Part shown: positions 1 through 64,000 of the stretch, one piece after another
How the letters are laid out: every line of letters begins with the position of its first letter
Position numbering within the stretch: the stretch's first letter is position 1
Source of the DNA: Mobula hypostoma
Lineage: Eukaryota
DNA: 64,000 nucleotides
Reading direction: 5' to 3'
Assembly: GCF_963921235.1 (NCBI RefSeq)
Contig: NC_086107.1
Location: 112,222,001-112,286,000 of the forward strand
The notes under the pieces: model-generated
Told to the model about the DNA's origin: nothing
What the model saw: only the letters and a program-made list of their open reading frames with translations
The model's database searches: none
Program-made: the position numbers and the translations under genes

Positions 1-352
1 TGTAAACTTAGTCAGCTCCATCATGGGTACCAGCCTCCGTAGCATCCAGGACATCTTCAAGGAACGATGCCTCAAAAAGGTGGCATCCATCATTAAGGGC
101 CCCCACCACCCAGGACATGCCCTCTTCTCATTGTTACCATCAGGAAGGTTCTTCCGCTCTGCCATCCGATTCCTAAATGGACATTGAACCCTTGAACACT
201 ACCTCACTACTTTTTTGCTCTACTTATTTAATTTAACTATTTAATATAAATATACACTTACTGTAATTCACAGATCTTTTTCTCTATGCTACCATTGTAC
301 TGCAGCTGCAAAATTAACAAAATTTCATGACGTGCTGGTGATATTAAACCTG
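1..352 (+). mobile_element. Rex1/Babar-type LINE, 3' fragment
   Basis: Degraded ORF2 C-terminus (SIIKGPHHPGHALFSLLPSGR) followed by the 3' UTR shared with other copies in the window. Confidence 0.8.
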
Positions 353-1002
353 AATTCTAAATCAGATTTAGAATTGAGATCTAATTCTAAATCTCAAATA
401 TATATTTCACACTGAGCTGACCTTTTAAACAATTACCTTACCTTTACACATATAAGCAGACCTCCCCTGATTATGACAGCGGTTAATCAAAAACGTATTT
501 TTGCTTAAGTACCAGACTATAGAAATGGATTATTTTCAATTTGGCTTGTCTATACAGGGGATCAAACTCACTGAGGTCTTGGTCGTGGGCAGCCTTTGAT
601 AGGATGCAAGGATATTGCAGAAACTCATCTCTGCTCCAAGCGCATTAGCATTTTTCCCCTCTTTCCGCATGACCCTTTAAATCGATGGAAATGATTTAAA
701 GGGAAATAGCATTAAAATATGATCTGAAAATTCAATTAAAAGCACTTACAAATCAGTGTAACCAATACAATGGAACAATTGTCTCTTAACGATAATGCCT
801 TCTCTGTTCCTCAGGCCAAGAATCCCCACTGAAGTGAGAGGGAAGTTGCCAAGCCCTATCGGCATCAGAGGAGACTGATGGCCCCCGTTTGGCACAGTAA
901 GTTCTGGAGTTGCTGCAGATCGACGCGAAGCCAGCACTGGTGTAGGAGTGGGTACAGCCTGCACCCATTTCTTATCATGCTTGATATGTTATTCCCCTGG
1001 TA

Positions 1003-1330
1003 TTGTGGCACGGAGGCAGGGTTGGCGAAATGCTTCACAGCTCCAACGACCCGGGTTCAATTCCCGCCGCTGTCTGTACCCGGGACTGCATGGGTTTCCT
1101 CCGGGTGCTCCAGTTTCTACCCAAAGGCATGCAGGTCAGCATTAGGGCGTGCCGTGTTGGCACCAGAGACACGGCGACGCTTACGGACTGTCCCCGTCGG
1201 AATGATGAAACTCACGCAGTCGTGGGGAGAAAGTACAAACCCTGTACAGACGGTGCCGGAAGTGAACCCTGGACCCCAACGCCCAGAACTGTAATAGCGT
1301 TACATTAGCCACTGTACTACCTTGGCACAC
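1003..1330. mobile_element. Two degraded V-domain tRNA SINE fragments in opposite orientations
   Basis: B-box-like gggttcaattccc and V-domain tgggtttcctccgggtgctccagtttc on +; a reverse-strand head at about 1200-1330. Confidence 0.65.
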
Positions 1331-1924
1331 CCGTTTGGTATCATGCTTGGCACAGACAAATGGTCAAAGTGCCCGTTCCTGTGCTGTATTTTCTTGTGTT
1401 CTAAAGGTAGAAAATTCTTGGAGGGCTTGCTGGGGTGGGGGGTGGTGCTCAAAATAATGAGTTAGGCCACTTGGGTCTAAAATTTAAAAAAAAACACCCA
1501 TGCACAGAACGGTGGATCTTTAGAATTCTCTACTCTGGAAGGTTGTGGAGGCTGCCTTTGAAACCAAGATGATTTAATTTTTCAATATTAGAGGAACTGA
1601 ATGTGAAAGGATTGTTCATGAATGTAGAAAATCAGTGAGGGTGATACTGAATGACTGAGTAGGCTGCAGGAGCCAAATGCCCTTCGCTCCTGTTTCATTC
1701 ACTGATGTGAATGCTGCAGCTTGGCAGTGTTGTGTTTGACTGCCCTCTGCTGGAGAGCTTGGGGTGAGCAGCTTTTCTCAAAAAAAAACTACATGTGATC
1801 CTGTCGAAGTGTAGTCACAGGAGATAGGGTGATCAATGATATACACTCAGCAATCTCCCACAAGCAGCAATGTGATTATAACAAATTTCACAACATATGC
1901 TAGTGACATTCAACCTGATTCTGA

Positions 1925-2316
1925 GGATGGCTCTCAGGAGGCTGGTTGGAGGCTCGAAGTTTTCAGATGAATGGACTCAGTGTCGGCTGTGGTCGGCTGC
2001 TTCCGAGGCATCGGCAAGTTGACGGTGCCTGGAGGTTTATGGCAGGGAGTTTCTCCCTTTTGCCGCCTGCTATTGGGGACTCGGGGACTTTTGAGACTTT
2101 TTTTTTACCGTGCCCATGGTTTGTTCTTCATCAAATTATGGTATTGCTTTGCACTGCTGTAACTATATGTTATCATTATGTGGTTCTGTCAGTGTTAGTC
2201 TTTGGTTTGTCCTGTTTTCTGTGATATCACTCCGGAGAAACATTGTATCATTTCTTAATGCATGTATGCATTTCTAAATGACAATAAAAGAGGACTGAGT
2301 GTTCTCATAATCTAAT
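1925..2316 (+). mobile_element. 5'-truncated copy of a CpG-rich non-coding retroposon with a (TAATC)n tail
   Basis: Closely matches the 3' part of 8913-9542 and 62322-62994; ends caataaaagaggactgagtgttctcataatctaatc. Confidence 0.8.
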
Positions 2317-3061
2317 CCCATATTACGTTTTCTCACTAAGAAGGAAGGAGGATATTTGACCCATCTGAACTATGCTAGCTCTGGGATCAATCTCATTCTC
2401 CTATCTATTCTCCTGAAGCCCATTCTCTCTCACAAGTCTGTTGACTTGATGGTGATTGTCCTACCACCCTCCTAAATTAAGGGCAGTTTACAAAGGTCAA
2501 TCCACCTGACAGCCACATCACTTGGAAGCAGGGACACGCCAAGAGGCCATGGGGTCACAGGGAGAACTTGTAGGCACCATTGGAGGTTGGGATGGAACTG
2601 GGGTCACTGGAGCCTTGTGGTTGCAGCACTACCTGCATTTCCAGCATCTGCAGACTTCCTCCTGTTTATAGTTGATATATTTCTTCTCGTCCTCCATAAT
2701 ATTTTATGTATTGCACTGTATTGCTGCTGAAAAACGACAGATTTCGCGACAGGCGTCAGTGATATTAAACCTGATTCTGACATCAGCAATACTTCAGTGC
2801 CCGGCCCGTGAAGTGCTGTAGGAAAACCAGGGGCTGTGAAAAGAGCTTATGTATTTAACCGATTTCCCCCGGGATCAATAAAGTATGGCTATGACTATGA
2901 ACACACTCGTACAAGTGCGTGCATACACCGGCAAACAAAGATCTGGATGTGTACCTATAACACGTACATCAGCATGAATAAGCAGACAGTACAGTAGTTT
3001 AGAAAGATGTTACAGCAAATACTGTAATTTCAAAAGTACTTGGGATCTAAATTTTATAACA

Positions 3062-3414
3062 TTTGGGGTGGCAGCTCAGATTGGTAACACTATCTCTTCC
3101 ACAACCTCCATTGGCACAGGTGCACCACAGGGCTGTGTGCTTAGCCCCCTGCTCTACCCATTTTGCCCTTATGACTGTGAGGCTAAGCAGAGCTCCAATG
3201 CCATATTCAAGTTTGATGACGACACCACCGTCATGGGCCGAATCAAAGGTGGCGACAAATCGGCATGTAGGAGGGAGGTTAAAAATCTGGCTGGGTGGCA
3301 TCATAACAGCAGTGCCAGCAAGAAGGAGCTGGTGGTAGACTGTGGGAGAGGGAAACCAGAGTCCTCATCAGAGGATCCAAGGTGGAGAGGGTCAGCAGCT
3401 TTAAATTCATATAA
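3062..3414 (+). mobile_element. Rex1/Babar-type LINE, RT core fragment
   Basis: Translation GAPQGCVLSPLLY...IFKFDDDTTVMG (RT motifs, FADD-like motif mutated). Confidence 0.85.
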
Positions 3415-3811
3415 GTGGACTCTCTGACGGTGGTGTCTGAAAAGAGGATGCTGTCCAAGTTGCATGCCATCTTGGACAATGTCTCCCATCCACTACATAA
3501 TGTACTAGTTCGACACAGGAGTACATTCAGCCAGAGACTCATTCCACCGAGATGCAACACTGAGCGTCATAGGAAGTCATTCCTGCCTGTGGCCATCAAA
3601 CTTTACAACTCCTCCCTTGGAGGGTCAGACATCCTGAGCCAATAGGCTGGTCCTGGACTTATTTCCTGGCATAATTTACATATTATTATTTAATTATTTA
3701 TCGTTTTTATATTGCTATATTTATACTCTATTCTTGGTTGGTGCAACTGTAACGAAACCCAATTTCCCTCAGGATCAATAAAGTATGACTATGATTATGA
3801 CTATGACTATG
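3415..3811 (+). mobile_element. Rex1-like LINE 3' end, young subfamily with (ATGACT)n tail
   Basis: DSLTVVSEKRMLSKLHAILDNVSHPLH...KSFLPVAIKLYNSS; near-identical to 48288-48966 and 51800-52475. Confidence 0.85.
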
Positions 3812-4175
3812 TAAGATTATTAAGGGATTGGACACGCTAGAGACAGGAAACATGTTCCCGATGTTGGGGGAGTCCAGAACCAGAGGCCACAGTTTAAGAA
3901 TAAGGGGTAGACCATTTAGAACGGAGTTGCGGAAAAACTTTTTTTTTTGTGGTTCTGTGGAATGCTCTGCCTCAGAAGGCAGTGGAGGCCGATTCTCTGG
4001 ATTCTTTCAAGAAAGAGTTAGATAGAGCTCTTAAAGATAGCGGAGTGAAGGGATACAGGGAGAAGGCAGGAAAAGGGTACTGATTGTGGATGATCAGCCA
4101 TGATCACAGTGAATGGCGGTGCTGGCTCGAAGGGCTGAATGGCCTACTCCTGCACCTATTGTCTATTGTCTATAT
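3812..4175 (+). mobile_element. CR1 (HER1-like) LINE 3' fragment
   Basis: MFPMLGESRTRGHSLRIRGRPFRTELRKNFF and CR1 3' UTR with tctattg tail. Confidence 0.9.
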
Positions 4176-4709
4176 ACGGCCTTTGATAATAAAGTTTCCA
4201 GCAGATTTGAATTTCTGTATAATTCAGGTAGAAGCAGATATTGACTGGGTTATTGTGAAATTATGGACAACTGACATCAAAAATAGAAAGCTGGGTTAGT
4301 TATTTTCAGCTGCAGTGCTTAATTAAAGGTTCCCATATCCATTGCCACCCCTACCCCCTGTCAATTATTGACCCACCAAGGACTTCAATATATAAGGCAG
4401 TTGTGTTACGTTTTAGTTCAGAGATACAACACAGTAACAAGCCATTGATCTCACACCACCAGACTACACTCAGGTGACTGATTACTTTACTAACCTGTAT
4501 GTTTTGGAAATGTGAGCGGTCACGGGAGAGAACATACGGACCCATTACAGACAGCAGCAGGAATTGAATCCGGGTCGCAGGCGCTGGAGTAGCATTAGAT
4601 GATCAATAATTAATTCTTGGTCAATCACACATCAGATACTGGCAGTCGTTTTATATCCCGATGCTTGCACAGTAGATTTTCCCGGCTGCATCAAATTTTA
4701 TCATTTAAT

Positions 4710-6225
4710 ATGGGCCTTCTGTCAGTCAGGGTCGACGATGGATGCTGCATCCTAGCTGTCTGGATACGCAAGCTGTTGTCCGCATAGCAGAACCCCCTCT
4801 TCGCACATCTGATGTACCCAAAGGAATGTCGGTGACCGATACAGTTTGGCACCAGCGGCATCGCAGGAGTTGCCAGTCAGTGTTGAGCTCAACATAGGAC
4901 TGCCTTAAGGACTCCAGCTCAGGAATTTTCCCTTGGGGTTTACAAGGCAGCGGAGATTTGAGATCTGAGTTTTCCTTCTCCTAGATGAGCTGCCAATCAT
5001 GGCTGATGGGCCCCATGTACCCAAGGCGATTGGTTTTAAGGCTCCATTACCTGCCTTGCCCCTTTAGAAGGAACAGTTCTGCCAGGCTTAGTGGTTAAGC
5101 CCCACGGTGGGCTTGGTTGTCAGAGGCTATTTGAGGTGCATACCATTGGGAGCATTTCACAAGACAAAGAAGCAGAAGTAGGCCATTCGGCCCATCGAGT
5201 CTGCTCCGCAGCTCCCCCATGAGCTAAACTATTCACCCATCTAGTTCCAGTTTCCGGCTTTTTCCCCATATCCCTTGATAACCTGACTAATTAGATACCT
5301 GCCAATCTCCTCCTTAAACACCCTCAATGATCGGGCCTCCATAGCTGTATGTGGCAACGAATTCCACAAATCCACGACTCTCTGGCTAAAAAAATTTCTC
5401 CTCATCTCTGTTTTAACTGGGTACCCTCTAATTCTAAGACTATGGCCTCTTGTCCTGGACTCACCCACCAAGGGAAACAACCTTTCCACATCTACTCTGT
5501 CCAACCCTTTCAACGTTGGAAATGTTTCTATGAGATCCCCTCTCATTCTTCTATACTCTAATGAATACAATCCAAGAGCTGACAAACGCTCCTCATATGT
5601 TAGCCCCTGCATTCCAGGAATCATCCTCGTAAATCTTCCCTGAACTCTCTCCAACATCACTACATCCTTTCTAAGATAGGGGGCCCAAAACTGCACACAG
5701 TATTCCAAATGAGGTCTCACTAATGCCCCATAGAGCCTCATCAACTCCTCCTTACTCTTATACACTATTCCTCTTGAAATGAATGCCAACATAGCATTCG
5801 CTTTCCTTACCGCCAATCCAACTTGGTGGTTAACCTTTAGGGTATCCTGCACAAGGACCCCCAAGTCCCTTTGCACTTCCAATTTTTGAATTTTCTCCCC
5901 ATCTAAATAATAATCTGCCCAATTATTTCTTCTTCTGAAATGTACAACTGTACATTTGCCAACGTTGTATGCATCTCATCTGCCATTTCTTTGCCCACTC
6001 TCCTAAACTGACTAAGTCTCTCTGCAACCTTTCCGTTTCTTCAACATTTCCTGCTCCTCCACCTATCTTGGTGTCATCCGCAAACTTAGCCACAAAACCA
6101 TTTAATCCATAATCCAAATCATCAATATATATCGTAAAGAGAAGCGGCCCCAACACCGACCCCTAATAGGTAGTGGGATCTTATCCCCATTACCACCCCC
6201 AGCTATGACAACCTTAAGGAACTAG
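4710..6225 (-). mobile_element. Non-autonomous RTE-like element split by a CR1 insertion (parts 4710-5157 and 6165-6225)
   Basis: Non-coding; reverse RTE-type UTR motif ttttccttctcctagatgagctgcc; sequence appears to resume after the CR1. Confidence 0.45.
5158..6164 (-). mobile_element. CR1 LINE, about 1 kb 5'-truncated copy (RT core to 3' UTR)
   Basis: LGPLLFTIYIDDLD...KFADDTK, then RPHLEYCVQFWAP...TRGHSL...RNFFSQRVVDLWNSLP; frameshifted. Confidence 0.95.
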
Positions 6226-6376
6226 CATTAAATAATAACCAAATAAATGTGTGGGAGAAGCTGGGTTGGTCAATATACGCAGGGGAATACTTCATGTTGA
6301 AGATGATAAGAGGCAATGATAGAGTGGACAGCTGGAGACTTTTTTCTAGAGTGGAAATGGCTAGAAAGGATGTGGG

Positions 6377-6666
6377 CACTGTTCCCTATAAGCTGCGCGG
6401 GTGCGTAGCTGCACAGTAACTAAAATGCTCCCGTGCACGTAGCCTTTGTTGCCACATAGCTGGAATTGGGCACAACTGGAAAAATTGGAATTGGAAAAAG
6501 TTTATGGTACATGAGAAGTTTTCTTTGTTGTACTGTTTTTCATTATAGTCTTCAAATAATACACAAAATCAAAGTGTAGGAAATTTCAGGCTGTGTAAAA
6601 AGTTCCAACTCAAAGCAATGGTTGGTCCGCACAGCTGTAAAAAAAAAATAGATTAGAGGAATATTG
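6377..6666. mobile_element. hAT-type MITE inserted in a CR1 fragment
   Basis: Imperfect TIRs cactgttccctataag / ttagaggaatattg; 8-bp TSD gatgtggg (6369-6376) / gatgtgga (6667-6674). Confidence 0.75.
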
Positions 6667-7022
6667 GATGTGGAAGCTTTGGAGAGGGTGCAGAGGAGAT
6701 TTACCAGGAGGCTACCTGGATTAGAGAGCATGTTTTATGAGAATAGGTTGAGGAAGCTAGAACTTTTCTCTTTGGAGCAAAGGAGGATGAGAGGTGACTT
6801 GATAGATGTGTATAAGATGATATGAGGCATAGATCGAGTGGACAGCCAGAGACTTTTTCCCTGAGTGAAAATGGCATAATTTTGAGGTGATTGGAGGAAA
6901 GTATAGGGGAGATGTCAGAGGTAGATTTTTGATTACAAAGAGAGTGGTGGTCATATGGAATGGTCTACCAGGGGTGGTCATAAAGGCAAATAAATTTGGA
7001 GCATTTAAGTCTCTTAGATAGA
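6667..7022 (+). mobile_element. Degraded CR1 LINE fragment
   Basis: DVEALERVQRRFTR...RRMRGDLIDVYK. Confidence 0.85.
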
Positions 7023-7031
7023 CACGTGTGT

Positions 7032-7335
7032 TGGCACGTGGCCAAGTGGTTAAGGCATTCGCCTAGTGACCTGAAAGTCGCTAGTTCGAGCCTTGGCTGA
7101 GGGAACGTGTTGTGTCCTTGAGCAAGGCACTTAACCACACATTGCTCTGCGACGACACTGGTGCAAAGCTGTATGGGTCCTAATGCCCTTCCCTTGGACA
7201 ACATTGGTGGCGTGGAGAGGGGAGACTTGCAGCATGGGCAACTGCCAGTCTTCCATACAACCTTGCCCAGGCCTGCACCCTGGAAACCTTCCAAGGTGCA
7301 AATCCATGGTCTCATGAGACTAACGGATGCCTATA
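7032..7335 (+). mobile_element. tRNA-derived SINE with CORE-like central domain
   Basis: A box tggccaagtggt, B box gttcgagcc, CORE-like tgtgtccttgagcaaggcacttaacc; further copies at 12576-12886 and 37826-38130. Confidence 0.85.
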
Positions 7336-7697
7336 GATAGACACAAGTTAAGGAACGAGGAGCTTGGCCTGACAGCCAAGCACATCAATATGGAACATGA
7401 GAAATAAAGCTGACCAAATCACTCCAAACCTCTCCACTGAAGCCTGCGTCTCCTTATACCAAGCTGAGTACAGTTGATTGATGGATCATGAACCTGGAAA
7501 TCCTCTTGGACAGGAGAAGGTAGGTCAGAACATTGTTGCATATCCTGGTAATAACCATTAAGGGCATGGGCTGGTTGTAGATTTGTAGGAACATAAAGCA
7601 TGGGCACAGGCTCCTCAGCCCACTGAGTCTGCCCCAACCATCAGTCAACGTTCTCACTAAGCCTGAATTAATTCCTCCCACATTCTCACCAGCCGTC

Positions 7698-8070
7698 GGG
7701 GTGGCAAGGTAGCGTAGAGGTTAGTGCGACACTGTGACAGTGCAAGCAGCCCAGGTTCAATCCTGCCCTTGTTTGTACATTCTCCCCATGACCGCGTGGG
7801 ACAGGGACAGAGTTGAAGGGATGATGTTGGATTTGGGCCTTGGAGTCAGAGTTGGGACCCCAGCAGTCTTACCAAAGAGGGGTTGACCAATTAGTTGGTG
7901 TGTGGGGTTGCGTCTGCCAGTGTTAGTGCGGTGCCCCGGTTTCTGCCCACATCCTACAGGCGTACGGGTTAGTAGGTTAATTAGTCACGTGGGTGTAATG
8001 AGCAGGGTGGGCTCGTAGGGATGGAAGGGCCGGTTACCGAGCTGTATCTCTAAACCAAAAAAATAAACAA
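7698..8070 (+). mobile_element. V-domain tRNA SINE (HE1-like), interrupted, with CR1-like tail
   Basis: A/B boxes, V-domain tctccccatgaccgcgtggg, tail gaagggccggttaccgagctgtatctctaaa resembling the CR1 3' end. Confidence 0.7.
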
Positions 8071-8314
8071 ACTCTCCAGGGCCTCTACCACTCAGCTACC
8101 CTCTAGGGACAATCTACAGCAGCCAATTAACCGACCCACCCATGTGCTTTCAGGATGTGAGAGGAAACATGCACAGTCACAGGGAGAACCTACCCCAAGA
8201 GGGTTGATTTAGGCACCAGGCCAGATTGAAAAGGTCAGAGTGTCGGGGCCTGGGGTGAGGGAAGGGCCAGGTTCAGATCACTGCTCCACGACTTGGCTCT
8301 GCGCTAATCTAGGG

Positions 8315-8552
8315 CAGTGGTCCCCAACCACCGGGCCGCGGACCAGTACCGGGCCACAAAGCATCTGCTACTGGGCTGCGAGGAAACAATATGATTTGAC
8401 GATATGAAATGATATGAGTCAGCTGCACCTTTCCTCATTCCCTGTCACGCCCACCGTTGAACTTGAATACATCCCCCCCTCCTTTGGCCGGTCCACAAGA
8501 ATATTGTCAATATTAAACTGGTCCGTGGTGTGAGAAAGATTGCGGACCCCTG
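8315..8552. mobile_element. hAT-Charlie-like MITE
   Basis: TIRs cagtggtccccaacc / gattgcggacccctg; 8-bp TSD atctaggg (8307-8314) / atctatgg (8553-8560). Confidence 0.85.
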
Positions 8553-8912
8553 ATCTATGGGACTCTCTTTGTGGACTTCAGTTCAGAACACTATTTGCCT
8601 GTGGTTATTGTTTGCACAATGTTTTTTTTCCCCTCTCTCTGCACGTTGGGTGTTCAACAGTTTTTTTATATGGGTTCTTTTGGATGTCTTTGTTCCGCGG
8701 CTGCCTGTAAGGAGACAAATCTCAAGATTGTATAATGTATGCATACTTTGATAATTAATGTACTTTGAGCTTTGAAGATCAGGTAGTGAATCAGTGGCTA
8801 CATTGGCTTCACCTTCATGTCACCTGTAAACAGCTCCTGATGCTCGTGAGCTCTAAGGCATCTGCTGCTACTGAATGAGCCTTTATACAGCTTCCTCCGC
8901 AATCTCAGGGAG

Positions 8913-9542
8913 GAGGAGAAGATGGCGGCACGATGCAGTGCGGTAGGGTACCATGCACAGTTCTGATTTGATGGAGACAGACGTGAGAGTACGGAGGAAC
9001 ATCTGGAGAAACTTCTGAAATGCCCGCTTCGCTGCCGCCGCTACTGTGCAGTACCGGAATCTCTGGAGGAGAAGGCCCTGAATCCTCGGCTTTGCTTGTT
9101 TTGGCGGCCGGGGCAAGGTCGAAGGTGCTCGGCAGAGGATGGTGCTCAGGAGGCGGTATTGGAGGGGCTGGTTGGAGGCTCGAAGTTTTCGGATGGACGG
9201 ACTCAGAGTCGGCTGTGGTCAGCTGCTTCCAAGGTATCGGCAGTTGTCAGTGCCTGGAGGTTTATAGCAGGGAGTTTCTCCCTTTTGCTATCGGGGACTC
9301 GGGTCGATCGGGACTTTGAGACTTTTTTTTTTACCGTGCCCATGATCTGCTCTTCATCAAATTATGGTATTGTTTTACATTGCTGTAACTATATGTTATG
9401 ATTATGTGGTTCTGTCAGTGTTAGTCTTCGGTTTGTCCTGTTTTTCTGTGATATCACTCTGGAGGAACATTGTATCATTTCTTAATGCGTGCATGCATTT
9501 CTAAATGACAATAAACGAGGACTGAGTGTTCTCATAATCTAA
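8913..9542 (+). mobile_element. Apparently full-length CpG-rich non-coding retroposon
   Basis: Starts gaggagaagatggcgg, same start and end as 62322-62994; AATAAA followed by taatct tail. Confidence 0.8.
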
Positions 9543-9989
9543 AAACTTTACTGTAGCGGAGCACACTGAAGAAACTCTCCAACGTTTTTGAGGTCAGGCC
9601 TAAAATGGACAGTTTTGATTTGGACATTGGGGGCCGAGTTGGGGTGCCAGCAATCTCATCAAAGGACGTTAACCAGTTAATGGGGAAGGTGTTGAACCTG
9701 CTGGGTTTTACTGGGAAGCCAGAGGGAAGAGTCAGGATGAGGAAATGTTTGGTTTGAAGCCAAAGGTCAGTAGGCTTTGGGAAGTTGGATCCCGAGTCAG
9801 GAGGTAGGTGGGGAGTCAGAGAATGAGGGTGATGGGACCCACTGTCTAAAGGAAAGAAGGGTATTGACCAGTGATCATGAGACTTCAGATACTAGGAGAT
9901 CTTGAAGAACACACACAAAATGCTGGAGGAACTCAGCAGGTCAGGCAGCATCTATGGAGGGGAATAAACAGTCGCTGTTTTGGGCCGAA

Positions 9990-10260
9990 GTTGGTTGATT
10001 GCTGATGCTGACTCAGTGAGCTGTTCCAGTGCCCCACCTTCCTATGACAACAATGTGACCTAATTTCCCAGGCAACAGGCTAAAATAACAGCTGGGCGCT
10101 TGACATCATTGCTCAAGTGTTTGATGTGCAAACTGCGTCAGCACGGCAGTTTGTGAGTCAGGAGTAGCCACCTTCCCAGAGCTTCATAATTGGACCCAGA
10201 AATCATCACGTGGTTGTGTTTGAACTCGTCTCTGCATCAGTCACCTCCAGATCTGGGAGT
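9990..10260. promoter_or_regulatory. Candidate enhancer with clustered bZIP motifs
   Basis: TGCTGACTCAG 10006-10016, TGACATCA 10101-10108, TTGCTCAA 10109-10116, TGCGTCAGCA 10134-10143, TGAGTCA 10154-10160, CACGTG 10207-10212, all in a repeat-free island. Confidence 0.4.
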
Positions 10261-11954
10261 GGCCCAAGAGCTTATGATTGAAGTAAGGCTGGATATTCCC
10301 AGGGGCCGCTAAACCTTGCGGATTCTTGCTGAACGATCTAGTCCAGTTCACAGTGCCAGTATGCTAATGTTTACATACAACTGGCTTCTAAGTGAACTGC
10401 CACATTTTGTCTGCAAAACTCTTTAAAACCAGCGACTGGCAATCTTTCATTTAGACTGCAGACAGCCACTGAAGCCTTTGCTTCCCAAGGAGTTGGTGAT
10501 CTGGAGGCGCCTAGTTCAGTTTTGCTATAGGCAGCATCTGTGGAAAGGAAACAGAAGATGCCCTTCCCTTTCCTTCAATTTGCCACTGGCTTCCCTCTTA
10601 CCTTGTCTCTTCTCCTCACCTGCCTATCATTTCCCCCTGGTGCCCCTCTCCCTTTGGAGTCATAGAGTCCTATAAAAGTACAGCACAGAAACAGACCCTT
10701 TGGCCCATCTAGTCCATGCCAAACTGCCTAGTCCCAGTGACCTGCACCAGGACCATAGCGCTCTGTACCCCTGCTATCCATGTACCTATCCCAAACTTCT
10801 CTTAAATGTTGAAATTGAGCTCGCCTGCACCACTTGCACACTCTCATGACCCTCTTTCTCCCATGGTCCCCTCCCCCATGATCTCCATGTCAATCCAGGG
10901 CTCTTCAACCTGTATCTTTCATTCCGCTTCTCTCTCCACAGAGGCTGCCCGACCGGCTGAGTGCTTCCAGCATTTTTTCTTTGTAGTTCAGATTTCCGGC
11001 ATCTGCATGTTTGTTTAATCGTCATTTCCATGTCAGTAAAGGAAATGATGTCATTAGCCAGGTGATGCCAGGAAGAGCAATTGGGTGATCTGACTCCTTG
11101 TCTCAAAATGACCAGGGGCTATGTGCTTTGAGGCAAATAAGTGAACCTGAATCTGGCAGGCTCGTTGTGGAACAGTGATGATGCACATTCCAGCTGCAGA
11201 CTATTAAGAGTTATGAAGGAGCATCCAATCAGATTTGACCAGATGTAGACCAATTCCAACGTGGCCTGGCATGGAAACGCCAATGCCCAAGAATGGAAGG
11301 GCATTGGATCCGGCCCAGTCCATCACAGGAGAAACATTACCCACCACTGAACACATCTACAAAGAGCACGCCACCGGAAACCAGCCTCCATCATCGAGGA
11401 CTCTCACTTCCGCCATCGGGAAGGAGGTACAGGAGGCTCAGGTCCCACACCGCCAGGTTCATGAACAGTTGGCTGGGATTACTTCCTTCGGTCCGTTATG
11501 AGTCTGGAGCCTTTCCGGCCTGATTGTTGTAGGTTAGCGGGCCAGACATCTGCACTTAAGGATCAATAGTGAGACTCTTGGGGTTGTAAAAGATCCAGTC
11601 TTTGCTTCAAACCTTTTTACGTGTCCGTGAAGATGTAATTAAGAACAATATACACAGCCCCAACAGTTCAGTTAAACCTTTCTGATTGGATGTTTATTGG
11701 AAATCATCGTGTAAGATTGTCATCAGCCTTACTTTACTCACTGATGATGGTGGTATCATTTCAAACAGTCGAAGTATAAACGGAAAACGCTGAAAATGCT
11801 CGGCATGTCGGGCAGTGTCTGTGGAGAGAGAAACAGTTAATGCTTCAGGTATGAGACCCTTCTTTGGAATTGGGAAAGAGTGCTGTCCCTTCGTTCGGGA
11901 TAGTCTCGTCCTGGAAACATTCCAACATCTACCCTGGAGTGAACTCTCGGGATT

Positions 11955-12427
11955 GTATACCTCCTGTACGTAATAAAGTGGCCACTGGGTGAATGTCAGT
12001 GGTCTTCTGCTGCTGTAGCCCATCCACTGCAAGGTCTGATGTGTTGTGCGTTCAAAGATGCTCTTCTGTACACCACTGTTGCACGGTGGCCTTCCTGTTA
12101 GCTTAAACTAGTCTGGCCATTCTCCTCTGACCTCTCCCATTAACAAGGCATTTTCACCCACAGAACTGCAGCTCACTGGATTGTTTTTGGGGTTTTTTTG
12201 TACCATTCTCTGTAAACTCTAGAAGCTGTTGTACATGAAAATCCCTGCAAATCAGCAGTTTCCAAGATACTCAAACCACCCCATCTGGCACCAACAGTCA
12301 TTCCACCATCAAAGTCACTTAGATCATATTTCTTCCCCATTCAGATATTTGTTCTGAACAACAACTGAACCTCTTGGCCATGTCTGCATGCTTTTATGCA
12401 TTGTGTTGCTGCCACATGATTAGCTGA
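11955..12427 (-). mobile_element. Non-autonomous Tc1-derived element
   Basis: TIR taataaagtggccactg and degraded transposase N-terminus (WMGYSSRRP); same family as 24980-25554. Confidence 0.8.
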
Positions 12428-12526
12428 CAGAAAAATCCCTTCTTCTCACCAACTACCCCAGTGAATCTCTCTTGAAATACCTTGAAGGACTTTACAGCTT
12501 ATTCCTGCTAATTTTATTCATTCTTA

Positions 12527-13426
12527 TGCAACGCGCTGTATGGTTTCACTGCTAATGTAGTGGGCTCTCTGTAATCTTTCTTTAGGCATCCGTTAGTCTT
12601 GCGAGACCATGGACCTGCGCCTGGAAAGTCTTCACTCTCCAGGGCGCAGGCCTAGGTATGGTTGTATGGAAGACCAGCAGTTGCCCATGCTGCAAGTCTC
12701 CCCTCTCCACAACACCAATGTTGTCCAAGGGAAGGGCATTAGGACCCATACAGCTTGGCACCAGTGTCATCGTAGAGCAATGTGTGATTAAGTACCTTGC
12801 TCAAGGACACAGCACGTTGCCTCGGCCAAGGCTCAAACTCACGACTTTCAGGTTGCTAGTCCAATGCCTTAACCACTTGGCCACGTAATATTTCACTGCT
12901 AAGGTAATGGTTTCTCTGTCGCAGCAATGTTTGAGTTATGACTGGAGATAACAGGGTTGGAATGTGCACTATCCAATGAGAGGCATGTTGTTCTTTCTTG
13001 CGGGTCTGGGAGCAGGGATTTCGCGGGCTTTTGTCAGCGAGAGATGAAGAGAGAAGACGCGAGTGGAGAGAGTTGGTAGACTGGCGGACAGAGTGGACTC
13101 GGAGCGAGGGTCCGACAGTCAGTGACACTCGGAGGTGGTCGATGGGGAACAAATGGACGAATCCGCGAGCTCCAACGTGCACGTTAGACTGTTTCATTAA
13201 AACAGGCCCATTTCCTTTTTATTTTCTTTACTAACTCTATAGTCAGATTAAGATTTATAAAGTTCAATTGTTTAATTGCATAAATACTGTCTGATATTTT
13301 ACGGTTCGGATTTGTAACCGGGCAACACATCACGCAGCGTCCACAGAAACGAGATTTCTCATTTTGGCCGGGCCAGAGGCTGCCCCACCCTGGACACACA
13401 CGTGTTAGCTGAACCTGAGGATTACA
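12527..13426 (+). mobile_element. Solo LTR (Gypsy-like) containing a SINE insertion
   Basis: TG...CA termini (tgcaac...attaca) with perfect 4-bp TSD ctta at 12523-12526 and 13427-13430; CpG-rich, non-coding; strand tentative. Confidence 0.75.
12576..12886 (-). mobile_element. tRNA/CORE-like SINE nested in the solo LTR
   Basis: Reverse copy of 7032-7335; flanked by gtaat at 12571-12575 and 12885-12889. Confidence 0.85.
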
Positions 13427-13879
13427 CTTAAGATGTGGGTGTTACCAGCGTTGTGGACGTTTATTGCCCTCACAAACCCCCCCCCGCCACCCATTTGCCC
13501 CTGAGATGGTGACGCTCTGGCCTTCCTGAACTATTCTCCCCACAGTGCCCTTGGGGAGGGAGCCCCAGGGTTCAGACCCAGCATCAACAAGAGACTGCCG
13601 TGGTTCAAGAAAGGATAAATATTTATAGAATCGGCTCAAAGTTCTGATGCAGAAAAGGCTATTCGGCCCATCCTGTCTGTAGTGGTCAGACAAAGTAAGG
13701 TATTGGCAGCCCTGTTCAAATCCACGCCCAAATATTTTTGAAGGGTTTCTGCCCTTCAGTCAAGAACCCATCCCACGAGCAACATCACTGCCATGGATTA
13801 ACTGATTGCTATCACGTTGCTTTTTGTGGGATCTTGCTGCACATGGCTTGGTGGACATGTTTCCAACATCACAAGATTA

Positions 13880-14228
13880 CGAGGGTTATACACAGGGTGA
13901 ATGCAAGCAGGCTTTCTTTTCCCCCACTGAGCTTGGGTGAGACTACAACGAGAGGCCACGGGTTAAGGGTGAGGGGTGAAATGTTTAAGGGGAATATGAG
14001 GGGGAGCAACTTCTCTCACAGGGTGGTGAGAGTGCGGAACGAGCTGCCAGCGCGAGTGGTGGATGCAAGTTCAATTTCAACATTTCAGAGCAGTTTGGAT
14101 AGGTGCATTGATGGGAGGGGTATGGGGAGCTGTGGTCCTGGTGCAGGTTGATGGAAGCAGGCAGAATAATAGTTCGGCACAGACTAGATGGGCCGATGGG
14201 CCTATCTCTGTGCTGTAGTGTTCCATAA
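13880..14228 (+). mobile_element. CR1 LINE 3' fragment
   Basis: TTTRGHGLRVRGEMFKGNMRG..FSHRVVRV.NELP and CR1 tail. Confidence 0.85.
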
Positions 14229-14489
14229 CAGGATATACCTCACTGTGGGTAAGGGGGGGTTTGCCGTTCCTGATGGTTCGGGAGGGATAGAGAGAGGGTT
14301 GGGGTGGGGGGGAGGCGTGATAGCAAGTCCATCTTTTATTTCATCCTCTCCATCTCAGTGCACTCTGTTCCGTTTGTTGAAATGGTCGAGGATCTGTGCG
14401 AGGAGGGTTCAGCATCACCACCCGCCCCTGCCCCCGGTGGCTCAGGTGCCTGCGTGGGGGGTGGGGGGGGGAGAGAGAGAGAGAGAGAG

Positions 14490-14760
14490 CATTTGTTCCC
14501 GGTCCGGCAGTCAGTGAAGTGACAGCGATCGATTGTGACAGGCGGCAGCTGTTGGCTGTTCACTCACGAGGCATCGTCGTCAGCCAGCAGGGGAGAGAGA
14601 ACAGCTCCCTCTCCATCTGTTGACCCTCCGTCGTAACACGCACTTCCCAGCCCTGCTCGCTCGCAATCTGCCGGAGCCCTGGTTAAACCTCACCCTCGGA
14701 AGGAACTCTTCCAAGAAGAACCCCACTGCGAACCGTGGGGAGCTAACTCATACTTCCCCG
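14490..14760 (-). promoter_or_regulatory. CpG-rich island; possible promoter and first exon of a minus-strand host gene
   Basis: Non-repeat and CpG-dense; minus-strand donor CTC|GTGAGT at 14568/14567; ATG at 14616 gives MERELFSLPCWLTTMP before the donor. Confidence 0.4.
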
Positions 14761-14761
14761 C

Positions 14762-15355
14762 AAGCTAAAAGGGTGGTTAAGAAGGTGTGTGGTGTGCTGG
14801 TCAAGGGACTGAGTTCGAGAACCGCGCAGCTCTATAAAACTCTGCTTGGACCACGCTCGGAGTATCGTGTTTAGTTCTGGTCACCTCATTTTCGGCAAGA
14901 CGTGGAAGCTTTAGAGAGGGTGCAGAGGAGGTTTACCAGGATGCTGCCTGGATTAGAGAGCGTGTCTTATGAGGAGAGGTTGAGTGAGCTAGACCTTTTC
15001 TCTTTGGAGCGAAGTAGGGTGAGAGGTGACTTGATAGAAGTGTATAAGATAAGAGACCTTTTTTCCCCAGGGCAGAAACGGCTAACACAAGAGGGCTTAA
15101 TTTGAAGGTGATTATATGAAAGAATAGAGTGGATGTCAGAAGTAGATTTTTTACCCAGGTTAGTGGATATGTGGAACACCCTGCCAGGGTGGTGGAGAGG
15201 CAGATACATTGGGGATATTTAAGAGACTCTTAGATATGCACATGGATGATAGAAAGATGGAGGGAGAGAAGGGTTAGATTGATCTTGGAGTAGATTAATA
15301 GGTCAGCACAACACTGTGTGTTGAAGGGCCTGTACAGCATTTGCTGTTCTAATAT
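14762..15355 (+). mobile_element. Degraded CR1 LINE 3' fragment
   Basis: EALERVQRRFTRMLPGLESVSYEERL...RGDLIEVYKI. Confidence 0.9.
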
Positions 15356-15574
15356 AGGAGGCCACTTGGCCTTTCAAATCCATCCTAGTTCTCAGCACAT
15401 TCCCTCTAATCCCATTCCTCTACCTGTTTCCCTGTGACGACTTCCCCCATATCAGCTCCCCCCCCCCAAGTTCTCCCACCTCCCACCTGCAGTAAAGGCA
15501 ATGCCCATTAACCTAACGATGCGCATACGTTTGGTATGTGGGAATAAACCAGGCAGCCAACCATCTTAATTCCT

Positions 15575-16567
15575 AACCCCATTCCAATATGCCGGTCCAT
15601 GGCCTCATCTTCTGCTTTGATGAGGCCACCCTCAGGGTGGAGGAGCAACACCTCATATTCTGTCTGGGCAGCCTCCAGCCTGATGACATGAATGTTGTTT
15701 TCTTCTTATGGTAATTCATTTTCCCCATACACTTTCCCTCTTCTGTTTCCCACTCTGGCCTCTCACCTCTTCCATTCACCTGCCTATCACCCTCCCCTGG
15801 TGCCCCTCCTAAGGTTCCCTCTCCTCTCCTATCAGATTCCTTCGTATCCAGTCTTTTACCTTTCCCCTCCCACCTGGCTTCACCTATCACCTTCTAGCAT
15901 GTCCTCCTTCCCTTCCCCTCACCTTTTTATCCTGACATCTTCCCCCTTCCTTTTCAGGTTTAGATTTAGATTCAACTTTATTGTCATTGTGCCGAGTACA
16001 GATACAAAGCCAATGAAATGCATTTAGCATCCGACCAGAAATGCGAAGAATGGTGTTATTTACAAAATAACTGCAAATAAAAAAGTGCTACAGCACACAA
16101 ATATAAAAGTACTGAGACAGTACAATATGGGTGCAATACTGCTTTGCGCTGTGATGTGAGGTTCAGCAGGGTCACAGCCTCAGGGAAGAAGCTCTTCCTG
16201 TACCTGCTGGTGCGGGAGCGGAGGCTCCTGTAGTGTCTACCGGATGGGAGGAGAGTAAAAAGTCCATGGTTAGGGTGAGATGCATCCTTGATAATGCTTT
16301 TCGCCCTGCCCAGGCAGCGTTTATGGTAGATGTTCTCAATGGTGGGCAATTGGGTGCCGATAATCCGCTGGGCAGTTTTCACCACACGCTGGAGTGCTTT
16401 GCAGTCCGATACGGGACAATTGCCACACCACACTGAGGTGCAGTTGGTGAGTTTGCTCTCAATGGTACAGCGGTAAAAGTCTCAGCTGGAAAGGTTGACT
16501 GTTTATTCATTTTCATAGATGCTGCCTGACCTGCAGAGTTCCTTCAGGATTTTGTGTGTGTTGCTCA
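15575..16567 (+). mobile_element. Penelope-like 3' fragment (GIY-YIG end plus pLTR) split by a Rex/Babar LINE
   Basis: VHGLIFCFDEATLRVEEQHLIFCLGSLQPD; pyrimidine-rich UTR; pLTR resumes at about 16481. Confidence 0.8.
15958..16480 (-). mobile_element. Rex1/Babar-type LINE 3' fragment
   Basis: WCGNC..DCKALQRVVKTAQRIIG...IIKDASHPNHGLFTLLPSGR; aatcta-type tail. Confidence 0.9.
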
Positions 16568-17277
16568 AGAAACTAGCGCACTCGGGGGACACCCAAGTGG
16601 TTACAGGAAGAACAAACAGACTCCATGCTGATTACTGGACCAGGATCTAGAGACACAAGATTACATTCCACCAAAGCAACCTGGAATTTAACTCCAGCTA
16701 ATCAACTAAATCTAGTCTTGGTGATGACAACCAAGGACTCAAAAGGATTTTGGTAAGAACGTATCTGATCACTGATGTCCTTATTTGGTATCTCAAAACC
16801 CACTGCAGTGCGTGAGTGGTTGACTTTTAGCTGCCTTTAGGGATGGCCATGTTGAAAGGTGCTGGGGATGAGAATGGAGGGAGCGGAGCAGAGATGGAAA
16901 ATGTAAATAAATATTTATTTACGGAGATAGAGCGCTAAATAGTATCTTCCAGCCTTTCAAGCCGTGCTACCCAGCAATCGTTCATTTTGACCCCAGCCTA
17001 ATCACAATAATCACAGGGCAATTTACAATGACAATTAAGCTACTAACCGGTATGTGTTTGGAATGTGGGAGGAAACTGGAGCAACCGAAGGACGTCCACA
17101 CGGCCACAGGGAGAGCGTACAAACTCATTGAATCCTTTGGACTTCCTTGGAAGTATCTCCACCTTCTTCCCAACTCTTACCAGTTCCCCTAGGTTCTTTC
17201 TCCTCCTGCTCACCTGTCATATCTCCACTTTCTCATCATACTTGTGTTTCTTCTTCTGTAGTCTCCCCCCCCCCCCT

Positions 17278-17475
17278 GGTTCTATCTACCCATCACCCCT
17301 TCCTTTAGCCCCTCCCCTGTGGTTCTATCTACCCATCACCCCTTCCTCTAGCCCCTCCCCTGTGGTTCTATCTGTCCATCACTCCTTCCTTTAGTCCCTC
17401 CCCCATCTGGTCCTTTAGTCCCTCCCCCATCTGGTTCTATCTATCCATCACCCATTCTTTTAGCCCCCCCCTTCC
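17278..17475. repeat. Minisatellite, about 40-bp unit, 4-5 imperfect copies
   Basis: Repeated ggttctatctacccatcaccccttcctttagcccctcccctgt. Confidence 0.85.
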
Positions 17476-17577
17476 CCATTAAAATGATAATTTTTTACTG
17501 CCAAGCAGACCAAACAGGCAGATCTTCTGGAATATTGGATTTTACTCCTATTAATTCAGAATTCACGTTTTGATTGG

Positions 17578-17940
17578 AACTTTGGAAGAACTCGGCAGAT
17601 CAGGCAGCATATATAGGAAAGTCAACATTTCGGGCCAAGACCCTTCTTCAAGACTGACGAGGAAGGGGGAAGATGTCAGAATAAAAGGGTGGGAGGAGGG
17701 GAAGGAGGCTGGCTGGAAGGTGATAGGTGAAACATGTGGGTGGGAAAGGTCAAAGGCTGGAGAAGAAGGAATCTGATAGAAGGGGAGAGTGGACCATAGG
17801 AGAAAGGGAAGGAGGAACAGACCCAGAGATAAACAATATATAAGTGTGAAGAAGTAAAAGGTCAGAGGAAGGGAGGAGGTCGAATTTGTTTGCCAGAAAG
17901 AAATCGATGTTCATGCCATCAGTTTGGAAGGTACCCAGAA
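17578..17940 (-). mobile_element. Penelope-like pLTR/3' fragment
   Basis: ggaagaactcggcagatcaggcagcat...tttcgggccaagacccttcttcaagactg plus purine-rich tract. Confidence 0.8.
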
Positions 17941-17964
17941 TAAATTTGCCAGAGCTTCACACTA

Positions 17965-17983
17965 TGACCACTAGAGGGTGCAG
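17965..17983 (+). promoter_or_regulatory. CTCF-like motif
   Basis: TGACCACTAGAGGGTGCAG closely matches the CTCF core consensus, in non-repeat sequence. Confidence 0.5.
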
Positions 17984-18394
17984 TGCTCCACAGATGGAGT
18001 TGAAATTAAGTCCAACTCCGTACGTAGTAATTGCACCTCAGCCTTAGGCCATTCAGTCCAACTGCTCTCTGCTGGTCAACTCCCACTCAAGCCTCCCCAC
18101 AGCGGTCCAGCCTTCTGCTCATGAACTATATTCAATAAATCAATTCTGTGAAACGTGTTAATTATAGGACAGAAGTTAAAGATTTCACTGTAGAGAAATC
18201 CAACAGCAGGGGTCACCAGCGTGAGAGAATCACTAATAAATCCAGATGGGCATTCGGAAGAAAATCCTTTATCTAGAGATGGAATCCGGAAGGTGACCCC
18301 ACAGATGGGCATGAAAGGTGTTTTTGATGTCCACTACCTTGCTGTTTTCCCTCTCTTTTATATTTTTATATATATATATAATCTTCTTGTTTAG

Positions 18395-18770
18395 GATGAT
18401 GGTGAATATTGGTAGCTCTTGTTGAGGCGTTTGATGTTGTGGTGTTCACCGACCTTAACAATTAGCTTTCAGACATCTCATCACCAGTCAAGGTGACATC
18501 CTCAGAGCGCAGTTGTTGGTGTTTCTCTCTTGGAGTGCTCGCATTTATATAGCACCCGTCTCCTCCCCATTTGTTTACCTCAGTCCTGATTAGCTAACCC
18601 TTCAGTTGACACTTGAATTCTATTGATTTGTGTTTCTTTGGTTCTTAGGGGTTGGTAGATGGCGTCTATTTCAATATGTTTGTTTACGGAGTTATCAGAA
18701 GTGAGCCACGCTTCTAAAAGTTCTCGCGCCTCCCTCGTGTTTGTCTGCATGATGTCCCACTGAAAGTGTT
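18395..18770 (-). mobile_element. Second Penelope-like family, GIY-YIG C-terminus plus pLTR
   Basis: Minus-strand translation TNTREARELLEAWLTSDNSVNKHIEIDAIYQPLR; degenerate hammerhead ctgagga-tgtcacc-ttgact-ggtgat-gaga-tgtc at about 18465-18510. Confidence 0.7.
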
Positions 18771-20611
18771 AAAATATCTCTTGATGAAATTTACAGTATA
18801 TTTTATGCCTTGCCACAAAACAACAAATTCCACATCATATGTCAGTGATAATAGACCTGATTTTCATTCTGATTCAGGCTATTAGAAGCTGTAACCACCG
18901 AGGAAATAAAAGAAAATACTGCAGATGCTGAAAATCTGAAATAAAAAGAATTGAGAATACTGGCAACACTCAATCAGGGTGGGTGAGGTGAGGTGATAAA
19001 CCAGGGGGACGGTGTGCTTTGAGGGCAGAGATGGTTGGATAATGCTCAAGGATTGGGGATAAGGCAGTAGGGAGAGCCCGGATAAGTGGGAAGGAATAAA
19101 AATGAGGGTGGAATGGGGAAAAGTCCAGGGACTGGTTTCCAGGCTGAATGTTACCTACCCAAATAGTCACAGGGTGACCATACAATCTCCTTACAGACAA
19201 CAGTGGGAATTAAACCCGGGTCGCTGGCAGTGTGGTAGTGTTACACTAACCACTGCACTACCGTGCTCACCAAAAGTTCATTTCAAAGTTCAAAGTACAT
19301 TTATTATCAAAGTTTGTATACATTGTACAACTTTGAGATTCGTCTTCTTACAGGCAGCCACGAAACGAAGAAATCTCAAAAGAGTCCATTTTTAAAAAGA
19401 TCGTCGAACACCCAATGTGCAGAGAGCAATTAAAAACCATGCAAGCAATAAAAGTAAGCAAATAACATTTTTAGATAACTTTTTTAGAGAGCCAGCATGG
19501 TAGCAGACCCTTCCAGCCCAACAAACCCAGGGCGCGCCAATTACGCCCCTGTGACCAATTCACCTACTCACCCCTATGTCTTCGGAATGTGTGAGGAAAC
19601 TGGAGCACCCAGAGGAAATCCAGAGATCCCACTATCCCTACATATAAAACCATAAGACATAGGAGCAGAATTAGGCCATTCAGCCCTAGTCCACTCCGCC
19701 ATTTCATCACGGCTGATCCTGAATCTTCATTCAACCCCATACACCTGCCCGCTCACCATATCCTTCGATGCTCCGACCAATCAGGAGTCTTATCGACTTT
19801 CCACTTTAAATATACCCACGGACTTGGCCTCCACCGCAGTTTACAAAAGGTTCAAGAAACCAACCCTACCCCTTGCCCCCATCCCGTATCCTTCACCTCC
19901 TCCATCCCATCCGCTATCTCCTAGATTGTTGCCAACTAGGCCAGAACATCCTCCTGGAGTTCTCATTACATGGTTGGTCTCCATGCTTCCTGGCTCCTTC
20001 CACTGGACTCCTGACACCTCAATTAATGGGCGGTATGGTAGCGTACCGGTTAGCGCAACACTTGACAGCGCCAGCTGTTAGATCGGGGTTTGATTCCTGC
20101 CACTGTCCATAAGGAGTTTGTACGTTCTCCCAGTGGCCGCATGGGTTTCCTCCTGGTGCTCCAGCTTCCTCCCACAGTCCAAAAACGTATGGGTTAGGGT
20201 TAATGAGTTGTGGACACCGGAACACTTGCAGGCTGCCGGGCACCAACCTCGCTGGTTTGATTTGACACAACTAATGCATTTAACTTTTGATGTATATGGG
20301 ACAAATAAAGCTAAACTTTCCCCATCCTGGTATCTTGCTTCCCACAGCCAATCAGAAGGAAGGTAGATTCTCTCTACCCAATCAGTTGATAGTTGAATGT
20401 CTGTCAGGTACCCCTTTCCTCTCTTTCTGTAACTAATTTAACTAATAAGCAAAAAAACTTTCAAAGAAAATTATAGTTTTAGTGCTTTTGATCTCCTCAG
20501 ATAGGACCATCCCTGCAGGAATGGAAAGGATGGGAAGTGGTTAAATACTCTGGAAGGGATTGCTGAGGGGGATCTTCAGTATGCAAAGAGAAGTTCCATG
20601 TCCAACCTTGT

Positions 20612-21083
20612 CCAGAGGAGATCTGCAAGAGTGATCTCAGAAATGAAAGGGTTAACACATGAGGAACATTTGACGGCTCTGGGCCTGTACTTGCTGGAGT
20701 TTAGAAGAGAATCTCACTGAAACTTAGTGGAAAAGGCCTAGACAGAGTGGATGTGGAGAGGATGTTTCTGAAAGTGGCAGAGTCTAGGAGCAGGGGGCAC
20801 AGCCTCAGAATAGAAGAGTATCCATTCAGAACAGAGATGAGGCGGAATTTCTTTAGCCAGAATCTGTGGGGTTTCATTGCCAAAGACGGCAGTGCAGGCC
20901 AAGTTATTGGGTATACTTAAAGCAGTGGGTGACAGGTTCTCGATTAGTAAAGGTGTCAAAAGTCACAGAGAGAAGATAGGAGAATGGGGTTGAGATGGAA
21001 GATAAATCAGCCATGATGGAATGGTGGAGCAGACTCAATGGGCCGAATGGACCAGTTCTGCTCCTGTGGCTTACCGTCTCATG
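20612..21083 (+). mobile_element. Degraded CR1 LINE 3' fragment
   Basis: ALGLYLLEFRR...SRSRGHSLRIEEYPFRTEMRRNFFSQ and CR1 tail. Confidence 0.85.
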
Positions 21084-22164
21084 GCTTGCACAAGAGAGAA
21101 GGGACAATACGGCAAGTTTGGATAATCTGAACTGGAAAATTTCTTTGAATATTTAGGCCCCTTCACACAGGAAAAGGGGAGCAGGAAAGTGATGAAACAT
21201 TATAAAAGGGTTCGGTTAGGGGAGCTTCAATATAAGATCAATAATTAATGAAGTGAGAGGGTCTGCCTTACAACAGTGCAATGCTACAACACACTTCTAG
21301 AGAGAGGAGCTCTTGGGTAGGAGCCAGGGGATTTGGTGGCATAGATTTGGGATGTAGATGAGGAGAAACGGCCTGGGAGGCAGTAGAGGCTACACAATTA
21401 AATGTATTTCACACATTTTTGCATGGCTGGGAAATTAAGGGTTTTGGGGAAGGGCAGATTGGTGGAGCTGAGTCTACAGTCAGAACAGCCATGATCTTCT
21501 TGAATAGCGGAGCCGGCTCGACGGGCCAGATGGCCAACTCCTTCTCCTATTTCTTATCTTCTTATCTGAGGAGAAAATGGACGGTTCATAATTCACTTTA
21601 ACCCTAAACCTATTTCACTGAAATTACTGGGCTTGAGAGAGAAGTCATGAAAGTAACAGCCAGCGAGACCAGGCCTGATGAAAGCTGATGAAGGGTCTTC
21701 AATATGAGATATTGTCTCCTTCTGTCAGGTTGTTGAGATTTTCCAGCAGTTGGCTTTTATTTCAGATTTTGGGCATCTACATTTGAAAAACCTTCAACTG
21801 GAAGAGGACAACCACCAGCTTAAGCCTGCATTCTTTCCAGCATCGTGTTACCATGAGAGCTATTTACAAAATGCACTGCATTTTAACACCGGGAGAAACC
21901 CATGCATTTCACAGGGAGAATGTACAGAGACTCCTTACAAAAAGGCGGCGGAATTGAACTCTGAACTCCGGATGCCCTGAGCTGTCATAGCGTTGCTCCA
22001 ACCCCTACGCTCCCGCGATGCCCTGTAGGAATGTTTATTCCCATAGACCGCTCTAACCACACTCCCCATATCCGTGATCTCTGTCACTGAGGACAAGGAC
22101 AGCAGTCAGAGAAGAACGCCTCAGTCCACAGGCTTCCCTGCAAGTCTGACTTCAGACATAAAAC

Positions 22165-22622
22165 ACAGAATATAAAGCTGTACAGCATGGTACAGGCCCT
22201 TCGGCCCACAATATTGTGCTGACCTGTTAACCTACTCCAAGATCAATCTAGCCTTTCCATTCCACATATGTATTTATCTTTCTTCCTTACAGATGTCTAT
22301 CCAACAGTCACTTATAACCTCTAATGTATCTACCTCTACAGCCATTCTATGTGTTAAAAAACATCGCTCTGACATCCCCCCCATACTTTACTCCAATCTC
22401 CTTATAATTATGCTCCCTCTTATTAGCCATTTCTGCCCTTTGGAAAAAGGCTGACTGTCCACTCTTTCTATGCTTCTTATCGTCTTGTACACCTGCATCA
22501 AGTCACCTCTCATCCTTCTTTGCTCCAGAGAGGAAAACTTCAGCTGGCACAAAGTCTCCTCACAAGACATGCTCTCTAACCTGAGCTTCATCCCAGCGAA
22601 TCTCCTCTGCACCCTCACTAAC
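22165..22622 (-). mobile_element. Degraded CR1 LINE 3' fragment
   Basis: RVQRRFAGM...SLEQRRMRGDLMQVYK. Confidence 0.8.
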
Positions 22623-23092
22623 TCTCTAAAGTTTGCAAGTACATGGCCAGTCATTCATTGCTACTGGATCTAGCTCCTCAAAAGTTCAGGTGAAGGTTCT
22701 CAAACAAGATTGTCCATTCCCCTCCACAGATGCTGCCTGACCCCTTGAGTTCCTCCAGCATTTCCCTTTTGTTTCCCCAAGAGCTCAGCAGGAGTTCCTT
22801 CACCACACCGACTGTAGCAGTTCAGGAAGGCAACTCAAGTGCAATTGGAGATGGGGAATAAATTTTTCAAAGTTCAAAGTAAATTTACTATCAAAGTACA
22901 TATATGCCACCATATACAACCCTGAGATTTGTTTTTTTGCGAGCATACACAGTAAATCCACTAACCAGGGCAGAATCAATAGAAAGCCCAAAAGGGTGGA
23001 CAGACAACCAGTGTCCAAACACAAAAGAAATAATAATAAATAAGCAATAAATATTGATAACATGAGATGAAACGACCTTGAAAGTGAATCCA

Positions 23093-23655
23093 TAAGACGT
23101 AAGACATAGGAGCAGATATAGGCCATTCACCCCATCGAGTCTGCTCTGCCATTGCATCATGACTGATCCTGGATCCCATTTAACCCTGTACACCTGCCTT
23201 CTGGCCAGATCCCTTGATGACCTGACTGATCAGGAAACTATAACTTTCGCCTTAAATATACCCACGGACTTGGTGGCCTCCACTGCAGTCTGTGGCAGAG
23301 CATTCCACAGATTCACCACTTTCTTGCTAAAAAAAAATTCATCCTTACCTCTGTTCTATAAGGCCAACCCTCAATTTTGAGGCCGTGCTCTCTAGTCCTG
23401 GGTACTCCCACCAGAGGAAACATCCTCTGCACATCCAGCCTATCTAGTCCTTGGGACATTCGGTAGATTTCAATGAGATTCCATCACATTCTTTTAAATT
23501 CCAGTGAGTACAGGCCCAAAGCTGCTAAACGCTCCTCATATGTTAACCCCTTCATTCCTTGTGAACCCCCTCTGGACCCTCTTCAATGACAACACATCCT
23601 TTCTGAGATACGGGGCCCAAAACTGTTGACCATACTCCAAGTGCAGCCTGACTCG
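23093..23655 (-). mobile_element. CR1 LINE 3' fragment (left member of a head-to-head pair)
   Basis: Reverse LHLEYGQQFWAP...; tcttatg tail at 23091-23110. Confidence 0.85.
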
Positions 23656-23664
23656 GCCTGAGTC

Positions 23665-24150
23665 ACGAGAATGATTCCAGGAATGAAAGGGTTACTCACC
23701 ATATGAGGAACGTCTGGCCTGTCTTGGGCTGTATTCCCTGGAGTTCAGGAGAATGAGGGGAGATCTCATAGAAACCTTCTGAATGTTAAAAGGCCTGAAC
23801 AGATTAGATATGGCAAAGTTATTTCCCATGGTAGGGGGTTCTAGGACAAGAGGGCACGACTTCAAGATTGAAAGACGTTCTTTTAGAACTGAGATGCGGA
23901 GAAATTACTTTAGTCAGAGGGTGGTAAATCTGTGGAATTTGTTGCCATCAGCAGCTGTGGAGGCCAAGTCATTGGGTGTATTTAAGGCAGAGATAGCTAG
24001 GTTCTTGATTAGCCAGGGCATCGAAGGGTATGGGGTGAAAGCAGGGGAGTGGAGATGACTGGAAGAATTGGATCAGCCCATGACTGAATGGTGGAGCAGA
24101 CTTGATGGGCTGAATGGCCTACTTCTGCTCCTATATCTTATGGTCTTATG
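23665..24150 (+). mobile_element. CR1 LINE 3' fragment (right member of the pair)
   Basis: MLKGLNRLDMAKLFPMVGGSRTRGH...RNYFSQRVVNLWN; tail tcttatggtcttatgg. Confidence 0.9.
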
Positions 24151-24979
24151 GAGTCCATTAGTTGTGGGACCAATTGATGTTGAGTGAAGTTAACTTCTTT
24201 GGTTCAAGGGCCTGATGGTTGAGGGGTAGTAACTGTTCCTGAACCTGGTGGTGTGAGTCCTGAGGCTCCTGTCCTTTCTTCCTGATGGCAGTGGTGAGAA
24301 GAGAGCATGATCTAGGTGGTGGGGGTCCCTGATGATGGATGCTGCTTTCCTGCGACAGCGCTCTGTGCAGATGTTCTCAATGGTGGGGAGGGCTTTACCC
24401 GTGATGGACTGGGCTGTATCCACTACGTTTTGTAGGATTTTCTGTTCAAGGGCATTGGTGTTTCCATACCAGGCTGTGATGCAGCCAGTCAATACACTCT
24501 CCACCACACATCTAAAGAAGATTGTCGGAGTTTTAGATGTCATGCTGAGTATTTGCAAACCTCTCAGGAAGTAGAGGCACTGCCATGTTTTCTTCATAAT
24601 TGCAGTTACCTGCAGGGCCCAGGAGTGATAACAAATATTAGTATTTCAACATTTATGTGAAATTTGATAAGTGCATGGAAGAGAGGGGTAAAGTGGTTCA
24701 TGATCTGAGTGCAGGTCAATGGGACTAGGCTGATTAACTAGATGGGCCGAAGGGCCTGTTTCTCTGCTCTAATGTGCTGTGACTCCGTGACTCTAAATAC
24801 TGGGAAACTGATGCCCTGATCCTGTGAGGGTATAAAAATATTCAGAGGAGCTTTCCCTTTCACGTGTCACTGAACTCAACCATTCCAGAATTCAAGTATT
24901 CAGATATTAAATCTTTCGGCTTCAAAGAGCTCTTGAGGCCCCCAATATCTCCTCATCTCTCCTCTCTTTGAAAATTCTA

Positions 24980-25554
24980 CACACTGTGGCCACTTTATTA
25001 GGTATACGTGTGCACCTACTTGTTAATGCAAATATCTTATCAGCCAATTGTGTGGCAGCAACTCGATGCATTAAAGCATGCAGACGTGGTCAAAAGGTTC
25101 AGTTATTGTTCAGACCAAACATCAGAATGGGGAAGAAATGTGATCTAAGTGACTTTGATCGGTGGAATGATTGCTGGTGCCAGATGGGGTAGTTTGAGTA
25201 TCTCAGAAACTGCCGATCTCTTGGGGTTTTCACACACAACAGTCTCTAGAGTTTACAGAGAATGGTGAGAAAAACAGAAAACATCTAATGAGCGGCAGTT
25301 CTGTGGGTGAAAACGCCTTGTTAATGAGAGAGGTCAGAGGAGAATGGCCGGACTGGTTCAAGCTGACAGGAAGGCGACAGTAACTCAAGTGACCATTCAT
25401 TACAACAGTGGAGTGCAGAAGAGCATCTCTGAATGCACAACATGTTGAACCTTGAAGTGGATGGGCTACAGCAGCAGAAGACCACAAACGTACACTCAGA
25501 GGCCGTTTTATCAGGTACAGAAGGTACAGTTCCTAATAAAGTGGCCACTGAGTA
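24980..25554 (+). mobile_element. Non-autonomous Tc1-derived element with transposase N-terminal HTH remnant
   Basis: TIRs gtggccactttattagg / cctaataaagtggccactgag at TA sites; MGKKCDLSDFDR...ISETADLLGFSHTTVSRVYREW...WMGYSSRRP. Confidence 0.9.
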
Positions 25555-26007
25555 TAATTATCCCTTCTAATTTCACTTCTGTTTGTTCCTGCCTCTGGGC
25601 CCTTGTTCCTCTCTGTTCTACGTCATCCCTTCTCCTGTTAATTTCCCTTCATGCCTTTCAGTCTGTGATTGGCTCCATCCAATTGTATCACCTGATTCTG
25701 AACTCCACCGGCTAAAAATATTTCTCCCTCGCTTCAGTAGCTCTGCCTTGGCCTCTCTGTTCTTCTCCCAACCTTGAGGACATGCAGGAGATTTTCAGTT
25801 CTGTTACCAAGTTGGCCGTGTGCACTGCCATTATTCTTTGAACACAAGAGATTCTGCAGATGCTGGAAATCCAGAGCAACACATGTACAAAATGAAGGGT
25901 GAGGAAGGAGTACCAGCAGGCACATTGGGGATGAAACCAGGTGAGGGGTAAGATACGTCGAAGATTGGGAGGAGGTTTGGCCGAGGTATACAAAATTATG
26001 AGGGGTA

Positions 26008-26682
26008 TAGAAACATAGAAATTAGGTGCAGGAGTAGGCCATTCGGCCCTTCGAGCCTGCACCGCCATTTATTATGATCATGGCTGATTATCCAACTCAG
26101 AACCCCGCCCCAGCCTTCCCTCCATACCCCCTGACCCCCATAGCCACAAGGGCCATATCTAACTCCCTCTTAAATATAGCCAATGAACTGGCCTCAACTG
26201 TTTCCTGTGGCAGAGAATTCCAGTTTCACCACTCTGTGTGAAGAAGTTTTTCCTAATCTCAGTCCTAAAAGGCTTTGCCTTTATCCTCAAACTGTGACCC
26301 CTCGTTCTGGATTTCCCCAACATCAGGAACAATCTTCCTGCATCTAGCCTGTCCAATCCCTTTAGGATTTTATACATTTCAATCAGATCCCCCCTCAATC
26401 TTCTAAATTCCAATGAGTACAAACCTAGTTCATCCAGTCTTTCCTCATGAAAGTCCTGCCATCCCAGGAATCAATCTGGTGAACCACCTTTGTACTCCCT
26501 CTATGGCAAGGATGTCCTTCCTCAGATTAGGGGACCAAAACTGCACACAATACTCCAGGTGTGGTCTCACCAAGGCCTTGTACAACTGCAATAGTACCTC
26601 CCTGCTCCTGTACTCGAATCCACTCGCTATAAATGCCAGCATACCATTCGCCTTTTTCACCGCCTGCTGTACCTGCATGCCC
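26008..26682 (-). mobile_element. Young CR1 3' fragment nested in an older + strand CR1 (25975-26965)
   Basis: VKKANGMLAFIA...RPHLEYCVQFWSP; very similar to 58460-59117; tttctatg tail. Confidence 0.9.
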
Positions 26683-27971
26683 ACAGAGGTCATGGGTTAA
26701 GGGAGAAAGGTGAAAAGCTTAAGGGGAACCGAGGGGAAACTTCTTCACTCAGATAGTCATGAGCGCATGGAACGAGCTGCCAGCACAAGTGGTGCCGTGA
26801 ATTCAATTGTAACATTTTAGAGAAGCTGGGATAGATACATGGATTGTGGGGGTACGGAGGGCTATGGTCCTGGTGCAGATTGATGGGAGTTGGCAGATTA
26901 AATGGTTCAGCATGGACTAGATGGGCCAAAAGGCCTGTTTCTGTGCTGTACTTTTCTATGACTCGATAACCAGGTGGGAGAGGGGGTTAAAGTGAGAAGC
27001 TGGGAGGTGATAGGTGGAAGAAGTAAAGGACTGAAGAAGGAATCTGATGGGAGAGATGAGTAGACCGTGGGAGAAAGGGAAGGAGGAGGGGCACCGGGGG
27101 AGGTGATGGGCAGGTGAGGAGAGGGAAAATGGTGAGAGGGGGAACAGAATGGAGAATAGAAAAGGTGAGAAGGGAGATGGGGGGGGGGTGGTGCAAATCA
27201 CCAGAAATGAATTCCTCTTTTTCCTGATAGAACTATGTCTTTAACTGTCAGACATTTGCAGTGGCTCTTTGGCATAAGCACCGGCCTGATGGGCCACAAG
27301 GCTCGGGACAGACTTTAACTTTTTAACTTTGCTATTGGTACTGAAACAATGGCTGACTGACCCCACACAGGGCATCAGTCAGCCTTCCCCCCAGTGTCTT
27401 AACATCCTTGTCTGCTTTTCTTTTGAAGGGGATGTTGGTGTGGCAAACTGAGCCTGCATTTAATTACCCCCCCCCAGCTACTCTTCAGAAGATGGTGGTG
27501 AGTTGCAGTCCTTGAAGTGAGGAGGACGTGCCAGTTTTCTGAGCCCATGATCTATTTCCGAATCAGCATCAGGAAGGTGTGCAGCTTGAAGGGCAACTTC
27601 CAGGCGATTTATCCCCAATGCTTTTGCTGTCTTTGTCCTTCCGGCTGGCAGTGACAGGGGAACAGGTCCCACATCCTTGCTGTAGCCACTCAGCACAGAA
27701 ACAGGTCATTTGGCCCATCATATGTATTCCATCAAGCAATCGCCCTTCCACTCCAATCTCATTTTTGTCCTTGCAAACCCTTAAAATAGACCCTTCTGCC
27801 CACCTGAATTAGGGGCAATTTACAGTGGGCAACTACCCTAACATCCCAGCATTTTCTTGGCACGTGGGAGGGAACAGCAAGTCCACGGGGTGAACCTGCA
27901 AACTCCACAAAGACAGTACCAGAGGTCAGGATTGAACCTGGATCACTGAAGCTGCAGGTGAGACAAACGGG

Positions 27972-28535
27972 CTCCTCCGCTCCGTCCGCCAAAACAGACA
28001 GGATCTCCCAGTAGCCACCCACTTCAACTCTGCTTCCCACTCCCATTCAGATATGTCCATACATGGCCTCCTGTACTGCCATGATGAGGCTAAACTCAGG
28101 TTGGAGGAGCAACACCTCATATACCATCTAGGTAGTCTCCAGCCCCTTGGTATGAACATAGAATTCTCCAGCTTCCGGTAATTCCCTCCCCCTCCTTTCC
28201 CCTATCACTACGTCACCTTGCCCCCTCCCCCAGCTGCCTGTTACCTCCCTCATGGTTCTGCCTCCTTCTACTACCCATTGTGCTTTCCCCTATTCCTTCT
28301 CCACCTTTCCTGCCTATCACCTCCCTGCTTCCCCTCCCCCACCCCTTTATCTTTCCCCTTACTGGTTTTTCACCTGGAACCTACCAGCCTTCTCCTTTCC
28401 ACCCTCCCCCCACCTTCTTTATAGGGCCTCTGCCCCTTCCCTCTTCAGTCCTGACGAAGGGTTCCGGCCCGAAATGTTGATTGATCATTTCCACGGACGC
28501 TGCCCGACCTGCTGAGTTCCTCCAGCATGTTGTGA
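27972..28535 (+). mobile_element. Penelope-like 3' fragment with TSD
   Basis: PVATHFNSASHSHSDMSIHGLLYCHDEAKLRLEEQHLIY; pLTR; 14-bp TSD gtgagacaaacggg at 27958-27971 and 28536-28549. Confidence 0.9.
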
Positions 28536-28827
28536 GTGAGACAAACGGGAGGCTGATCAACTCTTCCACCAACTAACTCAACCCCTCCACAACCCCAACC
28601 CACCAAGAGTTTATCATTTCCTGTCAAAGTTACCTTATGTACAGACACTCGTGTGCCTAGAGTCACTTTATGGACATACAATCAATCTACGTAATATAAG
28701 CCATCTAATGTATTTATATTTATTGTGTTTTTTATCTTATTATGTTTTTGTGCTGAATTGGATGGGGAGTAACAATTATTTCATTCTCCTTTACACTTGT
28801 AAAAACAGAACAAACACTACGACAGAA

Positions 28828-29225
28828 TGCTTGTTACACCGCTGGCGTTTAGGGCAGCAATGAAGGTCCTTCATCTCTGGTGGTGTTCAGGGCTTCCTTC
28901 ACCATGTCAGTAGCTTCCTCTTGGTCCTCACTACTGTCAGTCGTGCAAGTCCCGGGTGGAGACTCAGGAACACCAACGCTCTCACATGTAGGACTCTTCA
29001 TTGCTGTTTATAACTACAGTTTTGTTTGACCAGTCAGGGTTGTTAGCCCTGAGCTGAACCCCTAAACCCGGAGGACCGGTGTCTGGCCTCTACCCTTTGA
29101 CCTGGTTGGCATGGTGACCCTACCGGGAGCCAAAGCATAAAGCCCTGACTCCAACCAACGTAGCTCTCCAGGTCGTTGAGGCTCGCAAACCTCCAAACTC
29201 TACGTTGTGGGCCTCTTGGAGGACC
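28828..29225 (-). mobile_element. Bipartite non-autonomous RTE-derived element
   Basis: Reverse relative of 49590-49925 (gggctaacaaccctgactggtc ... aggaccttcattgctgcc). Confidence 0.65.
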
Positions 29226-29384
29226 TGTGTGCAGGAAATGACATTAAACAAATCTTGAAGCTTGAGCCGTGAATCTCATGTGCGGTTCAGGGTTTGACCT
29301 GGCGCTCTGAGAGAGAAAGGAAGAAAGAGAGAGAGGGATGGAGGGAGGAGGGGAGGAGGGGGGGGGGAGAGAGAGAAAGAATGT

Positions 29385-30490
29385 CATTTCTAGTACAGAA
29401 GTGTAAAGGGGAATGAGTTACTCGGAATCTGATGCAGCACAAAAACAAAACATATTAAGATAAAGAACATAATAATTAAAACACAATAAATATAAATACA
29501 TAAGCTAGTGTATATACTTACTTTATACTTTATTGTCGCCAAACAATTGATACTAGGACGTACAATCATCACGGCGATATTTGATTCTGTGCTTTCTGCT
29601 CCCTTGATTACAAATATTAAATATTAAAAATAGAAATTAGTAAATATAAAAATTTAAATTATAAATCATAAATAGAAAAATGGAAATTAAGGTAGTGTTA
29701 AAAAACCGAGAGGCAGGTCCGGATATTTGGAGGGTACGGCCCAGATCTGGGTCAGGATCCGTTCAGCAGTCTTATCACAGTTGGAAAGAAGCTGTTCCGA
29801 AATCTAGCCATACCAGTCTTCAAGCTCCTGAGCCTTCTCCCAGAGGGAAGAGGGACGAAAAGTGTGTTGGCTGGGTGAGTCGTGTTTGACTATCCTGGCA
29901 GCACTGCTCCGACAGCGTGCGTTGTAAAGTGAGTCCAAGGATGGAAGATTGGTTTGTGTGATGTGCTGCACCGTGTTCACGATCTTCTGCAGCTTCTTTC
30001 GGTCTTGGACGGGACAACTTCCATACCAGGTTGTGATGCACCCTAGAAGAATGCTTTCTATGGTGCATCTATAAATATATATACATAGATTGATTTATTG
30101 TCTATAAAGTGATGCTAGGGTTCACAAGGTGACTGATGGGAAACAATAAAGTAGTGGTGGAGTTAATGGGTGGAGTTGTTGATCAGCCTTACCGCTTGGG
30201 GAGAGGAACTGTTTTTGAGTCTGGTGGTCCTGGCGTGGATGCTACGTAGCCTCCTCCCTGATGGGAGTGGGACAAACAGTCCATGAGCAGGGTGTGTGGG
30301 ATCCTTCATGGTGTTACTGGCCCTTTTCCAGAAACTTTCTGTATACATGTCCTTGATAGCGGGTAGGCTGGCTCTGGTGATGCGTTGGGCAGCTTTGACT
30401 ACCCGTTGTAGAGCTTTCCTGTCCATTGCAGTGCCGTTTCCGTCCCGCGCAGTGATCCGGCTTGTTCAGATGCTCTCTTCTGCATGTCTG
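29385..30490 (-). mobile_element. Two nested Rex1/Babar-type LINE fragments (inner copy about 29515-30072)
   Basis: DRKALQRVVKAAQRIT...KDPTHPAHGLFVPLPSGRR; inner copy with its own tail flanked by tatatac. Confidence 0.85.
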
Positions 30491-32375
30491 AAAAAGTGCA
30501 TGATTATATTTTCATCCACAGTCAAATAAAAATAGAAAGTGCTGGAAATACTCAGTGGGTCAGGCAGCATCTATGGAGAGAGAAATGAAGTAGATCCTCC
30601 TGAAGAGTCATCAACACCAGTGTTTTTATTTTAGATCTCAAGTGTTGTGTCTTTCCTTTTCTTACTGATTCATTTGAATAAATTGTGGTGCTATGTCAAC
30701 TTTACTGGACGTTATATGTCAATGATTTAAATGACAAAATCGATGGCTTTGTGACCAAGTTTACGGATGATACAGAGATGGATGGGAGCTAGTGTTCAGG
30801 AAGCAGGGAGTCTGCAGAAGGACTTGGACAGATTAGGAGAACAGGCAAAAAAGTGCAGGGAAGTGTTCATCATGCACTTTGGTAGAAGGAACAAAAGCAT
30901 TGATTATTTTCTAAATGGGAAGAAAATAGGAAGTCGAAGGTACAAATGGAGTTGGGAGTCCTTCTGAAACACGTTACGATACCAGTTCAATTCCCGTCAA
31001 TGCCTGTAAGGAGATTGTACATTCTCCTCATGAACACATAGATTTCCTCCAGGTGCTCTGGTTTCCTCCCACAGTCCAAAGACCAGTTAGTAAGTTAATT
31101 GGTCGTTGTAAATTGTCCTGTGATTAGGCTCAGATTAAATCAGAGGTTTGCTGGAAGGGCCTACGAGGTCAATAACTAAGTAAATAAATAAACAAACAAA
31201 AACATATATAATCTCTCTCTCTAGTTATCCAATCCTAATCATCCTTAAATTTGACCACTGCCCCTCAGCTGGACCGTAAGCTCTAAGTTCCCTCATGAAC
31301 CTCTCTGCTGCTCTCTCCCTCTCCTTTAAGAGCCCCCTGAAATCCCACCTGTTTCAACTTCCTGTCACAGTGGCCGGATATCTCCCTCTGTCGTCTGGTG
31401 TCTAATTTCGGTTATTGACAAAAGGCCACAAAATGCTTCTGCTGCTTTGTAAGAGAGCTTTAATAAAGGCAAAATCGTTGGTGGCGATGCAGCCTGCCAG
31501 CTTGTACCCTGGTGGGCTTTCAACCGATAGAGGATGGGATGTGGGAGGTTTCCTAGGGGCTTTCGATGGGGGTGGGGGGAAGGCTCTTACAGATAATGAA
31601 GTAGGCTGCAAAGTGATTCACACCCCCCCCCCACTGCCTCCATCAGCGGCCCTGGCCCGTTACAGAGGATTGATTTGCAACACTGCAATGTGTGTGACGT
31701 CAGGCCCTGTGATCTGCAGAGAGTTTTAGGGATGTCCTTGAGCCAGAGATGCTCCGCATCTGCACCTGGATCATCAGACTGTCACTCGCAGGGTCACGGT
31801 GTGAGCTTCCACAGCGCACTGCACCCCTGCTCAAAGGCACCAGGTTACTAACCCACTTCCCCACCCGCTCCATTAAGCAGGCTTATGCAGCACAAAAACA
31901 GGCCACTCAGCCCATTAGATCTATGCTGTGCAAGAACCTCTTCCCCCCCCACCCCCCACCCACCCATCCCTTCTCATCTCCCTTCCACTACATTGGAAAA
32001 CACGGTCTATTTTTGTGACGTGGTGTACAAAGTTCTAGAATAGTACACACACAAAATGCTGGAGGAAATTAGCAGGTCAGGCAGCATCGATGGAAAGGAA
32101 TTAAAGAGTTTATGCTATTGCTAACCCGTGGTACGTTATAAAAATAAGAACACAACACGGGCCAAGACCCTTCATCGGGACTGGAAAGGAAGGGGGAAGA
32201 ATAAGAAGGTACAGGAGGAGGGGAAGGAGGACAAGCTGGAAGGTGATAGATGGAACCGGCTGAGAGGGTTGAGGGGGGGATGACGTAAGAAGCTGGGAGG
32301 TGATAGGTGGAAGAGGTAAAGGGCTGAAGAAGAAGAAATCTGATAGGAGAGGAGATGAGCCAAGGGAGAAAAGGA

Positions 32376-33080
32376 GTATTAAGGTCTTAATTTCTATTCA
32401 GGTTTAATTAAACTGTTTAATTATATTTTGTATTCAATACCACACAAAGAGCTATTTTTCTTTGAACAGTACCCCCACATCCTCAACAGGTTTCTTCTGC
32501 TTAATTTTATCCTTACTTGCTGCCCATCCACTTCATGTTGGGAGTGAGAAGTGGAGACCCACCACTCTCCGGGGTAAGGGGTTTCTCTTGAGTTGACGTC
32601 CAAAACATAGATGCCAATGAGGGGTGTAGCCCCCCCCCCGGCCAACCTTTGTGCACAAACATTTGGAGCTCAAGACCCTCCTTCTTCACCCTGTGACCCC
32701 TCGGACCACCTTGACCGGCCGCCTGGGACCAACAACGGTGGTCGACCAGACGCTCCACACGAGTCTGTCTCCATCTCCTCTCCTCGCCGAACGGCCTCCT
32801 TGGGGTCCGACCCCGTTAGCGGACTCACAGCACCTGGTCCATCCTCTGTCTGTCTCTCCCACCTTCTGCCTCAAAACCCCACGCATACAGTATCTTCAAA
32901 TACACCAAAATCATAACAACTATCCCAATTGGTTCATTCATCCTCATAATGCAAAACAAACTGCTAGTGGGAAGGACCTTCTCAGCATTTAACATAACAA
33001 AGAAGCATTCCCAAGTATAACATAACGAAGAAGCCATTTTAATTAGCCTACTCAGTAACATAAGAGATGAAACCCCCTTA
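32376..33080 (-). mobile_element. LTR-like repeat (partial)
   Basis: Sharp tgtaaggggtttc terminus at 33080 on the minus strand; CpG-containing non-coding body; other end and TSD not found. Confidence 0.4.
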
Positions 33081-33998
33081 CAGGGGTATAGTTGGGGTAA
33101 ATGCAAGCAGATTTTTCCAGTGAGGTTGGGTGGGACTACAACTAGAGGTCAAGGAGAGAAGGGAAGAAGATGGTGCCAGCAGATAACACAACCAGGGGCT
33201 TCACCCTCCAAATGCAGTTTGTGGATTGGACTCTGTGTTCATGTTATGATGTGTTTCTGGTTTCTGGCTGCTCCTCTCCTTGTTGCTATTGTAGATGATT
33301 TTGAATCGGCCCGGCCTGCAGGTAATGAACGCTGAGCTGAACTGAACATGCCTGGACTTTCCATTTTTGTGATTTGTATTCTCTGTTTCTTTGCTCTTTC
33401 TTTTTGTTGCTGTTTTCACAGTTTTGTTTTTTTAAGCACGTGGTGGGGGTTGATGTCTTTCATTGTTTCATGGCTGTCTGTGGTCAGACGAATCTCAGGG
33501 TTGTGTACTGAATACAGTTTGATAATAAATGTTCTTTGAATCTTTGATCATTCCTGATTCATAGTCATTAATGTTCATCCTGTTTTAATTGTTCCCCTTC
33601 TCTCTGTTCTCATTCACCTCTTTCTCCTTACACCTCCTCCAGTCAGTTGTAAAAAACAAGTCTTCAACATGGTGGAGCGGACACGATGGGCCGAATGGCC
33701 TAATTCTGCTCCTATGTCTTACTGTCGTATGAGGTTCCTGATATGTCAGGAAGTCAAAGGTTACGGGGAAGGCAGGAGAATGGGGGTTGGGAGGGATTAT
33801 AAATCAGCCATGATGCAATGACAGAGCAGACACGATGGGCTGAATGGCCTAATTCTGCTCCTATGCCTTTTGCTCTAAGACCCTCCCCAGCAGGCACTGC
33901 CACCCCTTGTGTCATCCAGCCTCTCTTGACCACAGATATCCCCTTCGTTCTCTCCACTCCTCCCTTTCTCTGCACTCTGACTTTATAGTTCTGCTGAC

Positions 33999-34707
33999 AC
34001 AAAAAATGCTGGTGAACGCAGCAGGCCAGGCAGCATCTATAGGAAGAGGTACAGTTGACGTTTCGGGCCGGGACCCTTCGTCAGAACTAACTGGAAGAAG
34101 AGATAGTAAGAGATTTGAAAGTGGGAGGGGGAGGGGGAGATCCGAAATGATAGGAGAAGACAGGAGGGGAGGGATGGAGTCAAGAGCTGGAGAAGGGAGA
34201 GGATCATGGGACGGGAAGCCTGGGGAGAGAGAGAAGGGAGGAGGGGAGCCTGGAGGGTGGAGAGCAGGCAAGGAGTGAGAGGGACAGAGGGAGAAAAAAG
34301 AGAGAGAGAAAAAAAGGGGGGGAAATATATAAAATAAATAAGGGATGGGGTGTGAAGGGGAGGAGAGGCATTGACGGAAGTTGGAGATGTCAGTGTTCAT
34401 GCCATCAGGTTGGAGGCTACCCAGACGGAATATAAGGTGTTGTTCCTCCAACCTGAGTGTGGCTTCATCTTGACAGTAGAGGAGGCCATGGATAGACATA
34501 TCAGAATGGGACGTGGAATTAAAATGTGTGGCCACTGGGAGATCCTGCTTTCTCTGGCAGACAGAGCGTAGGTGTTCAGCGAAATGGCCTCCCAGTCTGC
34601 GTCAGGCCTCACCAATATATAGAAGGCCTCACTGGGAGCACCGGACACAGTATATCACCCCAGTCGGTGTGTTGCTTGAATTTCCAGCATCTGCAGATTT
34701 CCTCGTG
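33999..34707 (-). mobile_element. Penelope-like insertion with internal inversion and TSD
   Basis: ATHFNSTSHSDMSIHGLLYCQDEATLRLEEQHLIFRLGSLQPDGMN; 16-bp TSD ttatagttctgctgac at 33983-33998 and 34708-34723. Confidence 0.9.
34052..34089 (-). ncRNA. Minimal type-I hammerhead ribozyme in a Penelope pLTR
   Basis: tagtt-CTGACGA-a-gggtcccggccc-GAAA-cgtc-aactg: intact core, stems I and II pair, palindromic ACGT stem III. Confidence 0.75.
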
Positions 34708-35134
34708 TTATAGTTCTGCTGACCCTGTTTCTCCCTTCACAGATGCTGCCAGACCTTCTGAGTATTTTCTGATTTCATTTCAGGTTGCCAATATCTGCAG
34801 TTTTACTTGGGGACTTTTTTTTTTGGTCAGTGCTGGAAATCTGAAATAGCTACAGGAAGTGCTGGAAAGTCTTAGCAGATCAGGCACGGTAACAGTGCCC
34901 CTCCAGATCAACAAACCCACACCACCCCATTACACCCATGTGACCATGTAGCCCTTACATCTTTGGAATGTGGGAGGAAACCAGAGCACCCAGAGGAAAC
35001 CTACGCAATCACAGAGAGAACTATTTGCGGTCCACGGTGGAATAGAACTGGATCACTGGTATCATAGTAGTGTTATGGTAACTGCTGTGTCGCTCTTCCG
35101 CCCCTAACTGCTACAAGTCGATGTCTCTAAAAGG

Positions 35135-35450
35135 AGGCATCCACCATTAAGGACCCCCTACACCCAGGACATGCCCTCTTCTCATTGCCACCATCAGGGA
35201 GGAGGTACAGGAGCCTGAAGACTCACACTCAGTATTTTAGGAACAGCTTCTTCCCCTCCGCCATCAGATTCCTGAACGGACAGTGAACCCATGAACGCTA
35301 CCTCACGATTTTTGCTCTCTCTTTGCACTGCTTATTTAAATGTTTGAATATATCTTTATTATTATGTATTTTATGTATTGCACGGAACTGCTGCTGTAGA
35401 AGGGAAAACTTTGTGCCACACGTCGGTGAGAAATGACCTGATTCCGATTT
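35135..35450 (+). mobile_element. Rex1/Babar-type LINE 3' fragment
   Basis: IKDPLHPGHALFSLPPSGRRYRSLKTHT. Confidence 0.85.
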
Positions 35451-35912
35451 GGTTTCTGTTCCGCTACCGTGCCATCCCATTTGTGGAAACATCTCCTCTA
35501 CATCTGCCCCGGTAAAGTCTACTGTTAGATTGTTCTATTTTTTTTCTCTTCTGGAAATAAGTTATCGATCCATAAAGCATAGACAGGCCATTCAGCCCAA
35601 CTCACCCATTCCAACCATGGTGCCTCCCCCCCCCATGCTAGTCCCAATTGCCTATGTACCTTTAAATGTCTCTTATCCATGTACTTACCCAAATGTTGCT
35701 CCAGTCTGTTCAATGAATCACTTTGCTCAATTGGTCCCCTTGTGCTTCACGGACCAATTGCTTTGGAACTCAGGTGAAAGCCATGTAGGGGGTGAGGAAG
35801 AGACTGAGAGCATCACAAAAACCAGGGAGACACGAGGAGAAAATGTGAGTGAAGCAGTCAGAGCAAAATATATGAATTAATAGCATGGGTATGAATACAT
35901 TTTTATAAACTG

Positions 35913-36901
35913 CTCTGGACAACAAAGACTTTGCTTCCTGAATACTTTTGGGTGTATCTTATGGATTTTGGACTGCTGATCATGGAAATCACCAATAAAT
36001 TTTCCTATCATGTCTCTTTTTTTAAAGTAATCGCCTATATTTGTTATTTCAATCCATAATTCAGGTCAATTAAAGTGTTGCCAACAATGTAAGCTGAAAA
36101 GCTTTCTATCTTGTCCAGGCATGCCCAGGCATACTTAGGCAGGGTGGATGCTGCCTGGCAGGATAGATTTTAGAAAGGCTATAAAAACACCACGCACTAA
36201 CCATTTTACGCTTTGCGTTTACCTGTATATCGGTTTGTGATCACGTTGATGCACATGCTCTACGTGCATAGCATATTTTGTGTACGCTTTATAATAAAGT
36301 AACAGTATTTTCAGGAGTACTTCTGTTTGCAAAATGTCTCACCAACATTTTATATAAAAGAATACAAAACATTCTTTTATATTTGTGGCAAGCATATGCT
36401 TAGATCTCAAAGACAGGGCATGACTCCTCTTATTAAGAGCGTCGATGAGCTCTACTTTTGCAGCAAAATTGGCGACCAAGACAAAGCTTGGGCTCCTCAC
36501 ATTTGTTGCATTCCCATTTAGATTTCTTCCCTGCAAATCTTGGTACTCTCAGTAACGATCATGGTGAAAGGATTCACTAGGACATTGCGGTCATGGAGAA
36601 ACGGTATCAGGGCAACTGGAATCCATCAATGCTGGCTGATTATTGTTGGACATTTAAGTGAAAAGCCTCAGACACTGAGTACAAATGAGAATCATCAACA
36701 AAACATTTTTAGCTTAGTTCTACTATTGCAAAGTGTCAATTAGCCAATTAAATGCATTATATGCAATGAGTTAATTTCTTGTTTTTTTTCCAAATTCCTA
36801 CGTGATACAAGTAGCCTGAAATTATATCTGTGTTCAGCTTCAAGCAGTCTATCATGAACAAAAAAAAAATTTTGAGGAAGCAACACTTTTGAAAAAATTT
36901 G
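35913..36901 (+). mobile_element. Internally deleted DNA transposon, CMC/Chapaev3-like
   Basis: FFYICGKHMLRSQRQGMTPLIKSVDELYFCSKIGDQDKAWAPHICC fused to LHSHLDFFPANLGTLSNDHGERIH*DIAVMEKRYQGNWNPSMLADYCW; partial terminal similarity (ttgcttcct / aggaagcaa). Confidence 0.7.
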
Positions 36902-37460
36902 GCAGTCCATGGCCTCCTTTACTGCTGCAATGAGGCCACACTCAGGTTGGAGGAGCATCACTTTATATTCCATCTGGGTAGCCTCCAACCTGATGACATG
37001 AACACTGATTTATCAAACTTCCAGTAATTGCACCCCTCCCTTCATCATTCCCCATTCCTGTATCCCTATCTCAGCTTATCTCCTTACCTGCCCATCACCT
37101 CCCTCTGATGCTCCTCCCCTTCCCTTTCATCCACGTTCTTCTGCCCTCTCCTGTCAGATTCCCCCTTCTCCAGTCCTTTAACTCTTTCACCAATCAACTT
37201 ACAAGCTCTTTCCTTCACCCCCTCCCCATCACCTGGTTTCACCTATCATCTACCACCTTGTACGTCTTCCTCCCCTCTCCCCCCCCCCCACCTTCTTACC
37301 ATGACTTCTCCTCTTTGTTTCCAGTCCCGATGAAGGGTCTTGGCCTGAAATGTCAACTGTTTACTCTTCTCCACAGATGCTGCCTGGCCTCCTGAGTCCC
37401 TCCAGCATTTTGTGTGTGTTGCTTTGGATTTCCAGCATCTGCAGATTTTCTTGTGTTTGC
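36902..37460 (+). mobile_element. Penelope-like 3' fragment plus pLTR
   Basis: VHGLLYCCNEATLRLEEHHFIFHLGSLQPD; degenerate hammerhead at 37322-37360. Confidence 0.85.
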
Positions 37461-37825
37461 AAAAAAAAATTGTTACCCTGTGAGCTATTAATCACAGAGT
37501 GGTACAACACAGAAACAAGTCCGTCAGACCATCATGTCCACGCCAACCTTATTGCCCAAATGCACTAATCTCGTTTGCCCACATTAGGCCAGTGTGGTCA
37601 TGGCTGTAAATTTTAATCTTCATAAAATCTGGGCAAAGTAAATGTCTAGAATGTTCAAAGCTTCAGTTGCTTGAACTGGAACACAAGTAAAAGTGTGGGC
37701 ATAATTATAAAATCAATAGCTTTTATCAAATAATTTTAATTATTAGAAAATTGTGGTCTGGGGTAGGGCAAGATGCCAGGCAAAACAAATTTTACAGAAG
37801 AGACTGCAGAAGGATTATAAAAAAA

Positions 37826-38130
37826 ATGCATCCATTAGTTTTGTGAGACCATGGATCTGCGCCTGGAAAGTCTTCACTCTCCAGGGCGCAGGCCTGGGCA
37901 CAGTTGTATGGAAGACCAGCAGTTGCCCATTCTGCAAGTCTCTCCCCTCTCCATGACACCAATGTTGTCCAAGGGGGCATTAGGACCCATACAGCTTGGC
38001 ACCAGTGTCGTCGCAGAGCAATGTGTGATTAAGTGCCTTGCTCAAGGACACAACTCGTTGCCACGGCTGGGGCTCGAACTCACAGCCTTCAGGTCACTAG
38101 TCCAATGCCTTAACCACTTGGCCACGTGCC
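37826..38130 (-). mobile_element. tRNA/CORE-like SINE
   Basis: Reverse copy of 7032-7335. Confidence 0.85.
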
Positions 38131-38658
38131 CACACAGAAAGATTATATGTTGGGGGATATCCAAGGTAAGGAACGAGACCACAGGATTCATGTTGCTTTC
38201 TAGTTCGGGATCCATGGTAGCGGGACAGTTAGCGCGGTACTATTACATCTCAAGGTGTCAGAGTTCAGAGTTCAATTCTGGCTTCCTCTGTAAGGAGTCC
38301 GTACACCCTCCCTGTGGGCGCGTGGATTTTCTCTGGGTGCGGCGGTCGCCATGGTGTCATGACCACAACCTTTTCCTCAAGGTCAGTGAAACCAAAGAGC
38401 TGGTCACTGAGTTCAGAAAGGTGGAGGGCAGTGGACCTGCTACTGAAAGCATTCTGTCTGGATGCTCAAAGGCTTGATATGACAGTTGCTCTGCGCCTGG
38501 CCACAAGAAACTGGAGGGAGCCATGAATGCTACTCAGTGCATCACAGGAACCAGCCTCCCCTCTATGGACATGGGAAAGTCTGCAGAGACTGGAAATCCA
38601 AAGCAACATGTGCTGGAGGAACTCAACAGGTCAGGCAGCATCTATGGAAATGAGTAAA

Positions 38659-38696
38659 CAGTCGACGTTTCAGGCTGAGACCTTTCTTCAGGACTG
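38659..38696 (-). ncRNA. Minimal hammerhead ribozyme in a pLTR fragment (about 38575-38720)
   Basis: cagtc-CTGAAGA-a-aggtctcagcct-GAAA-cgtc-gactg. Confidence 0.65.
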
Positions 38697-39014
38697 GAAA
38701 GGAAGGGGGAAGACACCAATTAAGACAAGGTCTCACTTCCTTCTCCGGTGACTGCAAGAGATCCCACAACACCATTTGCATGATGTCAGGGTTTGGGTAG
38801 TGGATGTGGATGCACCCTAACAAATATTGATCAACATCATAAAAAGGGATTATCATGTTATTATCAACTAATTGAAAAAGACACAGGAGCCATGGTGGTG
38901 TCTACTTAGGTTCTTCAGTGAGGCACTTGCATAATGATGGGGTGACGTAATGATGCAAGTCATTTACGTACTTTTACATCTAACACATAATTATGTAAAC
39001 AACAAAGACAACTT

Positions 39015-39355
39015 AATCAACAATATATTTACAAAGCAATACACAAAATGCTGGAGGAACTCAGCAGGTCAGGTAGCATCCATGGAAATGAATAAACAGT
39101 CGACGTTTCAGGCTGAGACCCTTCTTCAGGACTGAGAAGGAAGAGGAGAGACACCAGAATAAAAATGTGGAGGGAGGGAAAGAAGGACTAGAAAGAAGGT
39201 GGTAGTTGAAACGAGGTAGGTGGGAAAGGTGAAGAGCGAGAGAAGAAGGAATCTGATTGGAGAGGAGAGTTGACCATGGGAGAAAGGGAAGGAAGAGAGG
39301 ACTAAGGGAAAGTGATAGTCAGGTGTGTAGAGGTAAAAGGCCAGAGTGTGGAATA
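39015..39355 (-). mobile_element. Penelope-like pLTR/3' fragment
   Basis: acacaaaatgctggaggaactcagcaggtcagg... plus purine-rich tract. Confidence 0.85.
39097..39134 (-). ncRNA. Minimal hammerhead ribozyme in a pLTR
   Basis: cagtc-CTGAAGA-a-gggtctcagcct-GAAA-cgtc-gactg. Confidence 0.7.
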
Positions 39356-39529
39356 TATTTATAATATTACTGAAATATTAAATATATTGCAGTTAAACCC
39401 ATAAAAGTGAGTCCATAGGTTGTGTTCAGTCATCAGTTCAGTGTTGTGGTGAGTGATGCTGTCCTCACGAGTTCAGTCTATCTGGCTTCCAATATTAAAA
39501 TAGAGTATTGTATTTCATTGCCTGTGAAA

Positions 39530-39952
39530 AGATTCAAGATTGTTTAATGACATTTCCTGTGTGCAAGTGTAAAGGAAAATGAAATAATTGTTACTCCAGA
39601 GCTGATGCAGCCAAAAAAAAGCACAGAAGATAAAGAATACAAAAATAATTTTAAAAACACAATAATTATAAATATGTAAGATAACTTATATACATAGATT
39701 GATCGCAGGTCCATAAAGTGACTCTAGGCTATACATAAGGTGACTGACAGGAAATAATAAAGAAGAGGTGGGTTAGTGGGTGGAGGTGTTGATCAGCCTT
39801 ACTGCTTGAGGAAAGGAACTGTTTTTGAATCTGGTGGTTATGGTGTGGATGCAACGTAGCCTCCTCACTGATAGGACTGGGACAAACAGTCCATGAGCAG
39901 GGTGGGTAGGATCCTTCATGATGTTACTGGCCTACTTCTGGCACCTTTCTAT
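39530..39952 (-). mobile_element. Rex1/Babar-type LINE 3' fragment
   Basis: Reverse NIMKDPTHPAHGLFVPVLSVRRLR; same family as 30080-30490. Confidence 0.8.
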
Positions 39953-39961
39953 ATTTAAGTC

Positions 39962-40310
39962 AATACTCACAACACGCTGGAGGAACTCAGCAGGTTGGGC
40001 AGCATCTGTGGAAAAGAACGGTCGACGTTTCAGGCCGGAACCCTTCGTCAGGACTGAAAAGGGAGGGGGCAGAGACCCTATAAAGAAGGCTGGGGGGAGG
40101 GTGGGAAGGAGAAGGCCGGTAGGTTCCAGGTGAAAAACCAGTAAGGGGAAAGATAAAGGGGTGGGGGAGGGGAGGTAGGGAGGTGATAGGCAGGAAAGGT
40201 GAAGAAAGAATTGGGGAAACACAATGGGTAGTAGAAGGAGGCGGAACCAAGAGGGAGGTGGTAGGCAGCTGGGGGAGGGGGCAGAGTGACATAGGGATAG
40301 GGGAAGGATA
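39962..40310 (-). mobile_element. Penelope-like pLTR fragment, same subfamily as 27972-28535
   Basis: Near reverse complement of 28200-28535; hammerhead core ctgacga...gaaacgtc at about 40020-40056. Confidence 0.85.
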
Positions 40311-41368
40311 AATCATTACCTACCTATTTCCTCAACACTACCTGCCCCTCCACCAATCTCCATATCATCTGCAAACTTGGAAACAAAGCCATCTATTCCA
40401 TTATCTAAATCATTGATGTACAGCAAAAAAAGAAGTGGTCCCAACACTGAACCCCAACAGAAGACCACGAGTTACTGGCAGCCGACCAGGAAAGGATCCT
40501 TTCATTCCCACTCACTGCCTCCTACCAATCAGCTAATGCTGCAACCATGCCAGTAACTTTCCTGTAATATGATGTGCTCGTAACTTGGTAAGCAGCTTCA
40601 TTTGTGGGACCTTGTCAAAAGGCCTTCTGAAAGTCCAAATATACAACATCCACTGCATCCCCTTTATCTATCCTACTTGTAATCTCCTCAAAAAAACTCC
40701 AACAGGTTTGTCAGACAAGATTTTCCCTTAAGGAAGCCATGCTGACTTTGTCCTATCTTGTCCTCTGTCTCCAAATACTCCATAATCTCATCCTTAACAA
40801 TTGACTCCAACAACTGAAGTCAGGCTAACTGTTCTATAATTTCCTTTCTGCTGCCTTCCTCCTTTCTTAAACAGTGGAGTGACATTTGCAGTTTTCCAGT
40901 CCTCTGGCACCATGCCAGAGTCCAATGATTTTTGAAAGATCATTACTAATGTCTCCATAATCTCTACCGCTAGCTCTTACAGAACCCCACGGTGTAGTTC
41001 ATCAGGTCCTGGTGACTTATGTACCCTTAAGTCTTTCATCTTTTTGAGCACCTTCTCCTTTGGAATAGGAACTGCACCCTTCAACATCTGGCACACTGCT
41101 AGTGTCTTCCACAGTGAAGACTGATGCAAAATACTCATTTACTTTACCTGCTATCCTCCTTGCCCCCATTATTATTTCTCCACCCTCATTCTCTAGTGGT
41201 CCTATATCCACTCTCATCTCTCTTTTACTTTTTACATACCTTAAAAGCTTTTACTATCCACTTTGATATTGTTTGCTAGCTTGCTTTCATATTTAATATT
41301 CTCCCTCCTAATGATTCTTTTAGTTGCTCTCTGAAGGTTCTTAAAAGCTTCCCAATCCTCCATCTTCC
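40311..41368 (-). mobile_element. Degraded CR1 LINE, RT N-terminal to core region
   Basis: VDIGPLENEGGEII...NEYFASVFTVED; reverse DFQKAFDKVP-like and KFADD motifs. Confidence 0.85.
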
Positions 41369-42389
41369 ATAGATCTCATTATCTCATGTTCTTGTTATTT
41401 ATTGCTTTTTAGTTATATTTGCATTTGTACAGTTGTTGTCTTCTGCACTCTGGTTGATCTCTCATTGATCCTGTTAGAGTTACTATTCTATAGATTTCCT
41501 GAGTAAGCCCGCAAGAAAAATTAATCTCAAGGTTGTATATCTACTTTGGTAATAACATATACTTTGAACTTCGAACATTTACACCACTCTAGGTAAGGAA
41601 GACAGATTCCCCTACCTGTCAGACATTAGTGAACTGATTTTTGTTCCTTTTTGCAACCTTCCCTTTCTCTTGACTCAATTTCCAGTTTATTGTCTGCTGA
41701 CTGCACAACCAAACAAAACAACGTTCCTCTGAACCACAGTGCACCCACAAAACATATATCACACCAAGGACATTAAACAAAATATTAACAAAAACTAGCT
41801 AATAAAATATAATTTTAAAAATGCATGTGAAGTGTGCCACGCAGGTAAACAATAAACAGCTTACTGTCCCAGTGACGAGACCTCGGTGGTGGCAGGGTAT
41901 TCATTAGTCTCACAGCCTGAGGGAAGAAGCTGTTACCCAGTCTGGCAGTCCTAGTCCTGGTGCTCCTGTACCTCCTGCCTTACGGTGGTGGGTCAAAGAG
42001 ATTGTGGGATGGGTGCTAGGGATCCACATGGACGACACCCAGGTCAGGAATGGACCTGGGTCTCGGGAATTGCTACGAGCTGAGTCATCGAGGTGCTACG
42101 CAGGACGGTGCAATCGATAATCTGCTGCAGGAAATCGGCCGGTCGGGCAGCACCTGCGGGAAGAAAGGATTTGCCGACATTTCGGGTCGAAACCCTGCAT
42201 CAGAACTGAGAGAGGAGTGAAGAGATGGCCACTGTATAGAGGGGGAAGGGGGCAGTGGTGAAACAGCGGCCGCATCAATTGGTGAACTAGGGAGGGATGG
42301 TAGGTAATACCTGGTTGGGGGGAGGGGGGGCAGACAGTGACAGGTGAATGATAGATTGAGGCCAACAAGGAGAAATAGAGGAAAAATTA

Positions 42390-42960
42390 TAGACATAAGA
42401 GGTTCTGCAGATGCTGGAAATCCCGCGCGACACGCACAAAACAACACAGACAAACCGCTGGAGGAACTCAGCAGGTCAGGCAGCATCTATGGACAAGAGT
42501 AAACAGTGGAGGTTTCAGGCCGAGACCCTTCATCAGGACAGAGAAGGAAGGGCGGAGATGCCTGAATTAAAAGGTGGGGTGAGGGGAAAGAGGCTGGTTG
42601 AAAGGTGGTGGGTGAAGCCAGGTGGGTGGAAAAGGTCAAGGGCTGGGGAAGGAGGATGTCTGATAGGAGAGGAGAGTGAACCGTAGAAGAAAGGAAAGGA
42701 GGAGGGGACCCTGGTGGAAGGGATAGGCAAGTGAGAAGAGGTGAAGGGTCAGAGTGGGGAATCTTGTGCACCATAACGAGAAATCAATATTCACACCATA
42801 AGTTTGAGGATACCCAGACTGAATATAAAGTGTTGTTCCTCCACTCTGAAGATAGGCTCATCGTGGCACAAGGGGAGGCCGTGGACCGACATGTTGGAAT
42901 GGGAATGGAAATCAGAATTAAAATCTTGGCCACCGGGAAGCCCTGCTTGTGGAGGGAGGT
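42390..42960 (-). mobile_element. Penelope-like 3' fragment plus pLTR
   Basis: FNSDFHSHSNMSVHGLPLCHDEPIFRVEEQHFIFSLG. Confidence 0.85.
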
Positions 42961-43917
42961 GTGGATGTGCTCGACACAAAATACTGGAGGTCAGGCAGCA
43001 TCTATGGAGAGGAATAAAATGAAGTGTTGACTGTTTATTCATTTTCATAGATACCAGCTGACCTGCTGAGTCCCTCCAGCGCTTTGTATGTGTTGCTCAA
43101 AAAATAATAGATGAGTCTCTGTAACAGAGAAATTTCATCATAAATATTGGAAGCCAATGCATGCTCTGGTATTTTCAATTTTTAACCATTCCCAGGAGAT
43201 GAATTGTCCTTCTGGCAATCATTAGCTATCATGTTCAATTGTCATTCAACTATACATGATACAGCCAAACAAAACTGTGTTACTCTAGGGCAAAGTTGCA
43301 AAACATAGAACCCAAATTCATACTCAGCGCAAGACACCTATAGCACATATAAGATAGAGGTAAATAGTCACACAGCAAGAGCAATATAGTTCGAATCCCT
43401 GAGGCCATGAATGTTGCAGCAGTCTGCAATCAAACACGGTACAGCTTGTCTTCTGCTGAGTGTACACTGGAGGGCAGCGCTGATGCCACCAGCATGGACG
43501 CCTGACCACACTGCTTCTGGCACCGAATCCAACGCCTTCTCTTCTCAATGGCAGCAAACTAGCAAGTCCGCAGCTTGAGGTCTAGTCCTCGCTATAACCA
43601 AGGACGTGCAGCTCCCCTGCCATTCACCAACAAACCAGCAAAGCTGACTTGCAGCATTCCACGTTACCAATGTCCAACAGAGTCTTGCGACCACAAGAAA
43701 AGCAACTAAGGCAATCACACCAGCTTCGCGCACTGACTCAGATGCCTTTCTGCCGCAGGCAGCAGCACCGTCCACAGCAAGCCCAGCTCCTTCCGTTTCC
43801 CCGCCGGCGAGCAACCCGTTTATGGGCTAGACCCGCAGAACTTTACGTTCTTAACGTTCAGCAGGGTCTCGCAGTCATAAAAAAAATACTTTTAACTAAG
43901 ACAATAATGCCTTTGCA

Positions 43918-44146
43918 GCACACACAAAATGCTGGAGGAACTCAGCAAGCCAGGCAGCATCTATGGAAAAGAGTAAACAGTCGACGTTTCGGGTTGAAAC
44001 CCTTTATCATGAGTCCTGCCAAAGGGTCTCGGCCGGAACGTCGACTGTTTACCCTTTTCCGCAGATGCTGCCTGACCTGCTGAGCTCCTCCAGCATTTTG
44101 TGTGCGTTACTCTGGGTTTCCAGCATCTGCAGATTCTCTTGTGTTT
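43918..44146. repeat. Inverted pair of Penelope pLTR ends (palindromic unit)
   Basis: cacacaaaatgctggaggaactcagc...cagtcgacgtttc / gaacgtcgactg...gctgagctcctccagcattttgtgtg. Confidence 0.85.
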
Positions 44147-45061
44147 TCGATTTATGAGGAAGCTGGATAAACCAATAAAGGAAAAAAGAATAGAGGGTGA
44201 TGTTTTTGGAGAGTAGGGGGTTTGATGATCATGGATGGCTAGAGGCTAACGAGGAGCAGAAAGGAGATGGTGGTTCCATGGTAGCGTAGCAGTTAACGAG
44301 ACACTATAATAGCCAAGGGTGACGGAGTTCAGATTTCAATTTCAACATCATCTGTAAGGAGTTTGTACGTCTTCCCTGTGGAATCCGTGGGTTTCCTCTG
44401 GGTGCTCCAGTTTCCTCCCACAATCCAAAGGCATACCGGTTGGTGGGTTAATTGGTCATTGTAAATTGTCCCATGATTAGGCCGGGGTTAAATTGGGGGT
44501 TGCTGGGCGGCGGGGCTCAGAGTGCTGGAAGGGCCCACTCTCTAAAAATAAACGCACACAGAGCTACTGAGCTAAGCGTTCCTGCACCATGCTGGAAGCC
44601 CAAAGTCATTCCCTGAAACATAAATTTGCAGAACTGCCTGTCAGAAATTAATGCATCAATTGAGCTTGAGTTAGTTGCAACCAAACAGTTAGTGAATAGT
44701 GCTGTTATGTTTTATACAAATGCTGATGCTCTCATTAGACCATTTAGGAATCAACATTTAATTAACTCTCATCGGTTACAATACATCAGTCCCGGATCAC
44801 ACACATGCAGCCCTCCCACTGGCACCTCTTTCCACCCAAACCCTCACAACGGTTTGACTATCGCATTTTACATCAATGGAGAGCTCTACTCTGTGTCTGG
44901 ACCATTGGCGGGCGAGTGGAGAGGAGAAGGCAGAAAGGAGAGTGGAGAGAAAGCTTCACTTTGGGCACTCCGTGGCCACTTTCTTTCTCCCAGGGTAGGA
45001 GAGTCTGGGACTAGAAGGCATTGATTTAAGGTGAGAGGGGAAACATTTAAAGGGGGCCCGA

Positions 45062-45560
45062 GGACCATTGCCATCATCCTGACAAGTTGCATCTCCATCT
45101 GGTATGGGAGCAGCCAAGCATTGGACCGGAAGCTGAAGTCCCTACAAAAGACTGTGAGAACGGCTAAGACGATCATAGAGATCTCCCTACCATCCATCGG
45201 GGACAGCTATCAAAAGCGCTGTGTATGCTGGGCCCTTAATATTATCAATGATCCCACCCATCCATCCAGCATCCTCTTTGACTTCCTACCATCAGGCAGG
45301 AGACTCCGATGCATAAAGACAAGAATGGTCAGGATGGGAAACAGTTTCTTCCCTCAGGCCATTAGGCTTCCGAACTCCCCACCGCATCGCATTCGAAGTG
45401 TCACTGGTTAATCTGCTCTGTAATTTACAATGTTTAATCTATGCACTTCACTTTGTTTATTTATGCGCAATTCATTTGTAGATATTATCCTTACTTTCAT
45501 AAGTTATAATGTATTACATGTGTGTTATGTATACTACTGTGCTTTACACCCTGGTCTGAA
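45062..45560 (+). mobile_element. Rex1/Babar-type LINE 3' fragment
   Basis: ILTSCISIWYGS...IINDPTHPSSILFDFLPSGRRLR. Confidence 0.85.
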
Positions 45561-46087
45561 GAAGCGTCTTGTTTGGCCAACCGTAAGCATATGGGACCAT
45601 TTCAGGTAGGCAGCTTGGTCAGTATGGTCAAGTTGTGTGGAAGGTATATTTCTATGGTGATAAGCTAACTGATAAGCTGCCTGATAGATCTTGTTGGAAT
45701 ATGAATTAAGTTTCGCTCTCTCCCAGGGAACCCTTAATTAAAGTGGAACCATCAGACCTATTGATTCTTTCCACGTCTGTGGAAGTGTGCCTTAACTTGG
45801 CAGCAGTGCACAACAGTGTCACCAAACACCTGCTGAAAAAAGTATATCAGGTAAAAGCCTGAGGAAGAAATATTGGGAATGAATGTTGGGGATGGATATT
45901 GAGAACAAACATGGGTACATTCGATCAATTGTACCTCACACCCAGTAAACATGGACTTTGGTCCTTTTTATCAGTGGATCTCTTCCAGATAATCGCAAAT
46001 GAATAATGTATTCTCTGCATCTCATCTTTTCTCAGTGGGGGTATATCTTCATTAGAAGTCATCCACTGAAATCTCCTTTTAAGATAC

Positions 46088-46636
46088 AGACAGTTGTCAC
46101 CTTATTAGCTACCTCCTGGACCTAATAAAGTGGCCACTGAGTGTATGTTTGTGGTCTTCTGCTGCTGTAGCCCGTCCACTTCAAGGTTGGATGTGTTGTA
46201 CATTCAGAGACGCTGGTTTGCACACCACTGTTGCAATGTGTGGTTATTTGGGTTACCGTCACCTTTCTGTGTGCTTGAACCAGTCTGGCCATTCTCATCT
46301 GACCTCTCTCATTAACAAGGCGTTTTCACCCACAGAACTGCTGCTTGCTGGCTTTTTTTTTTGTTTGTTTTTTTTTACACCATTCTCTGTAAACTCTAGA
46401 ATCCGTTGTGTGTGAAAATCCCAGGAGATCAGCGGTTTCTGACACCAACAATCATTCTACAGTCAAAGTCACAGATCACATTTCTTCTCCGTTCTGATAT
46501 TTGAACAACTGAACCTCTTGACCATGTCTACTTACTTTTATACATTGAATTGCTGCCACATGATTGGCTGATTAGATACTTGCATTAATGAGCAAGTGTG
46601 CAGGCATACATAATAAAGTAGCCAATGGGTGTATAC
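46088..46636 (-). mobile_element. Non-autonomous Tc1-derived element
   Basis: Reverse copy of 24980-25554 with taataaagtggccactgagtgta TIRs. Confidence 0.85.
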
Positions 46637-46749
46637 CTCTGTTAGGTCACCCTTAAGATTCATATCCACCAGTGAAAAATGCCCCATCTTTTCCCATCTG
46701 TCCTTGTAACTCAATGCCTCTATTCCTGGTATTGTCTTTGTGAACCTTT

Positions 46750-47385
46750 CAAAGTTCTAAGTACATGTATTATGAAAGTACATTATGTTTATATCACCAC
46801 GTACACGCCCTGACATTTGTTTTCTTGCAGGCATACTCAGTAAATCCAAGAACCATAATAGAATCAATGAAGACCACTCCCAACAGGATGGACAAGCAAC
46901 TAATGTGCAAAATACAACAAGCTGTGCATGTATGAATAAATAAACAAATAAGCACTAAAATACCAAGAACAAGATGAAGAGTCCTGGAAAGTGCGTCCAT
47001 AGGTTATGGGAACAGTTCAGTGATGGGGCATGTGAAGTTGTCCCACTGCTTCAAGAGCCTGATGGTGGAGGGGTAATAACTGTTCCTCAATCTGGTGGTT
47101 TGAGTCCTGAGGCTCCTGTGACTTTTTCCTGAGAGCTTGACCTGGGTGGTGGATCCTGCGACAGCACTCTGTGTAGATATGCATGCATCTTTGCTGTCCC
47201 GATGTTCTAGGGTCGAGTGAAGAGACAACGAAATGGCATCTGCTGCGGACCAGTTGTGCCGGTAGGCAAACTGGAGCAGATCCAAGTTGCTTCTCAGGCA
47301 GGTGTTGATATGTTTCATCACCAACCTCTCAAATCACTTCCTCACAGTGGATGTAAGTTCTACCTGACTATAGTCAATGAGGCAC
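46750..47385 (-). mobile_element. Rex1/Babar-type LINE fragments
   Basis: LDLLQFAYRHNWSAADAISLSLH and RSLRTQTTRLRNSYYPSTIRLL plus 3' UTR. Confidence 0.8.
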
Positions 47386-48231
47386 CCTTTCAAGCCTAAT
47401 AACATCCTTACAAAGACCGAGTTAGATATGTGGGCTGAGATGGTGTGGTGAGAGTTATTATATTATCCCCTCACTGATTGGGTCTGTTTTCTTATGTGGG
47501 TGCAGAAAATCAGTAGAACATGAAGACCAGTAGGAGCTTTCTCTCTGGAGGCCTTGGTTAATATTCCTCTTTCAGTAAAGATTAGCTTCTTTTGGCACAC
47601 ATACATCAAAACATCGAAATATTCAGTGAAATACATTGTTCGTGCCAACAACAAAGTCCAAGAATGTGCTGGGGGCAGCCCACAAGTGTTGCCATGCTTC
47701 CAGTGCCAATGGAACATGCCCACAACTTTCTAACTAACCTGTATGGTACCTCTTTGGACTGTGGGAGGAAACCAGAGCACCTGGAGGAAACCCCGTGGTG
47801 AGGGAGCAGGGTTAGCATACAAACTACTTACAGACAGCAATGGGAATTTAACCTCGATCTTATGGCTGTAAAGTGTTATGCTAACCGCTACACTACCAAG
47901 TGTTACCGCACTAAAACATGTTATTCGGTTAACATTGATTTCCTGTTTGTGGAAGCTCACTGCTGACAGTTTCTCTGATGCTTTTCCCTGTCCTGTGTTG
48001 TTTTTCCAACAACAATGACTAATTATTAACAAAGAGTATGTAATTGTCTCTAAGAAGTGTGTCGGCAGTAACCCCAGAAGAAGAAGGGTATAGTAAACTA
48101 TTCTAGATTAGTTTACAAAAGCAAAGATTTATGTCAGAGATTAAAGAAAATATGAAACTCCACCAGTTCCAATCTCATTGAAGATTTCAGTTTTCTCAGG
48201 ATCATTGTCGGGAGACTGACATAGATCACTG

Positions 48232-49530
48232 CGCAACACACACAAAAAGCTGAAGGAACTCAGCAGGTCAGGCAACATCTATGGAAATGTTGCTGGTGGC
48301 CAGTGCGATCATGTTTGCTGTTGTGTGCTGGGGCAGCAGGCTGAGGGTAGCAGACACCAACAGAATCAACAAACTCATTCGTAAGGTCAGTGATGTTGTG
48401 AGGATGGAACTGGACTCTCTGACGGTGGTCTCTGAAAAGAGGATGCTGTCCAAGTTGCATGCCATCTTGGACAATGTCTCCCATCCACTACATAATGTAC
48501 TGGTTGGGCACAGGAGTACATTCAGCCAGAGACTCATTCCACCAAGATGCAACACAGAGCGTCATAGGAAGTCATTCCTGCCTGTGGCCATCAAACTTTA
48601 CAACTCCTCCCTTGGAGGGTCAGACACCCTGAGCCAATAGGCTGGTCTTGGACTTATTTCCTGGCATAATTTACATATTACTATTTAACTATTTATGGTT
48701 TTATTACTATTTAATAGCCAATAGACAGGTCCTGGACTTATTTTCCATCTGGCATAGTTTTGCATTTTGTTGTCTGATTGTTGGGGTTTTTTGTATTGCT
48801 ATATTTACGTTCTATTCTTGGTTGGTGCAGCTGTAACAAAACCAAATTTCCCTCGGGATTAATAAAGTATATCTATCTATCTATCTATCTATCTATCTAA
48901 TTATTTATGGTGCAACTGTAATGAAAACCAATTTCCCCCGGGATCAGTAAAGTATGACTATGACTATAAATGAATGTCCAGTAGATGTTTCGGGCTGAGA
49001 CCCTTCATCAGGACTGGAAAGGATGGGGGCAGAAGCCAAAATAAGAAGGTGGCTAGGAGGGGAAGGAGGACAAACTAGAAGGTGATAGGTGAGGGGGAAG
49101 GTAAGTGAGTGTGGGTGTGGGGATGAAGTAAGAAGCTGGAAGGTGAGAAGTGGAAAAGGCAAAGGGTCAGAAAAGAAGGAATCTGATAGGAGAGTTGAAA
49201 GTGGATCATCTGAGAAAGGGAAGGAGAAGGGGAACCAAGAGGAGGCGATAGGCAGGTGAGAATAAGAGGCAAGAGCGGGGAAATAAAGAAGGGAGAAGTG
49301 GGAGGGAAAGCAATTTCTTGGAAATTGGAGTAATGAATGTTCATGCTGTCAGGTTGGAGGCTTCCCAGACGAAATATAAGGTGTTGTTCCTCCAACCTGA
49401 GAGTGGTCTCATTATGGTAGAAGAGAAAGCCATGGGCCTACAGGTCAGAATGGGATTGGGAATCGGAATTGAAATGGTTGGCCTTCAGGAAATTCCACTT
49501 TTTGTGGATGAAGCTGAGGTGCTTGACAGA
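48232..49530 (-). mobile_element. Penelope-like 3' fragment split by a Rex1 insertion
   Basis: EEQHLIFRLGSLQPDSMNI; pLTR broken at aaatg (about 48285 and 48968). Confidence 0.85.
48288..48966 (+). mobile_element. Rex1-like LINE 3' end with a nested sister-family 3' UTR
   Basis: VASAIMFAVVCWGSRLRVADTNRINKLIRK...; (ATCT)n and (ATGACT)n tails. Confidence 0.9.
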
Positions 49531-49589
49531 TCCTTGAGTTGGTTTTTGATTGGTTGTTAGATTTGTGCAGTTCCTTAAATGATATTCTC

Positions 49590-49925
49590 CGAGAGGACCA
49601 GAACCTTCTTGTAGGGTTTGGAGGCTTGTGTGCCTCAATGATCCAGAGAGCTACATTGGCTGGAGTTAGGGCCTTGTGCTTTGGCTCTAGGGAGGGTGAC
49701 CCATGACAAACAGATTAAAGGATAGGGCCCAGACTAAGAGTGGACCACCAGACCTCGAATTTCAGTGGGGGGGGGGGTCAGCTCAGGGCTAACAACCCTG
49801 ACTGGTCAAAAAAGATTGTTACGGATATAGCAGTAAAGAATCCTTCCATATCTTTGTGTAACAGTATGGAGATTGAGGACCTTCATTGCTGCCGTAAACA
49901 CCAGGGGCATAACGGGAAGTAAGCA
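49590..49925 (+). mobile_element. Bipartite non-autonomous RTE-derived element
   Basis: RTE-type 5' UTR joined to an ORF-terminal remnant RTFIAAVNTRGITGSK and short agtaagc tail. Confidence 0.65.
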
Positions 49926-49934
49926 AGTTAGAAG

Positions 49935-50410
49935 TTGTGAACTGCATGTGGAAGAGTTTTTAAAGTGGAAAGGCTGTTGCATCGGAGCGGTTCCACTCTC
50001 TCAATCTCAGAATTTCAGGGTCCAGTCATCACAACTGGTGTCTTCCTTGATTGCAGGAGATGACCATGACTTCTTCCGTGCTTTGTCATGTCCTTTGCTC
50101 TCCAGGAACCGCCTTCCTGCCATTCGAGCTCACTGTTGATCTTATCCACCCAGATGGCCAGAACTGACTTCATATGCTAAGACGGGCATGTCCCTGTCTC
50201 CCCAGGGTATGAGGCACACTGGCTACCCTCACTTGGCCTGCCTGTTGAAATGGTTTACTGGGGTGTGGCTGCTTTCAAATGCAAACAGCTGCTTGGAGCC
50301 AGAGGTGAGAGCTGAGTTTCTGGTGGGAAGCAAAGGTGAGTGAGCTATACCAGAATGGACACGACAAGCTCCTTCACCAGAGGTGCTACCCATCCATGGA
50401 CACTCCACAC
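49935..50410 (-). mobile_element. Non-coding RTE-like repeat; second copy at 54230-55500 is split by Penelope
   Basis: Shared blocks ttttaaagt...ccactctct...gtcttcct...ggcatgtccct...ggctacc...ccatggacactcc in both copies. Confidence 0.55.
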
Positions 50411-50659
50411 GACCCTCTCCTACCTCCCTGAGTTAGCAGTGCCTGCAAATGAACTTGCCAATGGTACCACATGGATGGGGGGGTTCTGTTGGTCTCCTAC
50501 CAGAAGATAACTTCCCACACTTCTGGAATCTCAAGGCATCCTTTCCCTACAAAGTGCCAGTAACCACACTTCACGTGCATTTCATTGGTTGTAAAGCACT
50601 ACCAGATATTTCTATAAGATAGAGAGATGGAGATAAGTGAGATAGAGAGCTTAGTGACA

Positions 50660-51420
50660 TTGTGTCATGACCACAACCTTTCCCTCAATATCAACAAGAT
50701 AAAAGAGCTGGTCATTGACTTCGGAAAGGGAGTCAGAACATATGTTCCTCCACCGTGTTGAGGTTGAGAGGGTTGAGAACTTCAAGTTCCCAAGTCTGAA
50801 CGTTACCAATTGGCTATCCTAGTCCAACCACATCGTTATCACGGCCAAGGCAACTCACCAGCTCCTCTATTTCCACAGGAGGCTAAAGAAATTCAGCATA
50901 TCCCCATTGATCCATGGATGCATAATGCCTTGGTATGCACACGACTGTAAGCAACCTCAGAGAGTTGTGGACACAGCTCAGCACATCACAGGAACCAGCC
51001 TCACCTTTATGGACTCTTTACTTCTCACTGCTTCAGTAATGCAGACACCATAATCAGACCCTTCCTACACACCCTGGAAATCCTCTCTTCTCCCCACTCC
51101 CATCAAGCATAAAATACAAAAGCCTGAAAGCACGTACCACCAGGTTCAAGGACAGCTTCTACCCTGGTGCGATCAGACTCTTGAATTAACCTTTCATATG
51201 ATAAGATTGACTCTTGGCCTCATAATCTACCTTCTTATGAACTTGCACTTTATCATTTACCTGCACTGCACTCTCTCAGTAGCTTTCACACTTTATTCTG
51301 CGTTGTTCTTGTTTTACCTCATTCTAGCTCAATGGACTGTGTAATGATTAGATCTGTATGAACATTAGACAAACATTTCACTGTATCTTGATACCTGTGA
51401 CAACAATAAGCCAATACCAA
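50660..51420 (+). mobile_element. Degraded Rex1/Babar-type LINE 3' fragment
   Basis: CHDHNLSLNINKIKELVIDFGK...VENFKF...RFKDSFYP. Confidence 0.8.
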
Positions 51421-51799
51421 TGGCTATTTAATCCTGAAGAAGGGTCTCATCCTGAAATGTCGATTCTTTAATCATTTATGTGAATGATGAGTCCCTCCAG
51501 CATTTTGTCTGTGTTTCTCTGTATTTCCAGCGTCTGCAGACACTGTTGTGTGTCTGAATTTTGCTCAACCCTGAATCTCATTGTGTGCTGTCCATGGTGC
51601 TGAAATCTCCTGTTTGAACCCACGCACACTCTGGAGTAGGTCCAGAGCCACGGTAATGAAACATGCTTCAGCTCCACGAGTGCTCAAAGTGACAAAGGAG
51701 AATTTGGGATGTTATTGAGAACAATGACTCAATGCATCGGGAGCACAGACGGATCACTTGTAACCATTTGATGGTACACACTAATTTACAGTACAACGT

Positions 51800-52475
51800 A
51801 TAACCCCTGTTTCCACCCAGGGGGTCAGTGTGGACATGGTGGAGGATTACAAATACCTGGGGATACGAATTGACAATAAACTGGACTGGTCAAAGAACAC
51901 TGAGGCTGTCTACAAGAAGGGTCAGAGCCGTCTCTATTTCCTGAGAAGACTGAGGTCCTTTAACATCTGCTGGATTATGCTGAGGATGTTCTACGAGTCT
52001 GTGGTGACCAGTGTGATCATGTTTGCTGTTGTGTGCTGGGGCATCAGGCTGAGGGTAGCAGACACCAACAGAATCAACAAACTCATTCGTAAGGCCAGTG
52101 ATGTTGTGGGGATGGAATTGGACTCTCTGACGGTGGTATCTGAAAAGAGGATGCTGTCCAAGTTGCATGCCATCTTGGATAATGTACTGGTTGGGCACAG
52201 GAGTACATTTAGCCAGAGACTCATCCCACCAAGATGCAACACAAAGTGTCATAGGAAGTCATTCCTACCTGTGGCCATCAAACTTTACAACTCCTCCCTT
52301 GGAGGGTCAGACACCCTGAGCCAATAGGCTGGTCCTGGACTTATTTCCAGGCATAATTTACATATTACTATTTAATTATTTATGGTTTTATTACTATTTA
52401 ATTATTTATGGTGCAACTGTAACGAAAACCAACTTCCCCCGGGATCAATAAAGTATGACTATGACTATGACTATG
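51800..52475 (+). mobile_element. Rex1-like LINE 3' end, young subfamily
   Basis: VEDYKYLGIRIDNKLDWSKNTEAVYKKGQSRLYFLRRLRSF...; (ATGACT)n tail. Confidence 0.9.
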
Positions 52476-53069
52476 AAACACAAGAAGAGTAGGAATTTCA
52501 AGTTGTTTACATTCTCTGATATTAAATTGAACCATTGAACATGTGACAATAATAAAGAAATACCTATACTTCCTATAACTAAAACCTTCCTTTCCAGGCA
52601 ACGTCCTGCATGGTCCGGTTCAAATCGTTACTCCACGAGGTTCACTCATCTCTACACCCAACAGTGGCTGTGGCCTGCAACAATCACAGTGTGACCTCAC
52701 CTTTGTCAGCTTCAGTTCTGAATGCTATTTGCTTACTTATGTTGTTTGCACATTTTGTTTTTCTTTATTTTCTTCTCTGCATGTTGGGTGTTTGGCAGTC
52801 TTCTTTTGCTTTAATCGGTTCTATTGGGTTTCTTTGTTTTGTAGCTGCCCGTAAAAAGGCGAATCTCAAGGTTGTATAAAGTATACATACTTTGATAATA
52901 AATGCTCCTTGACTTGACTTTGACTTGCACTGCTAAAGTATGATGATCAGAACTGCACATTTTTTTTGGTGGGATACTAAAGGATCACAGATGGGTTGCA
53001 TCAGTTCATGATTCGTGCCAACCATTTGATGAAAGTCTAATTGGAAAAGACACCATATTTTGGATAATA

Positions 53070-53600
53070 AACATGAGAAAGTCTGCAGATGCTAGAAATC
53101 CAAAGCAATACACACAAAATGCTGGAGGAACTCCAGGTCAGGCAACATCTATGGAAATTAATAAATAATCAATGTTTCGGGCCTTCAGGACTGTAAAGGG
53201 GAAGATGCCAGAATAAAAGCTGGGTAGAGAGGAAGGAGACTAGCTAGAAGGTGGTAGATGAAGACAGGAGGGTGGGAAAGGTAAAGCACTGGAATCTGAT
53301 AGGAGTGGAGAGTGAACCATGGGACAAAGGAAGGGAGGAGGGACAAAGTGGGAAGTGATAGGCTGGAGAGAAAAGGTAAGAATCCAGAGTGGGGAATAGA
53401 AGAAAAGGGGAGGGGCGGGATTTTTTTCACCAGAGGAGAAATTGATATTCATTCCATCAAGCTGGAGGTTACCCAGATGGAATATAAGGTGTTGGTCCTC
53501 CACCCTGAGGGTGGACTCATCTTTGCACAAGTAGAGGCATGGACCAACATGTCAGAATGGGAATGGGAATTGAAATTAAGATGTTTGGCCACCAGGAAGT
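53070..53600 (-). mobile_element. Penelope-like 3' fragment plus pLTR
   Basis: VAKHLNFNSHSHSDMLVH...LRVEDQHLIFHLGNLQLDGMNI. Confidence 0.85.
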
Positions 53601-53875
53601 TCAAACTATTTACCTGCTCCATTTGCGGAGGAAACTGCAACTCCCATATTCATTACCTATTTCAGAACCCACATAGCCTGAAATGGACTAAGTCATCCTT
53701 GAATCCTAAAGATCGTCTGAGGAGAGGAATTGCTTTTGTTAATTAAATAGATGAGATCCTATAACGCTCTACAGGCCATCTTGTTAAGTCAGTAGTGTGT
53801 TGTTTCAAATAGTCTAGGGGCAGTACTTGTGCCTTCAGCACACCAAGCCAAATGCAGCACAGATTAGGAATAAAG

Positions 53876-54160
53876 TTCTTCTTCTTCTTCTTCTTAAACC
53901 CATTACCCCTACTAGGGCACAGGCCGGTGACTGAAGCTCACTCAGAGTCCTTTGTCCTGGGCCAAAGGTTGATCACCCCTGTGCCTTCTGCTTTCACCAC
54001 ACGACTTCGTACACCTACTAGGCCAAGGTTTTTCCTCTCCCAGGGATGAAGTCTTTGGAGGTTCTGTTAGAATTTCTAAAACTCTGGGCTTTTATGGAAT
54101 GAGGTTGTGAGCCCCGTGCCCAACCCTCCTTTCGCAGCCGGGCTTGGGACCATCAATGGT
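53876..54160 (-). mobile_element. Short RTE-like non-autonomous element with (AAG)n tail
   Basis: (TTC)n at 53876-53895; reverse UTR-like ggttgtgagccccgtgcccaaccc. Confidence 0.45.
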
Positions 54161-54337
54161 GGAAAGGATATCAGTGGAAAAAACAAGATGAGGAAAGAGT
54201 CCAAGTTAGCTTTACAGTAAAGTTTACGCTGGTTGGTTAGTTGTTGCCCATCATATCTGACAATGACAGGAAACCTGTGCGAGAGAGATTTTAAAGTCTA
54301 AAGTTCTTGATCTCAAAGCTCCACTCTCTTGATCTCG

Positions 54338-55183
54338 CAAACACAAGGAATTCTGCAGATGCTGGAAATTCAAGCAACACACATCAAAGTTGCTGGTGAA
54401 CGCAGCAGGCCAGGCAGCATCTCTAGAAAGAGGTACAGTCGACGTTTCGGGCCGAGACTCTTCGTCAGGACTGGTGAAAGTAAAGCGGTGGGGGCCAGGG
54501 AACTTAAAATCATCGAAAAGTTTAAGAGCGTGAGAAGTGTCGCGAACATAGGTAGGAAGGGATTGAACAAGGGGGGATAAAACCGTGTCGAGGTATGCAG
54601 AAACGAGTTCGGTGGGGCAGGAGCAAGCTGAGACAATAGGTCGGCCAGGACAGGCAGGTTTGTGGATCTTGGGTAGGAGATAGAAACGGGAAGTGCGGGG
54701 TGTGGGAACTATAAGGTTGGTAGCAGTGGATGGGAGATCCCCTGAGCGGATAAAGTCGGTGATGGTGTGGGAGACAATGGCCTGGTGCTTCTTAGTGGGG
54801 TCACGATCGAGGGGTAAATAAGAGGAGGTATTCGTGAGTTGTCGCTGTGCCTCGGCAAGGTAGAGGTCAGTGCGCCAGACTACAACTTATCATCGGGTTT
54901 AATAGTAAGGTTAGGATTAGTGCGGAGGGAGTGGAGAGCAGAGCGTTCCGAAGGAGTGAGGTTGGAATGGGAACAAGGTGCGGTGAAGTCGAGATGGTTG
55001 ATGTCCCGTCGGCAGTTAGCAATAAAGAGATCCAGAGCAGGCAGAAGACCAGAGCGGGGTGTCCATGAAGAGGAGGAGGGTTGAAGACGGGAGAAGGGGT
55101 CATCGGTGGGGGTGGAAGCGTCCTTGCCGAAGAAGTAGGCTTGGAGACGGAGACGGCGGAAGAAGAGTTCCGCATCATGGCGA
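54338..55183 (-). mobile_element. Penelope-like insertion: RT N-terminal fragment fused to the pLTR end, with TSD
   Basis: FFRRLRLQAYF...SNLTPSERSALHSLRTNPNLTIKPDDK, then FYLLPKIHKPACPGRPIVS; 13-bp TSD tctcttgatctcg at 54325-54337 and 55184-55196. Confidence 0.9.
54436..54473 (-). ncRNA. Minimal hammerhead ribozyme in a pLTR
   Basis: cagtc-CTGACGA-a-gagtctcggccc-GAAA-cgtc-gactg (one stem II mismatch). Confidence 0.65.
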
Positions 55184-55887
55184 TCTCTTGATCTCGTAAG
55201 TCCAGGTCCAGTGATCTGAGTAGGCATCACAATTGGGGTCTTCCTCGGTTGCAGTGGATGACCTCGTTAGGCTATTCACTTTCCATGGAGGATGCAGACC
55301 TCCTTCCTGGATATTGGATCTTATTGAAGATCTCATCTACCAGTCCACCGAAGCTGACTTCGCGTACTAGGACAGGCATGTCCCTATCTCACTGGGGTAT
55401 GAGACCACCGGCTACCTTCACCTGGTTTAGCCAACTCACAGGTCATGGGTTAGATACTGACTAAATCATTCCCTGCACTATTCCATGGACACTCCCAGGG
55501 TCAGTACAAGATACATTAATATAAATCCCCCACTCTACTCTGAAACAGATATTCCCAAGGTATTTATTTATTTGTTTGTTTGTTTGTTTGAGATACAGCG
55601 CAGAACAGGTCTCTCTGGCCTCTCTGGCCCTTCAAGTCACGCCACCTAGCAACCCCCGATTTAACCCTAACCTAGTCTCGGGACAATTTACACTGACCCA
55701 TTAACCTACCAACTGGTACGTCTTTGGACTGTGGGAGAAAGCCCACACAGTCGTGGGGAGAGGGTGCAAACTCATTACATAACAGTGACGAGTAGCATGA
55801 GTTAGGTACAGAATAAAGGCCCCTCTTCAGTTACCCATCCACCCATTCCAAGGCAGTTACATGCTGTGCCAGTCTTCCCCTACACTT

Positions 55888-56065
55888 CACACACTAAATG
55901 CTGGAGGAACTCAGCAGGCCAGGCAGTGGCTATGGAAAAGAGCAAACAGTCAAGGTTTCAGGCCGAGTCCCTTTCATCAGAGTCTTGTTGACTGCTTACT
56001 CTTCTCCATCGATTCTGCCTGGCCTGCTGAGTTCCTCCAGCATTTTGCGTGTGTTGCTTTGGCTT
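55888..56065. repeat. Inverted pair of Penelope pLTR ends
   Basis: aaatgctggaggaactcagcaggccaggcag ... ctgcctggcctgctgagttcctccagcattt. Confidence 0.85.
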
Positions 56066-56606
56066 TTTCGGGCTCCTCTACATGACCCCAGATTCTGAAA
56101 TCTGGGATAATACAGGACAAGGCTTCCTCTACACACTTCCATTAGGTGATACCCCAGCACCTAAAGAAAAGACTACGCATGCATTTAACACCCCTCTACA
56201 CTGTCCTTTGCCCATCAAGCATTTAGAAGGCAAAGACTATATGTGTGAAGCTTCCTCGACAGTCCGCACTCTCACATCAAGCTGTCGTGGAAAGTGGACA
56301 TTTATCAAAACATATTGGAGGCATGGGAGTGAGAACAAACATGTAACAACACAGACTTTGAATGACAGCAAAATAAACTAGATTTGTTCTAACACCGGTA
56401 TCAGCTCACACCAGTCACTGTCTGCCTAATTTCTTCTTTGTATCGGGCCCTAATCCCTGACAAGGTTTGCCTTTTCATTTTTTTTGTTATTATTGAAACT
56501 CCCTCAGTCCCCACTGCAGCCTTATCGAAGCTATATTTATTTCACAGTGCCCAGGCTAAAATACTTCCTCTGGTTAACACCTGCATTATTTCAGAAACCT
56601 GCATTT

Positions 56607-56786
56607 ACAGTGGTGCTAGAAAGTTTGTGAACCCTGTAGGATTTTCTCTATTTCTACATAAGCATGACCTAAAATGTGATCGGATCTTCACATAAGTCCT
56701 AAAACTAGATAAAGAGAAACCAGTTAAATAAATAACACAAAACATTATACTTGTTCATTTATTTATTGAGAAAAATTATCCAATAT
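56607..56786 (+). mobile_element. Terminal fragment of a second Tc1-like family
   Basis: Begins TA-cagtggtgctagaaagtttgtgaaccc, a Tc1-type terminus; other end absent. Confidence 0.65.
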
Positions 56787-56789
56787 GTG

Positions 56790-58292
56790 CTATGCACCTT
56801 TTTTTGTTAACCATGGCCTCAATATCTCTTGAAAATCACTTATTCTGACCAGCACATATGAAGATTTGTACTCACAAAATTTCATTTTTGAAACTCTTAC
56901 TTTCCAAGTACACCTTTGCCAGAAAACAGCCTGTCCTAACCCACACTTAACAGATCCTTTCTAATACCATCAAAATTGGCCTTTCTCCAGTTCAGAATCT
57001 CAACCTGCGAACCTGACCTATCTTTTTTCCATATCTATTTTGAAACTAATTGCATTATGATCACTAGGATGCAAAGTGTTTCCCCATATAAACTTTTGTC
57101 ATTTGCCTAATAGCAGATCAAGTATCGCACAGTCTCTCACTGGGACTTCTATGAACTGATTAAGAAAGCTTTCCTGAACACGTTTGACAAACTCTATCCC
57201 ATCTAATCCATTTATAGTAAGGGATTACCAGTCAATTATGTGGAAAGTTAAAATCACCTACTATAACACATTATGTTTCTTGCTCTAATCTGTGATCTTT
57301 CTACAAATTCGTTCCTCTAAATCCTGAGGACTATTGGGTCCTCTGTAATATAACCCCATTAATTCTGAAATGCCTGGTTTTGCTGCCGCTGCTACTGTGC
57401 GACCAAGAATCTCCGGAGGGAAGGCCCCAAAATCCCCGGCTTTGCCTGCTGCTGGCGACCGAGGCTGAGGTCGAATCGTTCGGATAGAGATGGTGCTCAG
57501 TACTCGGTGTCAGAGGGCTGATCAGAGCTCGAAGTTTTCGGATGACTCAGAGTCGGACTGTGGTCGGGCATGGCAGGGAGAGTTTTCTTCCTTCTCCCGT
57601 CTGCGTGAGATGTGGGACTTTCGAGAGACTTTGAACTTTTTTACTGTGCTCATGGCCTGTTCTTCATCAAGTTATGGTATTGTTGCACTGTTGTAACGAT
57701 ATGTTATAATTATGTGGTTTTTGTCAGTTTTTCAGTCTTGGTCTGTCCTGTGTTTCTGTGATATCACACCGGAGGAATATTGTATCATTTCTTAATGCAT
57801 GCATTACTAAATGACAATAAAAGAGGACTGCATGTCCTCATAATCTAATCTAATCTAATGTGGTCATACCTTTCTTATTTCTCATTTCCATCCATAACTC
57901 CTCACTAGATGAGTTCTCTAGTCTGTCCTCACCGGGCACTTCTGTGGTATTTTCCCTGACTAATAATGCCACCCCTCTTCCTTTAATCCCTCCCACTCTG
58001 TCGCATCTAAAACAACAGAACCCCAGAATACTGAGCTGCCCCTCCTGCCCCTCCTACAACCAAGTCTCACTAATGGCTACAATATCATAATTCCAGGTGT
58101 TGATCCACGCCCTGAGCTCATCTGCCTTTCCTACGAGACTTCTTGCATTGAAGTATAGGCAGCTCAGGACGCTAGTCCCACCACGCTGAACCTTTTGATT
58201 CCTGACTTTGTCTGAGGTTTTAACAACATCTTTCTCCAGAACAACTCCACTATCTGTTCTGGCAATCTGGTTCCCATCCCCATGCAACTCTA
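56790..58292 (-). mobile_element. CR1 LINE endonuclease region, interrupted at 57364-57858
   Basis: LSCLYFNARSLVGKADELRAWINTWNYDIVAISETWL (APE-endonuclease start). Confidence 0.9.
57364..57858 (+). mobile_element. 5'-truncated variant of the CpG-rich (TAATC)n retroposon nested in CR1
   Basis: Homologous to 8913-9542; tail taatctaatctaatc; flanked by taat. Confidence 0.8.
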
Positions 58293-58459
58293 GTGTTTAT
58301 GATTTAATGAAGCGTTAATGAGATAATGAAGAGTTAATGGCATGCAGTTCTGGTCACATAGTAACAGGAAAGATTGAAAGAGTAAATTTACAAGGATGTT
58401 TCCAAGACTTGAGGACCATTATGAAAGGGAAAGGTTGAACAGGTTAGGACCACCAGGAA

Positions 58460-59117
58460 TGGGTGCGAACGGTATGCTGGCATTTATAGCGAGAGGATTC
58501 GAGTACAGGAGCAGGGAGGTACTACTGCAGTTGTACAAGGCCTTGGTGAGACCACACCTGGAGTATTGTGTGCAGTTTTGGTCCCCTAATCTGAGGAAAG
58601 ACATCTTTGCCATAGAGGGAGTACAAAGAAGGTTCACCAGATTGATTCCTGGGATGGCAGGTCTTTCATATGAAGAAAGACTGGATGAACTGGGCTTGTA
58701 CTCGTTGGAATTTAGAAGATTGAGGGGGGATCTGATTGAAACGTATAAGATCCTAAAGGGATTGGACAGGCTAGATGCGGGAAGATTGTTCCCGATGTTG
58801 GGGAGGTCTAGAACGAGGGGTCACAGTTTGAGGATAGAGGGGAAGCCTTTTAGGACCGAGATTAGGAAAAACTTCTTCACACAGAGAGTGGTGAATCTGT
58901 GGAATTCTCTGCCACAGCAAACTGTTGAGGCCAGTTCATTAGCTATGTTTAAAAGGAAGTTAGATATGGCCCATGTGGCTACGGGGGTCAGGGGGTATGG
59001 AGGGAAGGCTGGGTTCTGAGTTGGATGATCAGCCATGATCATAATAAATGGCGGTGCAGGCTCGAAGGGCCGAATGGGCTACTCCTGCACCTATTTTCTA
59101 TGTTTCTATGTTTCTAT
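58460..59117 (+). mobile_element. Young CR1 LINE 3' fragment with open ORF2 remnant
   Basis: ANGMLAFIARGFEYRS...RPHLEYCVQFWSP...RKNFFTQRVVNLWNSLP uninterrupted; (tttctatg)3 tail. Confidence 0.95.
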
Positions 59118-59719
59118 GACTACATATCATCTCCAAAGTTTCTTTCCTGTAGCTCTCCTGCTTCTCAACAAAACTCACTCAGATGTAATACCCTAACTGT
59201 CCCTGCTCAACATCCGTTAAATGGTCTTTCCTGATCTCCTTGTTCTGCTGATAATTATTGAGTCTGTTCATATGTTCACATTTATTTAAATTATTATTAG
59301 CCTTTGCATATGTGACCGTTGTGCTCATTGTCGATCGCTGATGGCTGTTTGCACTATGGTCTTGTAAATTGTTGATTGCCATTGTGTTGTCTGTTATGGT
59401 ATTTCCCTGTGCTTTATGCTTGCACCAGACCACAGTCAATTCTGGGATGTTTCACATACTGACAAAAAAAAAGCATTTCTGGTTCTGAGTTTGAAGGATG
59501 TTGTCCTTTTGCAGCTCTAACATTGTAAAGCATACCATGCTTCTTCATAGGGTGTTTGACGTCGAGACACAAAGAAGGGTTAGCGGGGCAGGGGGACAAA
59601 GAGCAGTTCATCACATTGCTTTTTATAGTGGGATGGAGAGGCAAACAAGTTCAGAAAAGGAGTTCCAAAGCTCAGTTGAATACATGTCCACAAATATAGA
59701 TATGTCAATCTATAATGTC

Positions 59720-60440
59720 AATCCATGCTCTCTTCCTGCACCAAGATGAGGTCAGCCCTGCCCTTGACCTTTCCCATCCACCTGGCTTCACCTATCACCT
59801 TCCAGCTAGCTTCCTTCACCTCCCCTACCACCCCATCTTTTCATTCAGGCATCTTCCTCAAAATGTCAACGGTTTATTCATTTCCATAGATGCTGCCTGA
59901 CCTGTTTAATTCCTCCAGCATTCTGTGTGTGTTGCTTTGGATTGCTTGCACCTGCAGACTTCCTCATGTTTTAGATAATGATTAAAATCAGGATGTGCAA
60001 GAGGTCATAACTGGAGGAACACAGACACCTTCGTGTTTGTGAGGCTGGTGAAGGGTCAGATGTGGAGGTGGTCTCTACACCTTCCTGTCCAGATGGACAC
60101 GTTGTAAAGTGGTGCAGAGTGACACGTTGACAGAAAATATGACCAGAACCATCATCATCATGCATCTGTCCTGGGGACCTCCACAATGTGAGGTGAAAGG
60201 GTGGTATCATTGAGAGCCCTGAAAGACCAACGTGTCTGACGTAAACACAACAACATCTGCAGATGCTGGAAATCCAGAGCAACACACACAAAATGCTGAA
60301 GGAACTCAGCAGGTCAGGCAGCATCTGGAGACATGAATAAACAGTCAGCGTTTTGGGCTGAGACCCTTCTTCCGGACTGGAAATAGAGGGGGGAAGAATA
60401 AAAAGGTGGGGTGGGAAGGGGAAAACAGGAAAGCTAGAAC
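59720..60440. mobile_element. Two Penelope pLTR fragments (59720-59970 +, 60244-60440 -) flanking a unique spacer
   Basis: gatgctgcctgacctg...cctccagcatt and its reverse complement. Confidence 0.75.
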
Positions 60441-60786
60441 GTGAGAGGGGTCTGATATGACTTGCTTTCTCAATCAAATGAAATGCTTCCTGCCGAGATT
60501 CTTCCTCCCTCCAGCTTTGCGCTTTTCTTTTGGTTTTCACTTTCCTTTTCTCTGAATCTTTTCATCTTGGCTCACTGTTTACATTCTCTACTGCTTCTTT
60601 ACAAGTCTTTCATTGCCCATTTCTCTCCCCCTGGTTTTGTCTTTTACCCTCTCTTAGTTGTTTTGTCTTTCACACATCTCCTCCATCACATCTTCCCTAT
60701 TTTTTCCTCTTTCTTCACGCTTTCCATTTTCTCTTTCTCTTTTTCTCTCACTCAGTGCCCCTCAATAAACTCATAAGACAAACCAT

Positions 60787-60966
60787 GTTAGATGTTAGAT
60801 GTTAGATATGGCCCTTGTGGCTACGGGGGTCAGGGGGTATGGAGGGAAGGCTGGGGCGGGGTTCTGAGTTGGATGATCAGCCATGATCATAATAAATGAC
60901 GATGCAGGCTCAAAGGGCCGAATGGCCTACTCCTGCACCTATTTTCTATGTTTCTATGTTTCTATG
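60787..60966 (+). mobile_element. Short CR1 3' end, same young subfamily as 58460-59117
   Basis: Near-identical 3' UTR and (tttctatg)3 tail. Confidence 0.9.
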
Positions 60967-61054
60967 CAGTTAGGGTGGTCTGCACTATTCTGCGATATTA
61001 AATTTACAATTTGCTTTTAAGTATACTTATTCCATTGTCATGGGAGTGCATATT

Positions 61055-61995
61055 CAATCAGTGGTCATTTTCTTATGTACCTCCTATACCTAATAAAGTG
61101 GCCACTGAGTGTATGTTCATGGTCTTCTGCTGCTGTAGCCCGTCCACTTCCAGGTTCGATGTGTTGTGTGTTTAGAGATGCTCTCCTCTGATGAAATATT
61201 AAACTGAGGATCCTCTGTATCTTCTTCGTTGATATAAACACTCAGTGGCCACTTTATTAGGTACCTCCTGTACCTAATAAAGTGGCCATGAGTGTATCTT
61301 CATGGTCTTCTTCTGCACACCGTTGTTGTAACGCGTGGTTATTTGATTTACTGGCACCTTCCTGTCAGCTTGAACCAGTCTGGCCATTCTACTCTGATGC
61401 CTTTCATTAACAAGGTGTTTTGGAAGTTCAAGGGGGATATTAGAGGAAGGTTTTTTACTCAGAGAGTGGTTGGTACATGGAATGCACTGCCTGAGTCAGT
61501 GGGTGGAGGCAGATACACTAGTGAAGTTTAAGAGACTACTAGACAGGTATATGGAGGAATTTAAGGTGGGGGGTTATATGGGAGGCAGGGTTTGAGGGTC
61601 GGCACAACATTGTGGGCCGAAGGGCCTGTAATGTGCTGTACTATTCTATGTTCTGTGTTCTATGAACTGCTGCTCACTGGATGTTTTTATTGATTTTCAC
61701 ACCATTCTTTGTAAATTCTAAAATTTACAGCTTTAGAGACTGTTATGTGTGAGGATTCGAGGAGATCAGCAGTTTCTGAGATACTCAAACCACCCCTTCT
61801 GACAGCAACAATCACTCCATGGTCAAAATCACTTCGATCAAATCTCTTCCCCATTCTGACGTTTGGCCTGAACAACGACTTGACCATGTCTGCATGCTTT
61901 TACTCATTGAGTTGCTGCCGCATGATTGGCTGATTAGATATTTGCATTAACGAGGCAGTGTACAGGTGTACCTAATAAAGTGGCCACTGAGTGTG
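61055..61995 (-). mobile_element. Tc1-derived elements (partial copy plus a copy interrupted by CR1 at 61421-61663)
   Basis: Repeated TIR cctaataaagtggccactgagtg; MGKRFDRSDFDHGVIVAVRRGGLSISETADLL; CR1 piece FKGDIRGRFFTQRVVGTWNALP. Confidence 0.85.
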
Positions 61996-62321
61996 TAAGG
62001 GAGAGACAATATTACATTTAAAACAAGCTATATTTATTTGCAATCTAACAATGTATGAACATTTATTTATGGATGATCAAAATGATTGAGTTCAACATGC
62101 TGTTTGATAGGGAGAAAAGGAAAAAACAGTCGATAAGAATTCAGATTTTAGACTGTGGTGAAGATGAATGAGACACAAAATGGCCAAATCCATTAATGTA
62201 GAAAAAGATAGGATATTGACAGGGGTGAGTTATAGGTATTCTAGCAATTGAAAACAAGTTCATACCCATTTGGTGCAAGCTCCCCTTTAACCAAAACAAA
62301 AACAGCCAAGGGCTGTTTGTT

Positions 62322-62994
62322 GAGGAGAAGATGGCAACGCGACGACAGCGCATGCGGCCACTTCGGTGGTGATGTCTGTTATCTGTCAAGTAGGGGACCG
62401 TGCACAATTCTGATTTGATGGAGAGACGGACGTGAGAGCACGGAGGACCAACTGGAAACTTCTGGAATGCCCGCTTCGCTGCCGCTGCTACTGTGTGGTA
62501 ACCAGAATCTCTGGAGCTGAAGGCCCCGAAATCCTCAACTTTGCGTGTTTCAGCGGCCGGGGCGAGGTCGAAGGTGCTCGGCAGAGGATGGCGCTCGGGA
62601 GGCTGTATCAGAGAGGCTGGTCGGAAGCTCAGAGTTTTCGGACGGATGGATTCCGAGTCGGCTGCTTCCAAGGCATCGGCAAGTTGACGGTGCCTGGAGA
62701 TTTATAGCAGGGAGTTTCTCCCTTTTGCCGCCTGCTATCGGGGACTCGGGAGTCGATCAACTCGGGACTTTGAGACTTTTTTTTTACTGTGCTTATGATC
62801 TGTTCTTTATCAAATTATGGTATTGCTTTGCACTGCTGTAACTATATGTTATAATTATGTGGTTCTATCAGTGTTAGTCTTTGGTTTGTCCTGTTTTCTG
62901 TGATATCACTCTGGGGAAACATTGTATCATTTCTTAATGTGTGTATGCATTTCTAAATGACAATAAAAGAGGACTGAGTGTTCTCATAATCTAA
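62322..62994 (+). mobile_element. Apparently full-length CpG-rich non-coding retroposon
   Basis: Starts gaggagaagatggc; colinear with 8913-9542. Confidence 0.8.
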
Positions 62995-63029
62995 ATCAAA
63001 AGGTAAAATACAAAATGCAACTTAAAAAT

Positions 63030-63320
63030 GAAGATTAGCTTTATTGTCACGTGTACATTGAAACATAAAATGTGTCATTTGCATTGAATCAAATCAGCAA
63101 GGATTGTGCCAGAGGCCATCTGGAAGTATCGCCCTGCATTCACGCCTACACAGCATGTCTACAGCTTACTAACGTTAAACTGTCCATCTTGAAATATGGG
63201 AGGAAACCGGAGCACTCAGGGGAAATCCATGTGGTCACAAGGAGAACGTACAAACTCCTTACAGGCAGTGACGGGAATCGAACCGTGATCGCCCGTGCTG
63301 TAAAGTGGCATGCTATCTGC
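63030..63320 (-). mobile_element. V-domain tRNA SINE
   Basis: Reverse V-domain gggaggaaaccggagcactcaggggaaatccatgtggtcac and B box gggaatcgaacc; further degraded copies near 4430, 16900, 19500, 20030, 30970, 34900, 44275, 47570, 55590. Confidence 0.75.
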
Positions 63321-64000
63321 TGCTGTAAAGGTAAATAAACTTTTACTGCCATCTACGCAATTCTCTCTCACATGCTTTCAGTCATGTTTCTCTCTCCTTT
63401 CTGGGTCATGATCCTTGACCATCTCGGTCACTTTTTGGTTCCCAACTAGCTTCTTTCTTACTCGATCTGTGTCATTTCCCATGGATCTCATTCCCTTTCT
63501 GTCTCTGTCACTTTGAGCCTCACACATCGCTCTAACTCTGTAACTCTCCCTCGCTCCTTAGTCACTTTGTTTAAGCAATGCTCTGTCCTTCGGTCTGTGT
63601 CACTTTTTTCTGCACACACACACATTGTCATCATTTCTGTCTGGCCCTCTCTCCCTTTCCCTCTGCACCTTCATTTACTCTTCTCTTCATTCCTTGATAG
63701 TGTCTCCCACTCTTCTTGGCTTCACAAGTAATCCCAGCTATATCCCATCTATCCCACAATCTGGAGCAAAAGCTCGACAGCCCCCCCACCTCGCCCTGCA
63801 CCTTACGCTGAGCTGCAGACCTGGCCTGACCTTTACAGTGGATTAGTCAGCTCACTGACAAACGGCAGCTCGCTACCTAGGCGAGAACGAAAGGCATAGC
63901 ACAGCAGCTCAAGTTACGCAAGCAAGCAGCCATACAATCCCTTGTGCGGGCTTTTATTCAGCTGACTGCTCAATATTCAGAACTGGCGGAATAAAAGTTA

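Follow-up and report, generated by a model that had tools for sequence, protein, structure and literature searches.

The stretch of DNA analysed here (the window) comprises 64 kb of the Mobula hypostoma genome and contains a dispersed family of repeats that carry a minimal hammerhead motif. A census of the carrier family yielded 33 fragments with a total of 7,450 bases, or 11.6% of the window, and none in a reversed-sequence control. The whole 38-base motif is spanned by 16 copies, and seven copies in the window pass a descriptor of the minimal type-I hammerhead, as against one match in 300 dinucleotide shuffles. The initial annotation had named five intact copies, all on the minus strand, and eight decayed ones. 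All of these were found, along with three full-length copies that it had missed, at about 43978 (−), 44011 (+) and 55947 (−). The features are as follows.

17619..17656 (−): decayed copy, C3 changed
27958..28549 (+): 5'-truncated insertion; 14-bp target duplication 27958-27971 and 28536-28549
27975-28157 (+): GIY-YIG C-terminal remnant in the 27958..28549 insertion
28446..28483 (+): minimal hammerhead; core 11/11, 9/9 stem I/II pairs, U-G in stem III, GUU triplet
33983..34723 (−): single 5'-truncated insertion; 16-bp target duplication 34723-34708 and 33998-33983; order GIY-YIG remnant (34670-34383), pyrimidine-rich 3' region, hammerhead, short 3' end
34052..34089 (−): minimal hammerhead; complete core (11/11) and all 9 pairs of stems I and II; cut predicted at 34057/34056
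34667-34709 (+): inverted 43-nt tail at the 5' end of the 33983..34723 insertion
37322..37359 (+): decayed copy, U4 changed; element ~36878-37460, long 3' end
38659..38696 (−): minimal hammerhead; core 11/11, A-U replaces G10.1-C11.1
~38724-38560 (−): short element bearing the 38659 hammerhead, long 3' end
39097..39134 (−): minimal hammerhead; core 11/11, 10.1-11.1 pair G-U; cut predicted at 39102/39101
~39351-39032 (−): element of the 39097 hammerhead; possible (weak) 10-bp AT-rich target duplication
40019..40056 (−): minimal hammerhead; core 11/11, one stem I mismatch; subfamily shared with the 28446 copy
42171..42208 (−): decayed copy of a divergent subfamily, 57-66% identity to others downstream of the motif
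42504..42541 (−): copy with core 11/11, stems III and I broken; element ~42975-42390
43913..44150: head-to-head inverted pair of short copies, 43978 (−) and 44011 (+), both cores broken
48979..49016 (−): copy with core 11/11 but broken in stem III and in the first pair of stem I; preceded by a GIY-YIG remnant at 49602-49321
51429..51466 (+): hammerhead copy; core 11/11, stems broken in part, accepted by the relaxed descriptor
54325..55196 (−): single insertion; 13-bp target duplication 55196-55184 and 54337-54325; order ORF N-terminal and RT-start remnant, internal deletion straight to the hammerhead, long 3' end
54436..54473 (−): minimal hammerhead; core 11/11, one stem II mismatch
55888..56086: head-to-head inverted pair, 55947 (−) with the motif and 55987 (+) beginning a few bases before the cut site
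60342..60379 (−): copy decayed at U4 and G12, with the long 3' end

The named copies have the architecture originally ascribed to them, with CUGANGA, one extra A, a 4-bp stem II, GAAA, the ACGU palindrome and a GUC triplet, and the cuts predicted after 34057 and 39102 fall where they had been placed. The label 'intact' applies to the core of all five, while the stems carry a mismatch in the copies at 40019 (stem I 4/5) and 54436 (stem II 3/4). Conversely, the plus-strand copy at 28446-28483 had been called decayed; it keeps its full core and all stem I and II pairs, with a G-U pair in stem I, the U-G pair in stem III and the GUU triplet.

Across the 16 copies, the majority letter is the correct one at each core position of the CUGANGA and GAAA boxes, U16.1 and H17 included, and the most variable column is N7, the free core position (5 A, 5 C, 5 T, 1 G). 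The topology is that of type I, with a helix I of 4–5 bp that is open at its ends and a helix II closed by a loop. Stem III is loop-less, and its palindromic 15.2-16.2 pair is C-G in eight copies, U-G in five and unpaired in three. An extra unpaired A lies between positions 9 and 10.1 in all 16, and the 10.1-11.1 pair is G-C in eight, G-U in six and A-U in one, with one gap. With a structure derived from these same copies, 88% of stem cells are paired, compared with 18–41% in slid registers. Covariation among the copies does not exceed that of shuffles (score 0.173 versus 0.159; 117 of 500 shuffles as high). The Rfam search that the initial annotation had proposed gave no hammerhead among 10 matches at E≤1, presumably because the Rfam hammerhead models need a real stem III.

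The carrier had been taken for a Penelope-like element (PLE) with the motif in its terminal repeat (pLTR), and the coding remnants bear this out. An RT remnant (55206-54473, −) shows 92% identity to a Mobula hypostoma protein and 58–63% identity to full-length proteins with RVT_1, a C-terminal GIY-YIG domain and a CxxxxCxxC linker; the DKG motif is intact in the homologues and degenerate in the window's RT copy. Four GIY-YIG remnants (34670-34383, 27975-28157, 49602-49321 and 15586-15711) match the C-terminus of proteins with PF01541, and the first three each precede a hammerhead of the same strand, at 34052, 28446 and 48979 respectively. Overall, a hammerhead follows a GIY-YIG or RT remnant on the same strand in four elements. 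The window's own RT and endonuclease fragments escaped Pfam, which was applied to nine selected ORFs, and their identity comes from the homologues. The window has no start codon of the family's ORF, and no copy in it is full-length or arranged in tandem with a pLTR on either side of a complete ORF, as expected for truncated copies. The Neptune-type CX2-5CxxC linker between RT and EN occurs in most long homologues, and the corresponding region is missing from all window copies. The carrier most likely belongs to the Neptune clade, with several subfamilies, judging by the linker seen in the homologues.

Unrelated DNA separates the copies, which are scattered through the window, and many measure only 100–140 nt. 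Several have their own target duplications: among 30 elements, three are strong (16, 14 and 13 bp) and two weak, the other matches being self-matches or 9-mers at chance level. Among up to 2,000 random flank pairs, four gave repeats of at least 13. In an empty-site check, the joined flanks were spanned by another window sequence in one of five cases (54.4k). Three head-to-head inverted pairs and one inverted tail occur in the window. The 3' ends of 21 copies fall into two classes, 11 short and 9 long with one unclassified, where the long class takes in the 42.5k copy, whose alignment an insertion splits. The two ends lie ~35–40 nt apart, ~65–77 and 102–105 nt downstream of the cut site.

It had been proposed that all intact copies share one strand with a putative minus-strand transcription unit and could cleave host or read-through RNA. 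However, two of the seven passing copies lie on the plus strand (28446-28483 and 51429-51466) and five on the minus strand (p=0.45), so the one-strand claim depends on where the line for 'intact' is drawn. Full motifs are minus in 12 of 16 cases (p=0.08) and fragments in 20 of 33 (p=0.30), and whether a copy passes the descriptor does not depend on its strand (Fisher p=1.0). Core and flank decay at the same pace, with 16/176 versus 38/441 mismatches (p=0.88). All 11 core positions are kept in nine of the 16 full copies, where about six would be expected from the flank rate; a small excess of this kind is expected because the copies were picked by their likeness to the motif, and weak selection on the core may also exist.

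No minus-strand transcription unit was found by ORF and Pfam searches combined with a splice-site scan. Pfam on 273 of the 275 ORFs of at least 45 aa in largely non-repeated sequence, the remaining two being among the nine selected ORFs, gave no host exon, in a search that short or fast-evolving exons could escape; these ORFs returned three weak RT or endonuclease matches and one weak DUF match. A crude splice-site scan gave seven distinct candidates, five plus and two minus, and the single one followed up, at 35644-35844 (+), had no homologue, which is weak evidence. Neither the strand argument nor the cleavage of host RNA is supported: no host exon emerged among these ORFs, the nearest cis dimer is predicted to be costly, and published metazoan minimal hammerheads cut poorly. 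Metazoan minimal hammerheads are reported to show no activity as monomers and low activity as dimers (PMC4209133). In PAc, a Poseidon element of Anolis carolinensis, the hammerhead needed protein in order to cut, and no RNA-seq read ended at its cut site (PMC11167929).

The folding model seldom prefers the hammerhead. The hammerhead is the predicted lowest-energy fold in two of seven short monomers and never the lowest-energy homodimer, and stem I pair probabilities are at most 0.02 in the context of the element. The copies at 39097 and 38659, 438 nt apart, have all 22 pairs of a double hammerhead available. Relative to the free ensemble, their cis dimer is predicted to cost ~18 kcal/mol and the two further pairs modelled 26–28 kcal/mol, in an energy model that has no Mg2+ or tertiary contacts and is not calibrated on a known active dimer.

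Related loci carry the same fold with stem sequences unrelated to those of the window. In 80 related metagenome loci, 22 descriptor matches occur in 19 loci, 19 of them on the coding strand, compared with none in each of 30 shuffles. These matches were selected for pairing; the count (22 versus 0) and the strand (19 sense) are independent of that selection. A match lies within 900 nt of the endonuclease end in only 11 of the 44 related loci with enough downstream DNA. Together, the descriptor matches, the recurrence of the fold in related loci and the published class (PMC4209133) support the reading of the motif as a minimal hammerhead of type I whose palindromic stem III has no loop.

Minimal hammerheads (min-HHR) in metazoan PLE pLTRs were described in 2014 by Cervera and De la Pena and reported in Xena, Poseidon and Neptune elements of fishes (PMC4209133). 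The window's copies share with them the type-I topology without a stem III loop, the palindromic 15.2-16.2 pair, the unpaired base that separates 9 from 10.1, a 10.1-11.1 pair that is most often G-C and a 5-bp helix I, as well as the prevalence of solo copies from truncated elements and of opposite-strand pairs. Helix II differs, with 4 bp here and 7–8 bp in schistosome min-HHR families (PMC4209133). The available part of that paper names no shark or ray, and no earlier description in sharks or rays emerged by title or opening abstract, a search outside which most subscription journals and Repbase lie.

PAc likewise has a pLTR hammerhead, and two RT start sites past it set an optional tail, matching the window's two 3'-end classes (Frangieh et al. 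2024, PMC11167929). Unlike the window family, which groups with Neptune-type-linker proteins, PAc is a Poseidon element whose ORF starts inside the hammerhead (PMC11167929). With Neptune EN+ PLEs the family shares an RT followed by a C-terminal GIY-YIG, the DKG motif, a Zn-finger-like linker (here in homologues), inverted 5'-truncated copies and a tail at either end (Craig et al. 2021, PMC8557442). The 30–40-bp tail of PLEs (PMC8557442, PMC11167929) is matched by the short and long 3' ends. The target duplications of 13–16 bp differ from the microsatellite targets in the Neptune comparison (PMC8557442). Vertebrate genomes can hold type-I hammerheads in very large numbers, 126,247 in axolotl, as non-LTR retrozymes; such retrozymes are present in one sampled chondrichthyan, and an origin from PLE pLTRs has been proposed (PMC7229834; bioRxiv 10.64898/2026.07.22.740005). 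Whereas retrozymes are tandem repeats, and axolotl cores are canonical with tertiary contacts, the window copies are dispersed, minimal and joined to ORF remnants (PMC7229834; bioRxiv 10.64898/2026.07.22.740005).

We consider it very probable that these are minimal type-I hammerheads in the pLTR of an EN+ Penelope-like retrotransposon, and that the dispersed copies were dead on arrival and decay neutrally. In the active element, the motif would lie downstream of the ORF's GIY-YIG end on the coding strand. Since stem III has no loop, the catalytic core would fold only when two copies pair via the palindromic ACGU or when the element protein is present. Its most likely job, judging from the literature, would be trimming tandem precursor RNA. 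The copy ends suggest that reverse transcription starts within the RNA at the two nearby sites past the cut. With both starts past the cut, even very short new insertions would nearly always carry a hammerhead. The dispersed copies would be by-products on both strands, most of them expected to be silent as ribozymes.

A resemblance by chance, in a repeat that merely contains the core words, is scarcely credible. The loose core pattern alone is indeed near chance (13 matches versus a shuffle mean of 7.7; 5 of 100 shuffles as high), Rfam is silent, and the window copies share few source elements and are therefore not independent. However, core, both stems, palindrome and triplet co-occur at the place and on the strand known for Penelope-like elements, and the recurrence of the fold with different stems in distant relatives strongly disfavours chance. 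That intact copies are strand-biased and cut host or read-through RNA, for example as the 39097+38659 cis dimer, is very unlikely. This reading draws on the excess of minus-strand full motifs, on four passing minus copies in a span of 6 kb, including two separated by 438 nt, and on the complete set of dimer pairs. It is opposed by the plus-strand passing copies, the independence of passing from strand, the predicted cost of the dimer, the lack of a host exon among the 273 ORFs, and published minimal hammerheads that are inactive as monomers, weak as dimers (PMC4209133) or protein-dependent (PMC11167929). Moreover, harmful cutting predicts loss from the transcribed strand, not enrichment, and retrozymes are depleted in introns and exons (bioRxiv 10.64898/2026.07.22.740005).

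The 5' ends bear on two further readings. It is improbable that the copies make up a separate non-autonomous family (a SINE-like mini-element or a non-LTR retrozyme) and are not truncated autonomous elements. Consistent with such a family, many copies are only 100–140 nt long, five 5' ends lie at −28 to −33 from the cut site, at the 5' edge of stem I, and the insertion at 54.3–55.2 kb, which has a target duplication to itself, is derived by internal deletion. Yet the 5' ends spread from inside the ORF to +11 relative to the cut site, as truncation predicts; the cluster, noticed post hoc, is not significant once an inverted pair is counted as one event (p=0.11–0.29), and the window has no tandem hammerhead array, tandem units being what defines retrozymes (bioRxiv 10.64898/2026.07.22.740005). 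A possibility of more weight, though still the less favoured one, is that the motif is kept for a non-catalytic role (protein binding, RT positioning, or promoter or 3' splice-site overlap), with cleavage marginal or dispensable. None of 21 aligned copies begins cleanly at the cut site (two start ~10 nt or less upstream of it and are ambiguous; one further copy gave no alignment), and a polypyrimidine tract ending in CAG abuts the motif's 5' edge; in D. virilis, helix I begins where the intron ends (PMC4209133). Catalytic mutants of the anole element left insertion in vitro unaffected (PMC11167929), and Naiad elements thrive without canonical hammerheads (PMC8557442). Against this, the core, the extra 9b nucleotide and the palindrome are kept across distant families with wholly different stems, which fits selection on a catalytic fold. 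Such a role would in any case alter what the motif does, not what it is.

Minimal hammerheads of the retrotransposon pLTR are a known class, and dispersed decaying copies are ordinary for Penelope-type elements; the high local density is the sole mildly interesting feature. The very large genomic ribozyme load inferred from it by the initial annotation is plausible. Scaled up from seven passing copies in 64 kb, the genome-wide number would greatly exceed the 4,000 of coelacanth and 9,000 of Xenopus (PMC4209133), and 10^3 to 10^5 type-I hammerheads per genome are already published (PMC4209133, PMC7229834). We give little credence to the stronger proposal that ~110 passing copies per Mb genome-wide amount to ~10^5 potentially active ones per Gb, a fraction of which cut nascent host RNA, with intact copies purged from the sense strand of introns; if true, the minimal-hammerhead count would far exceed published ones. 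Because copies need a partner or the element protein, this proposal would have a measurable sense-strand fraction cut nascent host RNA, as dimers in cis or trans, during expression of the element. The family is useful material, since its copies are numerous and show clean target duplications, inverted tails and both kinds of RT start end. A genome-wide census could therefore test whether Penelope elements copy cut or uncut RNA, and could also test for selection against intact hammerheads inside genes, both of which are questions left open in PMC11167929 and PMC8557442.

A descriptor was written for the minimal type-I hammerhead. It calls for a helix I lacking no more than one of its five pairs, then CUGANGA, an extra base that may be absent, helix II, GAAA, a dinucleotide complementary to itself and UH. 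It matched seven times in the window, as against once in 300 dinucleotide shuffles. The matches, each given by the lower coordinate of its 38-nt motif, are as follows.

34052, minus strand, hammerhead
38659, minus strand, hammerhead
39097, minus strand, hammerhead
40019, minus strand, hammerhead
54436, minus strand, hammerhead
28446, plus strand, hammerhead
51429, plus strand, hammerhead

The five minus-strand matches are the copies named in the initial annotation, and the cuts predicted there, at 34057/34056 and 39102/39101, are correct. An Rfam scan of the window, one of the checks which that annotation had proposed, returned no hammerhead match at E ≤ 1. Taken alone, the loose core pattern occurs at a count near chance level. 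The window holds 16 full-length motif copies, and a covariance model built from them recovered these copies, by construction, together with three partial ones (E < 0.001). A profile of the longer repeat detected 33 fragments spanning 7,450 bases, with none in the reversed-sequence control. The motif is very likely the minimal hammerhead of a Penelope-like element.

Remnants of reverse transcriptase (RT) and endonuclease upstream on the coding strand bear out a Penelope element as the carrier. The following stretches match homologous element proteins.

55206-54473, minus strand, RT-start remnant
34670-34383, minus strand, endonuclease-end remnant
27975-28157, plus strand, endonuclease-end remnant
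49602-49321, minus strand, endonuclease-end remnant
15586-15711, plus strand, endonuclease-end remnant

For the frame at 54482-54874 (minus strand), 389 of 544 candidates were homologues, the best being a Mobula hypostoma protein (92%), followed by shark proteins (69–75%); this points to a cartilaginous fish, probably a ray, as host. An ORF remnant and a hammerhead occur together in four elements, each of which has the hammerhead on the coding strand and downstream of the remnant. The element runs from the endonuclease end through a pyrimidine-rich 3′ region to the hammerhead and a tail of ~65–105 nt. Several subfamilies are present, with identities of 57–89% downstream of the motif. The copies are truncated; none of those in the window is a full-length or tandem element.

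Among 30 insertions examined, three lie between perfect target duplications (16, 14 and 13 bp), and another two have weak AT-rich duplications of 10–11 bp; in the chance control, which comprised up to 2,000 pairs of random flanks, 4 pairs showed repeats of at least 13. Sorted by 3′ end, 21 copies divide into a short class (11) and a long class (9), whose ends lie ~35–40 nt apart, with one copy unresolved. These two classes correspond to the optional tail of Penelope-like elements, which in PAc, the Poseidon element of Anolis carolinensis, is matched to two internal RT start sites (PMC11167929). In the insertion at 33983-34723, the body runs up to the short 3′ site; the missing 43-nt tail is found inverted at the insertion's 5′ end, within the 16-bp duplication. 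It looks as though both strands, once nicked, had been primed on one RNA at the two RT start sites. The target of this insertion is an older relic of the same repeat in the opposite orientation.

Three head-to-head pairs lie at ~43.0, 44.0 and 56.0 kb, and their inversion junctions (42975-43100, 43913-44150 and 55888-56086) are all within or adjoining the hammerhead motif. The insertion at 54325-55196 is internally deleted, its RT frame being joined directly to the hammerhead through what appears, judging from the homologue's protein sequence, to be a 3-base microhomology. Its empty-site host sequence matches 49953-50065 (70%). Five 5′ ends or junctions lie between −28 and −33 relative to the cut site (43978/44011, 51429, 54436, 55947), a number that is not significant in this sample. 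At this place a polypyrimidine tract runs out in CAG, and a word that looks initiator-like overlaps stem I.

Stem covariation among the window copies did not exceed that of shuffles, which is what post-insertion decay of the copies would predict. In 80 metagenome-contig loci of related elements, a descriptor that also permitted a U-A core and stem III loops of 2–4 nt gave 22 matches in 19 loci (19 on the coding strand), compared with 0 in 30 block shuffles. A sense match followed within 900 nt of the endonuclease end in 11 of the 44 loci having enough DNA there. When applied to 12 related loci, the window covariance model scored six of their hammerheads at E < 0.05. Between families of related loci the stems are wholly different, while the core and palindrome (ACGU, AUAU, AGCU or ACCGGU) are retained, as is the extra base in most matches. 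The most variable column among the window copies is N7, the free core position. Taken together, the matches in related loci, the differing stems around a kept core and the variability of N7 support the view that the fold is under selection in active lineages. Three related loci carry two hammerheads each and are good templates for dimer tests.

L007, 1055-1092 (minus strand) and 3577-3614 (plus strand), inverted
L052, 25-67 and 3444-3486 (plus strand), direct, flanking the ORF
L030, both on the coding strand

For the dispersed copies, the mismatch rate of the core (16/176) is close to that of the 30-column downstream flank (38/441; p = 0.88, in a small sample chosen by motif likeness) and gives no indication that the core is selected once a copy has inserted. 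The initial annotation had placed all intact copies on one strand and suggested that they could cleave host or read-through RNA. The former is not supported, since two of the seven passing copies (28446 and 51429) are on the plus strand, and the minus:plus counts of passing copies (5:2), full motifs (12:4) and fragments (20:13) are all non-significant. The latter is likewise unsupported: ORF domain, splice-site and homologue searches of the window found no host gene, and the core bears no mark of post-insertion selection. An open frame at 35644-35844 (plus strand) stops at a strong splice-donor-like site; with an empty homologue search, it was not accepted as an exon. Folding without Mg2+, tertiary contacts or proteins, uncalibrated on an active dimer, predicts a double hammerhead formed in cis by 39097 and 38659 to lie ~18 kcal/mol above the free ensemble. 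By the same estimates, the core of some copies with C at N7 would pair with its own cleavage triplet. Published assays point in the same direction: the schistosome motif showed no activity as a monomer and low activity as a dimer (PMC4209133), and cutting by the anole element needs protein and is dispensable for insertion (PMC11167929). It is very improbable that these copies cut host RNA to any meaningful extent.

Two other kinds of repeat were noted. Palindromic repeat ends at 61234-61299, 25488-25559, 61050-61116 and 46082-46148, matching Rfam mir-9256 under the gathering score, probably represent the inverted termini of a DNA transposon or MITE. Another repeat, whose head is tRNA-like (37975-38136, 7027-7284 and 12638-12886; weak Rfam tRNA match at 38062-38128), is probably a SINE. 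A second, unrelated and decayed minimal hammerhead, with a 6-bp stem II and GAAA changed to GAGA, lies within 18460-18760 (minus strand), ~130 nt past an ORF end that we take to resemble a Penelope/Poseidon endonuclease C-terminus; this ORF end had no match in the related loci.

That the motif acts catalytically in the active element is moderately likely. The endonuclease would nick the target and RT would then start internally just downstream of the hammerhead, as PMC11167929 suggests; this would account for the presence of the motif in nearly all short copies. A tandem precursor RNA may be trimmed with the help of a dimer or a protein (compare PMC4209133 and the review PMC6765202). PMC4209133 describes the minimal hammerheads of Penelope pLTRs, with their palindromic stem III, as solo copies numbering thousands and among the Neptune elements of fishes. 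Type-I motifs number >6,000 in a coral and 126,247 in axolotl (PMC7229834), and retrozymes are present in the one chondrichthyan of a 2026 preprint (bioRxiv 10.64898/2026.07.22.740005). In the limited literature covered, no title or opening abstract described this ray family. We conclude that the initial annotation correctly recognised a known kind of element, here in a new family member.
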